From assembly GCA_963799845.1 (NCBI GenBank), contig CAWCYI010000004.1:1856001-1920000 (forward strand): a stretch of 64,000 nucleotides of DNA, given 5' to 3'. This DNA is from an uncultured Nitrososphaerota archaeon (lineage in GTDB: Archaea > Thermoproteota > Nitrososphaeria > Nitrososphaerales > CADDZS01). Position numbers and translations under genes: made by a program. The notes beneath the pieces were generated by a model. That model was given only the letters and a program-made list of their open reading frames with translations. It was not told the origin of the DNA and did no database searches. Positions 1-64,000 of the stretch are shown in pieces; position 1 is the first letter of the stretch; the number at the start of each line of letters is the position of its first letter.

Positions 1-553
1 AAGAAGGTTCCAAAGGATAGCAACAGAAGAGAAGATTGTAAAGAGGTTGAAAGTTGATTGGTCTTGTGCCTCTTTTCAAGCGGTTAGAGAAACTGAGTCT
101 GATGATCGAGATCCTGGCCCCGATGGAAGTAGAGGAGAAATAATGTTTAGTTCAGCACAAGAATAACAAATTCAGTGTGGAGACTCTGCTGTCTCAGACG
201 ACAACCCCTATGGATGCGTGCCAAAGCTTCTTCTTTACTGAGGTCCTAATGAAGAAAGTTATACAGTTGGAAGAAGAACTATCCAAAACTACCAGTGATT
301 TGGCGCCCGCTTCGGTCGGCAATCAACGCTTTGGATCACGTGGAATTAGGACGCGCGCGTTTGAAATAGGATGCGTAAAAAATTGCTTTAATTTCGAGTA
401 TTCGCAAGCGGAAAGCAGTTCTTACAGACGCAGTCTCAATCGCAAGAGTTCATGTCGATGAGACGAAAACTGGATTACGACTCCGACAAAACCCGCTAGA
501 AGAAAGAAGGAATCCTACGATTATCAAAACATTTGAAGAATCTCTCGAGGCTA

Positions 554-772
554 TCAGGCGGCTCGGGCCGGATGACCCTTCCCAGCTTTCGTCGTACTTA
601 GTTTACCCGGCTCATGAAAGAGCATATGTTGGGTTAGGTCAGCCTGATTTGTGAAGACCTGCCCACAGATTTTGCACTGAAATGATCCTTGCCGAGTTGA
701 TGAAGGACCAATTATCTCAGCGTCAGAAGAAGGTGTACTCTTAGTAGAGTCAGCCGGTCTGTCGCTTTGCAA
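554..772 (-). CDS. Small C2H2 zinc-finger protein
   Basis: F-x-CKIC-x3-F-x5-L-x2-H-x3-H motif (FQCKICGQVFTNQADLTQHMLFH) in a 72-aa hydrophilic ORF; TATA-like element and palindromic site upstream. Confidence 0.75.
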   Translation of the reverse strand: MQSDRPADSTKSTPSSDAEIIGPSSTRQGSFQCKICGQVFTNQADLTQHMLFHEPGKLSTTKAGKGHPARAA

Positions 773-1013
773 CTATACCGCCTAAGTAATTTCTGTTTCC
801 GAGCTATTATGATTTCAGATAGAATCTTCATACTTGAAGGGAACTGAGACTTGAAGGTGAACTCCGGCTTTTGGGGTCCCTCTTTATCAAGGAATCCAAG
901 ATAATTGTTCTAATTTTGATAGAACAGTTTACTGACATTGTCTGACCGCATGAAAGTGGTTGAGAGCCTTTCCCAAACCCCAGATAATTGGAAAAATGCA
1001 GGGGTATACTGCT

Positions 1014-1190
1014 CTAGGAATTTTTAGATCGCTGTGATTTTGGAGTATTCGGCGTTGCCTCCTCCTCCTCCGTCAAAGGGTACGGCTTTGTGTCTTTCTT
1101 TTCCTTTGAAGATCTATCAAGTTTGTCAGGTGTGGGAGCTTTCGTCGGCTCCTACTTTCGAGTCATATCCTGGTTTTCGGTTTTCTTCAT
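1014..1190 (-). pseudogene. Small hydrophilic K/E/P/T-rich protein with in-frame TAG at codon 13
   Basis: Hand translation MKKTENQDMTRK*EPTKAPTPDKLDRSSKEKKDTKPYPLTEEEATPNTPKSQRSKNS; composition resembles the other island microproteins. Confidence 0.35.
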
Positions 1191-1234
1191 GAAATCAACT
1201 CTTGTTTATCTGGGAAAATATAGACCCCTATCTC

Positions 1235-1339
1235 TCAACCTATGAGCGAGAAAAGCCTCCATAAATCGCGCAGATGCTTTGAAGTTTTTTCGCTAGTCTT
1301 GCTCTCTTGTTTGTATCCGACTAGTTGTTGCTTTGGCAT
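1235..1339 (-). CDS. 34-aa microprotein (N-terminus and promoter paralogous to 14669..14848)
   Basis: MPKQQLVGYKQESKTSEKTSKHLRDLWRLFSLIG; the upstream ~65 bp aligns with the region upstream of 14848. Confidence 0.45.
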   Translation of the reverse strand: MPKQQLVGYKQESKTSEKTSKHLRDLWRLFSLIG

Positions 1340-1748
1340 GATTCCCCTCAAAAAGACGATTGATAATTTCAATTATTTGTCGCAATCACAAAGAAAAAAG
1401 TTCTAGATCAATCAATTCTCAAGAATTAGTGGGTGATCGATCTCGGTCGTTCAGCCCGTTTCTTAACTGAGAAATATCTAAGCGGGCATATCCAGCATCA
1501 AGAATTATAATATGCGCTAGCACCTTTACGAACTAAAGATTAACTACAAGAGCGCGCTCTCTCTTGGAATCCTAAAGATTGCTCTCAACTTCGAGAACCT
1601 AAATATTCGTTGATCCGCGTGTTTTTTTGAATGATCCTTTTTCTCAAAATCTTATATGGCATAAATGAATTTTTGGCGGATTTCTTTGTTAGATAAGATT
1701 GTAACCTTTCATTAATCAATTTAGGGAGGAACAAATCTTCTGGTCTTA

Positions 1749-1895
1749 ATGCCAAAGGGAAAAACTCACCGTTTTACTTCGAAAGAACACAGGCAAGCCG
1801 AACACATCATAGAATCAGAGGAAAAATTGGGTAGGTCCAAAGAAAGGGCCAAAAGAATTGCGTATGCGACTGTCAATAAACAAAAAAAGTCTTAA
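1749..1895 (+). CDS. 48-aa basic microprotein of the 'RQxEHIxES..G....RAKxIAxxTVNK' family (often annotated plasmid-stabilization-like)
   Basis: Hand translation MPKGKTHRFTSKEHRQAEHIIESEEKLGRSKERAKRIAYATVNKQKKS; paralog at 8141..8329. Confidence 0.7.
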   Translation: MPKGKTHRFTSKEHRQAEHIIESEEKLGRSKERAKRIAYATVNKQKKS

Positions 1896-2096
1896 TTTTG
1901 GAAAGACTGAATTTCAAAGACTAATTTAATCGGCGCTCCAAAAGACTCTCGAAAAGTAGTAAATCGGTTTGTGGTACAATATTGACTGCCCAATGCGATG
2001 ATTATTAGAGCACCATAACCCCTCTGATATTTCAGTATAGAGAAATCATCGCATATGCTGAAATAAGACGACTGCATTAATTCAGACAGTGAATTA

Positions 2097-2945
2097 TTGA
2101 CCTTGGCTAACGAAAATATCACTACAGCCTCCACCGTAGATTGGAAAGAAATACAAAAGAAAGAGGCGAGAGGAGTAAACGGCTTTAACTTGGGAGAAGT
2201 TCAAGATTCAGGCCCCTCCTATGTCCACACACAAAAGGGAATTGCCAAGAAGGAACAATTCTACATTCCAAAATATTTGGTCGAAGGATACGATGGCAGT
2301 ATCTTGTGGTTCAACGTGTCTGAGGCCCAGGCACCTCAACTCGTACTCACTAGCCCGCCGTCAGACGAGGAATACAGAACGCGATACAGAACAAAAGAAA
2401 TGCGATCCGATATTGAGAAAACGATTCCAGTGATCAAGCGATCGCTTACGGGAAATCAAAGATTACTGAGGGATGTTTTGGTCGATGAAATGAGAGATCT
2501 TTACCATGCAGAAAATCAGCTCGTTAACGCACTGCCGAAAATGTCGGAGGCCGCGCGCGATCCACAGTTGAAATTATCATTTCAAAACCATCTTGAGCAA
2601 ACAAAGTTGCATGCAACTCGCCTTGAACAGGCTTTCAATATGCTTGGCGAACCCCCCCAGGGAAAACCGTGCAAAGGAATGATGGGTCTGATTCAGGAAG
2701 GTGAAGAGGAGATTATTGAAGGAAAGCAAAAGGAGGCCTTTGCAGCCGATCTCGGGTTAATCACTGCAGCTCAAAAGGTTGAGCACTATGAAATCTCTGG
2801 TTATGGTACCGTTAGAACCATGGCAGAAAAAATAGGCAAGCAAGATATTGCCTCATTGTTGCAGCAGACGGAAATGGAGGAAAAACAGACTGACCAATTG
2901 CTTACTCGGGCAGCAATGCCAATGCTGGACCGAGCATCAATGTAA
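2097..2945 (+). CDS. PRC-barrel-like N-terminal domain fused to YciF/DUF892 ferritin-like domain
   Basis: C-terminal DLYHAENQLVNALPKM...HLEQT...CKGMMGLIQEG...AAQKVEHYEISGYG is typical YciE/YciF; N-terminal KEARGVNGFNLGEV...FYIPK...YDG resembles 6177..6443. Confidence 0.85.
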   Translation: MTLANENITTASTVDWKEIQKKEARGVNGFNLGEVQDSGPSYVHTQKGIAKKEQFYIPKYLVEGYDGSILWFNVSEAQAPQLVLTSPPSDEEYRTRYRTKEMRSDIEKTIPVIKRSLTGNQRLLRDVLVDEMRDLYHAENQLVNALPKMSEAARDPQLKLSFQNHLEQTKLHATRLEQAFNMLGEPPQGKPCKGMMGLIQEGEEEIIEGKQKEAFAADLGLITAAQKVEHYEISGYGTVRTMAEKIGKQDIASLLQQTEMEEKQTDQLLTRAAMPMLDRASM

Positions 2946-3466
2946 CATAACCCGCATAATCGAAAGATAATGCGCTTTCGCAAAATCTGAATTTCACCTG
3001 GATAATTCATCGAACTTCAAAATTCGCAAGACGTCAAAACCGTTTGAATCTCTTGACTCTGAAATCGATAAAGGATCTAGCGTCACAAGATTACGACAGA
3101 AGACTCAAAGGTGTGTTCGCAATTCAGACGGAAAATTGCCAAGAGTGTCGCAGACGCGTTGAGTGTAACCCTCCTTACAACCGAGAAAGAGGACTTAACG
3201 ATGGGATACTGACAACACTCAGGCTCATACCCTGTATCTGAAGGGCTGAAATGGAGTGTCGCTAACCAGATTCCTGAACTCGTTGGTTTCCGGTTCCCTC
3301 GTATTTTTAGATGACATTGGAAATCCAATGAAGCTTGTGAGACAATCTCGACGGCACCCATTCAGTAGTGCTTTTTGAATTTTCTAACTAAAGATAATTC
3401 TATAGAAATCAATCTTTATAATTATTAGTCATTTGGAGTTGATACTCTTGAGGATGAGAGAGGTCA

Positions 3467-3607
3467 ATGTCAGCATTGATGAAATGTGAAGTGTGCGCCG
3501 ATATTTTCAATAAAAGACAAGAATTAGAAGTACATTATAGAGCGGAGCACAACCCGGAATCAAAAAAATCGAAGCAGAGTAACCTTCATCCAAGATTAAT
3601 CGAGTGA
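3467..3607 (+). CDS. 46-aa C2H2 zinc-finger microprotein
   Basis: Hand translation MSALMKCEVCADIFNKRQELEVHYRAEHNPESKKSKQSNLHPRLIE; TATA (CTTTATAA) upstream. Confidence 0.7.
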   Translation: MSALMKCEVCADIFNKRQELEVHYRAEHNPESKKSKQSNLHPRLIE

Positions 3608-3615
3608 TTATCGAA

Positions 3616-3780
3616 TTGTCAAAACACCTCCTGCAAGGGGAGAAAGATAAGATCAAGGGAAAGCTTCGCGTGGCAAAAGGAAGAATAAGCGGTAATCGGA
3701 CAGAAGTGGTGAAAGGAAGGCTTCAGCAAAAGAAAGGGATTCTGAAAAAGAAAATTTGGCGATTGAGGTACCGCCTATAG
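3616..3780 (+). CDS. CsbD-like small basic stress protein
   Basis: TTG start; DKIKGKLRVAKGRISGNRTEVVKGRLQQKKG follows the CsbD pattern KGKxKxxxGxxxGxxxxxxxGxxxQxxG. Confidence 0.55.
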   Translation: MSKHLLQGEKDKIKGKLRVAKGRISGNRTEVVKGRLQQKKGILKKKIWRLRYRL

Positions 3781-4072
3781 ACTTCGTGTTTCCACTATTT
3801 ATTTTATGTGCAACGTCATCCTTAGCGCTTTTTACGAGCGCTCATGGTCTCCCCACTTTCCGGTACAATTCCCTAGGCATAGCCAATGTCAATTAGAAAA
3901 GAATCCCATGACTCTTTTTTCAAAGATTCGACTAGACGATTCCCCGTAAACTTTCTTCGGATTTCAATAAGATTAAGCACGCTCGATCGAGAATTTTTCA
4001 AAAGAGACTTTTGGAAAACTTGCAGCGGCATCCATTTAGAGTACAAAGGCTATCGAGATACTCGATAATGTC

Positions 4073-4258
4073 ATGGGATTAGTCAATCTCGCAATCCTGG
4101 TCTTGATTTTATTCATCGTTTTCGCAGTCTTAGGATTCTGAGGCATAGCGGCAGCTCTTGGAAGCATTCTGTACCTTCTCATCATCGTTATCGTGGTCAT
4201 ATTCGTCGCAAGTCTTGTAGCTGGAAGATCTTGGTACGGATTAGCCCTAAGACAATAA
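4073..4258 (+). pseudogene. DUF1328/UPF0391 (YtjA-like) small membrane protein with in-frame TGA at 4139
   Basis: MGLVNLAILVLILFIVFAVLGF*GIAAALGSILYLLIIVIVVIFVASLVAGRSWYGLALRQ; AxLGFxGIA signature with two TM helices. Confidence 0.7.
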
Positions 4259-4619
4259 AAGTCGTTTATGATTTCTATTTTGATCTAACGACAAACTTCA
4301 TTTGCAAAAACTGAACCAACTTCAAACAAGTTTCTAAAAAAGTTCGATGCATTAATCTTATCACTAATTCTTAAAGAAGCTCGAATCTCACTGAACGAAT
4401 TACTTCAACGGCAGATTCACAGACTGTCCGCGATCGTCCGACTCGTAAGCCGCCGGAACGATTTCAATCATCGCCCGCCTCAGGAGTTGTCTGTGATATT
4501 TCGCGCTCACCAATTATTCCCCGGGAACTCGATTGAAACGTCGGTTCTCCTAAGCCGTAGGTGGAGGTTTAACGCGGATGTAGGGAAAACGCTTCTGTCA
4601 TGATAGAAAACGACCGCTC

Positions 4620-4886
4620 TTAATTTTCGTCAGCTAAATATTTTGAAATTAATCCTTTCATGATTTCGTAATCAATTTCGTCAGCAGGAATGATTCTGTA
4701 TGCTCTTTCTTCACTTCGAATAGTCTCTTTTCGAATGATTAATCCTTTGGTTTCTAAACCTTCGCATATTTTGGAAATAATCCCTGAACTTAGACCAGTT
4801 GAACTGACAAGATAAGATTGGTAGACACCTTCTCTTATTTCTGATGTTATTTTCTCGACAATGTCCCTGTCGGGATTCCCTCCCAT
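4620..4886 (-). CDS. Winged-helix DNA-binding protein (MarR/HTH-like)
   Basis: GVYQSYLVSSTGLSSGIISKICEGLETKGLIIR HTH-plus-wing pattern. Confidence 0.6.
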   Translation of the reverse strand: MGGNPDRDIVEKITSEIREGVYQSYLVSSTGLSSGIISKICEGLETKGLIIRKETIRSEERAYRIIPADEIDYEIMKGLISKYLADEN

Positions 4887-5129
4887 TTAGATAGGCCACA
4901 TCCCTTCTCACGCAAGAAAGTGATTTGGCTAGACTCCAATTAAAATATAGCGAATCGAGCTTTGAGATCCTCGGTCTTTCTCAGTCGAGGCGAAAATAGA
5001 CACTGTCGCTTCGGTTTAACTCACTACTTTCGCTTGTTTTTCGAGGTGTAGGCAAGCAAAGCAATGTCTGTGACTGGTCGGCGCATTATTCCGAGGAAGA
5101 GCGCCTGCTCCATACATGAAGGATTCTAG

Positions 5130-5429
5130 CTACCCTTTCCACAGTCCGATGCCGAACCCGATAATCCAGAAGATCGGAAACGCGTAGAATACAGCCCCGA
5201 TGTGGGACGCCTGAGAGAGGAAGATATCCACGATGCGGCTCCAGACATCCGACAGACTGATGAAGGGAATTGAAAGACCAATGGCACCGGCGAGAACAAG
5301 CCCCACAACTATGAGAATCGCGGAACTTATCCCCTTCTTTGCGGCGAGCCAAAGACCAGTCCATCCGCGAATAAAAGTACTATCGATACGACTCCGGCTA
5401 TCGTCGTTGGAGGCGCGATCAACTTTCAA
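5130..5429 (-). CDS. Small membrane protein, paralog of 11130..11423 (N-terminus divergent)
   Basis: AAKKGISSAILIVVGLVLAGAIGLSIPF...PIFWIIGFGIG aligns with AAAKGVTSIILIVVGLVIASFIGLSIPF...PILWIVGFLVG. Confidence 0.65.
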   Translation of the reverse strand: MKVDRASNDDSRSRIDSTFIRGWTGLWLAAKKGISSAILIVVGLVLAGAIGLSIPFISLSDVWSRIVDIFLSQASHIGAVFYAFPIFWIIGFGIGLWKG

Positions 5430-5436
5430 ATCACCT

Positions 5437-5745
5437 TTATGTTTGTACTAGTGAAGGTTCAGGGGGCGCGTTTTGTTTTAGACTTTCATTTCGCACTTTC
5501 GCAGATGGCATTAGCTCTTTGATCTCTTCGTATGCATTCAAGAATTTGAGTCCTTTTTCCGTTATTAAGTAAAGTCGAGCTCCTTCATCATATCTTACCA
5601 AGTCTCTGTCCTGGAGCAGGCCGAGATATTCAGACAGTTGGGCGTACGATAAGTAAGCGCTGTACATTATGCGAGTCTTGGTCGTACCTGATCCGATTGA
5701 CCGCAACATGCTGTCGATAATTTCTGTGCTGCTTCTGTACTTCAT
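5437..5745 (-). CDS. Archaeal winged-HTH transcriptional regulator (HTH_45/ArnR1-like), paralog 1
   Basis: MKYRSSTEIIDSML...TKTRIMYSAYLSYAQLSEYL...YLITEKGLKFLNAY. Confidence 0.9.
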   Translation of the reverse strand: MKYRSSTEIIDSMLRSIGSGTTKTRIMYSAYLSYAQLSEYLGLLQDRDLVRYDEGARLYLITEKGLKFLNAYEEIKELMPSAKVRNESLKQNAPPEPSLVQT

Positions 5746-5787
5746 GATTTTGGTAAATGCGGGACATGGTGTGGAATATTAACAGTT

Positions 5788-5802
5788 TGGAACAATGTTT
5801 GT
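5788..5802. promoter_or_regulatory. Candidate 15-bp island operator upstream of wHTH paralog 1
   Basis: TGGAACAATGTTTGT, 43 bp from the ATG and ~5 bp beyond the TATA-like AATATTAA. Confidence 0.5.
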
Positions 5803-6176
5803 TTCGAGTCTAGTTGATATTCACATATTCTCCATTTTTGGATAATACACAGAGCCCGTCGATAAATTAAGTCAGCATAGGCTTTGGATTCCCTGGAGAA
5901 GCGTCCTCCTCGCTTTTGAAAACGGATCGGACACCTGTTATAGATCCGGAAAAGACGGATGTGGTCTATCCTTTGGATACAATCTTCGATCACCTTACTT
6001 TTGCTGAGCGAATTTATCGCTGAATGAATTCAAAAGATCTCCCTGACTCCAGTGCCTCTTGATTTCTTTTATTGCTTTGAGTAGCTGATGATGGAATCGG
6101 ATCTTCCGAAGTGTTTGCAGTATTCGGATCTACGGTCAAATGGGCCTTGTGGTTACAATCTCAATGCCATTTCATT

Positions 6177-6443
6177 TCAAGTATGAGGCTCGCGATTGGA
6201 GTCGTTTCCGGAAATAAATGGGTATACACCTGCCAGAACTTCGGCTTCGGTGGCGCGGAGGTAGACTCTTTCTCCATCAAAAGTTGCCACTGACTCCTTG
6301 GGAATCCGAAGTAATCGCATACCTCTGACTGCTACAAGAAGAGGGCCGTCGCCTTCTTTGGTATGGCCAACTTCCTTGTTATCACAGCTTTTGACTTCTT
6401 TTCCCGTTATTTCGGCGTCCTGCCAGGTTGGAACAGTTATCAT
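6177..6443 (-). CDS. PRC-barrel-like small protein
   Basis: GKEVKSCDNKEVGHTKE...LRIPKESVATFDGERVYL PRC-barrel-type pattern. Confidence 0.6.
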   Translation of the reverse strand: MITVPTWQDAEITGKEVKSCDNKEVGHTKEGDGPLLVAVRGMRLLRIPKESVATFDGERVYLRATEAEVLAGVYPFISGNDSNREPHT

Positions 6444-6674
6444 GACTAGTTAAAATGAAAAGTGCCTAATATGTTCCCACAAGATCTTTCTAGTAAGAAG
6501 GAACTAGGAGATTGACTTTTCATTTTACTAATGGGTTACTTCCAAAAGGCGGTTCCTTACAGAATTTATTTTACTAGAAGATATTCCTGAAATTTTATTT
6601 GACCATCGTTAAATTCATCCGCGGAACTCTGAGGTTCCACAGAATCGTTTTAAAATTGCTAAAGGTGACAAGAA

Positions 6675-7625
6675 TTGGCGCAAGAATTCGATAAATTATT
6701 AGTCGCAATCGATGACTCAGATATTGCCGATCAAGTATTGCATCTTGCGATTGGCATTGCTCTTCCCGATTCATCCAGGCTCGATGTACTCCACGTCGTG
6801 AATCCCTCTCCTTCTACGGCAGTCGAGATTCCATCTCCATTGCTTGGGTCGTCTGTTCCTCCGGTTATTCCCCTCCCGGCCGACTCTGCTCAAAGCACCC
6901 CCGAGGATTCGGATTCAAATGCCAAGTTAAAGGGTGAGGAACTTCTCGCCGAAAGTAAAGCTGAGATTCAAAAAGCTTCACAGAATTTTAGTAGCGATAA
7001 GAAACTCCAGTGCGATACTATTTTACTCAGATCCTCCGACGTTGCTAGAGAGATAATCAGGACATCAAAAGAGGGAGCTTACGACCTAGTGATAGTTGGC
7101 AGTCGAGGCCTCGGCATTCTCAAGAGCTTCTTTCTCGGAAGTGTCTCAAAAAAGGTCGCCAAGGAAGCTAAGTGTTCGGTCCTCGTTGTAAAGAAAGCGT
7201 CCGGCACCCTCAATAGGTTTCTCCTTGGATACAACGGTTCCGAAGAAGGAAAGAAAGCTCTCAACATTGGTGCAAGTCTTGGTAAGAATTTCAATGCGGA
7301 AATTGATCCGATATGTGTGGTCAGTATTCCTCCTATCATGCCTACTATTGAACAATCAACCATAAACAATCTTGAAGGAGAAATGAAATCTTATGCGGCT
7401 GATGCTGTTTCATCCCTCAAGAATCAAGGTGTCCCTACGTCTAAGGGAATAGTGATCGATTCACCGAGCATATCAGGAGCGATAGAGGAGTATTCTACCA
7501 AGAACTCCTACGATCTTGTTATCGTTGGAAACCACCCGAAAGGGAAACTGGAAACCCTTCTGCTAGGGAGTGTGTCTTTAGACGTCGTCGAACAATCAAA
7601 AACCAATGTCCTCGTGGTCAAATGA
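6675..7625 (+). CDS. Universal stress protein (tandem USP domains)
   Basis: LLVAIDDS...DLVIVGSRGLG...LGSVSKKV...SVLVVK and a second copy DLVIVG...LGSVS...NVLVVK. Confidence 0.93.
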   Translation: MAQEFDKLLVAIDDSDIADQVLHLAIGIALPDSSRLDVLHVVNPSPSTAVEIPSPLLGSSVPPVIPLPADSAQSTPEDSDSNAKLKGEELLAESKAEIQKASQNFSSDKKLQCDTILLRSSDVAREIIRTSKEGAYDLVIVGSRGLGILKSFFLGSVSKKVAKEAKCSVLVVKKASGTLNRFLLGYNGSEEGKKALNIGASLGKNFNAEIDPICVVSIPPIMPTIEQSTINNLEGEMKSYAADAVSSLKNQGVPTSKGIVIDSPSISGAIEEYSTKNSYDLVIVGNHPKGKLETLLLGSVSLDVVEQSKTNVLVVK

Positions 7626-8140
7626 AAAATTAGGCCGATTCCGACTACAATCCCACATGGGACAATGCAGCGCCACACCGAAATGTGATTGTCCCTCGAG
7701 GATCCTTGTGGAAAGTGAAGTGGTTGTTTTTTGATTAGTAAACAGGAATCTTAGTTTCTGTCTAACCTTCAGAATATTTCTTAGAAACAAGAAAGACTGC
7801 TTGAAAAAGCAGCTTGAATCAAGAGTTTCCTCTCATTTCTAATTCGATTTCAATTTCCCTTAGTCGAGCTCTTATCTGGTTTCTAGGAACTATCCATAGC
7901 ACAAGTCCACGAGGAGTTAATCTTCTACACTTTGCGATGTTAGCTTCCAATACCACCATCTGATTTTTGTAATCTTGAATACAGGATTTCAACCGATCAT
8001 TATTTAACTCTGCGAACAGCTTGTTGAACCATCTGATTTTTCTTTCGGATAGTTCACTAATTACTAGAGATTTTTGCAGAAATCACACCACTTGTCCCAC
8101 CTCAGTTCATTGAAAAATCCGCAAATCATTTTCACTGTTC

Positions 8141-8329
8141 TTATTCTTCTCGCACCTCGCGTGACAGATCTTTTTGTACAGTTCTCCACTCTATTTCCTC
8201 CGCACGTTCTGGCGAATCACCACGGGCCTCCTCACTTCGCTCTATGTGCTCTGCCATCCTGTCTGCCTTTTCGGTGTGTTCATGGCCTCCTACGCCTCTT
8301 CGAATTTCGCTATGTTTCTTGCTCGGCAT
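8141..8329 (-). CDS. Small charged protein, paralog of 1749..1895
   Basis: DRMAEHIERSEEARGDSPERAEEIEWRTVQK motif. Confidence 0.7.
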   Translation of the reverse strand: MPSKKHSEIRRGVGGHEHTEKADRMAEHIERSEEARGDSPERAEEIEWRTVQKDLSREVREE

Positions 8330-8526
8330 AATTAGCTTGGACTGGAATTAGAGCAACAAGAGCTTGCGAAATTTGAACTAGAGGATTATCCCCTAATTTT
8401 GTATACTAATTTTACAAGCTTTCATAGATTATGATTTATCAAAATTGTAAGTGACTTTCTTATTGAATAATGGCTGCAAAGATGTAACAATGACTTTTGA
8501 ATAAAGCTATTTACTCTCTGAAGCGA

Positions 8527-8769
8527 TCAATCCATTCCTCGGACTAGATTACATGCCGCTCTGACTCTTCTGGAATTTTCCTCTGCGTAGGATCTTATTT
8601 TCAGGAGAGAAAGTTCGATCGCTTGACTATTTCCCTTGCCCTGCTCAATAGAATCTTCGATTATTTCGTCCTCGAAAACTATCATTTGGTCAATGTCGAC
8701 GCTCGAATGCATCAGTAAATCTACTGTTTGCCTTATCCCAGGCTTATTGGGATCCACTTCCTCTAGCAA
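8527..8769 (-). CDS. Hypothetical helical protein
   Basis: 80-aa ORF with protein-like composition; no family recognised. Confidence 0.4.
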   Translation of the reverse strand: MLEEVDPNKPGIRQTVDLLMHSSVDIDQMIVFEDEIIEDSIEQGKGNSQAIELSLLKIRSYAEENSRRVRAACNLVRGMD

Positions 8770-8906
8770 ATCTGATCTCTTGTCGTTCTAGACAAGACAA
8801 ATGCTTGCAAGTTATTATCTTTAGCTTAACATTAATCCTAATTCTTTTCTAGTCCTTGTTCCAGACACCCAAAGAACCTTCAAAAAATACCAAATTAGGA
8901 GCGTCA

Positions 8907-9071
8907 TTAGCTGATACCGTCTGAGACTTGCGATTCCCGTTCTCGTCTAGGCCCAGAACACTCATGGGAACTTAGATCAGCTTCGTTTGCAAAAGAACGC
9001 TTGCAAACGTTGCATTCGTAGGTCTTCCCTGGAGGGGGCGGAGTGATCACGCTCAAGAGATTCTCATCCAA
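8907..9071 (-). CDS. 54-aa C2HC/C2H2-like zinc-finger microprotein
   Basis: Hand translation from TTG: (M)DENLLSVITPPPPGKTYECNVCKRSFANEADLSSHECSGPRRERESQVSDGIS. Confidence 0.65.
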   Translation of the reverse strand: MDENLLSVITPPPPGKTYECNVCKRSFANEADLSSHECSGPRRERESQVSDGIS

Positions 9072-9113
9072 GCTTGGATTTCCAGAACATCGAGAAAATG
9101 TTTGGGTAATTTT

Positions 9114-9335
9114 CTATCCTTCTTTTCTTGTGCTTTTGAATTGTTTTACTTTCCCAAAATCTTTGACAGATATTCCAAATTTCTTTGCTGCCCTGATTAT
9201 TCTCCTTCTTGCCACCTCGGGATGACAGAATTTTGATTCGACCTGGTCAAACCTCGCCATTGCATTGCGTACGTGAACGGCATCGTTTATTGGAAGTTTG
9301 CGATCTCTCGGGCAAGCATATTCAATGATCTTCAA
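9114..9335 (-). CDS. DUF6582-like small protein
   Basis: RKLPINDAVHVRNAMARFDQV...ARRRIIRAAKKFGI motif. Confidence 0.7.
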   Translation of the reverse strand: MKIIEYACPRDRKLPINDAVHVRNAMARFDQVESKFCHPEVARRRIIRAAKKFGISVKDFGKVKQFKSTRKEG

Positions 9336-9617
9336 TTTCTGTCTCCAGCCGTACTTAATTTTACCGAATTTTTTCTCCCCAATTTTATGAAATCTTTTTC
9401 AAGAGGGAATCCGAAATCAAACCTGCTCCGAATCGGGTCTTGGGTACGCGTCGTCAATCAGCTGGTACTGATCTGAATAATTGTCGCAATATCGGGAGAA
9501 TCCTATCATGTGGGAAGCTTGACCGTAACAATTTGATTACAACGGATGCATCTTAGTTTGCCTTTTGTGATGGATGCTGACAAAATAATTCTCAATTTTC
9601 TACTTAACTATAGGCTA

Positions 9618-10106
9618 TTATGAATGGTGCAATAATTTCGTGGGATTATGTTCTAGAAATTTTTTGGACGAAAGCTCAAGAATATCGGTAGTCTGCCTAT
9701 TTTTTCTTGAGACTGCCAATTGAAAGTCTAGGATCTCGGACTTGGCATTCGAAGAGCCCGACCCGTTAAAGGAATGAGTTCCATTACTATGGTGTTCTCC
9801 AAAATATTTCAGCATCCTCGCTATCAAAGCGAGTCTGGATTGAAGCTCTTCAATACCCGCAGGGGTGAGAAACCAGTTGTACGACGTTGGTTCATCCTGT
9901 CTTTCCCTCACACGTACGACTAACTGATATCTTTCAAATCTATGCAACATTGGAACCAAAGTTCCGAAACTCAATCCCTTGTTCGTGGTTTGGATGAACT
10001 TTTTTCTAATTTGATAACCGGTCACCGGCTGATTAGCATTTATAATTTGGAGAACAATTGTTTCTCCCAGACTTGGCAGTACTTGTAGACGAGTCTCAGC
10101 TGACAA
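9618..10106 (-). CDS. PadR-family transcriptional regulator
   Basis: VLQII...TGYQI...LSFGTLVPMLHRFE...LTPAG PadR pattern. Confidence 0.8.
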   Translation of the reverse strand: MSAETRLQVLPSLGETIVLQIINANQPVTGYQIRKKFIQTTNKGLSFGTLVPMLHRFERYQLVVRVRERQDEPTSYNWFLTPAGIEELQSRLALIARMLKYFGEHHSNGTHSFNGSGSSNAKSEILDFQLAVSRKNRQTTDILELSSKKFLEHNPTKLLHHS

Positions 10107-10347
10107 TCTTTGCCTTCGAAAATGAGGATACTTGCTAGAGATTAAGTATATTGAGGAATTGTTATGTAAGATTATACCGTAACGTCTCCCGATACACTCC
10201 TGACAAGATATCTGAACTCGTTGGTGTTACGATCGACGGGTGAGAAATCCGCCAATCTTCTGTAGGTTGCATCGAATTATTGTTACTTACGATTCTTTAG
10301 CTTTGACTATATTGATGATTCGCCTAAATGCCGTCAAGTGATCTTTC

Positions 10348-10626
10348 GTGCTAGGACCAGATCTAATTTTTCGTCTTTCTATCTCAATTTTTCCCTCGAT
10401 TCAACAGAGTGGTCTTGGAATCCTGTCGGGCTTTGCAGATCTGATTGGAGGCGCGATTCCTCTAGTCATAGGGATTTTGATCATTGTGTTGATTGTTGGA
10501 GCTGCGATAATTCTACTCCCGGCGCTTCTTGTTGGAGTGGTTATCTGGTTTCTGACTGGGAGTTTCTTTTACGCCGGAATAGCGTTTCTCGTAATCGCAG
10601 CGATAAGTCTTGTGAAACTGATCTGA
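10348..10626 (+). CDS. Small membrane protein
   Basis: Highly hydrophobic ORF with 2-3 TM segments. Confidence 0.6.
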   Translation: MLGPDLIFRLSISIFPSIQQSGLGILSGFADLIGGAIPLVIGILIIVLIVGAAIILLPALLVGVVIWFLTGSFFYAGIAFLVIAAISLVKLI

Positions 10627-10636
10627 AGCATTTGTC

Positions 10637-11017
10637 ATGTGCGAAACCATCAGCTCGATGAGGTATCCAAAAATGAAAAACGGAGACAAGTGGCGAAAGT
10701 CGGAGGAGTGGGATTCACGGGAACGAGAATGGACAAGAGAAATGCGTAACAGAATGCACGGAGCTCGCAGAGAGTTGAAACTAAAAGAGAAAAAATTTGA
10801 CCCCAGGAAGAGGTTTAGATTTATGTTGGTCTGCTTGGGCATTTTCCTTGTTTCGATCTTCGCCCTATGGTTGACCTCGTTTATTCCTTGGGCGACAGAT
10901 CAGGCTATTTTTTCAATATTCAGCACAATCATCTCGGGAATAGTGTTTGTTGTAAATTACGGAAAAGATATCCTAGTTACTGTTCTAAATTCTCTATCAA
11001 AGAACTCTCTGAGATAA
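10637..11017 (+). CDS. Membrane protein with basic N-terminus
   Basis: R/E/W-rich N-terminus followed by two TM segments. Confidence 0.55.
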   Translation: MCETISSMRYPKMKNGDKWRKSEEWDSREREWTREMRNRMHGARRELKLKEKKFDPRKRFRFMLVCLGIFLVSIFALWLTSFIPWATDQAIFSIFSTIISGIVFVVNYGKDILVTVLNSLSKNSLR

Positions 11018-11129
11018 TTATAGAAAATTACTTTGTTGGATAGAAGAATCGAAAATACATCCTTTCATAATAATCGTTCAGCCTATTAATTAACGAGTCA
11101 TACCATAATGTTCACAGAGTGATAGAAAA

Positions 11130-11423
11130 TTGGATTTCGGATCTCTGACTTTCATCGTACTCGTAATAATGCTGTTCTTCGACGGATTGATATTCGGAGT
11201 TGCAGCGGCCAAAGGAGTCACGTCGATTATCCTGATCGTCGTGGGACTCGTAATTGCATCATTTATTGGCCTCAGCATTCCATTCCTGAACTCCAACGCT
11301 GGAAATTTCCTAGGGAGTATTGAAAACCTGTTTATTTCGGCAGTCAATAGGTATGGACCAACATTTTTCGCCATGCCTATACTCTGGATAGTCGGGTTCT
11401 TGGTTGGGGTCTTTGCAATTTAG
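11130..11423 (+). CDS. Small 3-TM membrane protein, paralog of 5130..5429
   Basis: Hydrophobic; direct similarity to 5130..5429. Confidence 0.7.
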   Translation: MDFGSLTFIVLVIMLFFDGLIFGVAAAKGVTSIILIVVGLVIASFIGLSIPFLNSNAGNFLGSIENLFISAVNRYGPTFFAMPILWIVGFLVGVFAI

Positions 11424-11939
11424 ACCCTCGAACCCTAACTAATCTGACATCTATTCATGAAAAATCCCGATTAATTTACTTGGATTCCAGGAGCGTTTAG
11501 CCAATCAAGGAGTAGTTTTGGTGGTAAAATGGTATGATGTCAAGCTTCGGTAAGTCGGGCGAATGTGTCGCTCCTGCAAAGGTGGCTGACAGGGATAATG
11601 AAGAGATAGCTGAAAATGTTTGGTACACATGACTGGGATGTCGACTCGGGAAAGCCACTTGGTGAAAGTGGCGTTTTGATTCACTATAATTGCAGAAGGT
11701 GCAATGCTGAGGGGTACTCTATTGTGACTAGTAAGGGGACGAGTACTTCTAAATTGATAGAGACCAGGATTGTCAACTTCATTTGAAATGAATGAAGTTA
11801 ACAATTAGATGTGCGGATCGATATTGGCATAGCTGGAGAGTTCTACCGATCCAATTGCGCCACAGAGGGCGTGAAAAATCGAAAAGATCTTCAACAAGCA
11901 CATAATTCAAGCGGCTGAATCGAAAACAGTCACCTAAAT

Positions 11940-12473
11940 TCAGACACTTTCAATTGCTTCAAGCAACTGATGCTTGGAAATGGGCTTCGCTAGAATTAAG
12001 TTTAAGAATTTTTTTGAATCCCGAGGAACATCATAAGCAGTTATCATAATTATCTTGATATCAGAATTGATTTCTTTGATTTTATGAGAGGCCTCGAGCC
12101 CGTCCATGCGAGGCATCTTCTGGTCCATCAATATCACGTCTGGGTAGTTTCCTGGACTGGACTTTACAGCATTGACAGCTTCGACCCCGTCTTGGAAAAC
12201 GCGATCTACGGTAAATCCTGCCGATCTAAGAATAATGGAATAAAGATCCGCAATCTTTTTTTCATCATCGACTACCATTATCTTATAATCGAGAGATTTT
12301 CCGTTTTCTGGCCCTGTCTTGGATTTCGGATTATTGTTTCGAAGTCCTTTAGAGCGTTGCCCAAATGCGCGCTTTGACTCTGGAAAGCCCCAATCAGATC
12401 GATTTGGAAGATTTTCCTCGAAAAAGCTTGGCACGAGGACCTGCTTTGCACTTTTTGATTTTTTCGGAGTCAA
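11940..12473 (-). CDS. Stand-alone response-regulator receiver (CheY-like)
   Basis: IMVVDDE...DVILMDQKMPRMDGLE...IIMITAY...KP; overlaps the stop of the upstream kinase; true start may be later. Confidence 0.9.
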   Translation of the reverse strand: MTPKKSKSAKQVLVPSFFEENLPNRSDWGFPESKRAFGQRSKGLRNNNPKSKTGPENGKSLDYKIMVVDDEKKIADLYSIILRSAGFTVDRVFQDGVEAVNAVKSSPGNYPDVILMDQKMPRMDGLEASHKIKEINSDIKIIMITAYDVPRDSKKFLNLILAKPISKHQLLEAIESV

Positions 12474-14171
12474 TTTTCCACTCGTTCAGGCTTAAGTGAA
12501 ATTGGAAGCCAAATTCTAATCGTACTCCCACGTGGTTTTCGATCCTCGACCACTATCCTGCCATCATATCTATTTACAACGAGCGCGTGTATTATCGACA
12601 TGCCTAGACCGCTTCCCCTCGCTCCCGCAACAAACCTATCAAAGATCTTATCCTTCAATTCATAGGGGATACCGATTCCATTATCGGAGATCGAGATCTT
12701 GAAGTAAGGCTCCTCTCTCTCGATCTCGATCCAAAGTGGAACCGTATTTGACTCGGTATATTTTGCCGAATTTGAAAAGACATTGGTGAAGACTTCATCT
12801 ATGAGCTCATCCACTTCGATGTAAGTCTTCTTCTTTCTTTCTTTAGGCGAAATCTCGGTCTCTTCGCGGATCAGCTTGTCAGGAAACGCTTGTCGGACGA
12901 GCGTTAGCGATCTCTGTAGTGATTGAATAAGATCAATCGGGCCGAGTTCCGGCTTTTCTTCCGACAGAATCTTACCTCAGCTTCTTGCCCCTCTCTACCA
13001 AGGAAGATGCCCCGTCGATCGCATCAAGAAGGTCTTTTACAAGCCTTGCGCCCTCCACGTCTTCCGAAGCTTCGAGCCGCTCAAGCAAAAGCTCAGCACT
13101 CAATCTGGAGACCTGATTATAGTTTTTGATATCATGGGTCAGTATATCCTGAAGAAGTTGCGCCTGTTTTCTGCTTCTCTCTTCCATCTCCCTAAGCTCA
13201 CTTTCCTTCCAGAGGGCATCGAACACAGAGGCAATCCCAACGATCGTGTGTCTATTAGTCGTATAGATGTTAGAAAACACAGCGTTCTGCGTCGAGTCCG
13301 CTTCGGTATTCGAGTACTGGGTGATGAACATTTTCTTCATATCGTAAATCGTGATGCTTACGTTCATAGGCTCGATCTTTCTCCATTCAGCATTAGGTAG
13401 AATTTTCATTGCGGAGATGTCATTGCCAGGCGAAAGAACTCTAACTTGGAAGCCTCTTTCCTGCTGAAGTTGCGAAAGTCGTTCGAACATCTTGGAGTTT
13501 CTTGTGATCGTCTTGGGAGAGGCGACGATTAGGAGAGCTGATTCTCTGCATTCTTCCGTCATCTCCGTTCCAAGCTTGAAGACTTCGGTCATATCTTCGA
13601 TCAATCGCGTCTCCTCAATCTCTCGGCCTTCCTCTAACTGGCGAATCCGCGACTCGCCAGGAATAGACATCCGCCACATCATTTGGAATATCTGACTCGC
13701 TTGTGAGACTACGTCACTCTTATTGCTCCAGATTATTTCTCGTGGGAGGTCTGAGCCGGTGGCAGTTTGTTCCTCCATTACAGCGAGCTCGATTGCCACG
13801 TACTCGTCTCTCGACAAGGCGAAACTGATCTTGTTTTTATCAAGGTGCCTCACTTCTACACCGATTTCTGAAAGGGACTTGTAGTATGCCAGGTTTTCTC
13901 TTTGAAGGTCTGTGATTAATTGAAACTTGAATTTTGGATTTAGAGCGAATAGAGCCTTCGAAAGATCAATTGCGGCTTCTTGATCTCTGGGGACGCGACT
14001 ATCTGAGGAAGTTTTCAGATAAGAAGCCGTCGACCGCTCTATGAACGCCATTGAGAGCGGGGCAACTTCAGCTCCACTTACGAGCTTGGTCTCCTGAACT
14101 GTGGAAGAGGACGAAGAATCGACAACAGAATCAGAGCCTCCTCCAGTCTGGTGGTTGACCGTAGAAGACAA
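12470..14171 (-). CDS. Cytoplasmic sensor histidine kinase (frameshift near 12975)
   Basis: H-box LLQDILTHDIKNYNQ in 12972..14171; N/G boxes NVFSNSAKY, DNGIGIP and GSGLGMSI in 12470..12814; the intervening sequence reads GKILSEEKPELGPIDL after a 1-nt shift; paralog of 17175..18989. Confidence 0.88.
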
Positions 14172-14214
14172 CTAGTACTGGATTCTTGTTTTAGGCTTTC
14201 TATATATGCACAGC

Positions 14215-14229
14215 GGGAGGATTGTTCCA
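14215..14229. promoter_or_regulatory. Candidate 15-bp island operator upstream of kinase
   Basis: GGGAGGATTGTTCCA, 6 bp beyond TATATATG and 44 bp from the start codon. Confidence 0.45.
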
Positions 14230-14280
14230 TAACAGAATTAGTTTCCCAAAAAAATTGGGAATCGCTGGCGTTCCTGGGAT

Positions 14281-14517
14281 TTACATGCTATCGTCTCTTT
14301 CTAGGCTGGGACTCTGATCTTTATTGTTATTGCCCAGCGGGCTAGGTTGTGGCTTGACTTCCCCGAAATTTTCGGATCTTTCAGTTGGTCGTCCCTTAGT
14401 GTCTAGATTGTCTATCTCGTCTTCCGTCTGCATTTCATCAGCGCTGATTTTCTTTTTATTAGTCTGGACTTTTTTTGTCATCTTCCTTCCGTTCACTTGA
14501 TGGCTAATCACAACCAT
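14281..14517 (-). CDS. Small hydrophilic (likely disordered) protein
   Basis: K/E/D/N-rich 78-aa ORF. Confidence 0.5.
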   Translation of the reverse strand: MVVISHQVNGRKMTKKVQTNKKKISADEMQTEDEIDNLDTKGRPTERSENFGEVKPQPSPLGNNNKDQSPSLERDDSM

Positions 14518-14668
14518 TAAGCGTGATGGAAAAAGGAACTAGAATCCTTTCTGAAAACTGTGTTACAGAGTTTCATAACATCTCAGTAGTTTTTGTTCAA
14601 GATTTCTCGAAATTCCTTGATAACTAGGACCGAAGTGTCGGCTTTGGACAAGAGAACCGGGCGTCACC

Positions 14669-14848
14669 CTAAAACTTGTCGCAAATGACACATATGCCTT
14701 CGAGGTGCAGCGTCACTGCTGGTATGTTAGGATAGTGGGGATGTCTCTTGCAGTTTAGGCACGTGCTGTAGGTTACGCTTCGTGATGTTCTGGCGGATTT
14801 TTCCTCTGAGGCACTCTCCACTTTGGTTCCGAAAAGTTGTCTGGCCAT
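14669..14848 (-). CDS. 59-aa CxxC/CxxC zinc-ribbon microprotein
   Basis: Hand translation MARQLFGTKVESASEEKSARTSRSVTYSTCLNCKRHPHYPNIPAVTLHLEGICVICDKF. Confidence 0.65.
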   Translation of the reverse strand: MARQLFGTKVESASEEKSARTSRSVTYSTCLNCKRHPHYPNIPAVTLHLEGICVICDKF

Positions 14849-14926
14849 AGTTTTTCCCTCAAAAAACCATTTAATATTTCAACTGATTGCCGTATTCGAA
14901 GAGAAGAAAGTTCTAGAACATTTGAG

Positions 14927-15178
14927 CTACCTCAAAGCTCTTCTCAAATCATCAGAATAGCTCTGTTTTAGAGTGATCAGGCACTTGTGAACAGCCATGT
15001 CAAACGCGCAAAGAAATGACCCACAGGGGCAATAAAACGCTGCCAATTCCTTAAAACAATTCCTGCAGCTCACCGTATGACCGATGATCCTCAACATCTG
15101 GGTGGGCTTTGCCTCAATATCATCGAATTCGTCGACCTCTTCTTTGAGGTTTGTCCTCAACTTGTGCAACTTTCGCAT
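14927..15178 (-). CDS. Small protein with B-box-like Cys/His zinc-binding motif
   Basis: CRNCFKELAAFYCPCGSFLCAFDMAVHKC. Confidence 0.6.
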   Translation of the reverse strand: MRKLHKLRTNLKEEVDEFDDIEAKPTQMLRIIGHTVSCRNCFKELAAFYCPCGSFLCAFDMAVHKCLITLKQSYSDDLRRALR

Positions 15179-15395
15179 GTTCTGTCTCTGCGAGATAGAG
15201 GAGACTTGGTGTATTTGAGACAGAAGTAATGGAGTTAGGAAACATTTTCCGTTTCGAATGTTTTCGAATTATTTTAGTGGAGTCGAAGAACCTCGTTTCT
15301 CTGAGAAATTTGTACGTGATTAGGTTATAGAACTCGTTTGCGAATATGAAAAACTATGTTCGATTAGATTTGGACTAAAAAAGTGGTTTGAAAGC

Positions 15396-16149
15396 TTATC
15401 CTTCGGCTTCTGGTACGACATCCATTCTCAATGAGAAATCTATCCTGGTTTCATTGTTTCCCGTCGGGATGACGTCGAACCGATAGTTCTTGACGTTCAT
15501 GTCATAGTTTCCGTACGGGGTTGAAATTCGGCGTGACAGTATTTCGACCAGATCGCGTTCACTTAGCTGGGGAAGCGCACCCGGTCGTGCATTGATCCTC
15601 GTCTGTCCGCTAGAAGCTCTCGAATTAAGTTCCATCCCGTTCAACTGCCACACGAAATGAACAGCGAGGAGGTAGGTTACCGGAAATGAAACTATTGCTC
15701 CGACGATATTCCCCAAGATAGGCGGAAATGATACCTCTTTCAAGAGTAGAAGTTGAACCATGATCATGATGATATTTCCAGCTGAGGAACGAAAGCTGAA
15801 ATTTGGCGAGGCGCCTGAGAATGCTTGAGAGATTGTAGTTTATTCTTCGACCCTCACTTCGAATCAAAAGCGATTCATTGACAAAAAATGCAACCGATAC
15901 TCCAATGACGAAGGCGATGATATTCAGAGCCCAGAAAATCGGGGAGCTAAATGCATTCTGTGGTGCACTAACCTTCCCATAGAGAAGGTAAGTCCCTGAC
16001 GTTAGGATGATCTCGGTGTCTAGAAAACCAACAGCACTGCCGGTCGCGAACTTTCCAGCGCGAAAAAGAGAAGCGTACTGTCTTGTCCAACGACGCAGTT
16101 TTTCCTTTGTATTCTTTGTACGAGTTTCGGCGATGAGATTAGATTCCAA
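15396..16149 (-). CDS. GtrA-family membrane protein with soluble C-terminal extension (frameshift ~15785)
   Basis: KFATGSAVGF...LNIIAFVIGVSVAFFVNE...LAKFQL continues in another frame as ...VQLLL...LGNIVGAIVSFPVTY...FVW. Confidence 0.7.
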
Positions 16150-16222
16150 ACTGCAACACTTCTAAGAAATAGCGCAAGGACTCAAAAATTGAGTCCAGGT
16201 TTTCGATGGGGGCAGTCCTTAC

Positions 16223-16459
16223 CTAGGATCCGTTTGATTGAAGGGTCGCTCTGAACTGGCAATCAATTGAGAGTCCGCCTTCAGTTTTCTCGACGGAAAA
16301 TTTGTAGTTCTCGACCTTCGCGTCAACCTTTGCAAGATATTCCTGGATTTGACTGCCATAGGTCATGAGCTGGCCCTTCACGCTATCCATGGACTGGCTA
16401 AGATTTATGGCGTGCTCTGATTTGCGATCTTCTTTTTCTTTCATTTCTGTTCGAGACAT
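16223..16459 (-). CDS. Small conserved-looking hypothetical protein
   Basis: 78-aa ORF with its own TATA-like element and palindromic site (16505-16519). Confidence 0.6.
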   Translation of the reverse strand: MSRTEMKEKEDRKSEHAINLSQSMDSVKGQLMTYGSQIQEYLAKVDAKVENYKFSVEKTEGGLSIDCQFRATLQSNGS

Positions 16460-16504
16460 GTTTTTCTCATTGTTTTACAACTCAAAACATACTAAAAAGC
16501 GGAA

Positions 16505-16519
16505 GGAAAGATTGTACTA
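16505..16519. promoter_or_regulatory. Candidate 15-bp island operator
   Basis: GGAAAGATTGTACTA, 46 bp from the start at 16459. Confidence 0.45.
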
Positions 16520-16611
16520 GAAACAAATTGATAAAGCTTTGAGATTAATGCCCTAAATTCAGTTTCTTAGGGATAAGCAAAGCGATTTCGTCTGCAAAAA
16601 AGCGAAAGGAC

Positions 16612-16626
16612 TAGAAGATTCTTTCG
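16612..16626. promoter_or_regulatory. Candidate 15-bp island operator upstream of wHTH paralog 2
   Basis: TAGAAGATTCTTTCG followed by TTATATTT; 38 bp from ATG 16664. Confidence 0.55.
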
Positions 16627-16645
16627 TCAATCTTATATTTTAGTT

Positions 16646-16984
16646 GTGGAAATCACAACACCCATGAAGTACAGAAGCAGCACAGAAATAATTGATTCGA
16701 TGCTCCGATCAATAAGATCCGGCGCGACGAAGACTCATATCATGTACCGTGCCTATATGTCCTATTCTCAGTTGAAGGAGTACCTCAAATTGTTGGAGGA
16801 GAGACAGCTGATAAGGTGCGAAGCCGGCTCGCAACTGTACGTCCTAACCGAAAAAGGGCTGAAGTTCATGAATGCGTACGAGAAGATCAATGAGCTTGTA
16901 CCCAGCATTAACGAAAGCAAGGGTCCTGTTGAAGACCGGTCAGAAGAAATTCCCGTCATAAAGAAACAAGCTTTCGAATATTGA
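16646..16984 (+). CDS. Archaeal winged-HTH regulator (HTH_45-like), paralog 2; likely start ATG 16664
   Basis: MKYRSSTEIIDSML...MYRAYMSYSQLKEYL...LTEKGLKFMNAY. Confidence 0.9.
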   Translation: MEITTPMKYRSSTEIIDSMLRSIRSGATKTHIMYRAYMSYSQLKEYLKLLEERQLIRCEAGSQLYVLTEKGLKFMNAYEKINELVPSINESKGPVEDRSEEIPVIKKQAFEY

Positions 16985-17174
16985 CCTCTTGGGAAAAAAC
17001 AAAGGGGTCACGGGCTTGCGAAGTGTATTCGCACATGCCCATATTTCCTCTTTTTTCTTCAAATCCGCTGAAGTGCACATCCTCATCAGCTAGGTGGTTA
17101 TATTGTGAACTCGGGCAGACGGAATCGACCGCGCCGCTAATTGATCGCTTCTAGTTTTTAGAAACGTCTTGGCT

Positions 17175-18989
17175 TCACTTTTCAGCTTTTGGAAGCCAGA
17201 TCTCCACTAGGGTTCCTTTCGAATAATCTCCTTCGACTCGGTTCTTCAATGAAATTCTACCCGCATACCTGTCGACTGCTAGGGCACGCGCTATGGACAT
17301 TCCGAGACCACTCCCTTTTGCGCTCCCGGAGTAGCGATCATAGATGTTATATTTTGCTTCTTCGGGAATTCCTCTCCCCTGGTCGATCACCTTGATGAGC
17401 CAAAAATCCTTGTCATCCTCGATCACCGTATTCAATACGACTTCCTGAGAATCCGTATATTTCACCGCGTTAGAATAGATGTTGATGAAAATTTCGTCCA
17501 AGAAATCATCGCCCAATACTGCAAAATGATCTCCAGCAACGGATAATTGATTGCTAACTTTCTTGGAAGGATTCGCTTTGATTACCAACGAGTAAGAATT
17601 ATTGATGGAGTCTAGTAAATTCCTCGAAGAGAGTTTAACACTCTGATCGGACATTACCTTTCCCAACTTTCTGGCTCTCTCGAGGAGACTCGTCGAGCCT
17701 TCTATTGCTGTTATTATAGTTTTGAGTGCATTGGAGAATTCGACATCGTCTTTCGAAGGAAGATCGCCCATTAGCTCCGCTTGAAGCCTGATTATTTGGT
17801 TATAGTTCACTATGTCGTGGGTGAGAATATCCTGCAAAAGTTTTGCCTGCCGGGTGGCTTTCTCTTCTCTCGCTAGGGATTCGACAAGCTTCTCCCTTGC
17901 CAACATCTCTGATTCTCTCAATTCGCTCTCGTGCCAAAGTTTTTCGAAGAACGCAATGTATGAAGAAACGGTTGGTTTGCTGTTGGAATAGGTGGCCAGA
18001 CCGATCGCCTTCTCAAATTCCAGCTTTGAATTGTCTCCGAGCTCAATTATGAAAGATCTAGACCTATCAAATACAGCAAATGTGACCTTTGTCTCGCTCG
18101 AAGCCACGTCTATCTCACGAATTATGATTTGTCTTGAAGAACTTACAGCTTTATCGGAACTTATTTCTGAACTTAGATTCCATCTATGTGATGAAATTTT
18201 TTCTCTAATCAAATTGTCGAGCGGGGAGAGCATTCTAATCTTGACTCCCCTTTCGATCGCTGCCTTATCCAACGCCTCGTTAACTCCAATTATCTCCTCC
18301 CGCAGGAAAGAGGCTTGAGTCGGAAACACGATCTGTATCTCTACGGTAGCTGAATTTACCAATTCGAGAAATTTTTCCTTGATTTCAATCGGATCGGATG
18401 ATACTTCAATTCGCGGCGAAGTTGTTCCGATATTCTCATTTTCGATTTCATCTATTCTGCTCTTGGACGGAATAGCACTTTCCCAGAGGTTATCGAATAT
18501 ATTCTTCATTTGTTCCAAGAGGACGGCATTTGTGCTCCACACCATTTGTTTGGGTAATTTGCCATACTCGTCAGTAACGAAATAAAGATAGTCCGTTCTC
18601 GTAATTCCAAAATTCCCTTTGAGGCCCCCTATGTGCCTTGCTTCGTAACCAGCATCAATGAGTTTCTTGACGCTGTCCAAATTTTCTTGTTGTATATCGA
18701 TAACAAAACGGATTTTTTCGTTAGGATTTTCCTTCTTGATTGACTGAAGAATCTTGAAGAATTCTGGCTGGACTGCAGTTTCTGGTGCTCTACAATCCAT
18801 CGTTCCGAAGTAAAAAGCAGATATTGGATCAGAACTGGCCCGTCGAGAAATAGAGTAAATCGTAGAGATTATCTCATCCGGTTCTGAAATTACCCGGGTG
18901 AGTGGATCCGAATTGATAGTCGCTGATTCTGAGAGACCATTCTTCGAATTAGTCTCATGTTCATCAATAGAAAGCAAGGGCGGATCCAT
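17175..18989 (-). CDS. Cytoplasmic sensor histidine kinase
   Basis: H-box THDIVNYNQ, NIYSNAVKY, DQGRGIP, GSGLGMSI; long soluble N-terminus with two related sensor modules ending FDNLW / FEKLW. Confidence 0.93.
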   Translation of the reverse strand: MDPPLLSIDEHETNSKNGLSESATINSDPLTRVISEPDEIISTIYSISRRASSDPISAFYFGTMDCRAPETAVQPEFFKILQSIKKENPNEKIRFVIDIQQENLDSVKKLIDAGYEARHIGGLKGNFGITRTDYLYFVTDEYGKLPKQMVWSTNAVLLEQMKNIFDNLWESAIPSKSRIDEIENENIGTTSPRIEVSSDPIEIKEKFLELVNSATVEIQIVFPTQASFLREEIIGVNEALDKAAIERGVKIRMLSPLDNLIREKISSHRWNLSSEISSDKAVSSSRQIIIREIDVASSETKVTFAVFDRSRSFIIELGDNSKLEFEKAIGLATYSNSKPTVSSYIAFFEKLWHESELRESEMLAREKLVESLAREEKATRQAKLLQDILTHDIVNYNQIIRLQAELMGDLPSKDDVEFSNALKTIITAIEGSTSLLERARKLGKVMSDQSVKLSSRNLLDSINNSYSLVIKANPSKKVSNQLSVAGDHFAVLGDDFLDEIFINIYSNAVKYTDSQEVVLNTVIEDDKDFWLIKVIDQGRGIPEEAKYNIYDRYSGSAKGSGLGMSIARALAVDRYAGRISLKNRVEGDYSKGTLVEIWLPKAEK

Positions 18990-19035
18990 TTTTTGGAAAT
19001 TATATCACAACAAACAATCCAAGTATTAATTTTTA

Positions 19036-19050
19036 TGGAAGAATCTTCTA
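19036..19050. promoter_or_regulatory. Candidate 15-bp island operator (near-perfect palindrome)
   Basis: TGGAAGAATCTTCTA, 6 bp beyond AGTATTAA and 47 bp from the kinase start. Confidence 0.6.
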
Positions 19051-19285
19051 TCCATGATTTCTTGGAGCAATTTCTTTTCGACAGTTATGGCCTGACTCTC
19101 TGTCCGAGATCATTTCGATGGATCTGTGATTCTAATTTTTCTTCTGTGATTTCTTGTTTAGGAACTTGAATCCAGTAATTAACAATCTTTCACTTTAGGG
19201 TACATTGTTCAGTAATACGAATGTGATAACTCTAAATTTCAGAATAGCTTCCTTACTGTTCGAAGTGTAACATTGGGGTTAGAAG

Positions 19286-19846
19286 ATGAGTAAACCATCT
19301 ATTGGTGGAAGAGGTAAGTTAGTCTGGGCAGGTCGCCCATCGGTCTCGGTGTTCTACGCGCTGTATGCAGTGGTTTGCTTGATAATAATCGGGTTGCTTG
19401 TTGGATTCGAACTTTGGTTTTCGAATTCTACAAATCTCGGAAGCAAAATCTTCCCAATAAATTTCGTTTTCGGAGGAACTACAATTCCGTACCCTGTTGA
19501 GATCGCAACGGCAATCTTGGTATTATTGGTGTACATTGGTGAGGCAGTGCATCTAGCTATCCTCCGGGCTCGACATAAATACGAGCTTTATGAGGATGGG
19601 TTGTATGTTGATTCTGGCATCGTTAATCTCCAGAATACATTTGTCGCGCCGATGGCTTTTTCGGATGCCAGGTTAGTAATGCCTTTGTCTCTTCGCGTTG
19701 TCAGTCGGGCAAACATAATCGTTGATGCAAACGATGACAGGCATTTCAAACTGCTCTTGATAGAAAATGCGATTGAAGTACAGAATCTGATCAGGAGGAC
19801 GCTGGGCCATCCTGTCGTGAGGGTTGAATCTCCGGCTCCGCCATAA
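19286..19846 (+). CDS. Membrane protein with bacterial PH-like (bPH_2) domain
   Basis: LVWAGRPS start, two TM helices, then YELYEDGLYVDSGI pattern. Confidence 0.6.
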   Translation: MSKPSIGGRGKLVWAGRPSVSVFYALYAVVCLIIIGLLVGFELWFSNSTNLGSKIFPINFVFGGTTIPYPVEIATAILVLLVYIGEAVHLAILRARHKYELYEDGLYVDSGIVNLQNTFVAPMAFSDARLVMPLSLRVVSRANIIVDANDDRHFKLLLIENAIEVQNLIRRTLGHPVVRVESPAPP

Positions 19847-19997
19847 CGAAAGAATTACTCTCAACCTGGATATTTTCTACGCCGGGATCTCTCCTTCGCT
19901 GCGGAAATGCGCCTTCTAGGCACTTCTTGAATGCGCAGGCCGAGAAATCACACGACAAGAATAGTAATTGCAGCGATGATGTACCAAAATGAAAAGA

Positions 19998-20309
19998 TTA
20001 TGACTTGTGTGAATTGATGAATGCTTCAATGACTAATGATCGAAACTCTCCATCGAGTAAAAAGTCTTGGATCACCGTCGAAAGTATTCTCATGGATATT
20101 CTGATCATTTTACCAGGCTCCGTCGTTACTAGATATAGTGCGAAATCCTTGTCCGACCCACCGCGGGCTTTGAGAAACAAATAACCAGCGAGGATCTCTG
20201 AGAGCGTGGCTCGATCTAGATTTGTCAGCAAAGAGTCTGCAAGTCTCAGGAAAGAAGGCGAAGTAGACAGTCTTCTCGCTGTTTCCAATTCTGTAAGCTT
20301 GAGCTTCAA
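19998..20309 (-). CDS. Hypothetical helical protein
   Basis: 103-aa ORF with protein-like composition. Confidence 0.45.
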   Translation of the reverse strand: MKLKLTELETARRLSTSPSFLRLADSLLTNLDRATLSEILAGYLFLKARGGSDKDFALYLVTTEPGKMIRISMRILSTVIQDFLLDGEFRSLVIEAFINSHKS

Positions 20310-20550
20310 GTCTATCAGATGTTAAAATTAGCTGGGTAATTGTTCTTGGTTAGGCTGTTCGCATTTGATCCAAGCGGCTCCTTGGCATAGTCTCTCCTTT
20401 CTGAGATCATGGTTGATTCTTGGAACACTGCAATAATCCCATTCTGCCTAGTATCCTAGCGGCTGATATTATTGCCCTAGATTCATTATGGAAAAAAGTT
20501 CTAGTCTAAATATTCTGTGGAAAAGCTCGGGAAAAGTGGTTCAATGACAA

Positions 20551-20565
20551 TAGAAAAATGTTCTA
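20551..20565. promoter_or_regulatory. Candidate 15-bp island operator (perfect arms); a second copy lies at 20489-20503
   Basis: TAGAA-AAATG-TTCTA; TGGAA-AAAAG-TTCTA upstream. Confidence 0.6.
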
Positions 20566-20602
20566 TAACTATGTTGCATTATGGATAAGACCTCCGTGTC
20601 AC

Positions 20603-20851
20603 TTGGGAGACGACCGACGGTCTTTGAACTACCTTGTAACGTTTGATCAAGAAGCTGGAATGTTTTTGGCACGATCTCCTGCCAACCCCCAAATTACGGG
20701 AGAAGGTCCGTCTCTGTATGCTGCAATAGACAACCTGGAAGTAGAATTGAGTCAAAATACGCGCCGCTCAGAGAAATTAAACATGGACCTGGTAATTCGA
20801 GAAAAGGAAAGCGAAGTCGAAGTAACTGCAAAAATCTCAATTCTAGCCTAG
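20603..20851 (+). CDS. HicB-like (partial RNase H fold) small protein
   Basis: YLVTFDQEAGMFLARSPANPQITGEGPSLYAAIDNLE; start moved to TTG 20603 because the track's ATG lies inside the operator. Confidence 0.55.
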   Translation: MGDDRRSLNYLVTFDQEAGMFLARSPANPQITGEGPSLYAAIDNLEVELSQNTRRSEKLNMDLVIREKESEVEVTAKISILA

Positions 20852-20907
20852 ACGCGCCCAAATTCAGAGAACCCTGCATGTGTAACTAGACTATTGATGA
20901 ATCTTCT

Positions 20908-21219
20908 ATGACATATTTCGTGCCTGTTTATTACCTACCACGCCGGATGATGTGCGCTTTGCAAGTCATGCGGGAACTCGACGTTCAATCGATATGTGAG
21001 ACGCTCCTAGACCTGGAACCTGAGGTACTGTATTCGAGCTATCTCAACGCGTCGGGTTCTAGAGTAGGCGAAGCGACGAAAAGTTCGATAACTAATTTCG
21101 AAAGGCTTACCGTAATGGTTTTGCCCATAAATCCGAGTAAGGAATCACTCGTTCTCGCGATTCCGATTAACAGTGATTTGAACGGAATACTCGCGAGAGT
21201 GAAGCAAGTCCTCCCGTAG
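20908..21219 (+). CDS. Small roadblock/DUF6659-like protein (true start probably 20947 or 20968)
   Basis: ICETLLDLEPEVLYSSYLNASGSRVG resembles thaumarchaeal roadblock-like proteins; operator-like TTGATGAATCTTCTA at 20894-20908. Confidence 0.45.
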   Translation: MTYFVPVYYLPRRMMCALQVMRELDVQSICETLLDLEPEVLYSSYLNASGSRVGEATKSSITNFERLTVMVLPINPSKESLVLAIPINSDLNGILARVKQVLP

Positions 21220-21360
21220 TCGTTCGAAGCTGGTCCCACTAGTTCTCTTAGGTTTGCACATGAATCGTGACTTGGGTCGCGTCTCCGTCGAAGACGGATC
21301 TCTGACCAAATACCCTGTATTTGTTACTAATTACGAAAGGGTTGGAACCGTCTGCCCTGA

Positions 21361-21881
21361 CTAATTGTGCTGAGCGACTGTCAATGGGCTTCTTCCGGTA
21401 ACAACTTGCATAGTATCTGGACCGAGGTTTGCAAGCAGATCGATGATGGAAAGGTTTGGAACAAAGGTCTTGGATAGATGTTGCGAATATAGAGTCGGCG
21501 TGTAAGTTTGATACTGGACCGTTAGCCCGTTTCTTTCAAACAAGGATTCATCCATGTAATTTCTGGAACCGCTTCCCGCTACGTAGGTATTTGCACCCAC
21601 TGCTCTGCACACATCCACCAGTCTTTGCGTGGACTTTGATTCAATGCCCAGTTCCGATTCCCTGATCATCTCAATTCTTAATCCCAACCAGGATATCACT
21701 TGCTTTAGGGTTTCAAAATTTAGGTCAAACAGCATATCCCAATGTTTTCTGTACAACTGTTCAAAGTAAATCTCTTGTCGTATTGGACGTCGTCCATTAT
21801 CACGTAGAGATCGGAAAGACTCAGCCTGTGAAAGAAGCCACCATAAGGGAAATACTGGGGCTGATGTATCGCGACCTTCAA
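21361..21881 (-). pseudogene. WbqC-family protein with internal deletion/frameshift
   Basis: N-terminus (M)KVAIHQPQYFPYGGFFHRLSLSDLYVIMDDVQYDKRFT joins out of frame to YFEQLYRKHW...YVAGSGSRNYMD...FVPNLSIIDLLANLG; the usual NRNxI segment is missing. Confidence 0.8.
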
Positions 21882-21969
21882 TAGCCTCTACGTATTCTTG
21901 ACAGTCTTAATGCGTAAATTAATGAGATGTGATATTCTTTCAGAAGAATATTGGATTCAAGAAAGTGTG

Positions 21970-22338
21970 CTAACTTGCAGGCAATTTTTCTCGGATCTGA
22001 TTCGACAATTCCTGTAATGAGACGGGTTTCCTGATAAAGCTCTTAACGTCAAGATTCGGGAACATTTTCTTGAACTCTTCGTAGTAAACCTCAAAGGCTG
22101 TCAGAAACCAGACTGTGGCGTTGCTGTCGACCTTTCTAATCTCTCTGACTAGTTCGAAACCGTTCAGTTTGGGCATCCTAATATCTATCAATAGAAGGTC
22201 GTAAGAACCCGGTTTGTACATAGACAGGGCTTCTTGTGGGTCAGTATATGCGTCGACGCTAAACCCTTTCCTCTCTAGTCCAATTTTCAGGGAATTAGCG
22301 ATGTCAGGCTCGTCATCTACGAGAAAGATTTTGATCAT
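21970..22338 (-). CDS. Stand-alone response-regulator receiver
   Basis: IFLVDDE...DLLLIDIRMPKLNGFE...FLTAF...RKP. Confidence 0.93.
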   Translation of the reverse strand: MIKIFLVDDEPDIANSLKIGLERKGFSVDAYTDPQEALSMYKPGSYDLLLIDIRMPKLNGFELVREIRKVDSNATVWFLTAFEVYYEEFKKMFPNLDVKSFIRKPVSLQELSNQIREKLPAS

Positions 22339-22537
22339 TTGGAAAGGGTTCTGACAGCGAGCCTTTAACCAGACTTAAATGCCTTATCATTTCAGCATCA
22401 AGAAAAATATGGACTCGACCAATGCCGTGGTCATTGTCCTACATAGATGCTTGAAGAGGAAGCTGAATTTTCAAATCTTAAGATAGGATTATAGCTCCAA
22501 CAATTATATACAGCAGAGAGCATACTATAAAATAAAA

Positions 22538-23950
22538 ATGCCCCGGGATCGAGGCCAAATTCTCCAGGTAGCGGATCATCGGAGAATTCCTAACGAATTA
22601 GAGCAATTCCTGCATCACGACGCTTTCTCCCTTGTAGTCAAGGGTGGGGCCGGCACCGGCAAAACTGCTCTGGCATTGACAATTTTTAGCATGTCTGTGG
22701 AAAAGCAAAACTGTCTCTACATTTCTAGCAGGCTCGCTCTCCCAGAGCTGTTTGAGTTCTATCCTTGGGTTCGAAATTACGTGCCCAACACAAAAGCTGG
22801 GAATCAAAGTTCCGAATTTTCGGGTGAGAGTACTGAAGTCGGTCCTTTCGTCGATGCTCGTTTAGATGAGCCCCAATCCCTTTTTGAGAGAATAACAAAT
22901 CAGTTGATGGATGCAAGTTCTCCTCTAATTGTGATAGACACTTGGGACGCCGTCGGGGATTTCATGGACAAAGAAGCCCTAATGACAAATGCAAAGATAC
23001 TCCAAATTTGGAGACAGAGGGCTCGCGCGAAACTCATATTCGTTCTCGAAAATGTGGAGGACATAATTTTCGACAATCTGGTAGACGGAGTTGTGGAACT
23101 TGAAGAAGATTACGTTAATTCGCGGAGAATCCGAAGAATACGTCTGACCAAGCTTCGGGGGATCAAAATCGAAAAGCCCCAGAACTTTTTCACTCTAAAC
23201 GAGGGTGTCTTTCACAGTTTCGATCAATACGACCAGTCGAAGTGGATCGAGCTATCTGATGCCGTCGATTCTGGGTCTTATGGTTTTCAGTCTGTTGATA
23301 TATTTCCTGACGGATCTCTTCGTTCCTCAATCTCAGTTGAGGGCATTCTGGCTGGAAAAATTCCAAAACATACGGTTGTTAGTATTGAACTGGATCCTAC
23401 AGCAAGTTCAAAGTCAATTCTTCCACTTATTGCTAGAATCGTTTCAGGATATTCCAGGAAAAATGAAGTTGTTTTGTTGCCTCCCTTGGGCGTCGCGGAC
23501 AAGGATATCGAGAGCCTATTGAAATTATTTGTCACAAACTCCAAGCAGAGGAGGAGAATCCGGATACTGAATCAGAATAATGGAAAGGCTTGGACAAATG
23601 AAAATTTTGCACAGTTAACGGATGTATTGAAGAAAATTGTCGCCAAGAACAAAGGAAAAGAGAACCGCTCCGAACTTCTTGGTGTATTTTCCATCGGCCC
23701 ATTATTCAACAAGGATATGACTGATCTTGAGAATCTTGTCGAAACCATAATTTCAGATTTTGATTCTTCGGTTGTAGTAACCCGATCGAGTGACAGCTTC
23801 CAGAAGCTATCCGAAATTGCCGATGTCCGTTTCAGGATAATCGAACTGGAAGGAAATCTATTCGTGCAGCCTGATAACCCATGGGCGAGCCTATACGGGA
23901 TCGAGAACGAGAAAAATGGCGAAATAATTTCAGTTAGACCAATGGTATGA
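22538..23950 (+). CDS. GvpD/KaiC/RAD55-like P-loop ATPase with degenerate second domain
   Basis: Walker A GGAGTGKT, Walker B IVIDTWD, R-finger motif IRLTKLRG; the second domain lacks Walker A. Confidence 0.82.
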   Translation: MPRDRGQILQVADHRRIPNELEQFLHHDAFSLVVKGGAGTGKTALALTIFSMSVEKQNCLYISSRLALPELFEFYPWVRNYVPNTKAGNQSSEFSGESTEVGPFVDARLDEPQSLFERITNQLMDASSPLIVIDTWDAVGDFMDKEALMTNAKILQIWRQRARAKLIFVLENVEDIIFDNLVDGVVELEEDYVNSRRIRRIRLTKLRGIKIEKPQNFFTLNEGVFHSFDQYDQSKWIELSDAVDSGSYGFQSVDIFPDGSLRSSISVEGILAGKIPKHTVVSIELDPTASSKSILPLIARIVSGYSRKNEVVLLPPLGVADKDIESLLKLFVTNSKQRRRIRILNQNNGKAWTNENFAQLTDVLKKIVAKNKGKENRSELLGVFSIGPLFNKDMTDLENLVETIISDFDSSVVVTRSSDSFQKLSEIADVRFRIIELEGNLFVQPDNPWASLYGIENEKNGEIISVRPMV

Positions 23951-23969
23951 CGTATAGGGTTTTCGAAAC

Positions 23970-24350
23970 TTAGTTGATAAATGATTCAGCCACATCTTCC
24001 AGCTTACTTCGTGATATTGCAGCTTCCAAAACTTGTTGCAGCTGCTGGTATTTACGCATGAACATCATCCCAGATTCTGTTGTGTAATAACACATGGTAA
24101 CGTGACTTTCATCCTTCCTTCCTTCAAGAAATTTGCAATTAAGTAGAAATGAAAGGTACTGTTGCATCTGTTTTGAGTTCAGATTGCAACTGTACATTAT
24201 TCTTGTCTTGACTGAGCCGGAAACACACTGAGAGAGGATCAACCAGATAATCTCAATCCACCCGCGCTTTCGTTTGCTAGATTGCAAATGTTCCTCTACA
24301 AGCGAATTCAAATATCCTCGCTCTCTCGAAGGTGGAACTTGCATGTTCAT
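23970..24350 (-). CDS. Archaeal winged-HTH regulator (HTH_45-like), divergent paralog 4
   Basis: KRGWIEII...KTRIMYSCNLNSKQMQQYL...YYTTESG. Confidence 0.85.
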   Translation of the reverse strand: MNMQVPPSRERGYLNSLVEEHLQSSKRKRGWIEIIWLILSQCVSGSVKTRIMYSCNLNSKQMQQYLSFLLNCKFLEGRKDESHVTMCYYTTESGMMFMRKYQQLQQVLEAAISRSKLEDVAESFIN

Positions 24351-25050
24351 GTTCCAGTTAGTATCTCCTCAAGGTTGATTCTTTGTTCTGGGGATATTCT
24401 GGGAATTCTCTCAATGGGCACCTGAGCGAGTGCCAAATCCTTCGTTAGACAAAGCTTCAAAACTTGAAAGCCTCCACGTGGTTTGTCGCAGTATTTAGGC
24501 GACTCTGAAGCGCCCGATACTCTGCAAGTCCCTTTATGGCGTTTGCCTTTAGGTACAGTTTACTATGCTGCGACCAGAAGATATCAATTAATCGGACTTT
24601 CTTGTTGATGACGTCAGAAATGTCAAAGTAAACTTGGGGAGAGAAATTCTTGGTAAGCGGGATCTCGTAAGCGAGAATGTTCGAATAGTAACGTCCCGCT
24701 TCCACTGTCGCGAGCGCGATTGCCCGATGATCATGGTGGGAGTCCCCGTCAGAGTGAGTCAGAATAAGGTCCGGTCTTGCCTTGTTTATTATGTGCTCAA
24801 TGTGGTTGATCAAATTATCATTAACGGAAAGCTTCATGTCTTCAAAATTGTCGATCCACAAGTTGGTTGCGCCAATAAACCTTGCCGATTCTTGCAGTTC
24901 CCTAGTTCTCTGAACCGGGTCTCCAGAGGCTGAACCTCTGGTCACTGCGTACATATTCACGAAATGACCTTGGCTGGCGCATTTTATCAAAAGCCCACCA
25001 CAACCCAATTCAATGTCATCAGGGTGGGCATCTATCGCTAATATGTTCAC
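24347..25050 (-). CDS. PIG-L/LmbE-family de-N-acetylase (1-nt frameshift near 24465)
   Basis: AHPDDIELGCGG and DSHHDH motifs; the restored C-terminus EAF(E)VLKLCLTKDL...EEILTGT ends in an ATGA overlap with the wHTH start. Confidence 0.88.
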
Positions 25051-25085
25051 GAGCTTAGAAGACCATCGAATTATCTTATGAATAC

Positions 25086-25125
25086 GGGAATAATGTTCGA
25101 AACATTGTTCTCAAACATTGTAACC
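25086..25125. promoter_or_regulatory. Triple tandem copies of the island operator upstream of PIG-L
   Basis: GGGAATAATGTTCGA, CGAAACATTGTTCTC and TCAAACATTGTAACC at 12-13 bp pitch. Confidence 0.5.
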
Positions 25126-25254
25126 TTTGAATCATATTTTTAATGTCTCGAACTTGTTTTCAAGATTTGAACGACCGTTCTACGAATTTGAACGGGCATT
25201 CTATTCCATGCCGTAATATATCGAATTCCCGATTCAAGATGTAATTGATGGAAA

Positions 25255-25608
25255 ATGAAAGTCATGCTTGTAGACGACGAACAAGATATTCGCGAGCTCT
25301 ATGCCCGGATTCTGAATCGTGAGGGATACACTACAGTGAACTCATATTCAAATGGCGCCGATGCCGTGGCTGCCCTTCAGGAAGAAACAAATCATGCTGA
25401 TGTGATGGTCATAGATTATAAGATGCCAAAAATGGACGGTATTGAGGCTACCAGAAGAATTAGAAGTATGAACCTGAACATAAAGGTGATCATGGCGTCA
25501 GGCAGTGATGAGCTAACGGAATCCGATAGTTCTTTGTTTGACGTTATTTTGACAAAACCTATTTCGTTTCACGATCTGGTGAACGCTATCCAGAGATTCT
25601 GTCTCTAG
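25255..25608 (+). CDS. Stand-alone response-regulator receiver
   Basis: VMLVDDE...DVMVIDYKMPKMDGIE...MASG...KP. Confidence 0.93.
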   Translation: MKVMLVDDEQDIRELYARILNREGYTTVNSYSNGADAVAALQEETNHADVMVIDYKMPKMDGIEATRRIRSMNLNIKVIMASGSDELTESDSSLFDVILTKPISFHDLVNAIQRFCL

Positions 25609-25901
25609 TGATCTTTTTTGATTAGGATAAGAGGCATCGCAGTCTATTGACAATATTTTAGAATCTTTTTCTTTCTTTCTTTCAAGTCTTGCAAAACTGA
25701 TCATAGAAAGGTAAGACGTCGATACGCCGGAGTTAACAATCGAATCCAAAATTGAGTTGAAACACAAAACTTTGACTCGAAAATTCAAGCTTATCTGTCC
25801 AATATTGCCAATCCTGCACACAATTTCTAAACAAAGTCTTAAGAGTGAAAACTCATCCAAAAGACAAATCGAATCCTGAAAAATAAGATGCGTCTTTACC
25901 A

Positions 25902-26282
25902 GTGACTAACAGAAGAAAAATTCTGATCATTGATGACGATGCGGACGTCACACGCCTTTTCAAATTCGGCCTAGAGAGTGGAGGATTCGATGTTGATTAT
26001 TTTAATGATTCAAGGATAGCTCTCGATAGAATCAAACCCGATCTAAAATATGACCTCGCGATCTTGGACATTCGCATGCCCGATGTAGATGGTTTCGAAT
26101 TTTATAGGAAATTCAGTCTTATAGATAATCGGACGGCTGTGTGTTTCTTCACGGCTTTCGAAGACGAAGAGAAAGTGCACAATCTTATGCGAGATGATCC
26201 CAGGATTAAAGGGATCCTCAAGAAACCTATGAGTCTTTCAGAGTTCACAGCTCGAATTCAGCAACTAATCAATGGTAAATAA
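25902..26282 (+). CDS. Stand-alone response-regulator receiver
   Basis: ILIIDDD...DLAILDIRMPDVDGFE...FFTAF...KKP. Confidence 0.93.
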   Translation: MTNRRKILIIDDDADVTRLFKFGLESGGFDVDYFNDSRIALDRIKPDLKYDLAILDIRMPDVDGFEFYRKFSLIDNRTAVCFFTAFEDEEKVHNLMRDDPRIKGILKKPMSLSEFTARIQQLINGK

Positions 26283-26322
26283 TTATTACGCGCCCTAACG
26301 AGAACTAGCGGAGGACCAAGCT

Positions 26323-28258
26323 TTGAAAATACCAGACATTTCTTTTTCAAAGAGATCCTCACTCATAATTGTTGGAATAATCGTCATCGCTGCAGTCTTA
26401 TCTCTAGCTTCTCTCCTATCATACAGCTACACGTCTACGAATATAACAAATTCAGCAATCGGTGAAATCCATCTCAATGCTCAAATTCAAGCGAATGATA
26501 TGAGCAACTTGGTCGTAGCAAAGTTGGAATCTGTCTCTACCAATCTAGAAGTAATTTCCGGATCAAAAGCTGTCGAGAATCAAAATGTAACAGTAGTCCA
26601 GAGCCTCCTCGACGCAGCTCAGAATTCTACGAGTAATTTCACATTTTCTTACGCATGGATTAACAAATCAGGTATTTCGTTAGCCAGCTCTAATATTACG
26701 AATTTTGAAATTGCCAAGCAGGAAGGAGATCTAAACGAGAGCCAGAGGTCATTCTTTATAGAAGCGGAAGAGACGGGGACGACTTACTATAGCACTGCAA
26801 CAATCTCGGTTGTGAGTGGAAAGCAGTACATAGTGATAGACTCAACCGCTATTCATCGATCAATTAAATGGGTCACGCGCCACAAATCTGTTCAACGGAA
26901 TCTTGACAGCGTCAATTAGTCTCATTTCTCTAGGCAGGTACGTTCAAACCCAGTTATCCTCTCATTCCCAAAATTCCGTCGGACTTCTTGACCCGACTGG
27001 GGTTATTTTGTATTCAACTAACGAGTCGGCGATAGGAAGCAATGTTTTCGCAAACCAGTTTCAGGATTCGCTACCTTCAGCCCTAAAAGGACCATTCTAT
27101 TCCATGATCAACGAATCTCTTCTAGGACAGCCTGGAATTTCGGATTTTTCATTCAACGGTTCCAGCGGGACTTTTGCTTATCAGCCAGTATTTGTTCCCA
27201 GAGGATCCAATGAGTCAAACCCTCAAGAATTTGCAATACTTTTTATTTCTGCGCCTCACGTCTTGGCAGCGATCCAGACATCTCAAATTACTTTTCTTGG
27301 CGAAGTAACAGGAATCACAGTTGGAGGAATTGTTGCCGTCTCACTCGTTGCATCCATCACGGTATTGCGATGGAACAAGAGACTTGATGAACGCGTGAAA
27401 GAGAAAACTGCTGAATTAGTTTCTTCAAACGAAAGACTTGCTTTGGCTAACGCTCAGCTTGAAGATCAGAATAGAGCACAAAAAGATCTTATCAACATAG
27501 CCGCACACGAGCTTAGAACGCCCACTCAAAGCATCTTGGTAAGTACGGAAATAATGCAAGATACTTTGCGCTCGGCTGAAAAAGTTTCGTTTCCTTCTAT
27601 TCCATCAGCGGATAGCTCGCCCCTTTTGCAAAGAGCGATCTCATCCAACATAATCACTCCGGATTCAGCCCGGTCGACCGAGACTTCTTATCTAGATCTG
27701 AAAGAATTAGTTGAAACTACAAACAGAAACGCAAAAAGGCTTTCAAAACTGACTCAGAACATTCTAGAGGTTGCAAAGATTGATAATAAAGCCCTAAAAT
27801 TGGAACTTGAAACTTTCAACCTGAACGATACGATACGGGAAGCAATTGAGGATTGCCGCATGTCATCTTCGATTAATGGTTTTGGAAACTACTTCAAAAT
27901 CGTTTTCGAACCCAGTTCCTCTACGCTTCCAGTAACTTCTGACAAAACAAAAGTCTACGAGGTAGTCCAAAATCTATTGAGGAATGCAGTGGAACATTCA
28001 GGAAGCAGTGGTAAGAAGATAATTATTACAGCGGAAAAGTCGAGTGGTTCTATCCTGGTAAGCGTCAAAGACGAGGGAACTGGGATTGATCCTGAAATAC
28101 AACCCAGGCTGTTCAACAAATTTGTAACCAAAATGGGGACCGGACCTGGTTTATACATTTCAAAGGGATATGTTGAAGCGCTTGGTGGAAAAATCTGGGC
28201 CGAAAATAATTCCGACGGGCCTGGTGCGACTTTCTCTTTTTCTTTGCCGCAGGAGTAA
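26323..28258 (+). CDS. Membrane sensor histidine kinase with extracellular Cache-like domain (frameshifted ~26840-26900)
   Basis: TM1, extracellular domain, TM2, AAHELRTP, NLLRNAVEH, DEGTGID, GTGPGLYIS. Confidence 0.88.
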
Positions 28259-28317
28259 CAGAAGAAGATTATCGATTTGATGATACCAAACTTTACGTTT
28301 CAGAAAGTCTGCTGACT

Positions 28318-28716
28318 TCATAGCGAACTTACAATTTGATCCGTCTTTACGTTTGCCAGGGATTCAGCGAGCTGTTCAGATGAAAAAGGTTTCAAGATAT
28401 AGGGCAATCCCGCTTCAATCGCCTTTTGCCTAACGAAATCGTACCCAGTTGCGATGATTATCTTGGTCTTATTTCGGTATCTTTGGATGATCCTGGCCGC
28501 TTCTATTCCATTCATCTCGGGCATTCGATAATCCATTATGATAATATCAAATGACTGACGATCTTTCGCCATCGCCCTGACTATCGAAGTTCCATCTTTG
28601 AAAATAGACGGAGGTGAATATCCTAACTTCTGAATAACTCTTGAATAAAGATCGGTCAGGTTCACATCGTCGTCGACTACGGCAATTTTCAAATTCTTAT
28701 TTTCTTCCACTTGCAA
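28318..28716 (-). CDS. Stand-alone response-regulator receiver
   Basis: IAVVDDD...DIIIMDYRMPEMNGIE...IATGY...LKP. Confidence 0.93.
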   Translation of the reverse strand: MQVEENKNLKIAVVDDDVNLTDLYSRVIQKLGYSPPSIFKDGTSIVRAMAKDRQSFDIIIMDYRMPEMNGIEAARIIQRYRNKTKIIIATGYDFVRQKAIEAGLPYILKPFSSEQLAESLANVKTDQIVSSL

Positions 28717-28814
28717 AAATCCACTCTATCTTATGAGAATACTCGGTTGATGAATACGCACCAGTGCCGAGTCTCGTATAAAAAGGGGCCGTCAATTTTG
28801 CTGGAAGTTTCCTA

Positions 28815-28829
28815 TAGAAGAATCTTCCA
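28815..28829. promoter_or_regulatory. Candidate 15-bp island operator (near-perfect palindrome)
   Basis: TAGAAGAATCTTCCA, one mismatch from the reverse complement of 19036-19050. Confidence 0.55.
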
Positions 28830-28918
28830 AATTATTACCCTCAATAGATGATCAGTAAGTGCATGTTTTTCCGAGAGCAGTTCACGGAAATTCTTGTCAG
28901 GAAAAGGAGACTCCATTG

Positions 28919-29375
28919 CTAAAAGGGGTAAAATTTGGGGAACGTAACTCCAAATGCCAGACCGAGGACGACATCAAGTACAACCAGTACTATCCATGCT
29001 ATTACTATAATCGCCAAAGCTCCGAACCAATTCGTTTCGAAAGAAGCCCGATATACCGCGAGCCAACGTCTGATCCGAGGATGTTGAAATTGCAGTCGAA
29101 CTATTGGCGGAGGATTGGTTCTGATTCGTGAGGGAAGTAGTACTAACATCGCTCGACGCCGAGCTAATCGTCGAATTTGTATCATTTTTCGCGCTGAGGG
29201 GATCAGTCGAATTCGGTAGTTGAGGTGCCGGAATTTGGTTTTGGTCTGCCAGTCCCCGAATAAAGAAGACGCCAACGATCGCCGCAATTACTATTAATGA
29301 AATTAAGAGGAGTGTGAACAAGACAAGAAGACCGTTCTCCCTGTCACCCTTCCTCTCGTAAGGTCGATAAGACAC
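28919..29375 (-). CDS. Membrane protein with S/T-rich loop (likely frameshift joining the two track ORFs)
   Basis: N-terminal TM and S/T/N-rich stretch in 28974..29375; C-terminal TM WFGALAIIVIAWIVLVVL in the other frame. Confidence 0.5.
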
Positions 29376-29484
29376 CGTAATCCGAATAAAATACCAATTA
29401 GTTGCTTTATTGTCGGTGGAGCTTTGTTATCTAGGATAATTTTGGATACGAACCCTTGCTCATTTATAAATAAATACCAAAGAT

Positions 29485-29499
29485 TAGAACAATCTTACA
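29485..29499. promoter_or_regulatory. Candidate 15-bp island operator upstream of wHTH paralog 3
   Basis: TAGAACAATCTTACA followed by TTTTATTA; 37 bp from ATG 29536. Confidence 0.55.
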
Positions 29500-29526
29500 T
29501 TAAATTTTTATTATCGCGGCTCATCC

Positions 29527-29850
29527 GTGATTCTTATGAAGTACAGAAGTAGTACAGAGATAATTGACACTATTCTCAGGTCGTTAGATTCTGGTGCTAC
29601 TAGAACACGGATAATGTACAAGGCATATCTCTCCTACTCCCAATTGAAGGAATACCTCTCCCTGCTCCAAGACAGACAACTTCTGAAGTACGAAGAAGGG
29701 TCGCAGGTCTACACTATTACCGAAAAGGGACTTCGTTTTATGAACGCCTATGATGAGATTAGAGAATTGGTATCGGGGAGTCAAGAGGAAAATTTTCAAA
29801 AGGAGAGTCTGGGGACAACTCCGAATAAGAACCCTGAACTCTCCCAGTAA
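29527..29850 (+). CDS. Archaeal winged-HTH regulator (HTH_45-like), paralog 3; likely start ATG 29536
   Basis: MKYRSSTEIIDTIL...MYKAYLSYSQLKEYL...ITEKGLRFMNAY. Confidence 0.9.
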   Translation: MILMKYRSSTEIIDTILRSLDSGATRTRIMYKAYLSYSQLKEYLSLLQDRQLLKYEEGSQVYTITEKGLRFMNAYDEIRELVSGSQEENFQKESLGTTPNKNPELSQ

Positions 29851-29943
29851 TAAGTCTCTTTTTCCAGCAGAATTTCTTCCCCTCTCATGGTTTTTGAGGG
29901 GCGTTTATTCAGATCTCATTTCTGTTTATTCTGAGATATTTTG

Positions 29944-30480
29944 TTACGTGGAGTAGTGAGCAAGAAGCGTAGAACTCTGGGTGAGAGTTTCGGTCAGGCA
30001 GGGATCAGTACTCCCGTTAGACCAGTGTAGAAATGTGTACTGGTTATAGTTCTCCACGCAAGAGGTGTAAGTCTGTCCTTTAGTTGCTCCAGAGTAAGTC
30101 AGAGGGGAATATCCTTGACTGACAACCTGACCTGATGAATTTGTAATATAATGCGTAGAGTCCCGTAATTTGATTTCCCGACTGTGAAACTGTCTTAATG
30201 GTCAAAATTAAGCTGCCCCCTCCTGTCCCGCCATCGTCCGAATAGGAATCTCCACCGTAAATAGAGACCGTCCCCTGAGTTGAGGAAAGAACGCTGTTGC
30301 TTGAACTCAGGACTTCGATTTCTGCGCTCAGTGGCAAGATGAATTTCCCAACCTCGATGGTCGCCGAGCCACTTCGCTTTGGTGCACTCGCCAATTTACA
30401 TTCCCGTTACTGGGATTGATTAGCTCGACTTTCGCAGCACTTGAGGGTAGACCCGAGACGGTGAGATATTCGCGCTTGTC
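29944..30480 (-). pseudogene. C-terminal fragment of an S/T/G-rich extracellular repeat protein
   Basis: Across frameshifts it reads YLTVSGLPSS...TVSQSGNQITGLY...SGQVVSQGYSPLTYSGATKGQTYTSCVENYNQYTFLHWSNG...AHYST*; no start or signal peptide. Confidence 0.6.
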
Positions 30481-30696
30481 AAATAATAATTCAGAAACGT
30501 GGCGTAGAGTTCCGATCCAGTGTGCGACGTTTCGGGTTCAAGGTATATTTGGAATGGCTTTGGCATCAAGCACTTCAGCGATTAAATCTTGAAATTATAG
30601 TGTACGCGCGAAAGGAATACCGCTTTAGAATAATTTGACGGGGCGTATGAAAATACGGATGATAATCAGTCTGATCGAGATTTAACGAGAAATTTT

Positions 30697-31503
30697 CTAT
30701 GTGGCGATAGGCAGTGCAAATCTAAAGTTCGCTCCGCTCTGGGGCTTTGGATTGTTGGCAGCCATTATGGTGCCTTCGTGAGCCTCGATAATCTTTCGCG
30801 AAATGTACAGTCCCAGGCCCATTCCAGAGCCGGTGTCAGTTTTTTTGCCAAAGCGAGTAAACAAATGCGGATATACCTGGGAACTAATACCCGGGCCAGA
30901 GTCACGTACAATCACAATTGCGTAGCGCCCTGCTCTTTCAACTGCCATTTCAATCGCTCCCTCCTCCGTTACTTTTACCGCGTTCCCGAGAATATTGAAT
31001 AGAACTTGGGCTATTCTGTTCCTGTCGGCGTAAACATTGATTTCCTCACGAGAATCAAATTGCATTTGCACGTTCCTTTTCACGAACCGTCTGTGATCCT
31101 CCTGTACTTCGGAAATTAGAGCCGTCAGGTTGAATGTTGAACGTTCTAAAATAATGTTACGGGACTCGATTCTTGCCACATCCAGTATGTTTTGAGCCAG
31201 GTATTGCAGGCGGTAGGCGTTGCGGATAATGATTCGAAGTTCTTCCTTTTCCTTTCCCAACTCGTTCTGCAACATTTCAGCATTGAAAAGGATGGGCGAG
31301 ATCGGAGCCCGGAGTTCGTGGGCGGCAATATTGATGAAATCAGATTGATCTTCGAGTTGCTTTTGAAGCGCTTTCGTTTTTGACCCATTGGCACTTTCAC
31401 TAGCATTCGATATCTTGAGTACTGAGATAAATTCGTCAAGGGCTTGAAGCCCACGGTTAGATCGATCGCCAAGATTAGCGCGTATTGGTTCTTCGTTTAT
31501 CAA
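30697..31503 (-). CDS. Histidine kinase with minimal or no sensor domain
   Basis: AAHELRAP, NILGNAVK, DSGPGIS, GMGLGLYIS; only ~50 aa precede the H-box. Confidence 0.92.
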   Translation of the reverse strand: MINEEPIRANLGDRSNRGLQALDEFISVLKISNASESANGSKTKALQKQLEDQSDFINIAAHELRAPISPILFNAEMLQNELGKEKEELRIIIRNAYRLQYLAQNILDVARIESRNIILERSTFNLTALISEVQEDHRRFVKRNVQMQFDSREEINVYADRNRIAQVLFNILGNAVKVTEEGAIEMAVERAGRYAIVIVRDSGPGISSQVYPHLFTRFGKKTDTGSGMGLGLYISRKIIEAHEGTIMAANNPKPQSGANFRFALPIAT

Positions 31504-31777
31504 ACGAATGACGCCATAATAATCATACGAAGTTACACTTAAGGTCAGAAGTCATATTGTACCAATCGAATGATCTGGTCGTCTAATTCATCTCTAAATC
31601 AGAATGAAAAGATCATTTTGCGTTCTGTAGCTAAGACAACTGATCTCGACAAATGATCCAGCTCTTAAAGTAATTGGAAGATTTCTCAAGAGATTCTTCG
31701 ATTCCATTCTGAATTAGAATTTTCTAGACAATATTATCTGTCTGTATTATTTAGCCCGATCTTGCATCAACTCATCC

Positions 31778-32707
31778 ATGCAATTGAAACAGGAAATATT
31801 GGAAAAGGGAGACTGGCGACAATGCCCTCTCTGTCGCGGAAACATCGTTCTTGACATTGAGAGCAGTGAAAATATTTGCGATTCATGCGGGCTTGTGGTA
31901 GGAAATGACCTTGCCCCACCAGAGTTAAGGGTTGGAGAATTTGCAGCAAGGCAAGACGAAAGAGCAATTGCTCCTCCAAATCGCTTCGGTCAGACCTTCA
32001 TTGACAGAAGGAACGTTGATTCGAAAGGCAGGAAAATTCAAACTGCCGATAACCTGTTCATGATGCGAAAGCTGGACTTCCAGTCTTCGGCAGATAACTC
32101 GGACCGGAGCTACAAACGAGCCCTTCTGGAGATTACAAGAACCGGGGAACGACTGGGATTGGGCTTAGCCATTCAACGTGAGGCGATGTCGATTTATTCA
32201 AAAGCATCCGAAGAGGGCCTCATCAGAGGGAGATCGGTCGACGGTATCTGCACGGCCGCAATTTATGTAGCATGCAGGAAGCTAAATGTCCCTAGATTAT
32301 TGCAGGATATCGTTGAGGTCGCGGCTCACGAAGATCGCAAACAAATCGCACCGTACTGCAAACTGCTCTTTCGTCGGTTAGGAATTAGAGTGTCTCAGTT
32401 GGGTGCCGCGGAATATGTTGACTATGTTGCCCGGAACGCCCGGATTAGTTCCAGAACGCAGAGGGAAGCTCTATCTCTGCTATCTTCGATCGAGGGAAGT
32501 GCGATGCTCTCCGGAAAAAGGCCGATATCAATCGCTGCCGCTGCCTTGTACCTGGCTTCAAAAAAGACCGGAGAAAACTCCAGCCAGCTTCGAATCGCGG
32601 GTGCTACAAACTTGATGCCCACGACAGTACCAAAGACAGCTCTGGATATTGAACAAATATTCAAAGATCGAAAGCAAGAAACTGAGAATATTCCCCCCAC
32701 TCCCTAA
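31778..32707 (+). CDS. tfb: Transcription initiation factor IIB paralog (divergent)
   Basis: Zn ribbon CPLC...CDSCG, cyclin repeats GLIRGRS...AAIYVACR and GKRPISIAAAALYLA. Confidence 0.93.
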   Translation: MQLKQEILEKGDWRQCPLCRGNIVLDIESSENICDSCGLVVGNDLAPPELRVGEFAARQDERAIAPPNRFGQTFIDRRNVDSKGRKIQTADNLFMMRKLDFQSSADNSDRSYKRALLEITRTGERLGLGLAIQREAMSIYSKASEEGLIRGRSVDGICTAAIYVACRKLNVPRLLQDIVEVAAHEDRKQIAPYCKLLFRRLGIRVSQLGAAEYVDYVARNARISSRTQREALSLLSSIEGSAMLSGKRPISIAAAALYLASKKTGENSSQLRIAGATNLMPTTVPKTALDIEQIFKDRKQETENIPPTP

Positions 32708-33044
32708 AACTTGATGATCCCGTTTGGAAAAGTGCCTGAAGTAGTAGTTGTTTAGCCAGTAGACCACTATCTGGTATTGCACCCCCCGGTTGAAGACCTG
32801 AAAATGTTGCGGGCGTACACTCTGTCTTTATCGTAGAACCGTTGATCCTTAGATCAACCTGAACGCCGGATATCTCGGTTCCAGTTAGGAGGCTGCTGGA
32901 GACCGCGATGCTGTTTGTTGGAATTGGCAGTGATGTCTGGGAATAATATGTCGTGAATAAAAGTGAGGAGAAAATCACAGCTATTGCAACGGCTAGGACA
33001 GGAAACATTCCGGATAGGGAAGAAGAATGTTTCTTACTCGCCAA
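32705..33044 (-). pseudogene. N-terminal fragment of membrane-anchored extracellular repeat protein
   Basis: Signal/TM helix, then IAVSSSLLTGTEISG...PATFSGLQPG/VQYQIVVYWLNNYYFRHFSNG; truncated at the tfb 3' end. Confidence 0.55.
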
Positions 33045-33204
33045 GGCAACGAGTACTAAGTTGTTATGTCTCTATTTACTGATGACCGAATCTTTTTCGA
33101 GAAGAATCAACCAGTTCATGCGTTTATGATGATTAGTTATTCGCTAGTAGAGTACTTTGCAATATTCAGTTCTCGCGATATGCTTTAGAATGTAAATTTC
33201 CGAG

Positions 33205-34179
33205 TTGGCAAATCCAATGCCCACGTCAAAATTGGCGATTCCAAAATCTCTTGACGCTCTTTCTGAGTCAGATCTGAAGAGAAAGAAACTTGCTTCGAAA
33301 ATTATGACGAAGACTCTCAGCTACCTCACAGGCGAGTTGGTCGGTCAAGACTTTGAATGGCTCCTGCCGGTAATTTTCTCGAAGATGACAGACCCCCTGT
33401 GGCCGGACCCCGGTGCCTCGATAGAGAAGAGAATCGAGATTGAAATTTACGGCCAGACTGTCAGAACGACTGCGAGCATGATAATCCACAAAATGTTTGC
33501 CAGCTCGCTTGCATTCCCGAGGTTGTTCGTGCTTTCTCCGAACGTCAGAATCGAGAAGAGCGAGAGACAGACTACCGGCTGGCACGCGTACGAATTCACT
33601 CAGCTCGACTTTGAAGTTAGCAACGCCTCCTCCAAGGACGTGTTTAACATGGTCGAAGGGTGGATTTGCGGGCTGATCAGGAATCTCAAGCTGAGTTCAA
33701 GGAAAGAACTTTCAGAGCTCGGAACGTATTCCAAGCTGAAGGTTCCTAAGGCTCCATTCAAGGTCTACGATAGCGAGGAACTCCAAGCCGAGCACGGATC
33801 GGAGTGGGAAAAGTGGTTGGCTTCGGAAATCAACGATCCCGTTTGGGTCACGAATATTCCGAGGGAGTTTTACGATTTTCAGGACATTAGTACAAACTCT
33901 TGGGACAACTACGATCTCTTCGTTCCAAAATACGGAGAGATCCTTTCGGGCGCAAAGAGAGAATGGGAGTTCAGCAAGATCCAGAGCAAGATCAAGAGGG
34001 ACGGCGTCAACGCTGAGAACTATACTCTGCTCCTGAAACTCGCAAAACAGAAGAGATTGAAGCCTTCGGCTGGAGGTGGGATAGGAGTTGAACGGTTGGT
34101 GAGCTGGCTCGTCGGCGCAAAGCACATCGGCGAAGTTTCCCCATTCCCTAAGGTTCCAGGGTTCGTCTACCAACTTTGA
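33205..34179 (+). CDS. asnA: Archaeal asparagine synthetase A (AsnRS-like catalytic domain only)
   Basis: TDPLWPDP, SMIIHK, SPNVRIE, HAYEFTQLDFE, GEILSGAKRE, SAGGGIGVERL; no anticodon-binding domain. Confidence 0.9.
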   Translation: MANPMPTSKLAIPKSLDALSESDLKRKKLASKIMTKTLSYLTGELVGQDFEWLLPVIFSKMTDPLWPDPGASIEKRIEIEIYGQTVRTTASMIIHKMFASSLAFPRLFVLSPNVRIEKSERQTTGWHAYEFTQLDFEVSNASSKDVFNMVEGWICGLIRNLKLSSRKELSELGTYSKLKVPKAPFKVYDSEELQAEHGSEWEKWLASEINDPVWVTNIPREFYDFQDISTNSWDNYDLFVPKYGEILSGAKREWEFSKIQSKIKRDGVNAENYTLLLKLAKQKRLKPSAGGGIGVERLVSWLVGAKHIGEVSPFPKVPGFVYQL

Positions 34180-34432
34180 CGAGATTTCTTCGACTGCAAG
34201 ACGGACGCCCTTTCTTTAGGTCTGCAGGTACGAAACTACCTGAAGTACGCGCGGTTACGGTGATTTTACTCTAAAATAAAGTAACTCCGTAACATAACTA
34301 TGGCATTTGAAATTGTCGAAGAGCTTGAAACGAGCTCTCGGTTACGGAGAATTGCATCCTATTTTCGATCAATGATCAAATTACCCACACACGTGAAATG
34401 ACCCTTTGGGGCCCACTTGCTGAAGGACTGCC

Positions 34433-36399
34433 CTAAACATTAATAGTCTTCTCTTGCTCCTCGGATTTCTTAGGACTATTCAAGCCCATTTTCTTGACGA
34501 GCGCATCATATCTCGGCTCCCCATGGAGGTTTTCGTAGACAAAGTCCGAGGCCATGGAGGGAAGATAGCCCTCCCGTTGCTCGTACGCTTTTTCTAGAAA
34601 CTCGATCGCCCTTTCTTTCTCGCCGAGCACCGCATAAACGGCCGCAATCCTCGTGTAGAGAAGCGGCTTCCCCTCGACGGGTTGTTCAAGCAAGACCAAA
34701 AGCTCCTGGCTTCTTCAGGCTGGTTTGCCTTGTCATAAGCGTAGGCTAGGTCTCCATAGAAGACCGTGGTCTTGCTCTCTTCTACAGCCTTCTTCACCTC
34801 TGCAAGACCGACATCGATCATCCCTTTGCGTATATGTGCCAGCCCCAAATTATCCAAGACGAACGTATTACCGGGATCGAGTTCCAGCGCTCCCGAGAAT
34901 AGTTCGATCGCCCGATCGTACTGTCCGGAATAAAGATGCCAGGTTCCTGCGTTTCCCAAGGTCTCCACCGAAAGAGGGTTCAGTTGTACTGCCTTATCGA
35001 CTTCTATAAGGCATTCATCCCAATGGCCCGTGAAAGCGAAAATCGAGGACAGCCCGTCATGGGCTTCTGCCAGATTCGGGTTGAGCTCGATTGCTTTTAT
35101 GAAATCCTGTTCACGCGATGCAAAATCGAAATTAGTTCCGTGAGAAAAGGCAAGGGCCAGATGCGAGTCGGCTAGAGAATCGTCAAGTGCGAGAGCCTTT
35201 TTGGCTAATCCTTCGGCGCGCTCAAAAGCTACCTTCGAATCCATGAGATCCTGGAACCCGAGTTTTGAGTAAACACCCGCTAGTCCGCAGTAGGCGAGAA
35301 CGAACTTCGGATCTAGTCGAATTGCTGCCTCGAAATGCCCGATCGCACTCTCCAGGGAGCTTTTATCCCATCTCTGCAAGTTCACTCGACCTTTTAGATA
35401 TTCCAGATGGGCTTCTACACTTGCGGTCTCTTTCCGATCGATATTCTTCCGATCCAGATCTGTTAATTTCAGATGTAAACTGGAGGCGACACTCTCTGCC
35501 AGTTCAGTCTGAACTGCAAAGATGTCTTCGAGATTACGATCATAACTCTCAGCCCAAAGGTGACTTTCAGTATTGGAGTTGATGAGCTGCGCGGTAACAC
35601 GGATTCTATTGCCGGCTTTTCGAACACTTCCTTCGATCAGGGATCCCGCCCTAAGTTCTCTCCCGATCTGACCTGCACTCTTTTCCTTTTTCTTGTAATT
35701 CATTATGGAGGTTCGCGCGATCACTTCAAGACCCCTTAGCAGAGATAATCTGGCGATCAGCTCCTCGGTCAAGCCATCGGCGAAGAACTCATCATTGGGA
35801 TCGGGGCTCAAACTCGTAAAGGGAAGAACGGCAACACGATGCCTGTCAAGAGATACCTCGGTCACAAAATCCCTTTCCCACGGGAGGTCCACCTTGTAGA
35901 TCTCTATATTATCCGTTACGTTCTTCAAACTCTTGTTTCCCAAGCTGGACAGATGGTGTTCGAATTTGTTTTTGATTTGAACAGCTACCTGTTCGGTTAG
36001 GCTGATTCCTCCAGGCGGAGCAAGGGCCTCAATTCTCGAGGCGATATTAACAGCGTCTCCGTAGACATCGTTTTGGTTGTGGATGACGTCCCCAAGGTGG
36101 ATTCCTATCCGTAACAAAATCCGTTTTTCCGGGGACCGATTCAAATTTGATTCATGGAAAGAGTTCTGAATTTCAAAAGCGCAGCTTGCAGCGTCCAATG
36201 CACTCGCAAATTCCACCAGGAAGGCGTCTCCGATGGTCTTAATTTCTTGGCCTCTATGTTTAGGAAGAAATGATCTCAATATTTTCCGGTGCTCATCCAG
36301 TAGTTCCATGGCCAGAACCTCGTTCTTCTGAGTGAGAGATGTGTACCCCACAATATCAGTGAACATGATCGCAGCTAGTCTGCGATCGGCTTGGAGCAG
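34433..36399 (-). CDS. Class III adenylate/guanylate cyclase + TolB-like + TPR protein (frameshift ~34700)
   Basis: RRLAAIMFTDIVGYT, KTIGDAFL, DVYGDAVNIASR, AVLPF...FADGLTEELI, GSVRKAGNRIRVTAQL, multiple TPRs. Confidence 0.9.
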
Positions 36400-36554
36400 T
36401 AAATTCGCCCTCTAATCCTTTCATTCGAACTTGGAAATAAAACAGTAATGTTTCCCATACGCAATTGTAACGAACGAAAGTTTCGAACTTTTCAATTCAA
36501 AATCTTGAGGTTTGACAGAATCCTTTACTATGTACTGATTGCTCGCTGTCCACA

Positions 36555-37457
36555 ATGAGCGAAAATAGGGAAGGGCTGATCAACGTCCTCGGGTACAATT
36601 TGTTCTATCGAGTGTTTGAGCCAAAGGAAGGCGGGGTAAAGGGAACGATACTTTGTCTCCACGGAGGACCTGGATTCCCGCACAATTATCTACTTTCGCT
36701 CTGCGACCTCACCAATTTCGGTTATCGAACGGTTTTCTATGACCAGCTTGGCGTTGGCAACTCCGAGATGCCGAAGAACAAGTACATCTTTTCGATCGAA
36801 TACGGCGTCGAGGAAGTTGAAGCTTTTCGCAAGGCAATGAATCTCGGAAAGGTGAATCTGTTCGGATCAAGTTACGGCGGTCTCCTAGCGATCGCTTACG
36901 CTCTAAAATATCAGAGGAATTTGAAGAGCCTCATAACCGCAGGCGGGCTTGCCAGCGTTCCGCTGACGGTTGCTGAAATGGATAGAATGAAGTCGGAGCT
37001 CAAACCGGAGGTGGTTTCGGTTCTCGAAAAATACGAGAGCATTGGCGACTTTGAAAATCCTGAATACATCAATGCCGTTATGGTGTTTTATCGCGAGCAC
37101 TTCTGCAGGCTATCACCGTGGCCGGACGATGTTCAGTATGCCATCGACAATGTCAGTAAACCGGTCTACTCGTTGATGAATGGACCGAACGACTTCACGA
37201 TAACTGGCGGCCTGAAATACTGGGACGTCACGGACAAGCTCCACACGATAAAAGTACCCACCTACGTCACCGGAGGAAGGTTTGACGAAGTTTCAACCAA
37301 GGTGGCTGAGAGTATCCACAAAGGTATCAAGGGATCCAAGAGATCAACCTTCGAGAAGAGTTCTCATTTGCCGTTCTGGGAGGAGCGGAACAAGTACATG
37401 AAAGCCGTTGCAAACTTCCTTGATAGCCTGAATGAAAGTAGGAAGAGAAAAATTTGA
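36555..37457 (+). CDS. pip: Proline iminopeptidase (tricorn-interacting factor F1-like)
   Basis: LHGGPG, YDQLG, GSSYGG nucleophile, MNGPNDF, GRFDEV, SSHLPFWEE. Confidence 0.92.
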   Translation: MSENREGLINVLGYNLFYRVFEPKEGGVKGTILCLHGGPGFPHNYLLSLCDLTNFGYRTVFYDQLGVGNSEMPKNKYIFSIEYGVEEVEAFRKAMNLGKVNLFGSSYGGLLAIAYALKYQRNLKSLITAGGLASVPLTVAEMDRMKSELKPEVVSVLEKYESIGDFENPEYINAVMVFYREHFCRLSPWPDDVQYAIDNVSKPVYSLMNGPNDFTITGGLKYWDVTDKLHTIKVPTYVTGGRFDEVSTKVAESIHKGIKGSKRSTFEKSSHLPFWEERNKYMKAVANFLDSLNESRKRKI

Positions 37458-37490
37458 AGGTTCTTATTTCCGAAATCTGTTGAGCTGTCT

Positions 37491-37913
37491 ATGAAATTCG
37501 CCGTACCCACTTCAACCATAGTTGTTGCAATTATTGCAGTTCTCGCAATCGGATTGTTTGCAGGATTTGGATTTATTCGAAGAACTACGCGTGGCACCAC
37601 GAACTACGTGAACCAGACTCAAATTCAGACATTCCTCTCGACGCAGGCCGTGGTGCAGAGTGCTGTAACGACAACCACAACGACCTCTATCTCGCCGTCA
37701 ACTCATACTGTTTCTACCGTATCTACATTGAGGGTTCCAACGACATTGGATTTTTCTATCACAAAATACCAAAACAGTACCGAACTCGAAACCCAAACCG
37801 TTTACAAAACGATTAACCAGACCACGACAACTGAACCGAGCGGGGCTGTAACTTTGCTTTCAAACTACTTGATTAGTTTCACGGTTTACGAGCCTGATCT
37901 AGCTTTGACATAG
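37491..37913 (+). CDS. Thr-rich membrane-anchored protein (probably continues degraded to ~38140)
   Basis: N-terminal TM plus T-rich stalk. Confidence 0.55.
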   Translation: MKFAVPTSTIVVAIIAVLAIGLFAGFGFIRRTTRGTTNYVNQTQIQTFLSTQAVVQSAVTTTTTTSISPSTHTVSTVSTLRVPTTLDFSITKYQNSTELETQTVYKTINQTTTTEPSGAVTLLSNYLISFTVYEPDLALT

Positions 37914-38411
37914 GCCTCGTTCTATCCGGGTTTCAATAGATTTCTTGACATCAGTTACGAATCCACCGATCCGATTCACTGGGTCCTCTACGGAAACTCT
38001 GTAAATGAAACGTCATTCCCACGTCGAATTTCCTGTGATGGCAGACGTCAGGTATTCCCTCTACGTTTACAATGACGACTGTAATTTTGGGGGATGCACG
38101 ACCCCTTTCAATGTCATGGCATCCTTAGTTTATGAATATTGAGCGAGACTTCCCTTGGGTTTAATGTCCCCTTTTTCTACGCCTCGTAAGTATGTAGATT
38201 CTTGTTTTCGATCATATTCTCTATGCAATAACCACATGCGCGATAAATTACTGTACCTTATGCGAGAAACAGATTCGGAATCTTCATTGAAATAACGAAT
38301 TTATTCCTATTCTATGTAATTCATTAGGGCGCGTGTTCCTATCCCAACTTAGAGTTTCCGAATGACCAGATTTATATCATAAGACGGACCAAAACCGATT
38401 CGAATAGAATT

Positions 38412-39953
38412 TTGACAGAACTGAGCTTTGAAACAATTGAGCTACCCTCACTTTTCGCGGATTGTTACGTTTCAAAAGAGGGCATTCCGGAATTTGGAAT
38501 GTTTATCGGTGGAAAGTGGAGCAAAGCAACCGGTGGGGGCACGATCGATGTTAGATCCCCTATCGACCGAGCGGTGATTGCCCGAGTCCAGAGCGGAACG
38601 ACGGTCGACGCCGATAAAGCCGTGAATAGCGCGTTTGTATCGCGCAAGAAGATTAGAGACATTCCCGCCATAGATCGCATCAACATCCTGAATCGCGCCA
38701 GGCACATAATCGAGGATAATCAGGAGTACTTCGTCCGCGCGCTCGTTTTAGAAGCCGGAAAGACACCAGAGGCCGGTCAGAGCGAGGTCAAAGCCGCCCT
38801 CAACCGAATCAAAATGACCATGGAAGAAGCCCGAAGCATATTTGGAGAATACCTCCCGGGCGACTGGTCAGAAGATACGGTTGCAAAGTTCGCCCTTGTG
38901 ATCCACGAACCGCTCGGGGTCATTACCTGCATAACACCATTCAACTATCCGCTTTTCTCCCTGGTGGCGAAGGTCATCCCGGCTCTCGTTTCCGGCAACG
39001 CAATCGTGATCAAGCCAGCGACGGACGATCCGATATCCTCGATCCTTCTGACCAGAGTGCTTCAGGAATCGGGTATTCCAGATGGTGTTGTGAACCTGGT
39101 GACCGGGCACGGCAAGGAAGTAGGGGATACCCTCGTGAGCCACAAACTGGTGAGCATGGTCACGCTTACGGGTAGCACCGAGACGGGAAAGCACATCGCC
39201 AGAATGTCCGATATGAAAAAGTTACACCTCGAGCTCGGCGGAAAGGGATCGGCGGTGGTAGCGGAAGATGCCGATCTTACGCTCGCTGCGAAGAAGATCC
39301 TCGAAGGCGCCCTAAAATTCTCGGGCCAGAGGTGCGACGCAATCAGCAGGGTTCTTGCTTTCGAAGTAATCCACGACAAATTAATCACGCACATCCTGAA
39401 AGAATTCGGACACTGGAAACTGGGAGACCCCAGAGTCGAGGGAAACAATATGGGACCTCTGATCAACGAGGGTGCTGCTAGCAAGGTACAGCTTCTGGTC
39501 GACGATGCGCTGTCGAAAGGCGCGAAGCTCCTGAGAGGCGGTAAACACAAGGGCGCCTACTTCGAACCAACAATCCTGGACAGCGTACCCCTTGAAGCGA
39601 AGATATCATGGGAAGAAACATTCGGCCCGATCGTGACGATCATTCCGGTAAAGGACTTGGACGCGGCGATCAAGATAGTCAATGAATCCCGGTACGGCCT
39701 TGACTCCTGCATCTTTACGCAGAACTTCTACACGGCATGGAAAGCGGCGAAGAGCTTCGAAGAAGGCTCGGTCGCAATAAATGATGCACCGGCTCACGGT
39801 GTGGGCTACTTCCCATTTGGAGGCAACAAAGATTCTGGACTTGGGAGAGAAGGCGTTGGGCACAGCATCGATGAGATGACCCGCCTCAAAACGATTCAAT
39901 TCAACCTGGCTCCTGCGGGGCTTGGAAAAGTCAGGCAACAATTACGGATGTGA
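38412..39953 (+). CDS. gapN: Aldehyde dehydrogenase, non-phosphorylating GAPDH (GAPN)-like
   Basis: GEYLPGDWS, ITPFNYPL, TGSTETG, LELGGK, SGQRCDA, EETFGP, HGVGYFPFGG. Confidence 0.85.
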   Translation: MTELSFETIELPSLFADCYVSKEGIPEFGMFIGGKWSKATGGGTIDVRSPIDRAVIARVQSGTTVDADKAVNSAFVSRKKIRDIPAIDRINILNRARHIIEDNQEYFVRALVLEAGKTPEAGQSEVKAALNRIKMTMEEARSIFGEYLPGDWSEDTVAKFALVIHEPLGVITCITPFNYPLFSLVAKVIPALVSGNAIVIKPATDDPISSILLTRVLQESGIPDGVVNLVTGHGKEVGDTLVSHKLVSMVTLTGSTETGKHIARMSDMKKLHLELGGKGSAVVAEDADLTLAAKKILEGALKFSGQRCDAISRVLAFEVIHDKLITHILKEFGHWKLGDPRVEGNNMGPLINEGAASKVQLLVDDALSKGAKLLRGGKHKGAYFEPTILDSVPLEAKISWEETFGPIVTIIPVKDLDAAIKIVNESRYGLDSCIFTQNFYTAWKAAKSFEEGSVAINDAPAHGVGYFPFGGNKDSGLGREGVGHSIDEMTRLKTIQFNLAPAGLGKVRQQLRM

Positions 39954-40035
39954 ACTATCTGTGAATAGATTCACGTGTGTTATTGGCCTCTAGGGCTATT
40001 TTAGCCCTAAAACTTGAAAGACTACTGTCTCATCA

Positions 40036-41382
40036 TTAGGTTGACGCAAACCAAATCTGGGTCTTCGCACTGGAGCTGCTCTGGTACTGCCAAGTCGCAA
40101 AAGCGGCGGTCCCGAAATTTACTACCCAGCCTGTAGAGATATCATTAGAATTCGCGGCGACTCCATTCGCGTTATTGCTGATATTTATTCCAGGCGGAGC
40201 AACCCACGTACTGCCGTCATCTGTGCTATAAGTTCCGTAAGTAACCCACGTTCCTGGCGTAACTTCCCGTCCCCAAATTGCAAAGATGTTGTTACCGTAA
40301 GCATAAACGTTAAGCGTGGTTTCGATATCTACCGCCGTTCCACTCTCGGCAATGGGTCCCGTCCAAGTAACGCCAGCGTTGCTTGAGACGTAAATGTAAT
40401 CCTGAGCAGAGCCGCTGTCCGGATGGACCGTGACTGTGATATAGACGTAATTCCCGTAAGCGGCAATCTTTGGACCCCACGCATCAGTGATCGTAGAAGA
40501 AAGTAAGAACACTTTCGACCAGGTAGATCCATAGTTGTGGCTGTAGGCATAGAAGACCTGACTCATGGTGCCCTTTGTCTCCCAAGCGACGTAAACGTTC
40601 GGACCGTTTCCCCAGACCCATGGTTCCCCGCCGCAACAGCCCGAGAGCGAAACTTTCTTCCAAGAAGCTCCTGCGTTGGTCGTAACCGCCGTTCCTTGAT
40701 CTGATACTACCACTCCTGACTGTGCAGATGCGTAAACCTGTGGTTCGTGAAAGTTCGAGACTTTAAACGGAGCTGACCAAGATACTCCAGCATTACTACT
40801 TGCGATTGCGTAAGAGAAGCTGTCCTGGGCATACCCGATATAGACGGTGTTGCCCCATGATGAAATCACGGGTGTTATTGACGCATTGGTTCCGGTGGTT
40901 ACTTGCAAAGGTGCGCTAAAGGTGATGCCGTAGTTCGTGCTTGCAGCAAAAAATAGTTGAGGTTGGGTGCCAGAAATACCATTGGTCCAGACAATGTAGA
41001 CGTTAGAACCATTAGCCGATATGACCGGGTATTGTGTCCCCAGAGTGCCTGCATTGATTTTGAGAGGGGCACTGGCAAGCGGCGGATTCCACGTTGTTCC
41101 ATTATCCGGACTAGATCTGAAAAATATCCCCGTATTGCCCTCAGTCCAGACGACGTAGACATGACTGCCGGAGTTGGCATCCATCGGGAAAATAGCGTTG
41201 TCCTTGTCATTACTAAGATTGAATGCCGGGGAGTAGGTTATCGCCGCATTTGCGTGTTGAAACGCTGAAACCGATACATTCCCGTAGACCATCAACCATG
41301 TTGCGAGAAAAATAGCCGAACCGTAAAGAACAGTTTTTGAATACGATACTCTTCCACTTAGCCGAATAACTTTTCTTGTCAT
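40036..41382 (-). CDS. Secreted BNR/Asp-box (sialidase-like beta-propeller) protein
   Basis: Signal helix and repeated SxxxGxTW Asp-boxes. Confidence 0.8.
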   Translation of the reverse strand: MTRKVIRLSGRVSYSKTVLYGSAIFLATWLMVYGNVSVSAFQHANAAITYSPAFNLSNDKDNAIFPMDANSGSHVYVVWTEGNTGIFFRSSPDNGTTWNPPLASAPLKINAGTLGTQYPVISANGSNVYIVWTNGISGTQPQLFFAASTNYGITFSAPLQVTTGTNASITPVISSWGNTVYIGYAQDSFSYAIASSNAGVSWSAPFKVSNFHEPQVYASAQSGVVVSDQGTAVTTNAGASWKKVSLSGCCGGEPWVWGNGPNVYVAWETKGTMSQVFYAYSHNYGSTWSKVFLLSSTITDAWGPKIAAYGNYVYITVTVHPDSGSAQDYIYVSSNAGVTWTGPIAESGTAVDIETTLNVYAYGNNIFAIWGREVTPGTWVTYGTYSTDDGSTWVAPPGINISNNANGVAANSNDISTGWVVNFGTAAFATWQYQSSSSAKTQIWFAST

Positions 41383-41986
41383 AGCATTCTACTCTGGACT
41401 AATTTCAATAACGATGAAGTACAAGCTTGCGGATTGGGGCCCAGTTATTAAATGCATGTTTCGAAATCTGATACTATTTGCCTAGTAGTATTCCTCAATC
41501 CGATCAAACCTTCACGCATCCATTTCAGAAGTATTTCCTGGGCTGATCCATTAAAGAATCGTTTTTGGGATAATTATCCTGAATTTTTGCAAGTGATCAG
41601 AATGTTTAGGGCAAAAGATTCCGTTTTCAATCAAGCCACATGATTTCGGAAATCTTCTATCATATCGAAAGCCGCAGAACATCTTTTGCAATCAAGATAG
41701 TGACTGATGATACCAATGAATTCATTCTCACGAACCAGATCATCTTACTTCACAAAATTGAATCTGTGTTAATTTCTGAACGCTCGAATGCTCTCGATTC
41801 TCTATCATTCGAGTTAGACGATAAAGGCAAAGTCAAAATCGACTCTGAAAAGAGAAATCCGAATTCGTTAGCAGAAAAAAGATCAGCCTACCAACTGGGT
41901 CTCTATGTTCGCGGAGCGTCCGATACGAAAACATCACTAACAGAGTATATCGTATTTCGATATATCGAGAAAAGATTTTTCCTGAT

Positions 41987-43472
41987 TTGTGGAAACGCTC
42001 TCAAGTATTATATTTTGAGTTCGACAACGGTATTTCTGATTCATGTTTGAGGTACGAATTCTCCATTAAGAAACTTGGGATCGCGAAACCCGTGTTGTTG
42101 TTTGTACTCGCTCTAATTCTCTCCGCGGGTGGAGCAACCATGTTTTCATCCGCCTCAGTCGCCGTCACGCCGACATTCAGCGCAGCTGTGAATTTGAGCA
42201 ATGACTTGGGAAAGGCGAATACTCCCGTTATTTCCAGCCAGGGGCTCAATGTTTATGCTGCGTGGACTGAAGGCAGCAAGGGGGTATTCTTCAGAATGAG
42301 TTCGGATGGTGGAAACACCTGGTCTCCGACGTTATCGTCGGCCGCGCTGAAATTGAGCAATCATGGAGGCAGCACCGCGTTCCCCGTAATGTTCGCTCAA
42401 TATCAGTATCCAAACAGCGGTAATGTCTACATCGCTTGGACTCAGGGAACCAAGCAGGCAAATGGCTCGATGGTTACACAGATTTACGTAGCTTCAAGCA
42501 CTAATTATGGGGCCAGTTTTACTACCACTCAGATTAGTCACAACTCAACAAACAGCCAGAACACTCCCGCGCTTTCCGCGTGGGGTACCGATGTCTACGT
42601 CTCATGGTTCTCGGCAAACAATGCAACGGGTTATGGATCTGATTATGTTAGTTCTTCGAACAACAACGGCGTCACGTGGGGAAAGCCCATCGATGTGGTC
42701 AACCCATCCGGTGGCGGGGAGACTGAGATTGTCGCTTCCGGTTCTAGCGCCTACATGGTCGGGGATACTATCCTGTTCACTGCAACCTATAATTCCGGAG
42801 CTTCGTGGTCTCAACAAGTGAACCTGTATAACCAGCCGTACAATTCCAGTTCTACCTCAAACTACGAGGGACGTGAACCATGGATCGCCTCATACGGCAA
42901 CCTTGTTTACGTCGTATGGGAAGCGAACAGCACGACACCCGGAATAAGTTACCACGATCAGGCAGTTACGAGCACCGACGGAGGACTCACGTGGGGTGCA
43001 ATCCAGAACGTCACCGATCCACTCAAGGATAGCTGGGAACCGGAGAATGCCGCTTACGGGAGCAACGTGTTTCTCACTTTTCACACAGTGTCAAGTCAGG
43101 GAGTTTACGTAACTTCGGCCACGAACGTGAATTCGGAATCGCCCGCTTGGAGCACACCTGTACTTCTAAGCCCAACCAAGCTGAAGAGACTCGTTCTCGC
43201 ACGTGTTCACCTCAGATGGAGTGAATGTTTTCGTGATGTGGGGCCAGCAGATATCGACCGGATCATCTACCTGGAATGCGTACATTGCGTACAGCGGTGA
43301 CAGCGGATCAACCTGGAGCAAGCCCATCGACATTAGCAACAATGCAAAGGGGGTTGCAGCGCCGAATACGGATGTGACCTCGTTCAATCTCTCCACATCC
43401 GGAACAAATTGCTATGCGATCTGGACCTTGACAAACGCAGGGACGTCGCAGATATACTTCGCCGGCTCCTAG
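41987..43472 (+). CDS. Secreted BNR/Asp-box protein, paralog (frameshift ~43190; true start likely ~42075)
   Basis: SSDGGNTW, STDGGLTW and SGDSGSTW repeats; ends TSQIYFAGS, similar to the paralog's KTQIWFAST. Confidence 0.8.
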
Positions 43473-43586
43473 ATCCAATGGGATCTAATCCACCCTTCCT
43501 TTCTTTCTCTTGCCTAAGCGATCAACGTTTGCGCGCTTCAGTTCAAGAAGAAAGATTTTATTCTGAATGATCCTGCTGAGCAAGTC

Positions 43587-43814
43587 ATGTATTCTCAGCT
43601 ATCTGAATTGGATAGAAAATTGTTGAGAATGCTTGTGAGTACTGGCGGTGAAATATCTACCAATGAATTATCCCAGCAACTTGCTATTCCATCAGGCACT
43701 GTGCAGAGGAGACGCAAGAAACATTACGATTTGATAAGTAATATCGGACAGCTAGACAGGCGCTCTTTCGTTCCGATGCGATTTCAGCCTTTAACCCCCT
43801 TGTTCCAAGGTTGA
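43587..43814 (+). pseudogene. Lrp/AsnC-type HTH N-terminal fragment
   Basis: LSELDRKLLRML...ISTNELSQQLAIPSGTVQRRRKK, then unrelated sequence. Confidence 0.65.
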
Positions 43815-43818
43815 TTTG

Positions 43819-44841
43819 TTAAGTTCTGTCATCATGCCCCACAGTTATGACTACATTTCCTGTTTTTTGTCCTGTATCGACATACGTGTGGGCTTCGGCA
43901 ATCTGTTCCAACGGATAGCGCCTATCAATTACAGATCTTATCTTTCCCGCTTCAATAATCTCTTTGATGAAAATCAAATCTTCAGTCTTATATGACACGG
44001 TCCCGCCTATTACTTTCTTGCCGCTCCTCGAGGTCCAAAGTGCTCGAAATTGCTGAGATAGCCCCGGGTTTCCCAAAAGATAGAACCCATTTTCCTTTAG
44101 CGATCTTATACAACCAGAGAACGAACTCTTCCCTACCACATCAAAAATAACATCATAGGTCTCCCCGTTTTTGGTGAAATCTTCATTGGTGTAATCAATG
44201 ACCTGGTCTGCGCCGATTGAGCGCAGCATGTCTAATTTCCCCGTGCTGTCCACGCCGGTTACTTCCGCCCTAAATGACTTGGCAAGCTGCACCGCAAAAG
44301 TGCCTATACTTCCGCCTGCACCAATGATCAGGACCTTCTTTCCATTTTGGATGTTTGCTTTTCTAAGAAAATGTAATGCATGCAGTCCCCCAAGTGGAAC
44401 AGCTGCGGCTTCCTCGTAGGTCATGTTGGACGGTTTTGAAGCGATCAACGCTTTTTCAGGCAGACAGTCGTATTCAGCATAAGCACCGAGACGAAAACCG
44501 GTAAGCGCAAAAACTTGGTCACCCTTCTTGAACTGTTTTACGTCTTTGCCCACTGATTCAATTTCCCCCGCTAGCTCTTGCCCCAGTATTTTTTTTCTTG
44601 GTCCCCTGAAACCAAATCCTATTCGCGCGAGTAGCCACAACCAGGTGGGCATCTTGAATCTTCGAATTTCGCAGTCCCCCATAGTCACTGTAGTCGCATG
44701 CACTCTTACCAGTACTTCACTTTCCTTGGGAATAGGTTTCTCCACCTCTTTGAGCTGGAGAACTTCTGGTGGGCCGTATTTTGTGCAGATGATCGCTTTC
44801 ATCAGGGCATCCTTCTTTATTTGATTGATTGTGCTTAACAT
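43819..44841 (-). CDS. NAD(P)-dependent MDR oxidoreductase (zinc-independent ADH/QOR-like)
   Basis: MKAIICTKYGPPEVL, GAYAEY, GAGGSIGTFAVQLAK, VIDRRYPL, KTGNVVI. Confidence 0.92.
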   Translation of the reverse strand: MLSTINQIKKDALMKAIICTKYGPPEVLQLKEVEKPIPKESEVLVRVHATTVTMGDCEIRRFKMPTWLWLLARIGFGFRGPRKKILGQELAGEIESVGKDVKQFKKGDQVFALTGFRLGAYAEYDCLPEKALIASKPSNMTYEEAAAVPLGGLHALHFLRKANIQNGKKVLIIGAGGSIGTFAVQLAKSFRAEVTGVDSTGKLDMLRSIGADQVIDYTNEDFTKNGETYDVIFDVVGKSSFSGCIRSLKENGFYLLGNPGLSQQFRALWTSRSGKKVIGGTVSYKTEDLIFIKEIIEAGKIRSVIDRRYPLEQIAEAHTYVDTGQKTGNVVITVGHDDRT

Positions 44842-44885
44842 TGATATTCCCTACGTCTTCTCTAATTCAATCCGCTACTCGCGCA

Positions 44886-45200
44886 TCATGCTATAGTTAT
44901 TACTACTTTTCCTTTAGCGTGCCCTTCTCCAAGATACCGGAGTGCTTCAGGAACCTCGCTTAGCTGATATCGTCTATCAATAGCAGGGACGATTTTGCCT
45001 TCTTTGCAAAGCTCAGTTACGAAGACCAAATCTTTTCGATTTGGTTGAACCGCCAAGATGCGTATTTTCTTGCCCGTGGTCATTCTAATCCATGGTCCCA
45101 GGATCAAAATTTGGAAAAGTGTAGCTGACAGAACCTCCCACGGCGAAATAGCTTCCATTGGGCCTTAGCGCCCGCTTGTAGGCGAAAACCGAACGATCGT
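44886..45200 (-). pseudogene. C-terminal fragment of a second MDR oxidoreductase
   Basis: RSVFAYKRALRPNGSYFAVGGS/...AIDRRYQLSEVPEALRYLGEGHAKGKVVI; N-terminus absent. Confidence 0.8.
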
Positions 45201-45529
45201 CGAAATTACTACGACTCGCCCGGATCTTGGTATTGGAGTGGGCAAACAGATGCCCTCTTTTTGTAAACGCGTTCAAGACTGTCGCTGGGAACCATCTTAG
45301 CATGATATTTGTCGCGGAGGATCCACAGAGCTTTCAGGACGTGGTCGACGAACACCTGCTGAAAATCGAGGGACTGATCGATTTCAGGTTCTCAAACATT
45401 CTTGACTGGACGAAGGGGTTTTGGGCGCCACTTGACCTTATTATGTCAGTTAGGGAAGAGCCGCCCTGCGGGATGAGACCATTCTGCTTGAAGTGTCCCA
45501 CGAATCCCGGGTACCCCGGAAAGGTCTAG
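45200..45529 (+). pseudogene. C-terminal fragment of Lrp/AsnC-like regulator with Cys-rich tail
   Basis: CPLFVNAFKTVAGNHLSMIFVAED RAM-like strand pattern; tail PCG...CLKCP; HTH absent. Confidence 0.5.
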
Positions 45530-45714
45530 GAGACCTCCCGACAGACAATGATTGACAAAGACATGGCTCAGAACAAAGTTGGCTGAGTGAATATTCTTAG
45601 GGCGATTTCAGAATCCGTGCTACTAAGGAATGCCCTTTCGGTACTACGGATCCGTATGCATTAACCAACCGACTAATTTAGAGGAGCGGTCGAAGCTAGC
45701 AATCGCTTCTAATT

Positions 45715-46272
45715 TTGCAGGCTAGCCACGACATATTCGGAAGCTATTCTTTCGACGCCCACATCTCGGAAATTCGAAACAAAACGACGAATTCCCGAGT
45801 TCTTCTCGTGGGATCGGACGGCTGGGACTCCCTGCAGGAAGGCCTGTACAAGAAATTCTCGACCGGTGCCTCGGTAATAATTCTGGAGATGGGATTCTCG
45901 TATGGCAAAACCGTTGCATCGCAGTCGGCCATGGATGATCAATCCGGGGAAGCGAGAGCAAGATCGATTGCAAACCTCTGTGGATTAATCACCAATGCCG
46001 GTTGGGGAACCCTCTCGTTGTCAGGCGATCTCGAAGAGGGTTCGAACATTGTCGTGTTTGTCAAGAATTGCGTTTTCTGCAACAAGAATCATCCCGCTTA
46101 TCCGTGCAACTTTTTGAGAGGAGTTGGGCTGGGGCTGGCGACGACACTGTTTCAGCAGCCCTTCAAATCTTCGTCGAACTGTTCCGTGGGAAAAGAGGAA
46201 CACTACTGCAAGATCGAGCTTCAGGCGAGCAAGTTGAGAAACTGGAGTGCGAAATTCCAGCAAAAGCCGTGA
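45715..46272 (+). CDS. V4R-domain protein
   Basis: RVLLV...ILEMGFSYG...AGWG...VKNCVFC...PCNFLRG...CKIE. Confidence 0.8.
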   Translation: MQASHDIFGSYSFDAHISEIRNKTTNSRVLLVGSDGWDSLQEGLYKKFSTGASVIILEMGFSYGKTVASQSAMDDQSGEARARSIANLCGLITNAGWGTLSLSGDLEEGSNIVVFVKNCVFCNKNHPAYPCNFLRGVGLGLATTLFQQPFKSSSNCSVGKEEHYCKIELQASKLRNWSAKFQQKP

Positions 46273-47107
46273 GATCCAATTGGTCGCAGAAGCAAAACAA
46301 GAACTTACGGAAAAAGAAAACGAGAACAAATTAGTAGACCAATCGTCGAGCTCGCGTAACGCATATCTGATAGCCACTGCGGTCTGGCTTTTGGTAACTG
46401 CAATCTTTGGGTTCCAGTCGTTCTATCCAAACTTAATCGGTCCTATTTCGAACGTTCTTCCTTCCATGCTAGCTGGCACCGCACTGGTTTGTGCCGGCCT
46501 GTGCGTGCGAAAGTACGGACTCAAATTGAGCGAGAATTTTGCGCGGATGTGGTTTTTGTTTGCCCTGGGACCTGCTTTCTGGGTGGTAGCTGAGATTACG
46601 TGGGCAATCTATTACTTTTTTCTCAATGTCCCGGTGCCATATCCGTCAATTGCGGATATATTCTACATAGGAGCATACCTGCCGCTCTCGATCGGTCTAT
46701 TCATGTACTTCAGGGCGTTTTCTGGTGCTCTAACTAGACGTAGACTCGCCGCATCTCTTGGTACGATAGCGGTGGCGGCAGTTCTAATTTTCACATTTGT
46801 TATCCCGACTGAGCTGAAGATGGCAAACCCGCCGATCGTAACTGTAACTGACCTAACCTATCCAGCTCTTGATCTTGTCTTATTCTCTCTTGCTGTTTTG
46901 AGCCTTGCAATATTTCTGGGAGGATCAATTGGAAAATGGTGGATTATGGTAGTCGGTGCAATTATTCTAGATATCGTGGCGGATGAGTATTTCCTTTATC
47001 TCGAAGCAAAGGGGACTTATTACAACGGCAGTTTTGACGATCTGATTTACCTGTGGGCCTATCTGATTTTTGCGCTAGCGTTTTACGTCCACAAGAAAGA
47101 ACTTTGA
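46247..47107 (+). CDS. Multi-pass membrane protein (sensor-like 7-8 TM module)
   Basis: W...AEITWAIY...PYPSIADIFY...TYPALD...IVAD motifs, typical of TM input modules of signalling proteins. Confidence 0.75.
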   Translation: MRNSSKSREIQLVAEAKQELTEKENENKLVDQSSSSRNAYLIATAVWLLVTAIFGFQSFYPNLIGPISNVLPSMLAGTALVCAGLCVRKYGLKLSENFARMWFLFALGPAFWVVAEITWAIYYFFLNVPVPYPSIADIFYIGAYLPLSIGLFMYFRAFSGALTRRRLAASLGTIAVAAVLIFTFVIPTELKMANPPIVTVTDLTYPALDLVLFSLAVLSLAIFLGGSIGKWWIMVVGAIILDIVADEYFLYLEAKGTYYNGSFDDLIYLWAYLIFALAFYVHKKEL

Positions 47108-47133
47108 TTGTCATCTATCGCTTTGATTTCGTG

Positions 47134-47622
47134 TCAACTGCCAGTCGAAGTAACACTCGTACTTAAACCTGAGACTTTCGCGTGCATCGTACGTGGCATG
47201 CTGACTAATCTCCCTAGATTGATGTACACGAGTATTGCGACGAGAAACGCGACAGACATCAGGTATGACTCTGCGTTGTTGGTGTATCCACTGGAAGCAA
47301 GTGCCAGACCAGAAAAACCAGCTACAATTATGGAGACAGCGCCCACGAGCGAAAGAATCGCCGCACCGACATTCTTCAAAAGGGCTGCAAAAATCAGCGC
47401 GACGATTGATAGAATGCCGAGCAAGATTCCCACTATAAGATGTATACCCAGTTCAAGCTTCCCGCTGAAATCCGGTTGCTGAGAAAGAGTCAGCTTCGTC
47501 CCAATTGGGACTGCGGCGTACAGGTTGACCCACATGCCCGACAAGAACTCGACTATGAGTAGAGTGACAATAGCCATGATAGAGTATCTAACGGCGAGGG
47601 AAAAAATTCTGCTGCGAGACAT
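47134..47622 (-). CDS. 4-TM membrane protein
   Basis: Four hydrophobic helices with EFLSGMWVNLY and His in TM2. Confidence 0.7.
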   Translation of the reverse strand: MSRSRIFSLAVRYSIMAIVTLLIVEFLSGMWVNLYAAVPIGTKLTLSQQPDFSGKLELGIHLIVGILLGILSIVALIFAALLKNVGAAILSLVGAVSIIVAGFSGLALASSGYTNNAESYLMSVAFLVAILVYINLGRLVSMPRTMHAKVSGLSTSVTSTGS

Positions 47623-47687
47623 TTAGAGCAATCAGATCTCCTTTGAGCGAGCAAATCCAAGTAATCGGGTTTCCGAATTGAGGACAC

Positions 47688-48146
47688 CTAGTTTACTGGA
47701 GCCACTGAATGTGCTGCCTCTTCCGCTATCTGCGAGAGGGCCTTCTCTGTCACTTCAGAGATGTTGTCCTTGATAAACCCAATCGCAAATCCTGGAACCC
47801 CTTTCATCTCAAATTCCCAATTCACTTCGATCATAGTTCGATCTTCGCTCAACTTGCTGAGAACGATCTTACGCGTGCCAAGCATCGGTCCCTTTGTCAT
47901 CCTAAGCGTGGTAGATTTGTTGGGGAAATCAGCTACCAGAGTCTGCACGCTCTTTGCTTCTCCCATCGGCCCGCGACGGATTTTCACTTCTCTCTCGACT
48001 GAATTGCCCGTTCTGCCTAGTATCTTGACGTCTCTTAGCAGTGACCAATTTTTGTGCTCGTTATCCAGATCGGCGACTAGTTTCCATACCGCTTCGATCG
48101 GTGCTGGTACTTCTTGACTCTTGTTTATCTCGATCATTTTTTTCAC
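47688..48146 (-). CDS. SRPBCC/START-fold protein
   Basis: EVPAPIEAVWKLVADLDN...W pattern. Confidence 0.85.
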   Translation of the reverse strand: MKKMIEINKSQEVPAPIEAVWKLVADLDNEHKNWSLLRDVKILGRTGNSVEREVKIRRGPMGEAKSVQTLVADFPNKSTTLRMTKGPMLGTRKIVLSKLSEDRTMIEVNWEFEMKGVPGFAIGFIKDNISEVTEKALSQIAEEAAHSVAPVN

Positions 48147-48187
48147 AGGACCTTCCTAATCGTCTGATGATAGGTGATATATTTCGC

Positions 48188-48208
48188 ATGTTACGTCTTG
48201 AGTAACAT
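48188..48208. promoter_or_regulatory. Candidate TrmB operator
   Basis: ATGTTAC-N7-GTAACAT palindrome; a second copy lies at 49068-49086. Confidence 0.65.
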
Positions 48209-48231
48209 TGACAGAACCAAGTTTCAGGTGG

Positions 48232-48636
48232 TCAGGAAGGATCGAGGGTGATCGAGAAAAATCCTATTTCGCCCCACCGAATTCCTTCGAACAGAAAGAA
48301 AAATCTGGTAATGAAGCCGAGCTTTCTGGTGTAAACCTTGCGAGCCTTTATTGCTTCCTCACCTTCGAGCTTCACGACTCGTGCATTAATCCAGTCGCCC
48401 TTGGTGTCGCCTCGAAAGGTTGACGGCGCTATACGAACTATTGGATTCCTCATCACTCTCTTCGCTTTCCAGGCCTTCAGTGCCGTTTGGAAGTAGAGCT
48501 TTCCGCTTTCCTCCACGAAAACGACCGGAGTGCGAACCGGGTTGCCATTCTTCTTGTATGATTCCAGATTAATCACTCTCTGATTACGAAAAGCCGCCAG
48601 TTTTTGCGAAACATCGGGGGTCGACATCCAATTCAT
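48232..48636 (-). CDS. PPOX-class F420-dependent oxidoreductase-like protein
   Basis: INLESYKKNGNPVRTPV...WKAKRVMRNPIVRIAPSTFRG (Rv2061-type). Confidence 0.85.
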   Translation of the reverse strand: MNWMSTPDVSQKLAAFRNQRVINLESYKKNGNPVRTPVVFVEESGKLYFQTALKAWKAKRVMRNPIVRIAPSTFRGDTKGDWINARVVKLEGEEAIKARKVYTRKLGFITRFFFLFEGIRWGEIGFFSITLDPS

Positions 48637-48660
48637 CTCCTGAATGAAAATTTCCTTCCC

Positions 48661-49017
48661 TCAGCTTTGCTCCAGGTCCTTTGTCATCTGGTCGAGCTGT
48701 TCTTTTGTGATCTCGCCCTTGGCGTATCGCTCTCTTAGGGCAACCATTGCTGGATCATAGTATTGTCCGTCACTCCAACCGCGACCCCATCCCCAGCAAC
48801 CCCAGAAGAACCAGCGAAATCCGAAGAAAAAGAGGAATATCACCGGGATGAAGATGAGCGGGAAGAACGGAAACGGGAACCAGTAGTATACCCCTGGGTG
48901 AACCCCAGTAGTTGCGAAGTACAAGCCGATTCCAGCGACTATTGCTACGACGCTTACGGCCACTAGTATCGGTACTAGGAGCCACCTTGTCGAAGGACGA
49001 TTACGTGATGGATACAT
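48661..49017 (-). CDS. SHOCT-domain membrane protein
   Basis: TM helices plus LRERYAKGEITKEQL. Confidence 0.85.
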   Translation of the reverse strand: MYPSRNRPSTRWLLVPILVAVSVVAIVAGIGLYFATTGVHPGVYYWFPFPFFPLIFIPVIFLFFFGFRWFFWGCWGWGRGWSDGQYYDPAMVALRERYAKGEITKEQLDQMTKDLEQS

Positions 49018-49067
49018 GTTTGATGTTACACCAATGGTCCAACCGTTCCAAAATCTAATATCCCTGT

Positions 49068-49086
49068 TGTTACTCCTGAGGTAACA
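49068..49086. promoter_or_regulatory. Candidate TrmB operator (autoregulatory/divergent)
   Basis: TGTTAC-TCCTGAG-GTAACA, 5 bp before the trmB ATG. Confidence 0.65.
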
Positions 49087-49091
49087 TCCTC

Positions 49092-49919
49092 ATGAGCTCA
49101 ACGGAATACCTAGTCGGGCTAGGTCTGAACAAGAACGAAGCTGAAGCTCTCGATGCTTTGATTTCACTCGGACCCGCGGGGGCATCTGACGTCCACAAGT
49201 ACTCTGGTATGCCCAGAAACAAAGCGTACGAGTCGCTAGAGAGCCTGGCTGAACGTGGAATGATCGAAATTCAGCACGGGCGGCCAACGCTTTACAGAGC
49301 GATGGGCGCAAAGGCCGTAATCAATAATCTAGTGGATGAATATTCTAAGGAGGCAAAGGAGGCACTCGGCCTTCTTGAAAGAAAGCAAGAGGATTTGAAG
49401 GAGGGATCGGAATCCGATATTCAGAACACCTCAGCCTGGATGGTCAGAGGAGAGCTCGGGGTCAAGAGGCGACTCGCGGAGCTAATTTACAACGCGAAAG
49501 GTGATATTTTTGTCATGGGCGGATACCCGCCGAAGTACGCGCTCGCGGTCAAATCCGCCCTAAAGGCAGCATCGAAAAAAGGAGTGAGCGCAAGGGCAAT
49601 ATCGATGATAAGGCCCTTCGAGGATGTCGATATCTCTCAAGACGATAGGACGGTCATCGAATTCAGAACCGTGAAAGCATCGCCAAAGCTAGCGCAGAAG
49701 ATTGATGCTTATGATGAAAAGTTGATTGACAGCTTCAGAAGCATGTCAGGCTATGGTGCAATGGTTATTATCGACGAATCTACCGCCTTTGACATTGTAG
49801 ATGACGGCAAGGATCCAAAGAAAGTGGCTGGGATTCTATTTAGGGCTCCAGGCATTCCTCGCATCCAGAAGGCGACGGTCGAGAGAATAATCGGATTGTA
49901 CACAAGGAAACTTAACTAG
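49092..49919 (+). CDS. TrmB-family transcriptional regulator
   Basis: GLNKNEA...SGMPRNKAYESLESLAERG...GRPTLYRA, with a C-terminal effector domain. Confidence 0.9.
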   Translation: MSSTEYLVGLGLNKNEAEALDALISLGPAGASDVHKYSGMPRNKAYESLESLAERGMIEIQHGRPTLYRAMGAKAVINNLVDEYSKEAKEALGLLERKQEDLKEGSESDIQNTSAWMVRGELGVKRRLAELIYNAKGDIFVMGGYPPKYALAVKSALKAASKKGVSARAISMIRPFEDVDISQDDRTVIEFRTVKASPKLAQKIDAYDEKLIDSFRSMSGYGAMVIIDESTAFDIVDDGKDPKKVAGILFRAPGIPRIQKATVERIIGLYTRKLN

Positions 49920-49957
49920 CCTCGGTTGGCTTCCATTGAAATTAGCTATGGATCATC

Positions 49958-50563
49958 CTAGAAAACTCTAGTCGAGCGCCCTTCCTCCATCTGGTACAAA
50001 TGGTCTGCGCACTCGGAATCCTCGGCGTGTTGCGTCGAAAAGATTACATCAATCGTTGACTTGCGGGCAAACTCGCGGTAGGCGTTGATGAATTCCTTCC
50101 TATTGTCTATGTTCCCAAATGCCTCATCGACCAGTATCACTTTTGGAGAGGCGATTAGAGCCGTTGCGAGCGAAACGCGCTCCTTCATTCCCAGGCTCAA
50201 TTTCGAAACTTTGCCCTGGTAATTGATGCCAAGATTTTTCTTGATCTCCGCGACCTCGTTGTACTCAACATGCCTCTTTCGAAGCTTCGCGCCCCAGACA
50301 AGATGCTTGTCCACAATCAAATTTGGGAGGCACGAGTCCGGCGTTACCAAGACAACTTGCTTTTTCTCAACACTGACATCGGTTATTGTTTCGGAGTTGA
50401 TTTTGACGTACCCTTCATCGGGTTTGTAAACACCCGCGATGACGTTTAGAAGTGATGTTTTTCCGGAGCCATTTTTTCCGACAAGACAGATGAAATTCTC
50501 GTCCTTCAGTTCAGAGTCCAAGAAGAAAGATCCCAATTTTTTCTTGGCTTTGAGCTCTATCAA
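49958..50563 (-). CDS. ABC transporter ATPase (ModC/WtpC-like)
   Basis: GKNGSGKT, LSLGMKER, ILVDE. Confidence 0.85.
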   Translation of the reverse strand: MIELKAKKKLGSFFLDSELKDENFICLVGKNGSGKTSLLNVIAGVYKPDEGYVKINSETITDVSVEKKQVVLVTPDSCLPNLIVDKHLVWGAKLRKRHVEYNEVAEIKKNLGINYQGKVSKLSLGMKERVSLATALIASPKVILVDEAFGNIDNRKEFINAYREFARKSTIDVIFSTQHAEDSECADHLYQMEEGRSTRVF

Positions 50564-50657
50564 ATATCGAACGCCGGAAAAGGAATGATTTTACAATTCC
50601 CGACTTTATAGGGATTTGCTGTTTTTCAGATCGAGAATGATTTCGCGAGGTGTGAAA

Positions 50658-50675
50658 GCAACGACATAGCGTTGC
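50658..50675. promoter_or_regulatory. Candidate Mo/W-locus operator
   Basis: GCAAC-N8-GTTGC just upstream of TATA-like CTTATTAG; a second copy lies at 52002-52019. Confidence 0.55.
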
Positions 50676-50693
50676 ACCCTGCTTATTAGTTGC

Positions 50694-51509
50694 TTGACGT
50701 TACACACTCGACCTAGCATTGGTCATCCCGAAATGAACTGGCTCAGAGTAATCTCCTACACTGTTCTGACTCTGCTGATAATTCCGATTCTGGTTTTGCT
50801 CTACGAAGGTTTTGGCCCGATGAGGACACCCTCCGGTTACAGCTCCGGGGTTTTCAGATCGATTGAGCTCACACTGCTTGGCTCCACAATTGCAGTCCTG
50901 ATTGCGGTAGCACTCTACACGCCACTCGCATATTACTTTGCAAGAAATGAAAGCACCGTCACTCAGGGGATTGCCGACATACCTGCCTCGATTCCGCACC
51001 CAATTGTGGGAATTGCGCTCCTAATCTTGGTGAGCCCGCTCACTCCTCTGGGAAGATTTCTGGTCTCCATCGGCTTTGATGTGTTCAATACTTTGTTGGG
51101 ATACGTGATATGCCTGGTAATCGTTACGGCCCCGATTTATATCAAGGCGATGATGCCGTTCTTCGAATCGATGAACAGATCAGCTGAAAACTATGCTTCA
51201 GGTCTCGGGGCTTCTCAGCTGCGAAGGTTCGTTTCGGTTGTTCTGCCAAATTCGGGAAGGGGGATACTATCTGCTTCCCTGATCTCCATGAGCAGGGGGT
51301 TGAGCGAATATGGATCTATCGCGATAATTGCGTACGAGCTCTTGAGCCGGCCGTTCTATGGAGTCAGTCCAATTTCCGTCTTCATTGTTAATGAATACGA
51401 AGCTGCAAATCTCGGAGCCGCGGTAACCACTTCTGCCGTAATGATTGTTATTTCGTTCGCGATCATGTTCGCGTTCAGAGTGGTCCAGCGTCCGATTACT
51501 AGGACGTGA
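50694..51509 (+). CDS. Molybdate/tungstate ABC permease (ModB/WtpB-like)
   Basis: PLAYYFAR, DIPASIPHPIVGIALL, EAA-like ASGLGAS, RGLSEYG. Confidence 0.88.
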   Translation: MTLHTRPSIGHPEMNWLRVISYTVLTLLIIPILVLLYEGFGPMRTPSGYSSGVFRSIELTLLGSTIAVLIAVALYTPLAYYFARNESTVTQGIADIPASIPHPIVGIALLILVSPLTPLGRFLVSIGFDVFNTLLGYVICLVIVTAPIYIKAMMPFFESMNRSAENYASGLGASQLRRFVSVVLPNSGRGILSASLISMSRGLSEYGSIAIIAYELLSRPFYGVSPISVFIVNEYEAANLGAAVTTSAVMIVISFAIMFAFRVVQRPITRT

Positions 51510-51549
51510 CGGACAATGCTTCATACTACTTTGGAGTTCGTGAGTCTGG

Positions 51550-51840
51550 TTGACAGTTTCTAGAATGAAAGGCAGCCTATTCAACCAAAAACAATGGAAG
51601 ATCCTGGAGCTCCGAGCTCGCGGATTTACTCAGTTAGAGACTGCAAAAAAGCTTGGGACATCCAGGGCAAACGTTTCGATGATCGAATGGCGCGCAAGAA
51701 GGAAATTGGATAAGGCCCGAGCTACCATCCAAGTCTACGAAAATTTGCAATCCTCCCGTAGGGTCTCGGTCGATAGGGTAACCAAGCTGAAATCCCCGTG
51801 ATAGTCCTGCACGAAGGCGACAGGCGTCCCATTCATGGCA
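51550..51840 (+). pseudogene. tfx: Tfx-family DNA-binding protein, truncated/frameshifted
   Basis: LRARGFTQLETAKKLGTSRANVSMIE; continues IPVIVLHEGDR out of frame, then breaks. Confidence 0.75.
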
Positions 51841-52001
51841 AGAACTGTATTTTTTGAAAGATCAAGAAAAAATTTTGAAGAGAAAAAAAGCGGGGAAATC
51901 GTCTATGAACAATGTACGATCGCCTAACTGTCTTAACTCTACTCTAGTTGAATCTGAGTTAAGATTTCAGATTGGTTCCAGCGCTCGTCTAAAGCGGCTA
52001 A

Positions 52002-52019
52002 GCAACAAGGTAACGTTGC
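52002..52019. promoter_or_regulatory. Candidate Mo/W-locus operator
   Basis: GCAAC-AAGGTAAC-GTTGC, 6 bp upstream of TTTAAAT. Confidence 0.55.
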
Positions 52020-52077
52020 GTCCCGTTTAAATCAAACAATTATTCCCAAAATTGGCTCAACGAGTTCTCAAAAAGAC

Positions 52078-53274
52078 ATGAATCATAATGCTAGACTAGT
52101 CAGAAGATCAGGAAGTTCATTTGGCAATTCATCGAGAGGCATCGCAACTACGGTTGTCGTTCTCGTCGTCATCGTAATTATATTGATCGCGGGTGTGGCT
52201 TACCTTGCCGTATCTCCGACGAAGACGGTAACTTCAGTCGTAACGCAAACATCAACTGCAACATCTGTGGTTTCCTCTACAGTTACATCTACAGCGACGA
52301 CTACAAGCATTTTCGCAAATCCATTGTTGTTGTACTCCGCTGATTCGCAAGTAAACGAGTCGGGAGTTCTTGAAGCCGCCTTCACAGCTCAGACTGGAAC
52401 CCCGATGGCGACGCCAGTGAGTGCAGGTTCTGGGGCTTTGGCTGCGGACATTTCGGCGGGCGATCCTGTCAGTGTGTTCCTTTCAATTTCCCACAGCTCA
52501 GTCGGACAGGGAGACCTTGGTGCCGAGTACCCAGGTTGGGCGATAGCTTTCGCCGGCGACCAGTTCGACATCGCGTACTCTGCCTCAACTTCTCAAACTG
52601 CGGGAGGCAAAGCAGTTTTAGCAGCCTACGCGACCGCAAGTACAACAAACACAACCGGGGCCTGGTACGACTTTTTCAATAATCTGACCTCGGGCCAGGT
52701 TAAAGTCGGAATCTCAAACCCGGTTGCGGATCCCGCGGGCTACAGAGGTTGGTTGAGCATGGAATTAGCAGGAATAGCCTACGATGGTGGAATAGCCAAC
52801 GAGCAGTACTTTGTCAACAGGATGCTCACAAATCAGGCGAACGTTACAGGGCCGAGCGCAGCAGCACTAGTACCGTCACTTCAAACAGGACAAATTCAGT
52901 TTCTCTTCTACTACAGATCTGCCATTGTATCGGGAGGGCTGAGTCTAATACAACTCGCTAATCCAACAAATCTTGGGGAAAGCGCTGACAACACATTCTA
53001 CGGTCAGGCGAATTACACCCTTCCCACCGAGGTCCAGACGGGTTCCGCCATTACACTCTGGATCACGGTGCCAGAGGATAGTACCGACCCAGCCGATTCG
53101 GTTAGATTCGTAGTCTTCGTAATCCAGAATTATGCGAATCTCTTGAAAAACTTTGAACTAACGCCTTTCAGCCCAGCACACCTGTATAATGATACGGCGA
53201 CCAGCGCACCGACTCCAATAGTAGCACTGCTCAACGCAGGGACTCTAGTGGAAAAAGGTCCTGTCGGTTCGTAA
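52078..53274 (+). CDS. Molybdate/tungstate-binding protein (WtpA/ModA-like)
   Basis: TM anchor plus T-rich linker; AGS, SNPVADPAGYRG, FYYRSA motifs. Confidence 0.82.
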   Translation: MNHNARLVRRSGSSFGNSSRGIATTVVVLVVIVIILIAGVAYLAVSPTKTVTSVVTQTSTATSVVSSTVTSTATTTSIFANPLLLYSADSQVNESGVLEAAFTAQTGTPMATPVSAGSGALAADISAGDPVSVFLSISHSSVGQGDLGAEYPGWAIAFAGDQFDIAYSASTSQTAGGKAVLAAYATASTTNTTGAWYDFFNNLTSGQVKVGISNPVADPAGYRGWLSMELAGIAYDGGIANEQYFVNRMLTNQANVTGPSAAALVPSLQTGQIQFLFYYRSAIVSGGLSLIQLANPTNLGESADNTFYGQANYTLPTEVQTGSAITLWITVPEDSTDPADSVRFVVFVIQNYANLLKNFELTPFSPAHLYNDTATSAPTPIVALLNAGTLVEKGPVGS

Positions 53275-53326
53275 TCGATGCACGGATTATCGAGCAGGAT
53301 TTTCCCATTTCAGTAAGGAAGTAAGA

Positions 53327-53539
53327 TTACTTGCTGATCATTACTTCAGTAGCTTTTACAACAGCTTGAACTTCGTCGCCAACCTTCAAGTTCATCTCTT
53401 CGATGGAATCTGCCGTAATCACTGATGTTACCTTTGCGGGAAGCATAAGCTCGATTTCAACTGAACCCACAATTGAGCCCTTCTTGATCTTAGTTATCTT
53501 GCCTTTGATCTGATTTCTTGCGCTGAGTTTGGATGTCAT
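53327..53539 (-). CDS. mop: Molbindin (Mop/TOBE domain)
   Basis: LSARNQIKG...SVITADS...L..G..V.AVVKATEV. Confidence 0.92.
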   Translation of the reverse strand: MTSKLSARNQIKGKITKIKKGSIVGSVEIELMLPAKVTSVITADSIEEMNLKVGDEVQAVVKATEVMISK

Positions 53540-53716
53540 TATAGATTATGCACTTTAATAATTAGGCCGGGTTTGATTAATGTATCTTATTATGTGGCAC
53601 CTAGTCTTTGCGAATAATTCAAGACTTTGAAACTTGTAGAACGGTAGATCAAATAAATGAAGCAAACGAATAACCCTAAATTCAAGTAACATGACCATAG
53701 GAAGCTGAATCATTGC

Positions 53717-54181
53717 ATGGAGCGGAGAATAATTCAGAAACAAGAAGCGACCGAGCAAAGATTCTCAATACCGAAATCCTTCGGATTCTTGACAGAGAAG
53801 CAGTACCGCGTTCTGGCTTTGAGATCGAAAGGGTATACTCAACTAGAAATTGCCAACGAGCTGCATACATCAAGAGCAAATGTCTCCATGCTCGAAGGGA
53901 GAGCAAAAAAGCAAGTCGAGAAAGCAAAGGAAACTCTGAGAGTGTTCGATCTATCTCAAACTCAACACATAGTCGCGATCGAACCTGGCACGCGATTGCA
54001 GAAGGTCCCGATGATCGTCTTACTCGAAGCTGACAAATTTCAAACCCACCTGCAAAGTAACATGGTCGAGATCCTGAAAATGGTCAAGAAGCAAAAACCG
54101 GATTCATGGTCACCGGATGGAAAAACGATTGAAGAGATAGTTTTCAACTTTAATGAAAGGGGAAAACTTTCTCTAAAGTAA
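53717..54181 (+). CDS. tfx: Tfx-family DNA-binding protein
   Basis: GFLTEKQYRVLALRSKGYTQLEIANELHTSRANVSMLE...KAKETL. Confidence 0.9.
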   Translation: MERRIIQKQEATEQRFSIPKSFGFLTEKQYRVLALRSKGYTQLEIANELHTSRANVSMLEGRAKKQVEKAKETLRVFDLSQTQHIVAIEPGTRLQKVPMIVLLEADKFQTHLQSNMVEILKMVKKQKPDSWSPDGKTIEEIVFNFNERGKLSLK

Positions 54182-54183
54182 GT

Positions 54184-54981
54184 CTACTCTCTTACCTTTG
54201 ACCAACCGACTGCGAGGTTAATTCCTCCAATTGTGAGTCCTCCGTCCATAACTATGCAAGCACCAGTGAGGAATGGACTTTTCATTGAAAGGAGATGACC
54301 GATCAATTCTGCAATTTCATCGGGTGCGCCCATTCTTCCGACAGGTGTGATTTTGGGGATCGCAGACATTGCTTCCTGGGGCTGAATAACCGATGACACA
54401 AAGCCGGGGAGAATCGCATTTACCTTCACGTACGGCGCGAGGCTTACTGCACAAGACTTTGTCAGTCCTATCATGCCCGCCTTCGCGGAGCAGTACGCCG
54501 GCCCGCAGTCGCCAGTAATTCCACAAACTGAGGAGATGTTAATTACGTGGCCGCTCTTCCTAGCGAGCATACGGGGCGTCAGATACCGCGTGCAGAGGAA
54601 TGCCCCGGTAAGATTAGCACCAATAACAAGATTCCAATCGCCTAAATTTGCGTTCTCAACCGATGGATCGTCTTTCGCACCGCCGTCACCGCCTGCATTG
54701 TTTACCAGAAAGTCAACGTCGCCTAATTCTGCAAAGGCTGTTTCTGCTATATCTTTCACCTGGCCTTCCTTTGACACATCGCAGGGAAGCAAGACTACTT
54801 TCCGACCTAGGGTCTCGATTTCGCCCTTTGTTTTGTTTGCAGCTTCTTGGCTTCGCCAATAATTCAATCCAATGTCCGCCCCGAGTTTTGCTAGCTCGAG
54901 GGCAATCGAGCGGCCTATACCTCGACCAGCTCCGGTAACGAGAACAGATTTGTCGTTTAGAGGAAAATATTGTTCGGGCAA
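54184..54981 (-). CDS. SDR oxidoreductase (FabG-like)
   Basis: TGAGRGIG, NNAG, YCSAK. Confidence 0.92.
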   Translation of the reverse strand: MPEQYFPLNDKSVLVTGAGRGIGRSIALELAKLGADIGLNYWRSQEAANKTKGEIETLGRKVVLLPCDVSKEGQVKDIAETAFAELGDVDFLVNNAGGDGGAKDDPSVENANLGDWNLVIGANLTGAFLCTRYLTPRMLARKSGHVINISSVCGITGDCGPAYCSAKAGMIGLTKSCAVSLAPYVKVNAILPGFVSSVIQPQEAMSAIPKITPVGRMGAPDEIAELIGHLLSMKSPFLTGACIVMDGGLTIGGINLAVGWSKVRE

Positions 54982-55122
54982 TTTTAGAATCTAGATGTAC
55001 GAGAAATGCCTCAATTAAAAGTACTTATCGCGACCGAGAATCCAGTAGATTATGGCTTTATTCAGGATAGAAAAAGAGATTAAGATCCCGAGAGAAACGA
55101 AAACACATCTAAGTGGTGGAAA

Positions 55123-55461
55123 ATGAACTCCGACCAGTCATGGAAAATCATAGATTCGAACCTTCCGAAACTCGTTAGTCTTATGATAACTGTCCAGAAA
55201 GGGAGCTCGGTAGATGTCTTCTGCGATCAATCGGGAAAGAATCTTTCTTTCTCAAAGCCATCGACCGATGCGAATATCAGGCTCTGCTCTGTAAGCGCTC
55301 CAGATCTCGTTGGCAGTTACGGCGTACATCAAGAGGGAAATTCTTTCGTCGATGACGATGGCGGAAAAATTCCAAATGATCAACTGGCAGCATATCTTAC
55401 GGAGTACATTACCAAAATGAAGAACGAAGGCAATGAATGGGGCTGGGAATTCAAGGTTTGA
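55123..55461 (+). CDS. Hypothetical protein
   Basis: 112-aa ORF with ATG start and protein-like composition. Confidence 0.55.
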   Translation: MNSDQSWKIIDSNLPKLVSLMITVQKGSSVDVFCDQSGKNLSFSKPSTDANIRLCSVSAPDLVGSYGVHQEGNSFVDDDGGKIPNDQLAAYLTEYITKMKNEGNEWGWEFKV

Positions 55462-55595
55462 TGATTAATTTATCGCGGATCCTTGACCTCATCACACATT
55501 GAGAACCACTGTAAACTTGTTGCAGTTTCAAAATACATGTTGCCGCTTAAGCCAATCGTATTTTAAACCCAAGCGATAGCCTTGAGCCGTCGCCC

Positions 55596-57113
55596 TTGCC
55601 CGACAGTGCACCAATTCCTCCCAACGGCGACCGGGCGAGAAATATAGTTCAGGGAATGGGATCGCTTGCTCTTCAAAACGTCGCAACCAGCGGCCTTGGA
55701 TTTGTTTTTCTCGTTGCGATTATCCGATTGCTTCCGGGGTTGGTCCAATATGGAATTTACAGCGCCGTTCTTGTAACCGTAGGCATAGCATCTACGGTTG
55801 CCGGCTTTGGACTGAGCCTAGCGGCGACCAGATTTGTCGCGTTACTCTGGAATGACAGCGAACAAACCTCCTGGGTTGTTGCCCGCAAGACTGTTTTACT
55901 TTCCCTAGTTCTTACGAGCGTTACAACCGCATTTTATCTAGCAATTTCTCCCCTGCTTTCAATTTATTTTACGAAATCGACCAGCTGGACCTGGGCTTTC
56001 CTGCTGGGTGGAGCTTGGATATTCTCCGTTTCAATATCCAATACCTTTCAGGGAATTTTGCAGGGATTGAAAAAGTATGTTCAACTCGCGAAGATTATTT
56101 TTGTGACCCGGCTGGTCATGGTTGTGGCTTCAACTGCAATCCTTTACTTCGATCGAACCATCGCGGTACCTCTTCTCGCGTGGGTACTGTTCTACTCTCT
56201 GATCATTCTTTGGATCTTTACGATTGTCGGGAGGAAGCTCACGACTGCAACCGGGTCATTCAGTTATTCAACAATCTTACGTTACGCTATGCCGTTAGGC
56301 GTCGCTGGAATCATAGCGGTTTTCGCCACCTCGTCAGATAGCGTAATTGTCGGCGGATATCTCAACCCATCCTCCCTTGGAATATACCAAGCGGCAATCA
56401 GCATATCGGGAGTCCTTGGCGTCGTTGCCCTAACTCCTTTGACCACGGCCCTTTTGCCGGAGATTTCGAGCTCACAAAGCCACGGAGATGTTTCTTACGG
56501 TATCAGGCTTGCGTTCAGATTTGCTACGCTCGCGGTCCTGCCAGTCTCCCTATTTGTAGCGAGCGTTCCATCACAACTGCTGGGGCTATTCACAACTGGT
56601 GGAGGGTACCTCGCGGGATCGCTGACCCTTGAACTCATAGCGATATTCTACGTGTTCATCGCGATCCAAATGATACTTCTCGTACTGCTCCAGGCAGTCG
56701 GGAGGACCTTGCAGGTCATCGTTGTCGGCGTGGTCACCGCCGCTACAGACATCGGGGTCGCGATAATATTGGTGCCGCACTTCGGTCTGGCCGGCGCGGT
56801 TACAAGCAAGGTAGCTGTGTCCCTTGACGGTACATTCGTATCGATCTATTTGACCAGAATTTACCTAAAAAATCTGGACAAGTCTTCCTTTTACGTGAAG
56901 GGCACGGTCGCAGCTTTGATACCTTTCGTTATCATACTCGCGCTTTCATTCTTCCTTTCTTCAAGGATCATCACATTGATACCGTACGCCCTTTTGTACG
57001 CGCTGTTATTTCTGGTCTGCGTCAGGTGGCTTCGACTGATCTCGCCCGAAGATCGCACGTTCCTGCGGCACACGCTCCCAGGCTCGTTGCAGAAGGTCGC
57101 AGACTATATCTGA
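55596..57113 (+). CDS. Oligosaccharide flippase (MOP/Wzx-like)
   Basis: About 12-14 TM; YGIYS, GLSLAATRFVA, LGIYQAA, LVPHFGLAGA. Confidence 0.85.
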   Translation: MPDSAPIPPNGDRARNIVQGMGSLALQNVATSGLGFVFLVAIIRLLPGLVQYGIYSAVLVTVGIASTVAGFGLSLAATRFVALLWNDSEQTSWVVARKTVLLSLVLTSVTTAFYLAISPLLSIYFTKSTSWTWAFLLGGAWIFSVSISNTFQGILQGLKKYVQLAKIIFVTRLVMVVASTAILYFDRTIAVPLLAWVLFYSLIILWIFTIVGRKLTTATGSFSYSTILRYAMPLGVAGIIAVFATSSDSVIVGGYLNPSSLGIYQAAISISGVLGVVALTPLTTALLPEISSSQSHGDVSYGIRLAFRFATLAVLPVSLFVASVPSQLLGLFTTGGGYLAGSLTLELIAIFYVFIAIQMILLVLLQAVGRTLQVIVVGVVTAATDIGVAIILVPHFGLAGAVTSKVAVSLDGTFVSIYLTRIYLKNLDKSSFYVKGTVAALIPFVIILALSFFLSSRIITLIPYALLYALLFLVCVRWLRLISPEDRTFLRHTLPGSLQKVADYI

Positions 57114-57193
57114 TCAAGAAAATAAATCTCCTGAGGGGATTCTAAGGTAACGGGCGTGAATTTACGTGGTTTCATGATGCATGAAAGTTGTAA

Positions 57194-57646
57194 CTAGCCC
57201 GAAATGTATGTGCAGACGGTGCTGTTCCAGATGGCTAGTGCGCCAGTCAGAGTGCCGTTGTAATTCGCTGTGGTGGTTGTTACAGATCCTACCGCCTGCG
57301 TTATCGAAGTTGTGGTCTGGTATGTTTGGACATCATAGCTCTGTGTTGAGGTCCCGTAGGAGGTAGTAGTGTTTCCTATTGACGCGATCATCCAGACATG
57401 GTATTCCGTAAGGATGCAACGCATGCTCAACCCCTGAGGGAAAGCGGTTGTATTGGTGCCTTGGGGGAGAGTCGTCGTTAAGGTGTAAGTGCTGATTGCA
57501 GTCTCGGTCGTAGTATTACTTTCGGTGTAAGTACTCATTATGGTCTCGGTTATGGTGCTAGTGGCAGGAGTATGCCCGAAGTAGCCAATCCCAGCACCTA
57601 CGACCAGGGCTGTTACTATCAGGATTGAGGCGATTTGCCGCTTCAT
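57194..57646 (-). CDS. Thr-rich membrane-anchored protein
   Basis: N-terminal TM plus T-rich domain. Confidence 0.6.
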   Translation of the reverse strand: MKRQIASILIVTALVVGAGIGYFGHTPATSTITETIMSTYTESNTTTETAISTYTLTTTLPQGTNTTAFPQGLSMRCILTEYHVWMIASIGNTTTSYGTSTQSYDVQTYQTTTSITQAVGSVTTTTANYNGTLTGALAIWNSTVCTYISG

Positions 57647-57811
57647 TAGTGTCCTAGACCGCTGACTATCCTTTAAGATTCTTCCTTATTTTCAAAATTA
57701 GCCTCGCAGGATTTCAACCTTGGAGCAGTGAGCCGTTCCTCCCGTCATAAAAAGTCAAGCGGAGCGGCGGGACCCATTTCACCAGGATGCAGGGATGTTC
57801 GAGACTTTCAA

Positions 57812-59011
57812 TCAGTTAGATTGTGATCGTTGAGGAGATTCCTGCCAAGGTGCCAATGATTCCAGTGCTAACTGAAAGTCCTCGATGATATCTTCCGGCG
57901 ACTCGATTCCCACGGACAGACGAATTAAGCCGTCGGTGATCCCGAGTCTGTGCCTGTCTTCGGAAGACATTCCGGAATGAGCCGTTGTTGCCGGAGTCGT
58001 TATCAGGGTCTCCACCCCTCCCAGGCTTGGGGCTGCTATCGGAATTGTAACACTCTTTATGAAACGGATTGCTGCGTCTGTCCCTCCCCTGAGCTCAAAA
58101 CTTATCATTCCGCTGTAGCCGTCAAAGAGTTCGCTGGCACGCTTATGCTGCGGATGGCTGTCCAGTCCGGGGTAGTTCACCTTCTCGACTGCCTTGCTAC
58201 TTTCGAGGAACCTGGCTATCTTTAGAGCACTCTCGTTGTGCTGCCGCATCCTCAACGCAAGTGTCTTCATCCCTCGGTGAAGCAAGAAACATGCGTGGGG
58301 ATCAAGACTGCCGCCAAGATGATTTAGGCGGTGCTTGACTTTTCCAATCAAATCCGATTTCCCAATCACCGCGCCGGCTACGATATCCGAATGTCCGTTC
58401 AGGTATTTGGTGCAGCTGTGAAGCGAGAGGTCGTAACCGAATTCGGGAGGACGAAAATTGATCGGGCTCGCGAATGTGTTGTCAATTATGGAGACAATCC
58501 CGTGAGATTTGGCGAATTCGACCACTGCCCTGTGATCTGCCACCTCGAGTAAGGGGTTTGTCATCGACTCGACATAAATTGCCTTGGTGTTTGGCCGGAT
58601 TTTTTCTCCCACGATTCTGGATCGTTGCCATCGATGAAATCGTACGAGATTCCGAATCCCTCAAGATCTTTCGTCACAAAATCATGAGTTCCGCCGTAGA
58701 GGCAATCCTGTGCCAGCAGATGGTCTCCCTTGGTAAGCATCGACAGGAGAGTCGTGGAAACCGCTGCCATCCCGCTTGCAGTAACAAGGGCACCCTCCGC
58801 ACCCTCAAGCGCGGCGAGCTTCTCGTGGAGAGCCAGATGATTTGGGGTGTTGTTCAACCGGATGTATCTCAGATCATCGTCAGCTCTTTGCTCCCATCGT
58901 TTCGAACATTGCCGTTTGAAATATCGGCATGGCGACTGCTCCTAGAATTCTGGGGGAGGGTTCGCCCCAGTGAATTAACTTGGTCTCAATATGTTTGTAA
59001 CTTTTCTCCAA
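57812..59011 (-). CDS. PLP-dependent trans-sulfuration enzyme (cystathionine gamma-synthase/lyase or Met gamma-lyase family); two frameshifts
   Basis: ETKLIH...PIFQT, YIRLNNTP, SGMAA, YGGT, DNTFASP, HSCTKYLNGHSD, SLGGVE, RLSVGIE spread across three frames. Confidence 0.88.
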
Positions 59012-59123
59012 ACTGGTATCGCGTTGGTCATTCTGAACCTCTGTGCTCTATTATGCGTTCCCTCCTTTTCTAGAACCTCCATGAAGATCGTGACAGTACT
59101 CTCGGACCGGGTTATCGCATCTC

Positions 59124-59492
59124 TTGGCTTTCACCTTTAGATTGTCAATATTCTTTTTACCTTCACACATTGCAGTAAAGTCAAAGATTCCCACCTACAT
59201 TGTATTCACGCGGCTGCGTACTCGTAACCCAGAAGAACTCGATCTCTACAGGAAGCAAGCGCCCGTTTTCTTGGCCGGTCACTCTATCAAGTGGCTCGCA
59301 AACTTCGGTCAGTGCGAGGTACTCGAAGGCCCTGGAGTTGAAGGGGTCGGAATCCTCGAGTTTCCGACACGCGTCGAAGCGAAGGCATGGTACGGTAGCC
59401 CCGCCTACCAAGAGCCAATCCAACATCGATTTAGGGGCGGTGATTATAGCGCAGTAATCGTAGAAGGCATAAATCCTGCTCCCACAATGTAA
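59124..59492 (+). CDS. DUF1330-domain protein
   Basis: EVLEG...ILEFPT...AKAWYGSPAYQ. Confidence 0.82.
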   Translation: MAFTFRLSIFFLPSHIAVKSKIPTYIVFTRLRTRNPEELDLYRKQAPVFLAGHSIKWLANFGQCEVLEGPGVEGVGILEFPTRVEAKAWYGSPAYQEPIQHRFRGGDYSAVIVEGINPAPTM

Positions 59493-59495
59493 GAG

Positions 59496-59948
59496 ATGCG
59501 AAGACTCATGAGCACCACAAAAACGGCAAGACTAACCCCTCAACCTCAGGGGCAGCAGTCCGAAGAAGTAATGCACATTTCATCGTTTGCAATAGCAAAG
59601 AAGGGGAATGAGTTGCTCCTGGTAAAGAGGAGTCGACCAGAGTTCACCGCTGGCAAGTGGGTATTTCCCTCTTCCATCATCAACTTCGGAGAACACCCCG
59701 AGTCCGCGGTAAAACGTATAGTCAAAGAGCAGCTCGGAGCGGAGCCAAAAAATGTGAAGTTGCTTGATATTCAGTCTTACGGGGACAAGCACTGGGACCT
59801 GTGCTTTGTCTACGAGGTTTCCATCGACAGCGTTGGAAAAGTTTCACAGGACATCGAGAAAGCGGAGTACTTCGACCGGGGGAAATTGCCATCGGAATTT
59901 CGTTCCGACCATGCAGAAGTTCTCCAGAGCCTGGGCTCCAAAGTTTAG
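59496..59948 (+). CDS. NUDIX hydrolase (degenerate Nudix box)
   Basis: LLLVKR...GKWVFPSSIINFGEHPESAVKRIVKEQLG. Confidence 0.8.
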   Translation: MRRLMSTTKTARLTPQPQGQQSEEVMHISSFAIAKKGNELLLVKRSRPEFTAGKWVFPSSIINFGEHPESAVKRIVKEQLGAEPKNVKLLDIQSYGDKHWDLCFVYEVSIDSVGKVSQDIEKAEYFDRGKLPSEFRSDHAEVLQSLGSKV

Positions 59949-60037
59949 TACCGCTGCCCTACAAGTCCCGACAAAAATTCCTGACGGGATCAACCCCGTT
60001 TGAAAACTGACTATTGACGTAGATGCTGGGGAACAGA

Positions 60038-60778
60038 TCAGCCGCTTGATGGGACATAGGACTCCATAACTGAATCTAGGAGAGCATTTTGAGCCTCAAC
60101 CGATTTGATAGCAGCCTTCAACATATCTCGGCCCGTAATCTCCTCAAATTCGGCTAGGAAGCTCCTCCACGTGGCGGCATGCCTGACATCTGCTTCAATA
60201 TGGGTTTCGAAATAGATAGTCGCATCGGTGGATGTCAATCCATAGAACTTTACCAGTCCATCCAATTTCGAGCGACTAATTTTTGGAAGTTCCCATTCGT
60301 AAGCATACATTGCAGATACAGCTTCTTCAAACGATGAATTTTTCATGATGCTGATAAGCATGGAAACTGCTCTGTTTGTCTTTTCAGATCCGGCGTAGCT
60401 TATGAGCTCCGATCTTGAGACACCAAGCGCGGAGGCAAACTTGACCCAAAGCTCGACATGTTCCCTCTCTTCCTTCTCATGTTGAGCCAAGATATTTTTT
60501 GTACTGGCATTGCCGGTCTTCAAGCCGATCTCACTGACCAAATCTGGAACGACCTTGACAAGTTGGAAATACTCTTTTGCATATCCACATAATTGGTCGA
60601 GTGTCAATTCACCTTGAGTCCACAACTTGTAGAAAGGGTGATTGAGAAGACTATTCCGAGTGATTTCCGATTCGACTTGCTCTGTGATGGACAACAGCAT
60701 CATTCCTTTTTGGATTTGCAAAACGGAGTGATTAAAAAAGTGTTTTGATAGGGAGCTTCCGGTCTTAGTCCCTCGCAC
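60038..60778 (-). CDS. PqqC/TenA/CADD-like heme-oxygenase-fold dimetal protein (start likely ~60702)
   Basis: LLNHPFY..W, EE.EHVELW, YAYE, SKLDGL..FYG, YFETHIEADVRH. Confidence 0.82.
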   Translation of the reverse strand: MRGTKTGSSLSKHFFNHSVLQIQKGMMLLSITEQVESEITRNSLLNHPFYKLWTQGELTLDQLCGYAKEYFQLVKVVPDLVSEIGLKTGNASTKNILAQHEKEEREHVELWVKFASALGVSRSELISYAGSEKTNRAVSMLISIMKNSSFEEAVSAMYAYEWELPKISRSKLDGLVKFYGLTSTDATIYFETHIEADVRHAATWRSFLAEFEEITGRDMLKAAIKSVEAQNALLDSVMESYVPSSG

Positions 60779-60832
60779 TCACTCCCTCGATTATTCGGGA
60801 TGAACGAAAATTGTGACTGCGAAATTAGTCGG

Positions 60833-62789
60833 TCATGAGGAAAACACGTTTTTAGAGAGGCCCATCTTCTCGTCAATCTTGCGCCAAAGAGGATCTTTTC
60901 TGTATTCTTTGAAATATGGTAGACTGCCGAACATCAGGATTGAACTATCTCTTTCTGCGATTCCTTTTTCGATCCACCCGAATCCTTCCTCCTTGTTTCC
61001 CATCGCAAGCTCGACCAGACCAATTTGGACTGGTTTGACATATTCGTCGCGGGTTAGGGCTTTGACGTGATCAAGAATCTTCAATGCCCCGATCTTGTTC
61101 CCTGCTAGGGCGTACACATATGCAAGTTGCAATCTCGATGTGGGAGAATCGTCCAAGTCCGCGGACCTCTTTGCATCCTCGATCGCTGTATCAAACTCAG
61201 ACAGCAACGCATGAAGATTGGATTTCCAAAAGTACGCGGGTGAAAAATCTGGATTAAGCTCGATCAATTTATTGTATTCTCGCAATGATTCATCAGTCCT
61301 TCCAAGCATCGTTAGAATGTTTGCCATCATCATGTTGAAGACTCGTGAATAGGGATCTAGGTCGAGTGCCTGCCTCTCGGCTAGAAATGCTTCCTCGTGC
61401 CTCCTCAGGTAAACAAGCAATATTGAATACCAGTGGAAGGCGTTAGCGTAACTCGGCCTGAGTTCGATTGCACGCTTTAATTCATTTTCCGCGGAGGTGA
61501 ATTCCCAAAACATCTCCATCAGAGTGAAGCCAAGAGAAGCGTGAGCTTCAGCAAGAGTTTCGTCAATTCCCAGTGCTCTCGTAGAAAACTGCCGCGCAAG
61601 AGGCCCCGCCCGGTCGGGTTTCATCCAACCATAGTTCACTGAAGCCGCGTAACAATCGGCGATCCCCGAGTACCCGCTTGCAAAATTAGAATCGACCTTC
61701 ACTGCGTGTTCGAAATACTTCATTGCCTTGTTCACGCTCTCCTTAGTTCTCTCGTTCCAGTAAAATCGACCCTTCAGATAGAGCGTATAGGCTTCTGGGA
61801 CCGCGGCTAGTTTTTTGTTCAAGGTCGTTGCCTCTTGTGATTGCAGCTGGACCTTGAGCGCCTCAGCGACTGTCTTTGCGATGTCACTCTGGATAATGAA
61901 AACGTCTTCCAATTCCCTATCGTCAGCTTTCAGCCCAGACGTGATCACTTGACGCAGAGTCTATGAGCTGGACAGTGATTCGAAGTTTATCTCCGGCTTT
62001 TCTTACGCTGCCTTCAAGGACGCTACCCACTTCAAGCTCTTTCGCAATTTCAGCGATCTTCTTTTGCCCTCCCTTGTAACCCATCACCGACGTTCTGGCG
62101 ATCACCTTGAGACCGCCTATTCTTGACATCGTTGAGATCAATTCCTCGGTCATGCCGTCAGCGAAATACTCATTTTCAGGATCGGGACTTATGTTCGCAA
62201 AAGGGAGGACAGCGATCCGCCGTTTGTCGAAGACTTTCGTCGCTGTCTCGGAATATCCCGTGGTGGTCCATGGCATTATCATTTTGAAAATTTCAATTGG
62301 CACATTGACGTTCTTCAGTTGTTGTAGCCCGAGACTCTCCAGCCGAAGTTCGAATTTGTTGTTAACCTGATCGTAGACCTGACGAGTTAGACACACGCCA
62401 CCATCGTCGGCGAGGGATTCGATCCTCGATGCCACGTTGACGGCATCTCCTGATATGTCTCCCTGATATTCCACGACATCGCCTAAATGGATACCAACCC
62501 GGAGGTGGACTCGATTCTCTTGACGCAAGGAAATATTGAACTCCCTGACCGCGCGCTGAATATCGTAAGCGCACCTGACCCCGTCCAGGCCGCTTGGAAA
62601 CTCCACAAGGAACGCGTCCCCAATGGTTTTGACCTCTCTGCCGTTATGCCTCGTAAGTATCGGTCTGATTAGTTTCCTTTGTTCTTCTAAAAGCGCAAGA
62701 GAGAGCGATTCATTTCTTTGCCCGAGGACTGTATAGCCTGTCATGTCTGTAAACATGATTGCGGCGAGTTTACGCTCTCCTTGGGACAA
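60833..62789 (-). CDS. Class III adenylate/guanylate cyclase + TolB-like + TPR protein, paralog (frameshift ~61925)
   Basis: RKLAAIMFTDMTGYT, KTIGDAFL, DISGDAVNVASR, AVLPF...FADGMTEELI; TPRs in 60833..61948. Confidence 0.9.
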
Positions 62790-62885
62790 GGGTTCCTATA
62801 ACAAGAATAACTAGGCGTACATAAATCAATTTTGTGAGCGCTAGAAAGGTGCTGGGCTCGGCGAGACTGCACGACTCGTCATCGC

Positions 62886-63176
62886 ATGCCAATTGGAGCA
62901 AATAGTGATAGATGGTACGAGTCTGAGATACTCGATTCTGAAATAGAAGATCTGTCTCTTCAACAATGTAGTAAAACAGCATCAAGACATCTACGAATTA
63001 GGATACTGGGAAGGAGCAGCCTCGGCAACCACTTGGAGAAACTTGAACTTGCTGGATACATTCGGACGAAGGTCATCAATTCATTCGCTGGGAAAAGGCA
63101 GGTGTTTGAGATAACAGATAAGGGGCTTGAAGAATCTCGGATTTTGCTCGATAGAATTCGGAGTCTTGATATCTAA
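62886..63176 (+). pseudogene. Winged-HTH regulator remnant
   Basis: SSLGNHLEKLELAGYIRTK...FEITDKG C-terminal half; N-terminus not recognisable. Confidence 0.5.
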
Positions 63177-63544
63177 TGGTTGTTTGCTAGTAGGTAACTG
63201 CTCACGGCCCTTCCTTATCGAGATTTAGAATTTCAATCCCTTTGGACTCCCAATCCTCTTAGGTTCGGATCGTTGCAATCCGACATGATTCTGTTCGAGG
63301 TAGCATTTTACTAGTAAATTTCGGATGCAGAATAATTCTATGCGCGAAATGTGGGACCCCCGCACGAATTTCGCAAGGGCAACGCTTCATAAATCTATCA
63401 TTAGAAATAACATCACGGGTTCAACCAATAGATTCCCCACTTGCCCGGTCTCGAGTCTCTCGCCTTTGGCCGGGTTTGTGGGAAGATTATGATCTAAAAA
63501 AGGACTGCGAAATCCAAAATTAAAGCGCACGTGTCGAAGCACCT

Positions 63545-63763
63545 CTACGCAATGAGATGAAGGGCCAGAAGCTGGGCGACAAAGTGACCGGCAGCCTCTT
63601 CCGAGTTACGACCACAGCTTTTGCATCTGACACGATTTTTAATAGAAATATCCTCATGATACATTTCAAAATTCCTAAGCCTTCGGCAATTTGCATTCGA
63701 GCAATAGAATTGAATTACTGTCTCATTCAACATGGAATCATTTCTCTCAAACTGGAAGTTCAT
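63545..63763 (-). CDS. Small zinc-ribbon protein
   Basis: CSNANC...CKSCG. Confidence 0.55.
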   Translation of the reverse strand: MNFQFERNDSMLNETVIQFYCSNANCRRLRNFEMYHEDISIKNRVRCKSCGRNSEEAAGHFVAQLLALHLIA

Positions 63764-64000
63764 GAAGATTCGTGTTAAGGAAACAGCTCACGGATGAAGT
63801 GGATGGTTTGTTACTTCTTTTCATCCAGACTCGAACGGAAATCTGATGAGCTAGCGTCGCAGCGACAAATCGAAGGATCAGCAAACTATTATTAATTGAA
63901 CAGAGGTTTTTTTTGGACGTGGATGTACCCAAAGCGAAGCAGCGGATCAAGGTCATTGGCGGTACTATTTTCTGTTTTAGCTGTAAAGAGATGGCTGGGT

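Follow-up and report, generated by a model that had tools for sequence, protein, structure and literature searches.

A predicted palindrome-linked circuit of GvpD-type ATPase, two-component, Sso10a-type winged-helix and TFB genes in an uncultured Nitrososphaerota archaeon

Do bacterial-type stress genes and a dense set of regulators found side by side on archaeal DNA form one system, and what would it control? The question is raised by a 64,000-nt stretch of an uncultured Nitrososphaerota genome (the window), contained in soil metagenome runs. A first-pass annotation of positions 554-32707 proposed an analogue of the bacterial SigB/RpoS general-stress response. Its regulatory inventory (four histidine kinases, five output-less receivers, four HTH_45 proteins, a KaiC/GvpD-like ATPase and an extra TFB) was confirmed by Pfam (Table 1). 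The island is larger than that call, spanning about 53 kb and continuing about 20 kb past the left end of the window. Two-component genes are concentrated there: eight of the genome's nine Response_reg matches over cut-off lie within C4:1835873-1884686, and five of its seven HATPase_c matches within C4:1850993-1887026. One of the two outside matches is weak and HisKA-less (25.1 bits); the other is additionally hit by HATPase_c_3. In contrast, the 20 receivers of G026, a complete relative from another family, are scattered over the chromosome.

Table 1. Genes and palindrome sites of the island, in window positions.
Feature	Position	Strand	Basis and remarks
C2H2 zinc-finger microprotein	554-772	-	Pfam zf-C2H2, E 1.9e-7; left edge of the earlier call
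DUF892/YciF domain fused to unassigned ~120-aa N-terminal part	2097-2945	+	Pfam DUF892, E 2e-50
CsbD-like microprotein, sub-threshold	3604-3780	+	Pfam CsbD 24.6 bits (cut-off 40)
HTH45a, Sso10a-family wHTH, d-type group	5437-5745	-	Pfam HTH_45, E 2.3e-21; alignment; tree
Palindrome site	5788-5802		12.1 bits; centre 50 nt upstream of HTH45a, then TTAATATT
PRC-barrel-like gene, weak	6177-6443		Only DUF2171 hint, E 0.013
Tandem USP, flanking gene	6675-7625	+	Pfam Usp, E 5.2e-48
RR1 receiver, 64-aa N-terminal extension	11940-12473	-	Pfam Response_reg
HK1 histidine kinase	12470-14171	-	Pfam; single kinase, split in assembly by 1-base insertion at 12978
Palindrome site	14215-14229		14.2 bits; centre 51 nt upstream of HK1
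Cys-rich ORF, 59 aa	14669-14848
Palindrome site	14901-14915		12.9 bits; 60 nt upstream of Cys-rich ORF
GtrA-like membrane protein	15396-16149	-	Split in assembly by 1-base insertion at 15784
Palindrome site	16612-16626		12.7 bits; 45 nt upstream of HTH45b; TTATATTTT follows after 6 nt
HTH45b, Sso10a-family wHTH	16664-16984	+	Pfam HTH_45; PDB 1r7j Sso10a, E 8.7e-12
HK2 histidine kinase	17175-18989	-	Pfam HATPase_c; orthologue in G004
Palindrome site	19036-19050		17.7 bits, genome's second best; 54 nt upstream of HK2, abuts AATTAATA
Two palindrome sites	20489-20565		13.8 and 15.9 bits; at start of ORF p97
WbqC-like gene, truly disrupted	21361-21900	-	Two frames, middle missing
RR2 stand-alone receiver	21970-22338	-	Pfam; 62% identical to N. 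devanaterra orthologue
GvpD-type KaiC-like ATPase	22538-23950	+	Pfam GvpD_P-loop 45.6 bits (cut-off 24)
HTH45c, Sso10a-family wHTH, c-type clade, paired with PIG-L	23970-24350	-	Clade support 97/97
PIG-L family deacetylase	24457-25050	-	Conserved neighbour of HTH45c
Two overlapping palindrome sites	25086-25112		12.5 and 11.1 bits; 43 and 55 nt upstream of PIG-L
RR3 stand-alone receiver	25255-25608	+	Pfam
RR4 stand-alone receiver	25902-26282	+	Pfam
HK3 membrane kinase	26323-28258	+	Split in assembly by 1-base insertion at 26840
RR5 stand-alone receiver	28318-28716	-	Pfam; paralogues in left extension and at C4:534920
Palindrome site	28815-28829		17.9 bits, genome's best
Palindrome site	29485-29499		13.2 bits; 44 nt upstream of HTH45d; TTTTATTAT follows after 6 nt
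HTH45d, Sso10a-family wHTH	29536-29850	+	NCBIfam Sso10a_fam 79.4 bits (cut-off 60)
HK4 short soluble kinase	30697-31503	-	Pfam HisKA + HATPase_c
Two overlapping palindrome-like sites	31675-31701		84-96 nt upstream of TFB; first 12.1 bits; EM posteriors 0.86, 0.33
Divergent TFB paralogue, Zn ribbon and two cyclin repeats	31778-32707	+	Pfam TFIIB, E 2e-28

Several genes are broken in the assembly. At 12978 the extra base is absent from a short-read contig, which gives HK1 a 566-aa frame (586 aa in the orthologue of genus mate G004), HK3 without its extra base is 652 aa (644 aa in G004), and the GtrA-like protein has a 249-aa orthologue in G004. The break in the WbqC-like gene is real: a short-read contig matches the assembly over 19228-22326, and WbqC is intact in G004 (247 aa) and in another genus mate, G006 (234 aa). 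HK4 is closest to the kinase ending the gvp operon of N. devanaterra (42% identity over 290 aa, 210 bits); with that species' operon kinase the score is only 159 bits. RR1 overlaps the end of HK1, as in an operon. All five receivers are devoid of a known Pfam output domain, and the DD pair, phospho-acceptor Asp and Lys-Pro are kept in each alignment row; in thaumarchaea, about three in four receivers are described as stand-alone (PMC5847659). The ATPase has an intact Walker A motif (GAGTGKT), and its C-terminal half, which contains no P-loop, matched GvpD_bR2 or KaiC only below threshold in a profile search. The NCBIfam Sso10a cut-off is passed by HTH45d and HTH45c. The TFB, one of nine in the genome, reaches 168.5 bits with the NCBIfam model, below its cut-off of 384; in a tree it forms one clade with five HTH45d-linked TFBs (92/90), apart from eight other paralogues.

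A positioned palindrome shared by many of these genes had also been noted, and the element is real. The pair TAGAAGAATCTTCCA/TGGAAGAATCTTCTA ranked top in an unbiased palindromic seed search of 39 intergenic pieces, with a statistic of 6.92 that none of 25 Markov resamples reached (mean 4.29, sd 0.78, maximum 6.37). The 15-nt palindrome TAGAAsAWTsTTCyA precedes eight start codons by 43-62 nt (nine sites) and sits 2-7 nt ahead of the TATA box, overlying or flanking the BRE position. Window positions 1-34200 contain 21 sites of at least 10.5 bits, 18 of them intergenic, and of the three sites in 4.6 Mb that reach 17 bits, two fall in the island. Intergenic matches with at most one mismatch number 12-13 per 33 kb here, compared with a maximum of four in island-free windows. 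Genome-wide, the core pattern was not enriched in non-coding DNA (153 of 624 matches, 24.5%, like shuffled patterns), and exact k-mer enrichment was not significant after multiple-test correction. In the 20-kb left extension, which was untrained and carries paralogous genes, a single intergenic site scores 12 bits or more. HTH45e lacks a site where one would normally lie, and none of at least 10.5 bits was found within 150 nt at the window promoters of the ATPase, RR2, RR4, HK3 and HK4.

Among genus mates, the site of HK1 is not kept in G004; that of the Cys-rich ORF has a counterpart at the same place there (L019:7776, 14.9 bits), and the site block before HTH45b is conserved in G004, unlike the remaining spacer. 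The HTH45d site is kept in G006 and in distant orthologues, and the 15 letters of the genome's best site recur identically before an N. devanaterra kinase operon.

In the general-stress proposal, the regulators would switch on YciF, CsbD and USP under desiccation or starvation. YciF, the tandem USP and the CsbD-like ORF do adjoin the regulators, a dedicated TFB paralogue is present along with a shared promoter element, and the source runs are soil metagenomes. However, the 150 nt preceding each of YciF, CsbD, USP and the PRC-like gene contain no site of at least 10.5 bits, and palindrome-bearing promoters in the window mostly drive regulators. The stress inventory was itself only partly upheld: Pfam recognizes YciF and USP, the CsbD (with three paralogues elsewhere in the genome) and PRC-barrel assignments are weak, and no small membrane ORF tested matched DUF1328/YtjA. 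In five genus mates (58-87% complete) no YciF was found with this query, and the best USP matches are just 41% identical. The DUF892/YciF fusion is a flanking variable gene outside the conserved core. Around the conserved core at distant loci lie gvp, PIG-L, WbqC and glycan genes rather than stress effectors. The proposal is thus highly improbable.

Conservation of that core is seen at two distances. G004:C38 is collinear with window positions 11.9-19.8 kb; PIG-L, HTH45c, ATPase, RR2 and WbqC occur together in G003, G004 and G006; and in G006 the TFB-HTH45d pair adjoins PIG-L and a palindrome site precedes gvpA. Among 19 loci of distant Nitrososphaeria, which are mutually related so that counts overstate independent support, 17 have a complete ATPase ORF. 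The ATPase heads an operon ordered ATPase, kinase, RR2 in 15 of these 17, and RR2 is present in 16. A gvp cluster (gvpA, Zn-ribbon, gvpJ, gvpK, gvpF/L, gvpG, kinase; gvp families confirmed by Pfam) stands at 13 of the 19. Scanning with a matrix trained solely on this window revealed sites of at least 10 bits upstream of gvpA at 12 of 13 loci and in the ATPase-kinase interval of 12 of 15 operons (absent in three), as well as sites before HTH45d-type genes in L036, L039, L042 and L043. Three further lineages with gvp loci (L024, L055, L057) have no site reaching 11 bits ahead of gvpA. The genome of N. devanaterra is complete, and a stretch of about 28 kb surrounding its gvp locus accounts for five of the eight exact sites there and eight of the 29 with at most one mismatch, as counted with a pattern widened after the distant sites were seen; the same stretch holds four HTH_45 genes, a linked TFB and PIG-L/WbqC, with no HTH_45 gene within 7 kb of the ATPase. 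HTH45d orthologues elsewhere stand directly before the orthologous TFB, and the pair recurs in several families.

The island could also have arisen by loose accretion, regulatory genes having piled up in a variable low-GC region via duplication and insertion, with the palindrome only an autoregulatory operator of d-type HTH_45 genes and the kinases, ATPase and TFB having no joint function. Consistent with this are the GC content (0.435 vs 0.474 for the genome), an IS with eight near-identical copies inside the extended island, many intra-island paralogues, the broken WbqC and the placement of the clearest sites before HTH45a, HTH45b and HTH45d. Such an origin is nevertheless rather unlikely, given that the palindrome also precedes HK1, HK2 and PIG-L here and, in distant genomes, both gvpA and the kinase-receiver operon, and given the ordered ATPase operon and recurrent HTH45d-TFB pair described above. 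Because the ATPase-kinase-receiver order, the HTH_45-TFB pair and the promoter position of the palindrome are kept across families, the sequence evidence supports one conserved, motif-linked regulatory unit. Its predicted core comprises the GvpD-type ATPase, a short soluble histidine kinase, RR2, Sso10a-family HTH_45 proteins and one dedicated TFB paralogue, and the palindrome is its predicted shared cis-element.

The candidate reader of the palindrome is a d-type HTH_45 protein. The site precedes d-type genes themselves in at least nine genomes or loci; these proteins are 46-70% identical between families, and conservation of their DNA-binding region matches that of the site. A two-fold symmetric 15-mer would also be a better fit for a wHTH dimer than for a TFB monomer. 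A quite improbable alternative assigns the palindrome to the linked TFB (as an extended BRE), to HTH45c or to an unlinked regulator, the HTH_45 proteins being Sso10a-like chromatin proteins. It draws on the position of the palindrome at or against the BRE, on the genome's 18 HTH_45 genes over cut-off, and on the description of Sso10a proteins both as putative regulators and as architectural proteins of chromatin (PMC4941522).

The region is probably a lineage-specific expansion of an old circuit of GvpD-type ATPase, two-component, Sso10a-wHTH and TFB genes that flanks a gvp operon in other members. In the proposed mechanism, a dimeric d-type HTH_45 protein would bind the palindrome at its own, kinase-operon and PIG-L promoters, and in relatives also at gvpA, and would help or hinder recruitment of a TFB, possibly the linked paralogue. 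The kinases would phosphorylate the output-less receivers, RR2 would act on the ATPase, and the ATPase would control how much winged-helix factor is present or how active it is, by analogy with GvpD and GvpE. Extra kinase-receiver pairs and HTH_45 copies may have been gained by duplication in this genus. In this genome itself no gvp gene was found, and the circuit here is one without detectable gvp targets.

The first-pass statement that no system of this composition had been described was partly right, as two close precedents exist. One is the GvpD/GvpE pair of haloarchaea, in which the UAS of GvpE adjoins the BRE, close spacing being essential, and GvpD binds GvpE and lowers its amount, for which the Walker motif is needed (PMC4390858). 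The other is the set of KaiC-like signalling hubs that has been proposed. Methanosarcinaceae have KaiC-REC fusions (PMC5847659), and in H. volcanii the regulons of the KaiC-like CirA and the small wHTH protein CsmR are reported to overlap (PMC13286277).

The open reading frames of the window were scanned with Pfam profiles, and the signalling inventory of the first-pass annotation was borne out: four histidine kinases (HK1-HK4), five output-less receivers (RR1-RR5), four HTH_45 winged-helix (wHTH) proteins, a KaiC/GvpD-like ATPase and an extra TFB are encoded there. The genome (G000) is represented by a 4.6-Mb assembly of nine contigs that is 86.7% complete with 4.9% contamination; in it, the window corresponds to C4:1856001-1920000.

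Coordinates of island features, in the window unless another locus is named
Feature	Coordinates	Assignment	Remark
HK1	12470-14171	histidine kinase	Pfam; H-box visible
HK2	17175-18989	histidine kinase	Pfam
HK3	26323-28258	histidine kinase	Pfam; first listed as a 198-aa and a 451-aa ORF
HK4	30697-31503	histidine kinase	Pfam
HTH45a	5437-5745	HTH_45	Pfam
HTH45b	16664-16984	HTH_45	Pfam
HTH45c	23970-24350	HTH_45	Pfam
HTH45d	29536-29850	HTH_45	Pfam
ATPase	22538-23950(+)	GvpD-type KaiC-like ATPase	Pfam GvpD_P-loop
TFB	31778-32707	TFB	Pfam TFIIB
WbqC-like gene	21361-21900		broken
Basic microprotein	1749-1895(+)		48 aa
Basic microprotein	8141-8329(-)		62 aa
p80, p78b	8527-8769, 16223-16459	small ORFs	paralogue pair in left extension, L002:8844-9104 and 9324-9551
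IS-like element	G000:C4:1853102-1854142 (window -2898 to -1858)		1.04 kb; 304-aa ORF, L002:17220-18134

The five receivers of the window carry no known output domain, and in none of them has the acidic pocket, the Lys-Pro pair or the phospho-acceptor Asp been lost. In an alignment of eight receivers, D8, D9, D52, K104 and P105 are invariant. HisKA/HATPase_c kinases occur together with receivers that have the phospho-acceptor Asp. The ATPase matches GvpD_P-loop (PF07088) with 45.6 bits against a cut-off of 24, contains the Walker A sequence GAGTGKT and falls just under the KaiC cut-off (PF06745; 25.1 versus 26.6 bits). It has no match to the profile of the C-terminal basic regions, GvpD_bR2 (PF20440), for which the orthologue from one relative (G015) alone gives a sub-threshold hint (E 0.0046, 16.9 bits versus a cut-off of 27.9), and none to PDB sequences at E up to 0.01. 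The HTH_45 proteins score 59-76 bits with Pfam (cut-off 25.5). HTH45d and HTH45c also exceed the NCBIfam Sso10a_fam cut-off of 60 (79.4 and 61.1 bits), and HTH45b matches the Sso10a structure 1r7j at E 8.7e-12. Eighteen HTH_45 genes of the genome score over the cut-off, five of them in the island. The TFB matches Pfam TFIIB in two stretches, corresponding to two cyclin repeats (E 2e-28), and has the CxxC...CxxC arrangement of a zinc ribbon, with Zn_Ribbon_TF at 24.3 versus 29 bits. It was fairly called divergent, because its 168.5 bits are well below the NCBIfam TFIIB subfamily cut-off of 384. The nine TFB genes of this genome are usual for the group, as four to 11 paralogues per genome are reported for these archaea (PMC4084955, PMC7554672).

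The bacterial-type stress effectors claimed for the island were confirmed in part. A DUF892/YciF fusion and a tandem USP gene are present by Pfam. The CsbD-like ORF scores 24.6 bits (E 2.3e-5), below the gathering score of 40, and is possibly a distant relative. The PRC-barrel candidate gives a DUF2171 hint alone (E 0.013), and DUF1328/YtjA was not found, the ORFs at 5130-5429, 10348-10626 and 11130-11423 having no match to it at E up to 1. The ORF noted at the left edge encodes a C2H2 zinc finger. No tRNA and no Rfam family were detected in the 64-kb window. The two basic microproteins are paralogues that match only each other within the genome and have no Pfam match. For p80 and p78b no family was found either; further copies of p78b lie at C4:1062k and C6:559-564k.

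The island itself is real, but it is larger than the approximately 32 kb first proposed and starts to the left of the window, extending from about C4:1835800 to 1888707 (roughly 53 kb). Its GC content is 0.435, compared with 0.474 for the genome. The left extension adds a fifth HTH_45 gene (HTH45e), a kinase, three further receivers and an insertion sequence. Whole-genome profile searches placed eight of the nine receivers above the Pfam cut-off within C4:1835873-1884686, and five of the seven HATPase_c matches within C4:1850993-1887026. One of the two outlying HATPase_c matches is a 331-aa frame (25.1 bits) without HisKA, and the other also matches HATPase_c_3. In a complete, one-contig genome from another family (G026), 20 receivers are spread over the chromosome, so the clustering is lineage-specific; it could not have been seen from the window alone. 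At C6:823622-827615, about 2 kb separates a further TFB paralogue from the sole kinase-like HATPase_c frame outside the island, and this may be a second TFB-kinase pairing. The IS-like element is present in eight genome copies (99.6-100% identity), one of them within the extended island. The right half of the window (33205-64000) has a higher GC content of 0.479, and its ORFs are long and densely packed.

Three island genes, HK1, HK3 and a GtrA-like gene, appear frameshifted in the assembly and were considered as pseudogenes. This was rejected after comparison of window positions 12000-31999 with contigs from three runs of a single soil metagenome study. The short-read contigs reveal single extra assembly bases: the base at 12978 is missing from one run, those at 15784 and 26840 from two runs each. 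Once the extra base is removed, the frames are 566 (HK1), 254 (GtrA-like) and 652 aa (HK3), and the orthologues in the genus mate G004 have similar lengths of 586, 249 and 644 aa; thus, the breaks are assembly insertions. Two of the three insertions lie within CCTCAGC/GCTGAGG and the third within GACTCAAC; for those at CCTCAGC/GCTGAGG, methylation of the motif may have caused a systematic error in long reads. At the broken WbqC-like gene, a 3.1-kb contig is identical to the assembly with no differences, and the gene is intact in G004 and G006.

The first-pass annotation reported a shared promoter palindrome and gave no sequence for it, so the motif was sought de novo. A core, GAAsAWTsTTC, was first suggested by inspection of upstream regions. 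In an unbiased search, each 15-mer of 39 intergenic pieces (10,985 nt) served as a palindromic seed; TAGAAGAATCTTCCA and TGGAAGAATCTTCTA ranked highest, with a seed statistic of 6.92 against a mean of 4.29 (sd 0.78, max 6.37) in 25 first-order Markov resamples. A capped EM run converged on TnGAAsAWTsTTCnA (9.3 bits); without the cap, EM moved off to a purine/pyrimidine pattern of low information, which was set aside. With this matrix, which was trained on the window itself, 21 sites of at least 10.5 bits were found in window positions 1-34200, 18 intergenic and three inside ORFs. Nine of them lie 43-62 nt upstream of eight start codons, namely those of HTH45a, HTH45b, HTH45d, HK1, HK2, PIG-L (two sites), a 59-aa Cys-rich ORF and ORF p97. 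An A/T-rich, TATA-like box begins 2-7 nt downstream of each of the nine. TFB and RR5 have more sites 84-106 nt upstream.

Only three sites in 4.6 Mb reach at least 17 bits, and the two highest-scoring of them, at 17.9 and 17.7 bits, belong to the island. Intergenic matches to the core pattern with at most one mismatch number 12-13 per 33 kb in the island, versus a maximum of four in stretches of that size that lie clear of the island. Genome-wide, the core pattern has no non-coding enrichment (153 of 624 hits, similar to shuffled patterns). The left extension, which lay outside the training set, has a single intergenic site of at least 12 bits. Two regions of contig C6, near 140 kb and near 1255 kb, have many core-pattern hits, the intergenic ones unclustered. 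Cruder word counts gave little. No exact palindrome with half-sites of at least 5 nt occurs in at least four copies, no half-site/gap combination is enriched above about 2-fold relative to the genome, and among exact 7-9-mers of the island spacers motif-related words rank high with none significant after correction. The literal consensus AGAAGATTCTTCT with at most three mismatches has 61 matches versus 43 expected, and GAAGANTCTTC with at most one mismatch has eight versus 5.6, which is not significant.

Within the genus, both gene order and element recur. A contig of G004 (C38) is collinear with window 11.9-19.8 kb, carrying RR1, HK1, p83, GtrA, p78b, HTH45b, HK2 and p186. PIG-L, HTH45c, the ATPase, RR2 and WbqC are grouped in G003, G004 and G006, and in G006 the TFB and HTH45d are immediately beside PIG-L. 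In the HTH45b spacer of G004, the alignable part consists solely of the palindrome, 6 nt, the TATA box and the start. The HK2 site is half conserved, the HTH45d site is present in G006 with both arms, and the HK1 site is not conserved in G004. Two G004 contigs (19.2 kb) contain seven sites of at least 12 bits, where about one is expected from the genome-wide density of 264 per 4.6 Mb.

Conservation extends well beyond the genus. A scan for the ATPase with one genome per species gave 21 loci, and exclusion of two genus mates left 19 distant loci from Nitrosotalea, Nitrosotenuis, Nitrosopumilaceae and other MAGs, including the complete genome of Candidatus Nitrosotalea devanaterra. The full-length distant ATPases are 34-39% identical to the window protein; two loci end inside the ATPase (46% and 57%), and operon counts refer to the other 17. 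In 15 of these, the ATPase, a short kinase and an RR2 orthologue follow one another on one strand. RR2 is present in 16 of the 17, with 59-68% identity across the 15 ordered loci. The HTH45d-TFB pair lies within 7 kb of the ATPase in four loci, and PIG-L with HTH45c in three. In N. devanaterra, gvpA, a Zn-ribbon ORF, gvpJ, gvpK, gvpF/L, gvpG and a second kinase are located about 1 kb downstream. Pfam confirmed Gas_vesicle, GvpK and GvpL_GvpF, and GvpG weakly. Such a gvp cluster accompanies 13 of the 19 distant loci as well as the G015 locus, and the remaining loci are mostly short contigs. Most of the distant gvp loci encode a Spherulin4-family protein (L045:9668-10462(-) and relatives) in the interval from RR2 to gvpA. 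Downstream of the HTH_45 genes of N. devanaterra lies a gene for a fibronectin-III protein related to p104 of the window.

The same element is found at these loci when they are scored with the window-trained matrix at a threshold of at least 10 bits; as the loci are mutually related, the counts are not independent. Of the 15 operons, 12 carry a site in the ATPase-kinase spacer, identical at four loci to the best site of the window, and 12 of 13 gvp loci have one upstream of gvpA, the thirteenth being truncated at gvpA. Sites also precede HTH45d-type genes at L036, L039, L042 and L043. The distant sites have a common layout of palindrome, 2-7 nt and TATA, which is likewise seen upstream of gvpA in G006. 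In gvp loci of three other lineages (L024, L055, L057), no site of at least 11 bits was found upstream of gvpA. Five of the eight exact TAGAASAWTSTNCYA matches in the N. devanaterra genome, and eight of the 29 with at most one mismatch, fall within approximately 28 kb around the gvp locus; the search pattern had been widened once the distant sites were known. This stretch also contains PIG-L, HTH45c, WbqC and two further HTH_45 genes, and its HTH45d-TFB pair is preceded at 57 nt by a perfect site.

Phylogenies link these genes across families. In a maximum likelihood tree, the island TFB, on a long branch, the G006 TFB and four distant HTH45d-linked TFBs form one group (92/90), with the eight other TFB paralogues of the window's genome outside it. 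In the HTH_45 tree, c-type proteins of several families form a clade (97/97), and seven of the 11 non-island paralogues included form a separate one (94/97). Island proteins a, b, d and e group with distant d-type proteins on short branches without internal resolution, at 46-70% identity to the latter.

The GvpD-like co-location of the ATPase with gvp genes holds in relatives but not in the window's genome. There, gvpA, gvpJ, gvpK, gvpF/L and gvpG were not found by tblastn, and PF00741 had no match, in an assembly that is 86.7% complete. Since these searches were negative, the regulators appear to persist without gvp structural genes, within that completeness. In G006, and likewise in the unpublished genome G001, a gvp cluster is on another contig beside a p186 orthologue; none was found in G002-G005 (61-87% complete). 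HK4 most resembles the terminal kinase of the gvp operon (210 bits, versus 159 to the operon kinase). Archaeal AmoA (PF12942) was not found in the window's genome by a search without a positive control.

The stress-type genes lie in the left 11 kb of the window and were not encountered in the distant neighbourhoods. YciF was not found in five genus mates, and the best genus-mate matches of USP are only 41% identical, the top one in G001. The synteny proposed as a check on the first-pass annotation is kept in relatives for the operon, the gene pairs and the palindrome, but not for YciF and USP. The shared positioned palindrome holds for the eight start codons, but a search of the 150 nt upstream of YciF, CsbD, USP and the PRC-like gene gave no site scoring 10.5 bits or more; the promoters of the ATPase, RR2, RR4, HK3 and HK4 have none by the same measure. 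The stress-type genes are seen here as neighbours in a variable flank rather than as regulon output.

From these parts, a mechanism can be proposed as the most likely one. A dimeric d-type HTH_45 protein would bind the two-fold symmetric element at its own and target promoters. Because the element abuts BRE/TATA, this protein would modulate TFB recruitment, perhaps that of the linked paralogue. The kinases would phosphorylate the stand-alone receivers, and RR2 would act on the ATPase, a step favoured by the make-up of the operon and by reports of KaiC-REC fusions from Methanosarcinaceae (PMC5847659). By analogy with GvpD, which lowers GvpE, the ATPase may control the wHTH protein. The most far-reaching reading, put forward tentatively and considered rather unlikely, is that Nitrososphaeria possess an ancient sigma-regulon-like circuit. 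In it, a stand-alone receiver would be read by the GvpD-type KaiC-like ATPase. How much of an Sso10a-family activator is present would be up to this ATPase, and the activator, bound at a palindrome abutting BRE, would recruit its own TFB paralogue; in this soil lineage the gvp targets would have been lost and the circuit rebuilt by duplication into the single two-component hub of the cell. If true, output-less archaeal receivers would gain their first defined output route, and one thaumarchaeal TFB paralogue a first specific task.

The conserved operon, the gene pairs and the element at its position are observed features. An ATPase-kinase-receiver operon, a wHTH-TFB pair with orthologous TFBs and a 15-bp element at fixed promoter positions are defined here, and in the cultured Ca. 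N. devanaterra, with its complete genome, all three flank gas-vesicle genes. How stand-alone receivers relay their signal, and what role TFB paralogues have, become testable questions with named parts. The module would also be a case of regulation that has outlasted its structural targets and is now home to nearly all two-component genes of one genome.

Stand-alone receivers, multiple TFBs and KaiC hubs were known before. Stand-alone receivers constitute about three quarters of thaumarchaeal response regulators (PMC5847659), and KaiC-like ATPases are described as archaeal signal-transduction hubs (Makarova, Galperin, Koonin 2017, cited in PMC5847659). Gas-vesicle genes are also on record in some ammonia oxidisers (PMC3835317, PMC7554672). 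Full-text literature searches on KaiC and gas-vesicle genes of Thaumarchaeota and ammonia oxidisers turned up no account of the operon, of the wHTH-TFB pairing or of the palindrome, a result on which Makarova et al. 2017 and the supplements of the papers cited may bear.

Among the closest known systems is GvpD/GvpE of Halobacterium salinarum and Haloferax mediterranei. As there, a GvpD-family P-loop ATPase lies beside gvp genes in the relatives, and an element of about 15-20 nt adjoins BRE/TATA both upstream of gvpA and in the promoter of the regulators themselves, as UAS-A/UAS-D do (PMC4390858). In haloarchaea, closeness of the GvpE UAS to BRE is reported as essential and GvpD lowers GvpE in a Walker-motif-dependent manner (PMC4390858), and GvpE binds TFBs and TBPs in vitro (PMC2241852). 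In contrast, no GvpE homologue was noticed here, and the candidate DNA binder is an Sso10a-family wHTH protein. The ATPase gene is predicted to share a transcript with those of a histidine kinase and a receiver, and a dedicated TFB paralogue is linked to it. The element is truly palindromic, and no gvp genes were found in the window's genome; GvpD-like action on a wHTH protein is a proposal by analogy.

A KaiC-superfamily ATPase near receivers, kinases and small wHTH proteins also recalls the KaiC hubs and the H. volcanii pair of KaiC-like CirA and small wHTH CsmR, whose regulons overlap (PMC13286277). KaiC-REC fusions elsewhere support the receiver-to-ATPase link, but the specific conserved operon, the TFB pairing and the cis-element are defined here. 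The wHTH proteins share sequence family membership with the dimeric Sso10a of Sulfolobus (PDB 1r7j). Sso10a was studied as a chromatin or architectural protein, whereas the conserved palindrome at their own promoters and the TFB pairing suggest sequence-specific regulation by the island genes. In archaea, EarA (PMC13286277) activates transcription by recruiting TFB from a site immediately upstream of BRE. TFB-RF1 and Ptr2 act likewise. The island element has a similar position relative to TATA/BRE, but the protein families are different, and activation here is presumed.

Finally, the first-pass annotation had proposed an archaeal analogue of the bacterial SigB/RpoS general-stress response. The likeness consists of a TFB paralogue, which stands in for sigma as the alternative initiation factor, of upstream signalling proteins and of YciF-, CsbD- and USP-type genes nearby. 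The proposal was not supported, since the stress effectors lack the promoter element, are not conserved neighbours and were not found co-inherited with the regulators; unlike those of SigB/RpoS, the ancestral targets of the island appear to be gas-vesicle and envelope genes.

Follow-up and report, generated by a model that had tools for sequence, protein, structure and literature searches.

A conserved palindrome upstream of Sso10a-family winged-helix genes in Nitrososphaerota as a putative autoregulatory operator

A 15-bp palindrome found in the genome of an uncultured Nitrososphaerota archaeon is conserved across thaumarchaeal genomes, where it lies at fixed distances from the TATA box upstream of genes for small winged-helix proteins of the Sso10a family. 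It is probably an autoregulatory operator next to the BRE, putatively bound by an Sso10a-like dimer; the binder, its dimeric state and the sign of its effect are those we infer below. The DNA analyzed, called the window here, comprises 64,000 nt (GCA_963799845.1, contig CAWCYI010000004.1, positions 1,856,001–1,920,000 of the forward strand) of a 4.6 Mb genome assigned by GTDB to Thermoproteota; Nitrososphaeria; Nitrososphaerales; CADDZS01. The pattern proposed in the initial annotation, TRGAANAWTNTTCYA, had been defined on the window alone. Sites were scored with a 15-column weight matrix trained exclusively on upstream regions of regulator orthologues from other genomes, which makes the scoring non-circular; the 55 training regions are the non-redundant subset of 79 regions from 80 loci. 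The shuffle controls for the exact matches in the window, the 55 orthologue regions and a further 34 metagenome regions preserved the dinucleotide content. The resulting consensus is approximately TAGAA-s-AWT-s-TTCTA, with the TATA-distal half being the better conserved one.

Enrichment of the palindrome in the window

Three exact matches to the pattern are present in the window (19036, 20551 and 28815) versus 0.02 expected, a number reached by none of 100 shuffles, and only three more occur in the rest of the genome (six in total). Allowing up to one mismatch, 59 matches were detected genome-wide, five of them at window positions 1–32000, and with up to two mismatches the window contains 19 matches versus 8.83 expected (largest shuffle 17), 17 of which lie before 31.7 kb and two after 32 kb. 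At a threshold of 14 bits, the matrix identified 64 sites genome-wide (strands collapsed), including eight at window positions 1–32000 versus 0.39 expected (Poisson P ~1e-8), corresponding to an enrichment of about 20-fold or more. Seven of these eight are located outside ORFs, compared to 24 of the 56 sites elsewhere in the genome. With 11 sites of at least 12 bits, the same segment surpasses every other 32-kb bin of the genome (runner-up: 7), and about nine strong copies are clustered within 20 kb of the island. The initial annotation had noted no comparable positioned copies after about 33 kb, and this holds: no matrix site of at least 12 bits is present at positions 32001–64000.

The 18 copies listed in that annotation are of unequal quality. 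Eight are strong, with 13.4 to 19.1 bits (14901, 16505, 16612, 19036, 20489, 20551, 28815 and 29485), two are intermediate (1391 with 12.3 bits and 14215 with 11.3 bits), and the other eight (817, 1692, 5788, 6478, 6575, 20894, 25086 and 31550) remain at background level, with 0.6 to 9.9 bits, scores found once per 130–5900 bp of the genome. The palindrome itself is genuine, but about every second listed copy is noise. These weak copies would also fit chance matches in A/T-rich spacers or functionless relics of duplicated promoters, as would an unbiased tally of all exact palindromes of the island, in which AGAA-N5-TTCT ranked 9th of 129 (7 versus 1.87 expected, P 0.003; not significant after multiple testing). 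Moreover, the site-bearing promoters at 1351–1410 and 14861–14920 are 73% alike over 60 nt, suggesting some spread of the site by duplication. However, the flanks are not alignable for most sites, nor for the three promoters within the window, the enrichment was obtained with a matrix from other genomes, dinucleotide-preserving shuffles never came close, and motif and register are kept across families despite diverged flanks. We therefore give chance or relic origin next to no probability. The genes and sites are compiled in Table 1.

Table 1. Genes and palindrome sites in the window, numbered from its first nucleotide
Feature	Position	Strand	Score, context and neighboring TATA-like sequence
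Winged-helix gene 1 (MKYRSS...)	5437..5745	-	Sso10a family; Pfam HTH_45, E 2.3e-21
Winged-helix gene 2 (MKYRSS...)	16664..16984	+	Sso10a family; Pfam HTH_45, E 3e-21
Winged-helix gene 3 (MKYRSS...)	29536..29850	+	Sso10a family; Pfam HTH_45, E 1.2e-20
Histidine kinase gene, 604 aa	17175..18989	-	Pfam HATPase_c; putative genome-specific target via site 19036
TFB (TFIIB-like) paralogue, near winged-helix gene 3	31778..32707	+	Pfam TFIIB repeat, E 2e-28
Weak site, winged-helix gene 1	5788..5802	-	4.5 bits, 3 mismatches; one good half TGGAACAATG; TATA box TTAATATT 5 nt past site, minus strand
Intermediate site	14215..14229	-	11.3 bits; start 58 nt before 399-aa gene of no known family (12972-14171); CATATATA 6 nt beyond
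Distal-class strong site	14901..14915	-	16.0 bits; start 67 nt before 59-aa ORF (14669-14848); TATA-like box 18-22 nt beyond
Site	16505..16519	-	14.4 bits; start 60 nt before 78-aa ORF (16223-16459), divergent from winged-helix gene 2
Site TAGAAGATTCTTTCG	16612..16626	+	18.3 bits; start 52 nt 5' of winged-helix gene 2 ATG; TATA-like box begins 5-6 nt downstream
Exact palindrome	19036..19050	-	19.1 bits, best of window and second best of genome; 61 nt before 604-aa kinase start; TAAAAATTAATA directly after, minus strand
Site	20489..20503	+	13.4 bits; 5' of 97-aa ORF (20558-20851); TAAATATT 3 nt beyond
Exact palindrome	20551..20565		16.6 bits; 62 nt downstream of site 20489; overlaps first ATG of 97-aa ORF; no adjoining TATA-like box, lies downstream of TATA box of 20489 promoter
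Exact palindrome	28815..28829		17.8 bits; gap between receiver gene (28318-28716, minus) and ORFs of uncertain reality; AATTATTA directly after, + strand; no clear target gene
Site TAGAACAATCTTACA	29485..29499	+	14.4 bits; start 51 nt 5' of winged-helix gene 3 ATG; TATA-like run directly after, same layout in two same-genus orthologues
Site of TFB gene, not listed initially	31712..31727	-	15.2-15.3 bits; matrix match 31713-31727 begins 65 nt before TFB ATG; AATATTAT 2 nt further, + strand; weaker second match (2 mismatches) at 31675

Conservation and promoter register

In an unseeded EM search of the 55 orthologue regions without palindrome constraint, the best of 571 starting seeds corresponded to this motif and outscored the TATA-box seeds. 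The window-derived pattern was found with up to one mismatch in 20 of the 55 regions (mean of 200 shuffles 0.10, maximum 1). In a fresh metagenome set of 34 non-redundant loci unlike the training set, 25 regions contained a site scoring 12 bits or more (shuffles: mean 0.35, maximum 2). Among 86 distinct pairs of protein and site, the seven core columns showed entropies of 0.09 to 0.61 bits versus 1.3 to 1.9 bits in the flanks. Not every orthologue carries the element: 8 of the 55 orthologue regions have no forward site reaching 10 bits, and 9 of the 34 metagenome regions have none reaching 12 bits. Two of the site-less orthologues are 84–85% identical to winged-helix protein 3 (the first sequence of the alignment), and the fourth paralogue of this genome, encoded 16 kb before the window, has no site. 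Exact-pattern counts did not separate five regulator-bearing genomes (0–3 matches) from five regulator-less ones (0–5 matches).

In 31 of the 55 orthologue regions, the TATA box has its first base at -31 or -30 relative to the start codon, and because it is located only about 31 nt from this codon, the transcripts are probably leaderless. The 5' end of the site falls between -67 and -63 in 26 regions and between -56 and -50 in 28, and among the 52 sites scored in the 55 regions, the gap between site end and TATA box is 6 nt in 19 cases and 19 nt in 18 cases. Relative to the inferred transcription start, the site would span roughly -51 to -37 or -65 to -51. Proximal sites border on the usual BRE position or extend into it, and many orthologues contain tandem sites 13 nt apart. 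In the island, an A/T-rich octamer resembling a TATA box begins 0–9 nt from seven of the eight sites scoring 14 bits or more, the exception being 14901 (18 nt); the same criterion applies to 42% of random intergenic island positions and to 17 of the 56 sites elsewhere in the genome. Taken together, the island spacings and the fixed 6- or 19-nt register of the orthologues bear out the earlier placement of the element directly upstream of BRE and TATA box.

Winged-helix proteins as candidate binders

The three regulator paralogues are encoded in one low-GC region of the genome. Winged-helix protein 3 matched the NCBIfam model Sso10a_fam with 79.4 bits (cut-off 60) and PDB entry 1r7j with a phmmer E-value of 6.9e-10, and a model of residues 1–80 (pLDDT 92.8) was superimposed on 1r7j with a TM-score of 0.86 and an rmsd of 1.1 Å over 75 columns. 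In the modelled part, a small winged helix precedes a C-terminal helix, and a non-helical-looking tail outside this part follows after residue 80. Similarity in fold extends to the centromere-binding protein AspA of pNOB8 (ranks 14–36 of the structure matches). Because the regulator's own genes carry the palindrome, we name an MKYR-type Sso10a-family winged-helix dimer as the most likely binder, an assignment based solely on the autoregulation heuristic. The half-site spacing of about 10 bp in the palindrome fits a winged-helix dimer. In the 86 pairs, protein columns covaried with site columns no more strongly than with flanking columns, and covariation thus lends this binder no support.

Inverted GAA and TTC words also form the contiguous nGAAnnTTCn of the heat-shock element, which is bound by the eukaryotic winged-helix protein HSF, and a winged-helix binder is presumed here as well. 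The resemblance is superficial, as GAA and TTC are 5 nt apart in our palindrome and surround a conserved AWT center. The wing of HSF is mentioned in PMC4941522.

The closest known relatives are Sso10a and Sso10a-2 of Sulfolobus (now Saccharolobus) solfataricus (PDB 1r7j, 1xsx and 4hw0), which belong to the same protein family and share the small winged helix plus C-terminal helix. According to the PDB titles of 1r7j and 1xsx, an antiparallel coiled-coil rod holds two winged helices apart, an arrangement that may be a misfit to half-sites 10 bp apart. The Sso10a proteins have been characterized as abundant and architectural, bending and bridging DNA and forming filaments, and no specific site is given for them (PMC4941522, accessible part); the subfamily reported here differs in that its own gene is preceded by a conserved palindrome at a set position. 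The described chromatin-organizing role, which is also reflected in the NCBIfam name, would allow the palindrome to be a loading or bridging site for organizing the island nucleoid rather than single promoters. The clustering of strong sites, the exact sites 20551 and 28815 without clear target genes and the likeness to AspA would agree with such a function. Yet the sharp TATA register in the orthologues is a promoter feature rather than one of chromatin loading, and the site precedes the regulator's own gene even in genomes with only one or two sites, which renders an architectural role very unlikely.

We also considered that the element is real but recognized by another protein, such as the linked TFB paralogue (reading an extended upstream element) or one of the other regulators encoded in the island, namely a diverged HTH_45 protein (23970–24350), a PadR-like or a MarR-like protein. 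The presence of these other DNA-binding genes, the missing covariation, the fixed register to TATA and BRE and the linkage of regulator and TFB genes (TFB within 1.5 kb in 12 of 80 loci) are in line with this proposal. On the other hand, the 15-bp dyad symmetry points to a dimer and not to a monomeric TFB core domain, most Nitrososphaeraceae loci contain the motif yet no TFB gene within 1.5 kb, and the PadR, MarR and diverged HTH_45 genes are not conserved neighbors in the loci read. The MKYR gene is the one constant neighbor of the motif in the 55 + 34 non-redundant loci, partly by design because the loci were chosen by that gene. Overall, a different binder appears improbable.

Predicted targets and sign of the effect

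The initial annotation had placed sites before all three MKYRSS genes, which is true in a strong form for genes 2 and 3 (16612 and 29485) and only in a weak form for gene 1. Since the link to the motif is conserved in orthologues of many other genomes, a feedback loop on the regulator genes is plausible. The only predicted non-self target conserved elsewhere is the TFB promoter. Of the eight TFB paralogues of the genome, only that of the window carries a site, and in a same-genus genome its orthologue and that of the winged-helix gene share a contig, separated by 292 nt. We analyzed 17 TFB promoters, consisting of 16 linked ones (including that of the window) and one not known to be linked. 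The score of the best site was reached by at most 51 of 500 shuffles in 14 of the 17 and by at most 6 of 500 in six of them; two further TFB genes from genomes without the regulator showed no site. The claim that several kinase genes are preceded by sites was not borne out: a strong site is present only at the 604-aa kinase, where nine relatives (eight from four other family genomes and one paralogue of the same genome) have no comparable site at the predicted promoter, and the listed site 31550 of the kinase gene 30697–31503 scores only 3.3 bits.

TFB-RF1 of Pyrococcus furiosus and Ptr2 of Methanocaldococcus jannaschii are activators that bind just upstream of BRE/TATA and recruit TFB or TBP. 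Our sites share this place directly upstream of or abutting the BRE and the fixed TATA register. The proteins belong to other families, as Ptr2 is of the Lrp/AsnC family and the Pfam scan of the MKYRSS proteins yielded HTH_45 only, and linkage of regulator and TFB genes is, to our knowledge, not a known feature of these systems. In Thermococcales, SurR and TrmBL1/Tgr activate or repress according to site position. The distribution is similar here, with most sites upstream of BRE/TATA and few downstream of the TATA box (site 20551 and locus L021, present in two copies in one genome, where the motif lies between TATA box and ATG), but families and motifs are unrelated, and a position-dependent effect is known there and putative here.

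The same operator and binder could serve repression, with the Sso10a-like dimer keeping TFB off the promoter in negative autoregulation and distal and proximal or downstream sites cooperating or looping. Small archaeal regulators commonly repress their own genes, sites in the proximal register reach to within 6 nt of the TATA box and overlie the usual BRE position, and the locations of site 20551 and of the L021 motif are repressor-like. Looping would be aided by the tandem sites and by duplex bridging as described for Sso10a1 (PMC4941522). However, about half of the orthologous sites are distal and end 19 nt before TATA, where they touch neither BRE nor TATA box nor transcription start, which makes occlusion unlikely there. 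Archaeal regulators known to bind wholly upstream of the BRE are usually activators. We regard this repressor version as possible but rather unlikely.

For the autoregulatory operator, recruitment of TFB/TBP is judged slightly likelier than blocking because of the site location upstream of the BRE, and the L021 motif and the BRE-overlapping proximal register are compatible with repression. An Sso10a-like dimer would bind the palindrome at either of two fixed distances, with 6 or 19 nt between site end and TATA box, and the bound site may help to recruit TFB/TBP, resulting in positive feedback. In this genome, the site would have spread to about nine strong copies, one of them at a histidine kinase gene and others at several small ORFs. 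Across the lineage, the conserved core of the regulon would consist of the regulator's own gene and the linked TFB paralogue, and the regulators most likely control themselves and a few neighbors through this site.

Conservation of the palindrome before regulator genes

Exact matches to the pattern TRGAANAWTNTTCYA occur at positions 19036, 20551 and 28815, while shuffled sequence predicts 0.02 and none of 100 shuffles reached three. Allowing up to two mismatches yielded 19 matches in the window (8.83 expected), 17 of them in the first 32 kb, and the whole genome contains 6 exact matches and 59 with at most one mismatch, 5 of which lie in window 1-32000. Because the pattern was defined on this same region, such counts are partly circular, and we therefore sought the evidence in other genomes.

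Relatives of the regulator starting with MKYR are widespread, with at least 587 encoding stretches (one genome per species) and a further count of 592 in a metagenome scan. Carriers of the gene include cultured relatives (Nitrososphaera, Nitrosocosmicus or Nitrosotalea strains), and the motif is seen at loci L091 and L081-L089. In the closest orthologues first examined, from two genomes of the same genus and from another family, the palindrome lies immediately before the TATA box. For the training set, we took 110 nt upstream of the regulator gene from the best 80 of the at least 587 genome loci, 79 of which offered enough sequence, resulting in 55 non-redundant regions. These were searched by plain expectation maximization without any palindrome constraint, using 571 seeds taken from the sequences themselves. 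None of our conclusions depends on the unpublished genome G001. The best seeds all represented the palindrome motif, ahead of the TATA-box seeds, and the converged matrix of 15 columns reads [A/C]-T-A-G-A-A-n-A-W-T-[G/C]-T-[T/A]-[C/A]-[C/T]. This is the palindrome noticed in the window, with its TATA-distal half better conserved. The window-defined pattern itself was present with at most one mismatch in 20 of the 55 regions (shuffles: mean 0.10, maximum 1 in 200) and with at most two in 37 (shuffle mean 2.0). Of 34 further non-redundant metagenome loci, unlike both the training set and the window, 25 had a site scoring 12 bits or more (shuffles: mean 0.35, maximum 2). Over 86 distinct protein-site pairs, the core columns showed entropies of 0.09-0.6 bits vs. 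1.3-1.9 bits in the flanks. Conservation of such a palindrome upstream of the regulator gene in diverged orthologues, as expected of an autoregulated factor, was thus observed.

The 5' end of the site is found at -67 to -63 from the start codon in 26 of the 55 regions, at -56 to -50 in 28, and elsewhere in one, while in 31 a TTWWWATA box begins at -31 or -30. The gap between site end and TATA box amounts to 6 nt in 19 of 52 sites and to 19 nt in 18, and both registers are present as tandem sites 13 nt apart in many loci. Because the TATA centre is about 27 nt before the ATG, the usual archaeal distance from TATA box to transcription start predicts leaderless or near-leaderless transcripts, and such starts would place the proximal register at about -51 to -37, abutting the BRE. 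A start-codon-aligned base profile of 2278 crude ORFs gave no TATA signal because starts set at the first ATG are too poor, and the registers were measured on the orthologue sets instead.

Site copies and gene content of the low-GC island

The 4.6-Mb assembly, of which the window covers contig 4, 1856001-1920000, has 47% GC, and its relatives by whole-genome search as well as the homologous loci belong to the Nitrososphaeria or 'Thaumarchaeota'; the sequencing runs listed for the organism are three DNA soil-metagenome rows from one study. The GC content is 41-45% in window 1-32000 vs. 46-51% beyond, and the low-GC stretch extends over about 52 kb, starting about 20 kb before the window (contig 4, ~1836001-1888000; 41-46% vs. 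47-53% around it). A tRNA scan of the window found none and thus no sign of a tRNA-flanked integrated element. The part of the stretch upstream of the window encodes a fourth MKYR paralogue without a motif site (contig 4, 1840104-1840391) and a paralogue of the 604-aa kinase (contig 4, 1849823-1851343). Signalling and regulator genes crowd the stretch, and the features within the window are collected in the table.

Features of the low-GC stretch in the window and copies of the palindromic site, graded with the matrix from other genomes
Feature	Window position (strand)	Remark
MKYRSS (winged-helix) gene 1	5437-5745 (-)	HTH_45 (Pfam); weak putative target
MKYRSS (winged-helix) gene 2	16664-16984 (+)	HTH_45 (Pfam); putative target
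MKYRSS (winged-helix) gene 3	29536-29850 (+)	HTH_45 (Pfam); putative target
Diverged HTH_45 gene		one (Pfam)
TFB gene (TFIIB-like initiation factor paralogue)	31778-32707 (+)	end of low-GC stretch; putative target
604-aa kinase gene	17175-18989 (-)	putative target
399-aa gene	12972-14171	weak putative target
ORFs of 59, 78 and 97 aa		putative targets
Stand-alone receiver genes		five
Histidine kinase genes		several
KaiC/GvpD-like ATPase gene		
PadR-like, MarR-like and universal stress protein genes		
Eukaryote-type C2H2 zinc-finger ORFs	554-772, 8907-9071	Pfam zf-C2H2 (E 1.9e-07) and zf-met (E 2.4e-05)
Strong copies of the initial annotation	14901, 16505, 16612, 19036, 20489, 20551, 28815, 29485	
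Intermediate copies of the initial annotation	1391, 14215	
Background-level copies of the initial annotation	817, 1692, 5788, 6478, 6575, 20894, 25086, 31550	
Strong site overlooked before	31713-31727	65 nt before TFB start

Scanning the whole genome with the matrix from the other genomes resulted in 64 strand-collapsed sites of at least 14 bits, 8 of which fall into window 1-32000, where 0.39 were expected (P ~1e-8), making it the richest 32-kb bin of the genome. No site of 12 bits or more was found in window 32001-64000, in agreement with the earlier impression that comparable copies cease after about 33 kb. The recurrence of the palindrome is thus in part borne out by the shuffles and by an independent matrix, although an unbiased enumeration of exact palindromes in the island did not single it out (AGAA-N5-TTCT ranked only ninth of 129, not significant). 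Of the 7 sites in the second-richest bin (contig 6, 1.472-1.504 Mb), 6 fall inside ORFs and were judged to be chance matches. The strongest sites outside the island, at contig 4, 1758520-1758536 (19.8 bits; a tandem pair with a common TCTAGA) and contig 6, 1549516-1549532 (18.8 bits), have no long ORFs around them.

The 9 sites that reach 13 bits are all located in window 12-32 kb, so that about 9 strong sites fall within 20 kb. Of the 18 copies found by hand in the initial annotation, 8 proved strong and 2 intermediate, but the other 8 scored at background level. Seven of the eight island sites of at least 14 bits are located outside ORFs (vs. 24 of 56 elsewhere in the genome), and seven of the eight have a TATA-like octamer 0-9 nt away, but the excess over the 42% of random intergenic island positions is modest (binomial P ~0.01, with a loose definition of TATA-like).

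Gene starts were taken from simple ORF calls, and start-codon distances given for the window are accurate only to within a few codons. Sites had been claimed before all three MKYRSS genes, which holds for genes 2 and 3, whereas the site of gene 1 at 5788 is weak by score, although one of its half-sites is good and a TATA box lies 5 nt off. Sites 20551 and 28815 adjoin no clear target gene. Two sites 62 nt apart occupy 20489-20565, the second of which is an exact palindrome situated past the TATA-like box of the first and over the first ATG of the 97-aa ORF. Because the middle of this ORF looks by eye like a HicB/UPF0150-type fold (no Pfam or NCBIfam family match), translation may in fact begin further downstream. 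Three tandem AACATTGT-like words resembling half-sites are present at 25086-25125 between a PIG-L deacetylase gene (24457-25050, minus) and a receiver gene (25255, plus), with a matrix score of only 9.9 bits.

Stretches 1351-1410 and 14861-14920 represent a 60-nt direct repeat with 73% identity, and each copy contains on the minus strand a motif site, 18 nt of spacing and a TTGAAAT-type TATA-like box. Judged by this likeness, they are evidently two paralogous promoters of the distal class with unlike downstream ORFs (45 aa and 59 aa), and part of the apparent spread of the site in this genome came about by promoter duplication.

Further observations concern genes of the same region. A WbqC-like gene is seemingly split into the overlapping ORFs 21361-21756 and 21720-21881, which may represent a frameshift; at a homologous locus of another genome (L032), a WbqC-like gene adjoins the regulator gene, with a motif site 85 nt upstream. 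On one strand, a receiver ORF (11940-12473) and an ORF with only a HATPase match (12470-12814) share 4 nt; combined with the upstream 399-aa ORF, which shows weak kinase similarity, the ORFs of 11940-12814 may represent a hybrid kinase that is broken or split.

The putative binder and the linked TFB gene

All three MKYRSS genes match Pfam family HTH_45 (PF14947; E 1e-20 to 3e-21, 74-76 bits vs. a cut-off of 25.5), and 29536-29847 matches the Sso10a family NF053610 of NCBIfam with 79.4 bits (cut-off 60). A phmmer search matched PDB entry 1r7j (E 6.9e-10), which is also the best PDB match (TM-score 0.86) of an AlphaFold2 monomer model of residues 1-80 (pLDDT 92.8). The model contains helices at residues 6-16, 23-30, 34-46 and 63-79 and strands at 50-53 and 58-61. 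By family profile and model, the MKYRSS proteins are members of the Sso10a family, with a predicted winged helix-turn-helix followed by a C-terminal helix like that of solved Sso10a. Solved Sso10a proteins are antiparallel coiled-coil homodimers, and the MKYRSS dimer is putative; a dimer of this type would have to reach half-sites 10 bp apart. As described in PMC4941522, Sso10a1 and Sso10a2 are abundant architectural proteins which bind DNA by bending, bridging and filament formation, Sso10a1 being a DNA bridger.

The best-supported reading of the comparative data is that the palindrome is the operator of an Sso10a-like dimer, the putative binder, which would occupy the site before its own gene for autoregulation and the site at the linked TFB promoter to control the TFB gene. 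We tentatively assign the site to this protein because its place before the protein's own gene is conserved, it has dyad symmetry, and the protein has a winged-helix fold. Two tests of this assignment did not discriminate. Exact-pattern counts failed to separate five genomes with the regulator (0-3) from five without (0-5), a comparison confounded by A/T content, and 4 of 7 exact matches in the relatives lie inside long ORFs. The mutual information between regulator residues and site bases was no higher than that with flank columns.

Within 1.5 kb after the regulator gene, a TFB paralogue is present in 12 of the 80 genome loci (the best 80 of at least 587); the distance is 292 nt in a genome of the same genus and 1.9 kb in another family, as in the window. 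The island TFB is the only one of the 8 TFB paralogues of the genome with a site (15.3 bits at -65; others at most 4.4 bits). We tested 17 TFB promoters, 16 of them within about 2 kb of an MKYR gene, including that of the window, and one not known to be linked. The best upstream site was reached by at most 51 of 500 shuffles in 14 and by at most 6 of 500 in 6 of these promoters, whereas three had no site, and neither did two additional TFBs of genomes that lack the regulator. Fisher's combined P of 1.5e-9 is overstated, since related genomes are not independent. The strongest site (20.9 bits at -52, locus L053) is directly followed by TATAAAT. The linked TFB promoters of Nitrosotalea-/Nitrosotenuis-type loci (L032-L041 and L074) share a longer conserved block (...CTATCCTGCAAAGAGCTTTAAAACTAG...), a second conserved element which includes the TATA box and is located downstream of a motif-like half-site.

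Sites had also been noted before several kinase genes. The 604-aa kinase gene is indeed among the putative targets, but none of nine relatives, eight from four other genomes of the family and one the paralogue in the same genome, showed a comparable site at the predicted promoter; in one relative (L130), a match of 13.0 bits precedes a doubtful GTG start by 30 nt, and the predicted starts are uncertain across the kinase relatives. Because the TFB site is conserved and the kinase site is not, the conserved core comprises the regulator's own gene and the TFB gene, and the remaining sites look like a local expansion in this genome.

Mode of action and significance

TFB-RF1 and Ptr2 act from sites upstream of the BRE, and the motif described here is likewise placed directly upstream of BRE and TATA box in a fixed register. 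Ptr2 belongs to the Lrp/AsnC family, whereas HTH_45 is the only Pfam family above cut-off in the MKYRSS proteins, with no AsnC/Lrp match; the likeness to TFB-RF1 and Ptr2 appears to be an analogy of position, not of membership. The effect may be of either sign. Activation, in our view only slightly the likelier, is favoured by this position and by the distal register, which is used by half of the sites and is clear of the core promoter. Repression at some promoters is favoured by the overlap of the proximal register with the BRE, by a motif between TATA box and ATG at locus L021, and by the location of site 20551 downstream of a TATA box. Since PMC4941522 describes Sso10a as architectural and Sso10a1 as a bridger, looping between paired sites is conceivable.

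In a bolder and rather unlikely scenario, the regulator and the linked TFB would form a dedicated pair, with the BRE-abutting dimer specifically recruiting its cognate TFB to promoters poorly recognised by the housekeeping TFB and activating the TFB gene. In this genome, the pair would serve as the missing DNA-binding output of the many surrounding receiver-only response regulators and kinases. If true, the pair would be the archaeal equivalent of an alternative sigma factor plus its activator.

To our knowledge, hardly any transcription factor of the Thaumarchaeota, i.e., the ammonia oxidisers and their soil relatives, has been paired with its operator. In the literature covered by our search, with most subscription journals outside it, we found no mention of the motif, of any Sso10a-family protein with a specific site, or of a thaumarchaeal regulator-TFB gene pair, and the accessible parts of PMC5069720 (mdRNA-Seq) and PMC9239043 contained nothing on the motif. 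From the sequence comparisons, we file the system as a known kind, an apparently autoregulated archaeal transcription factor with a palindromic operator, whose unusual trait would be the conserved coupling to a TFB paralogue. The operator reading explains the local pattern of three regulator paralogues in a low-GC region of about 52 kb with about 9 strong sites within 20 kb. It yields a defined 15-bp site, a named small protein amenable to recombinant production, and a conserved second target in the TFB paralogue, so that a family of 'chromatin proteins' can be tested as sequence-specific regulators, and the role of one among the many thaumarchaeal TFB paralogues becomes approachable.
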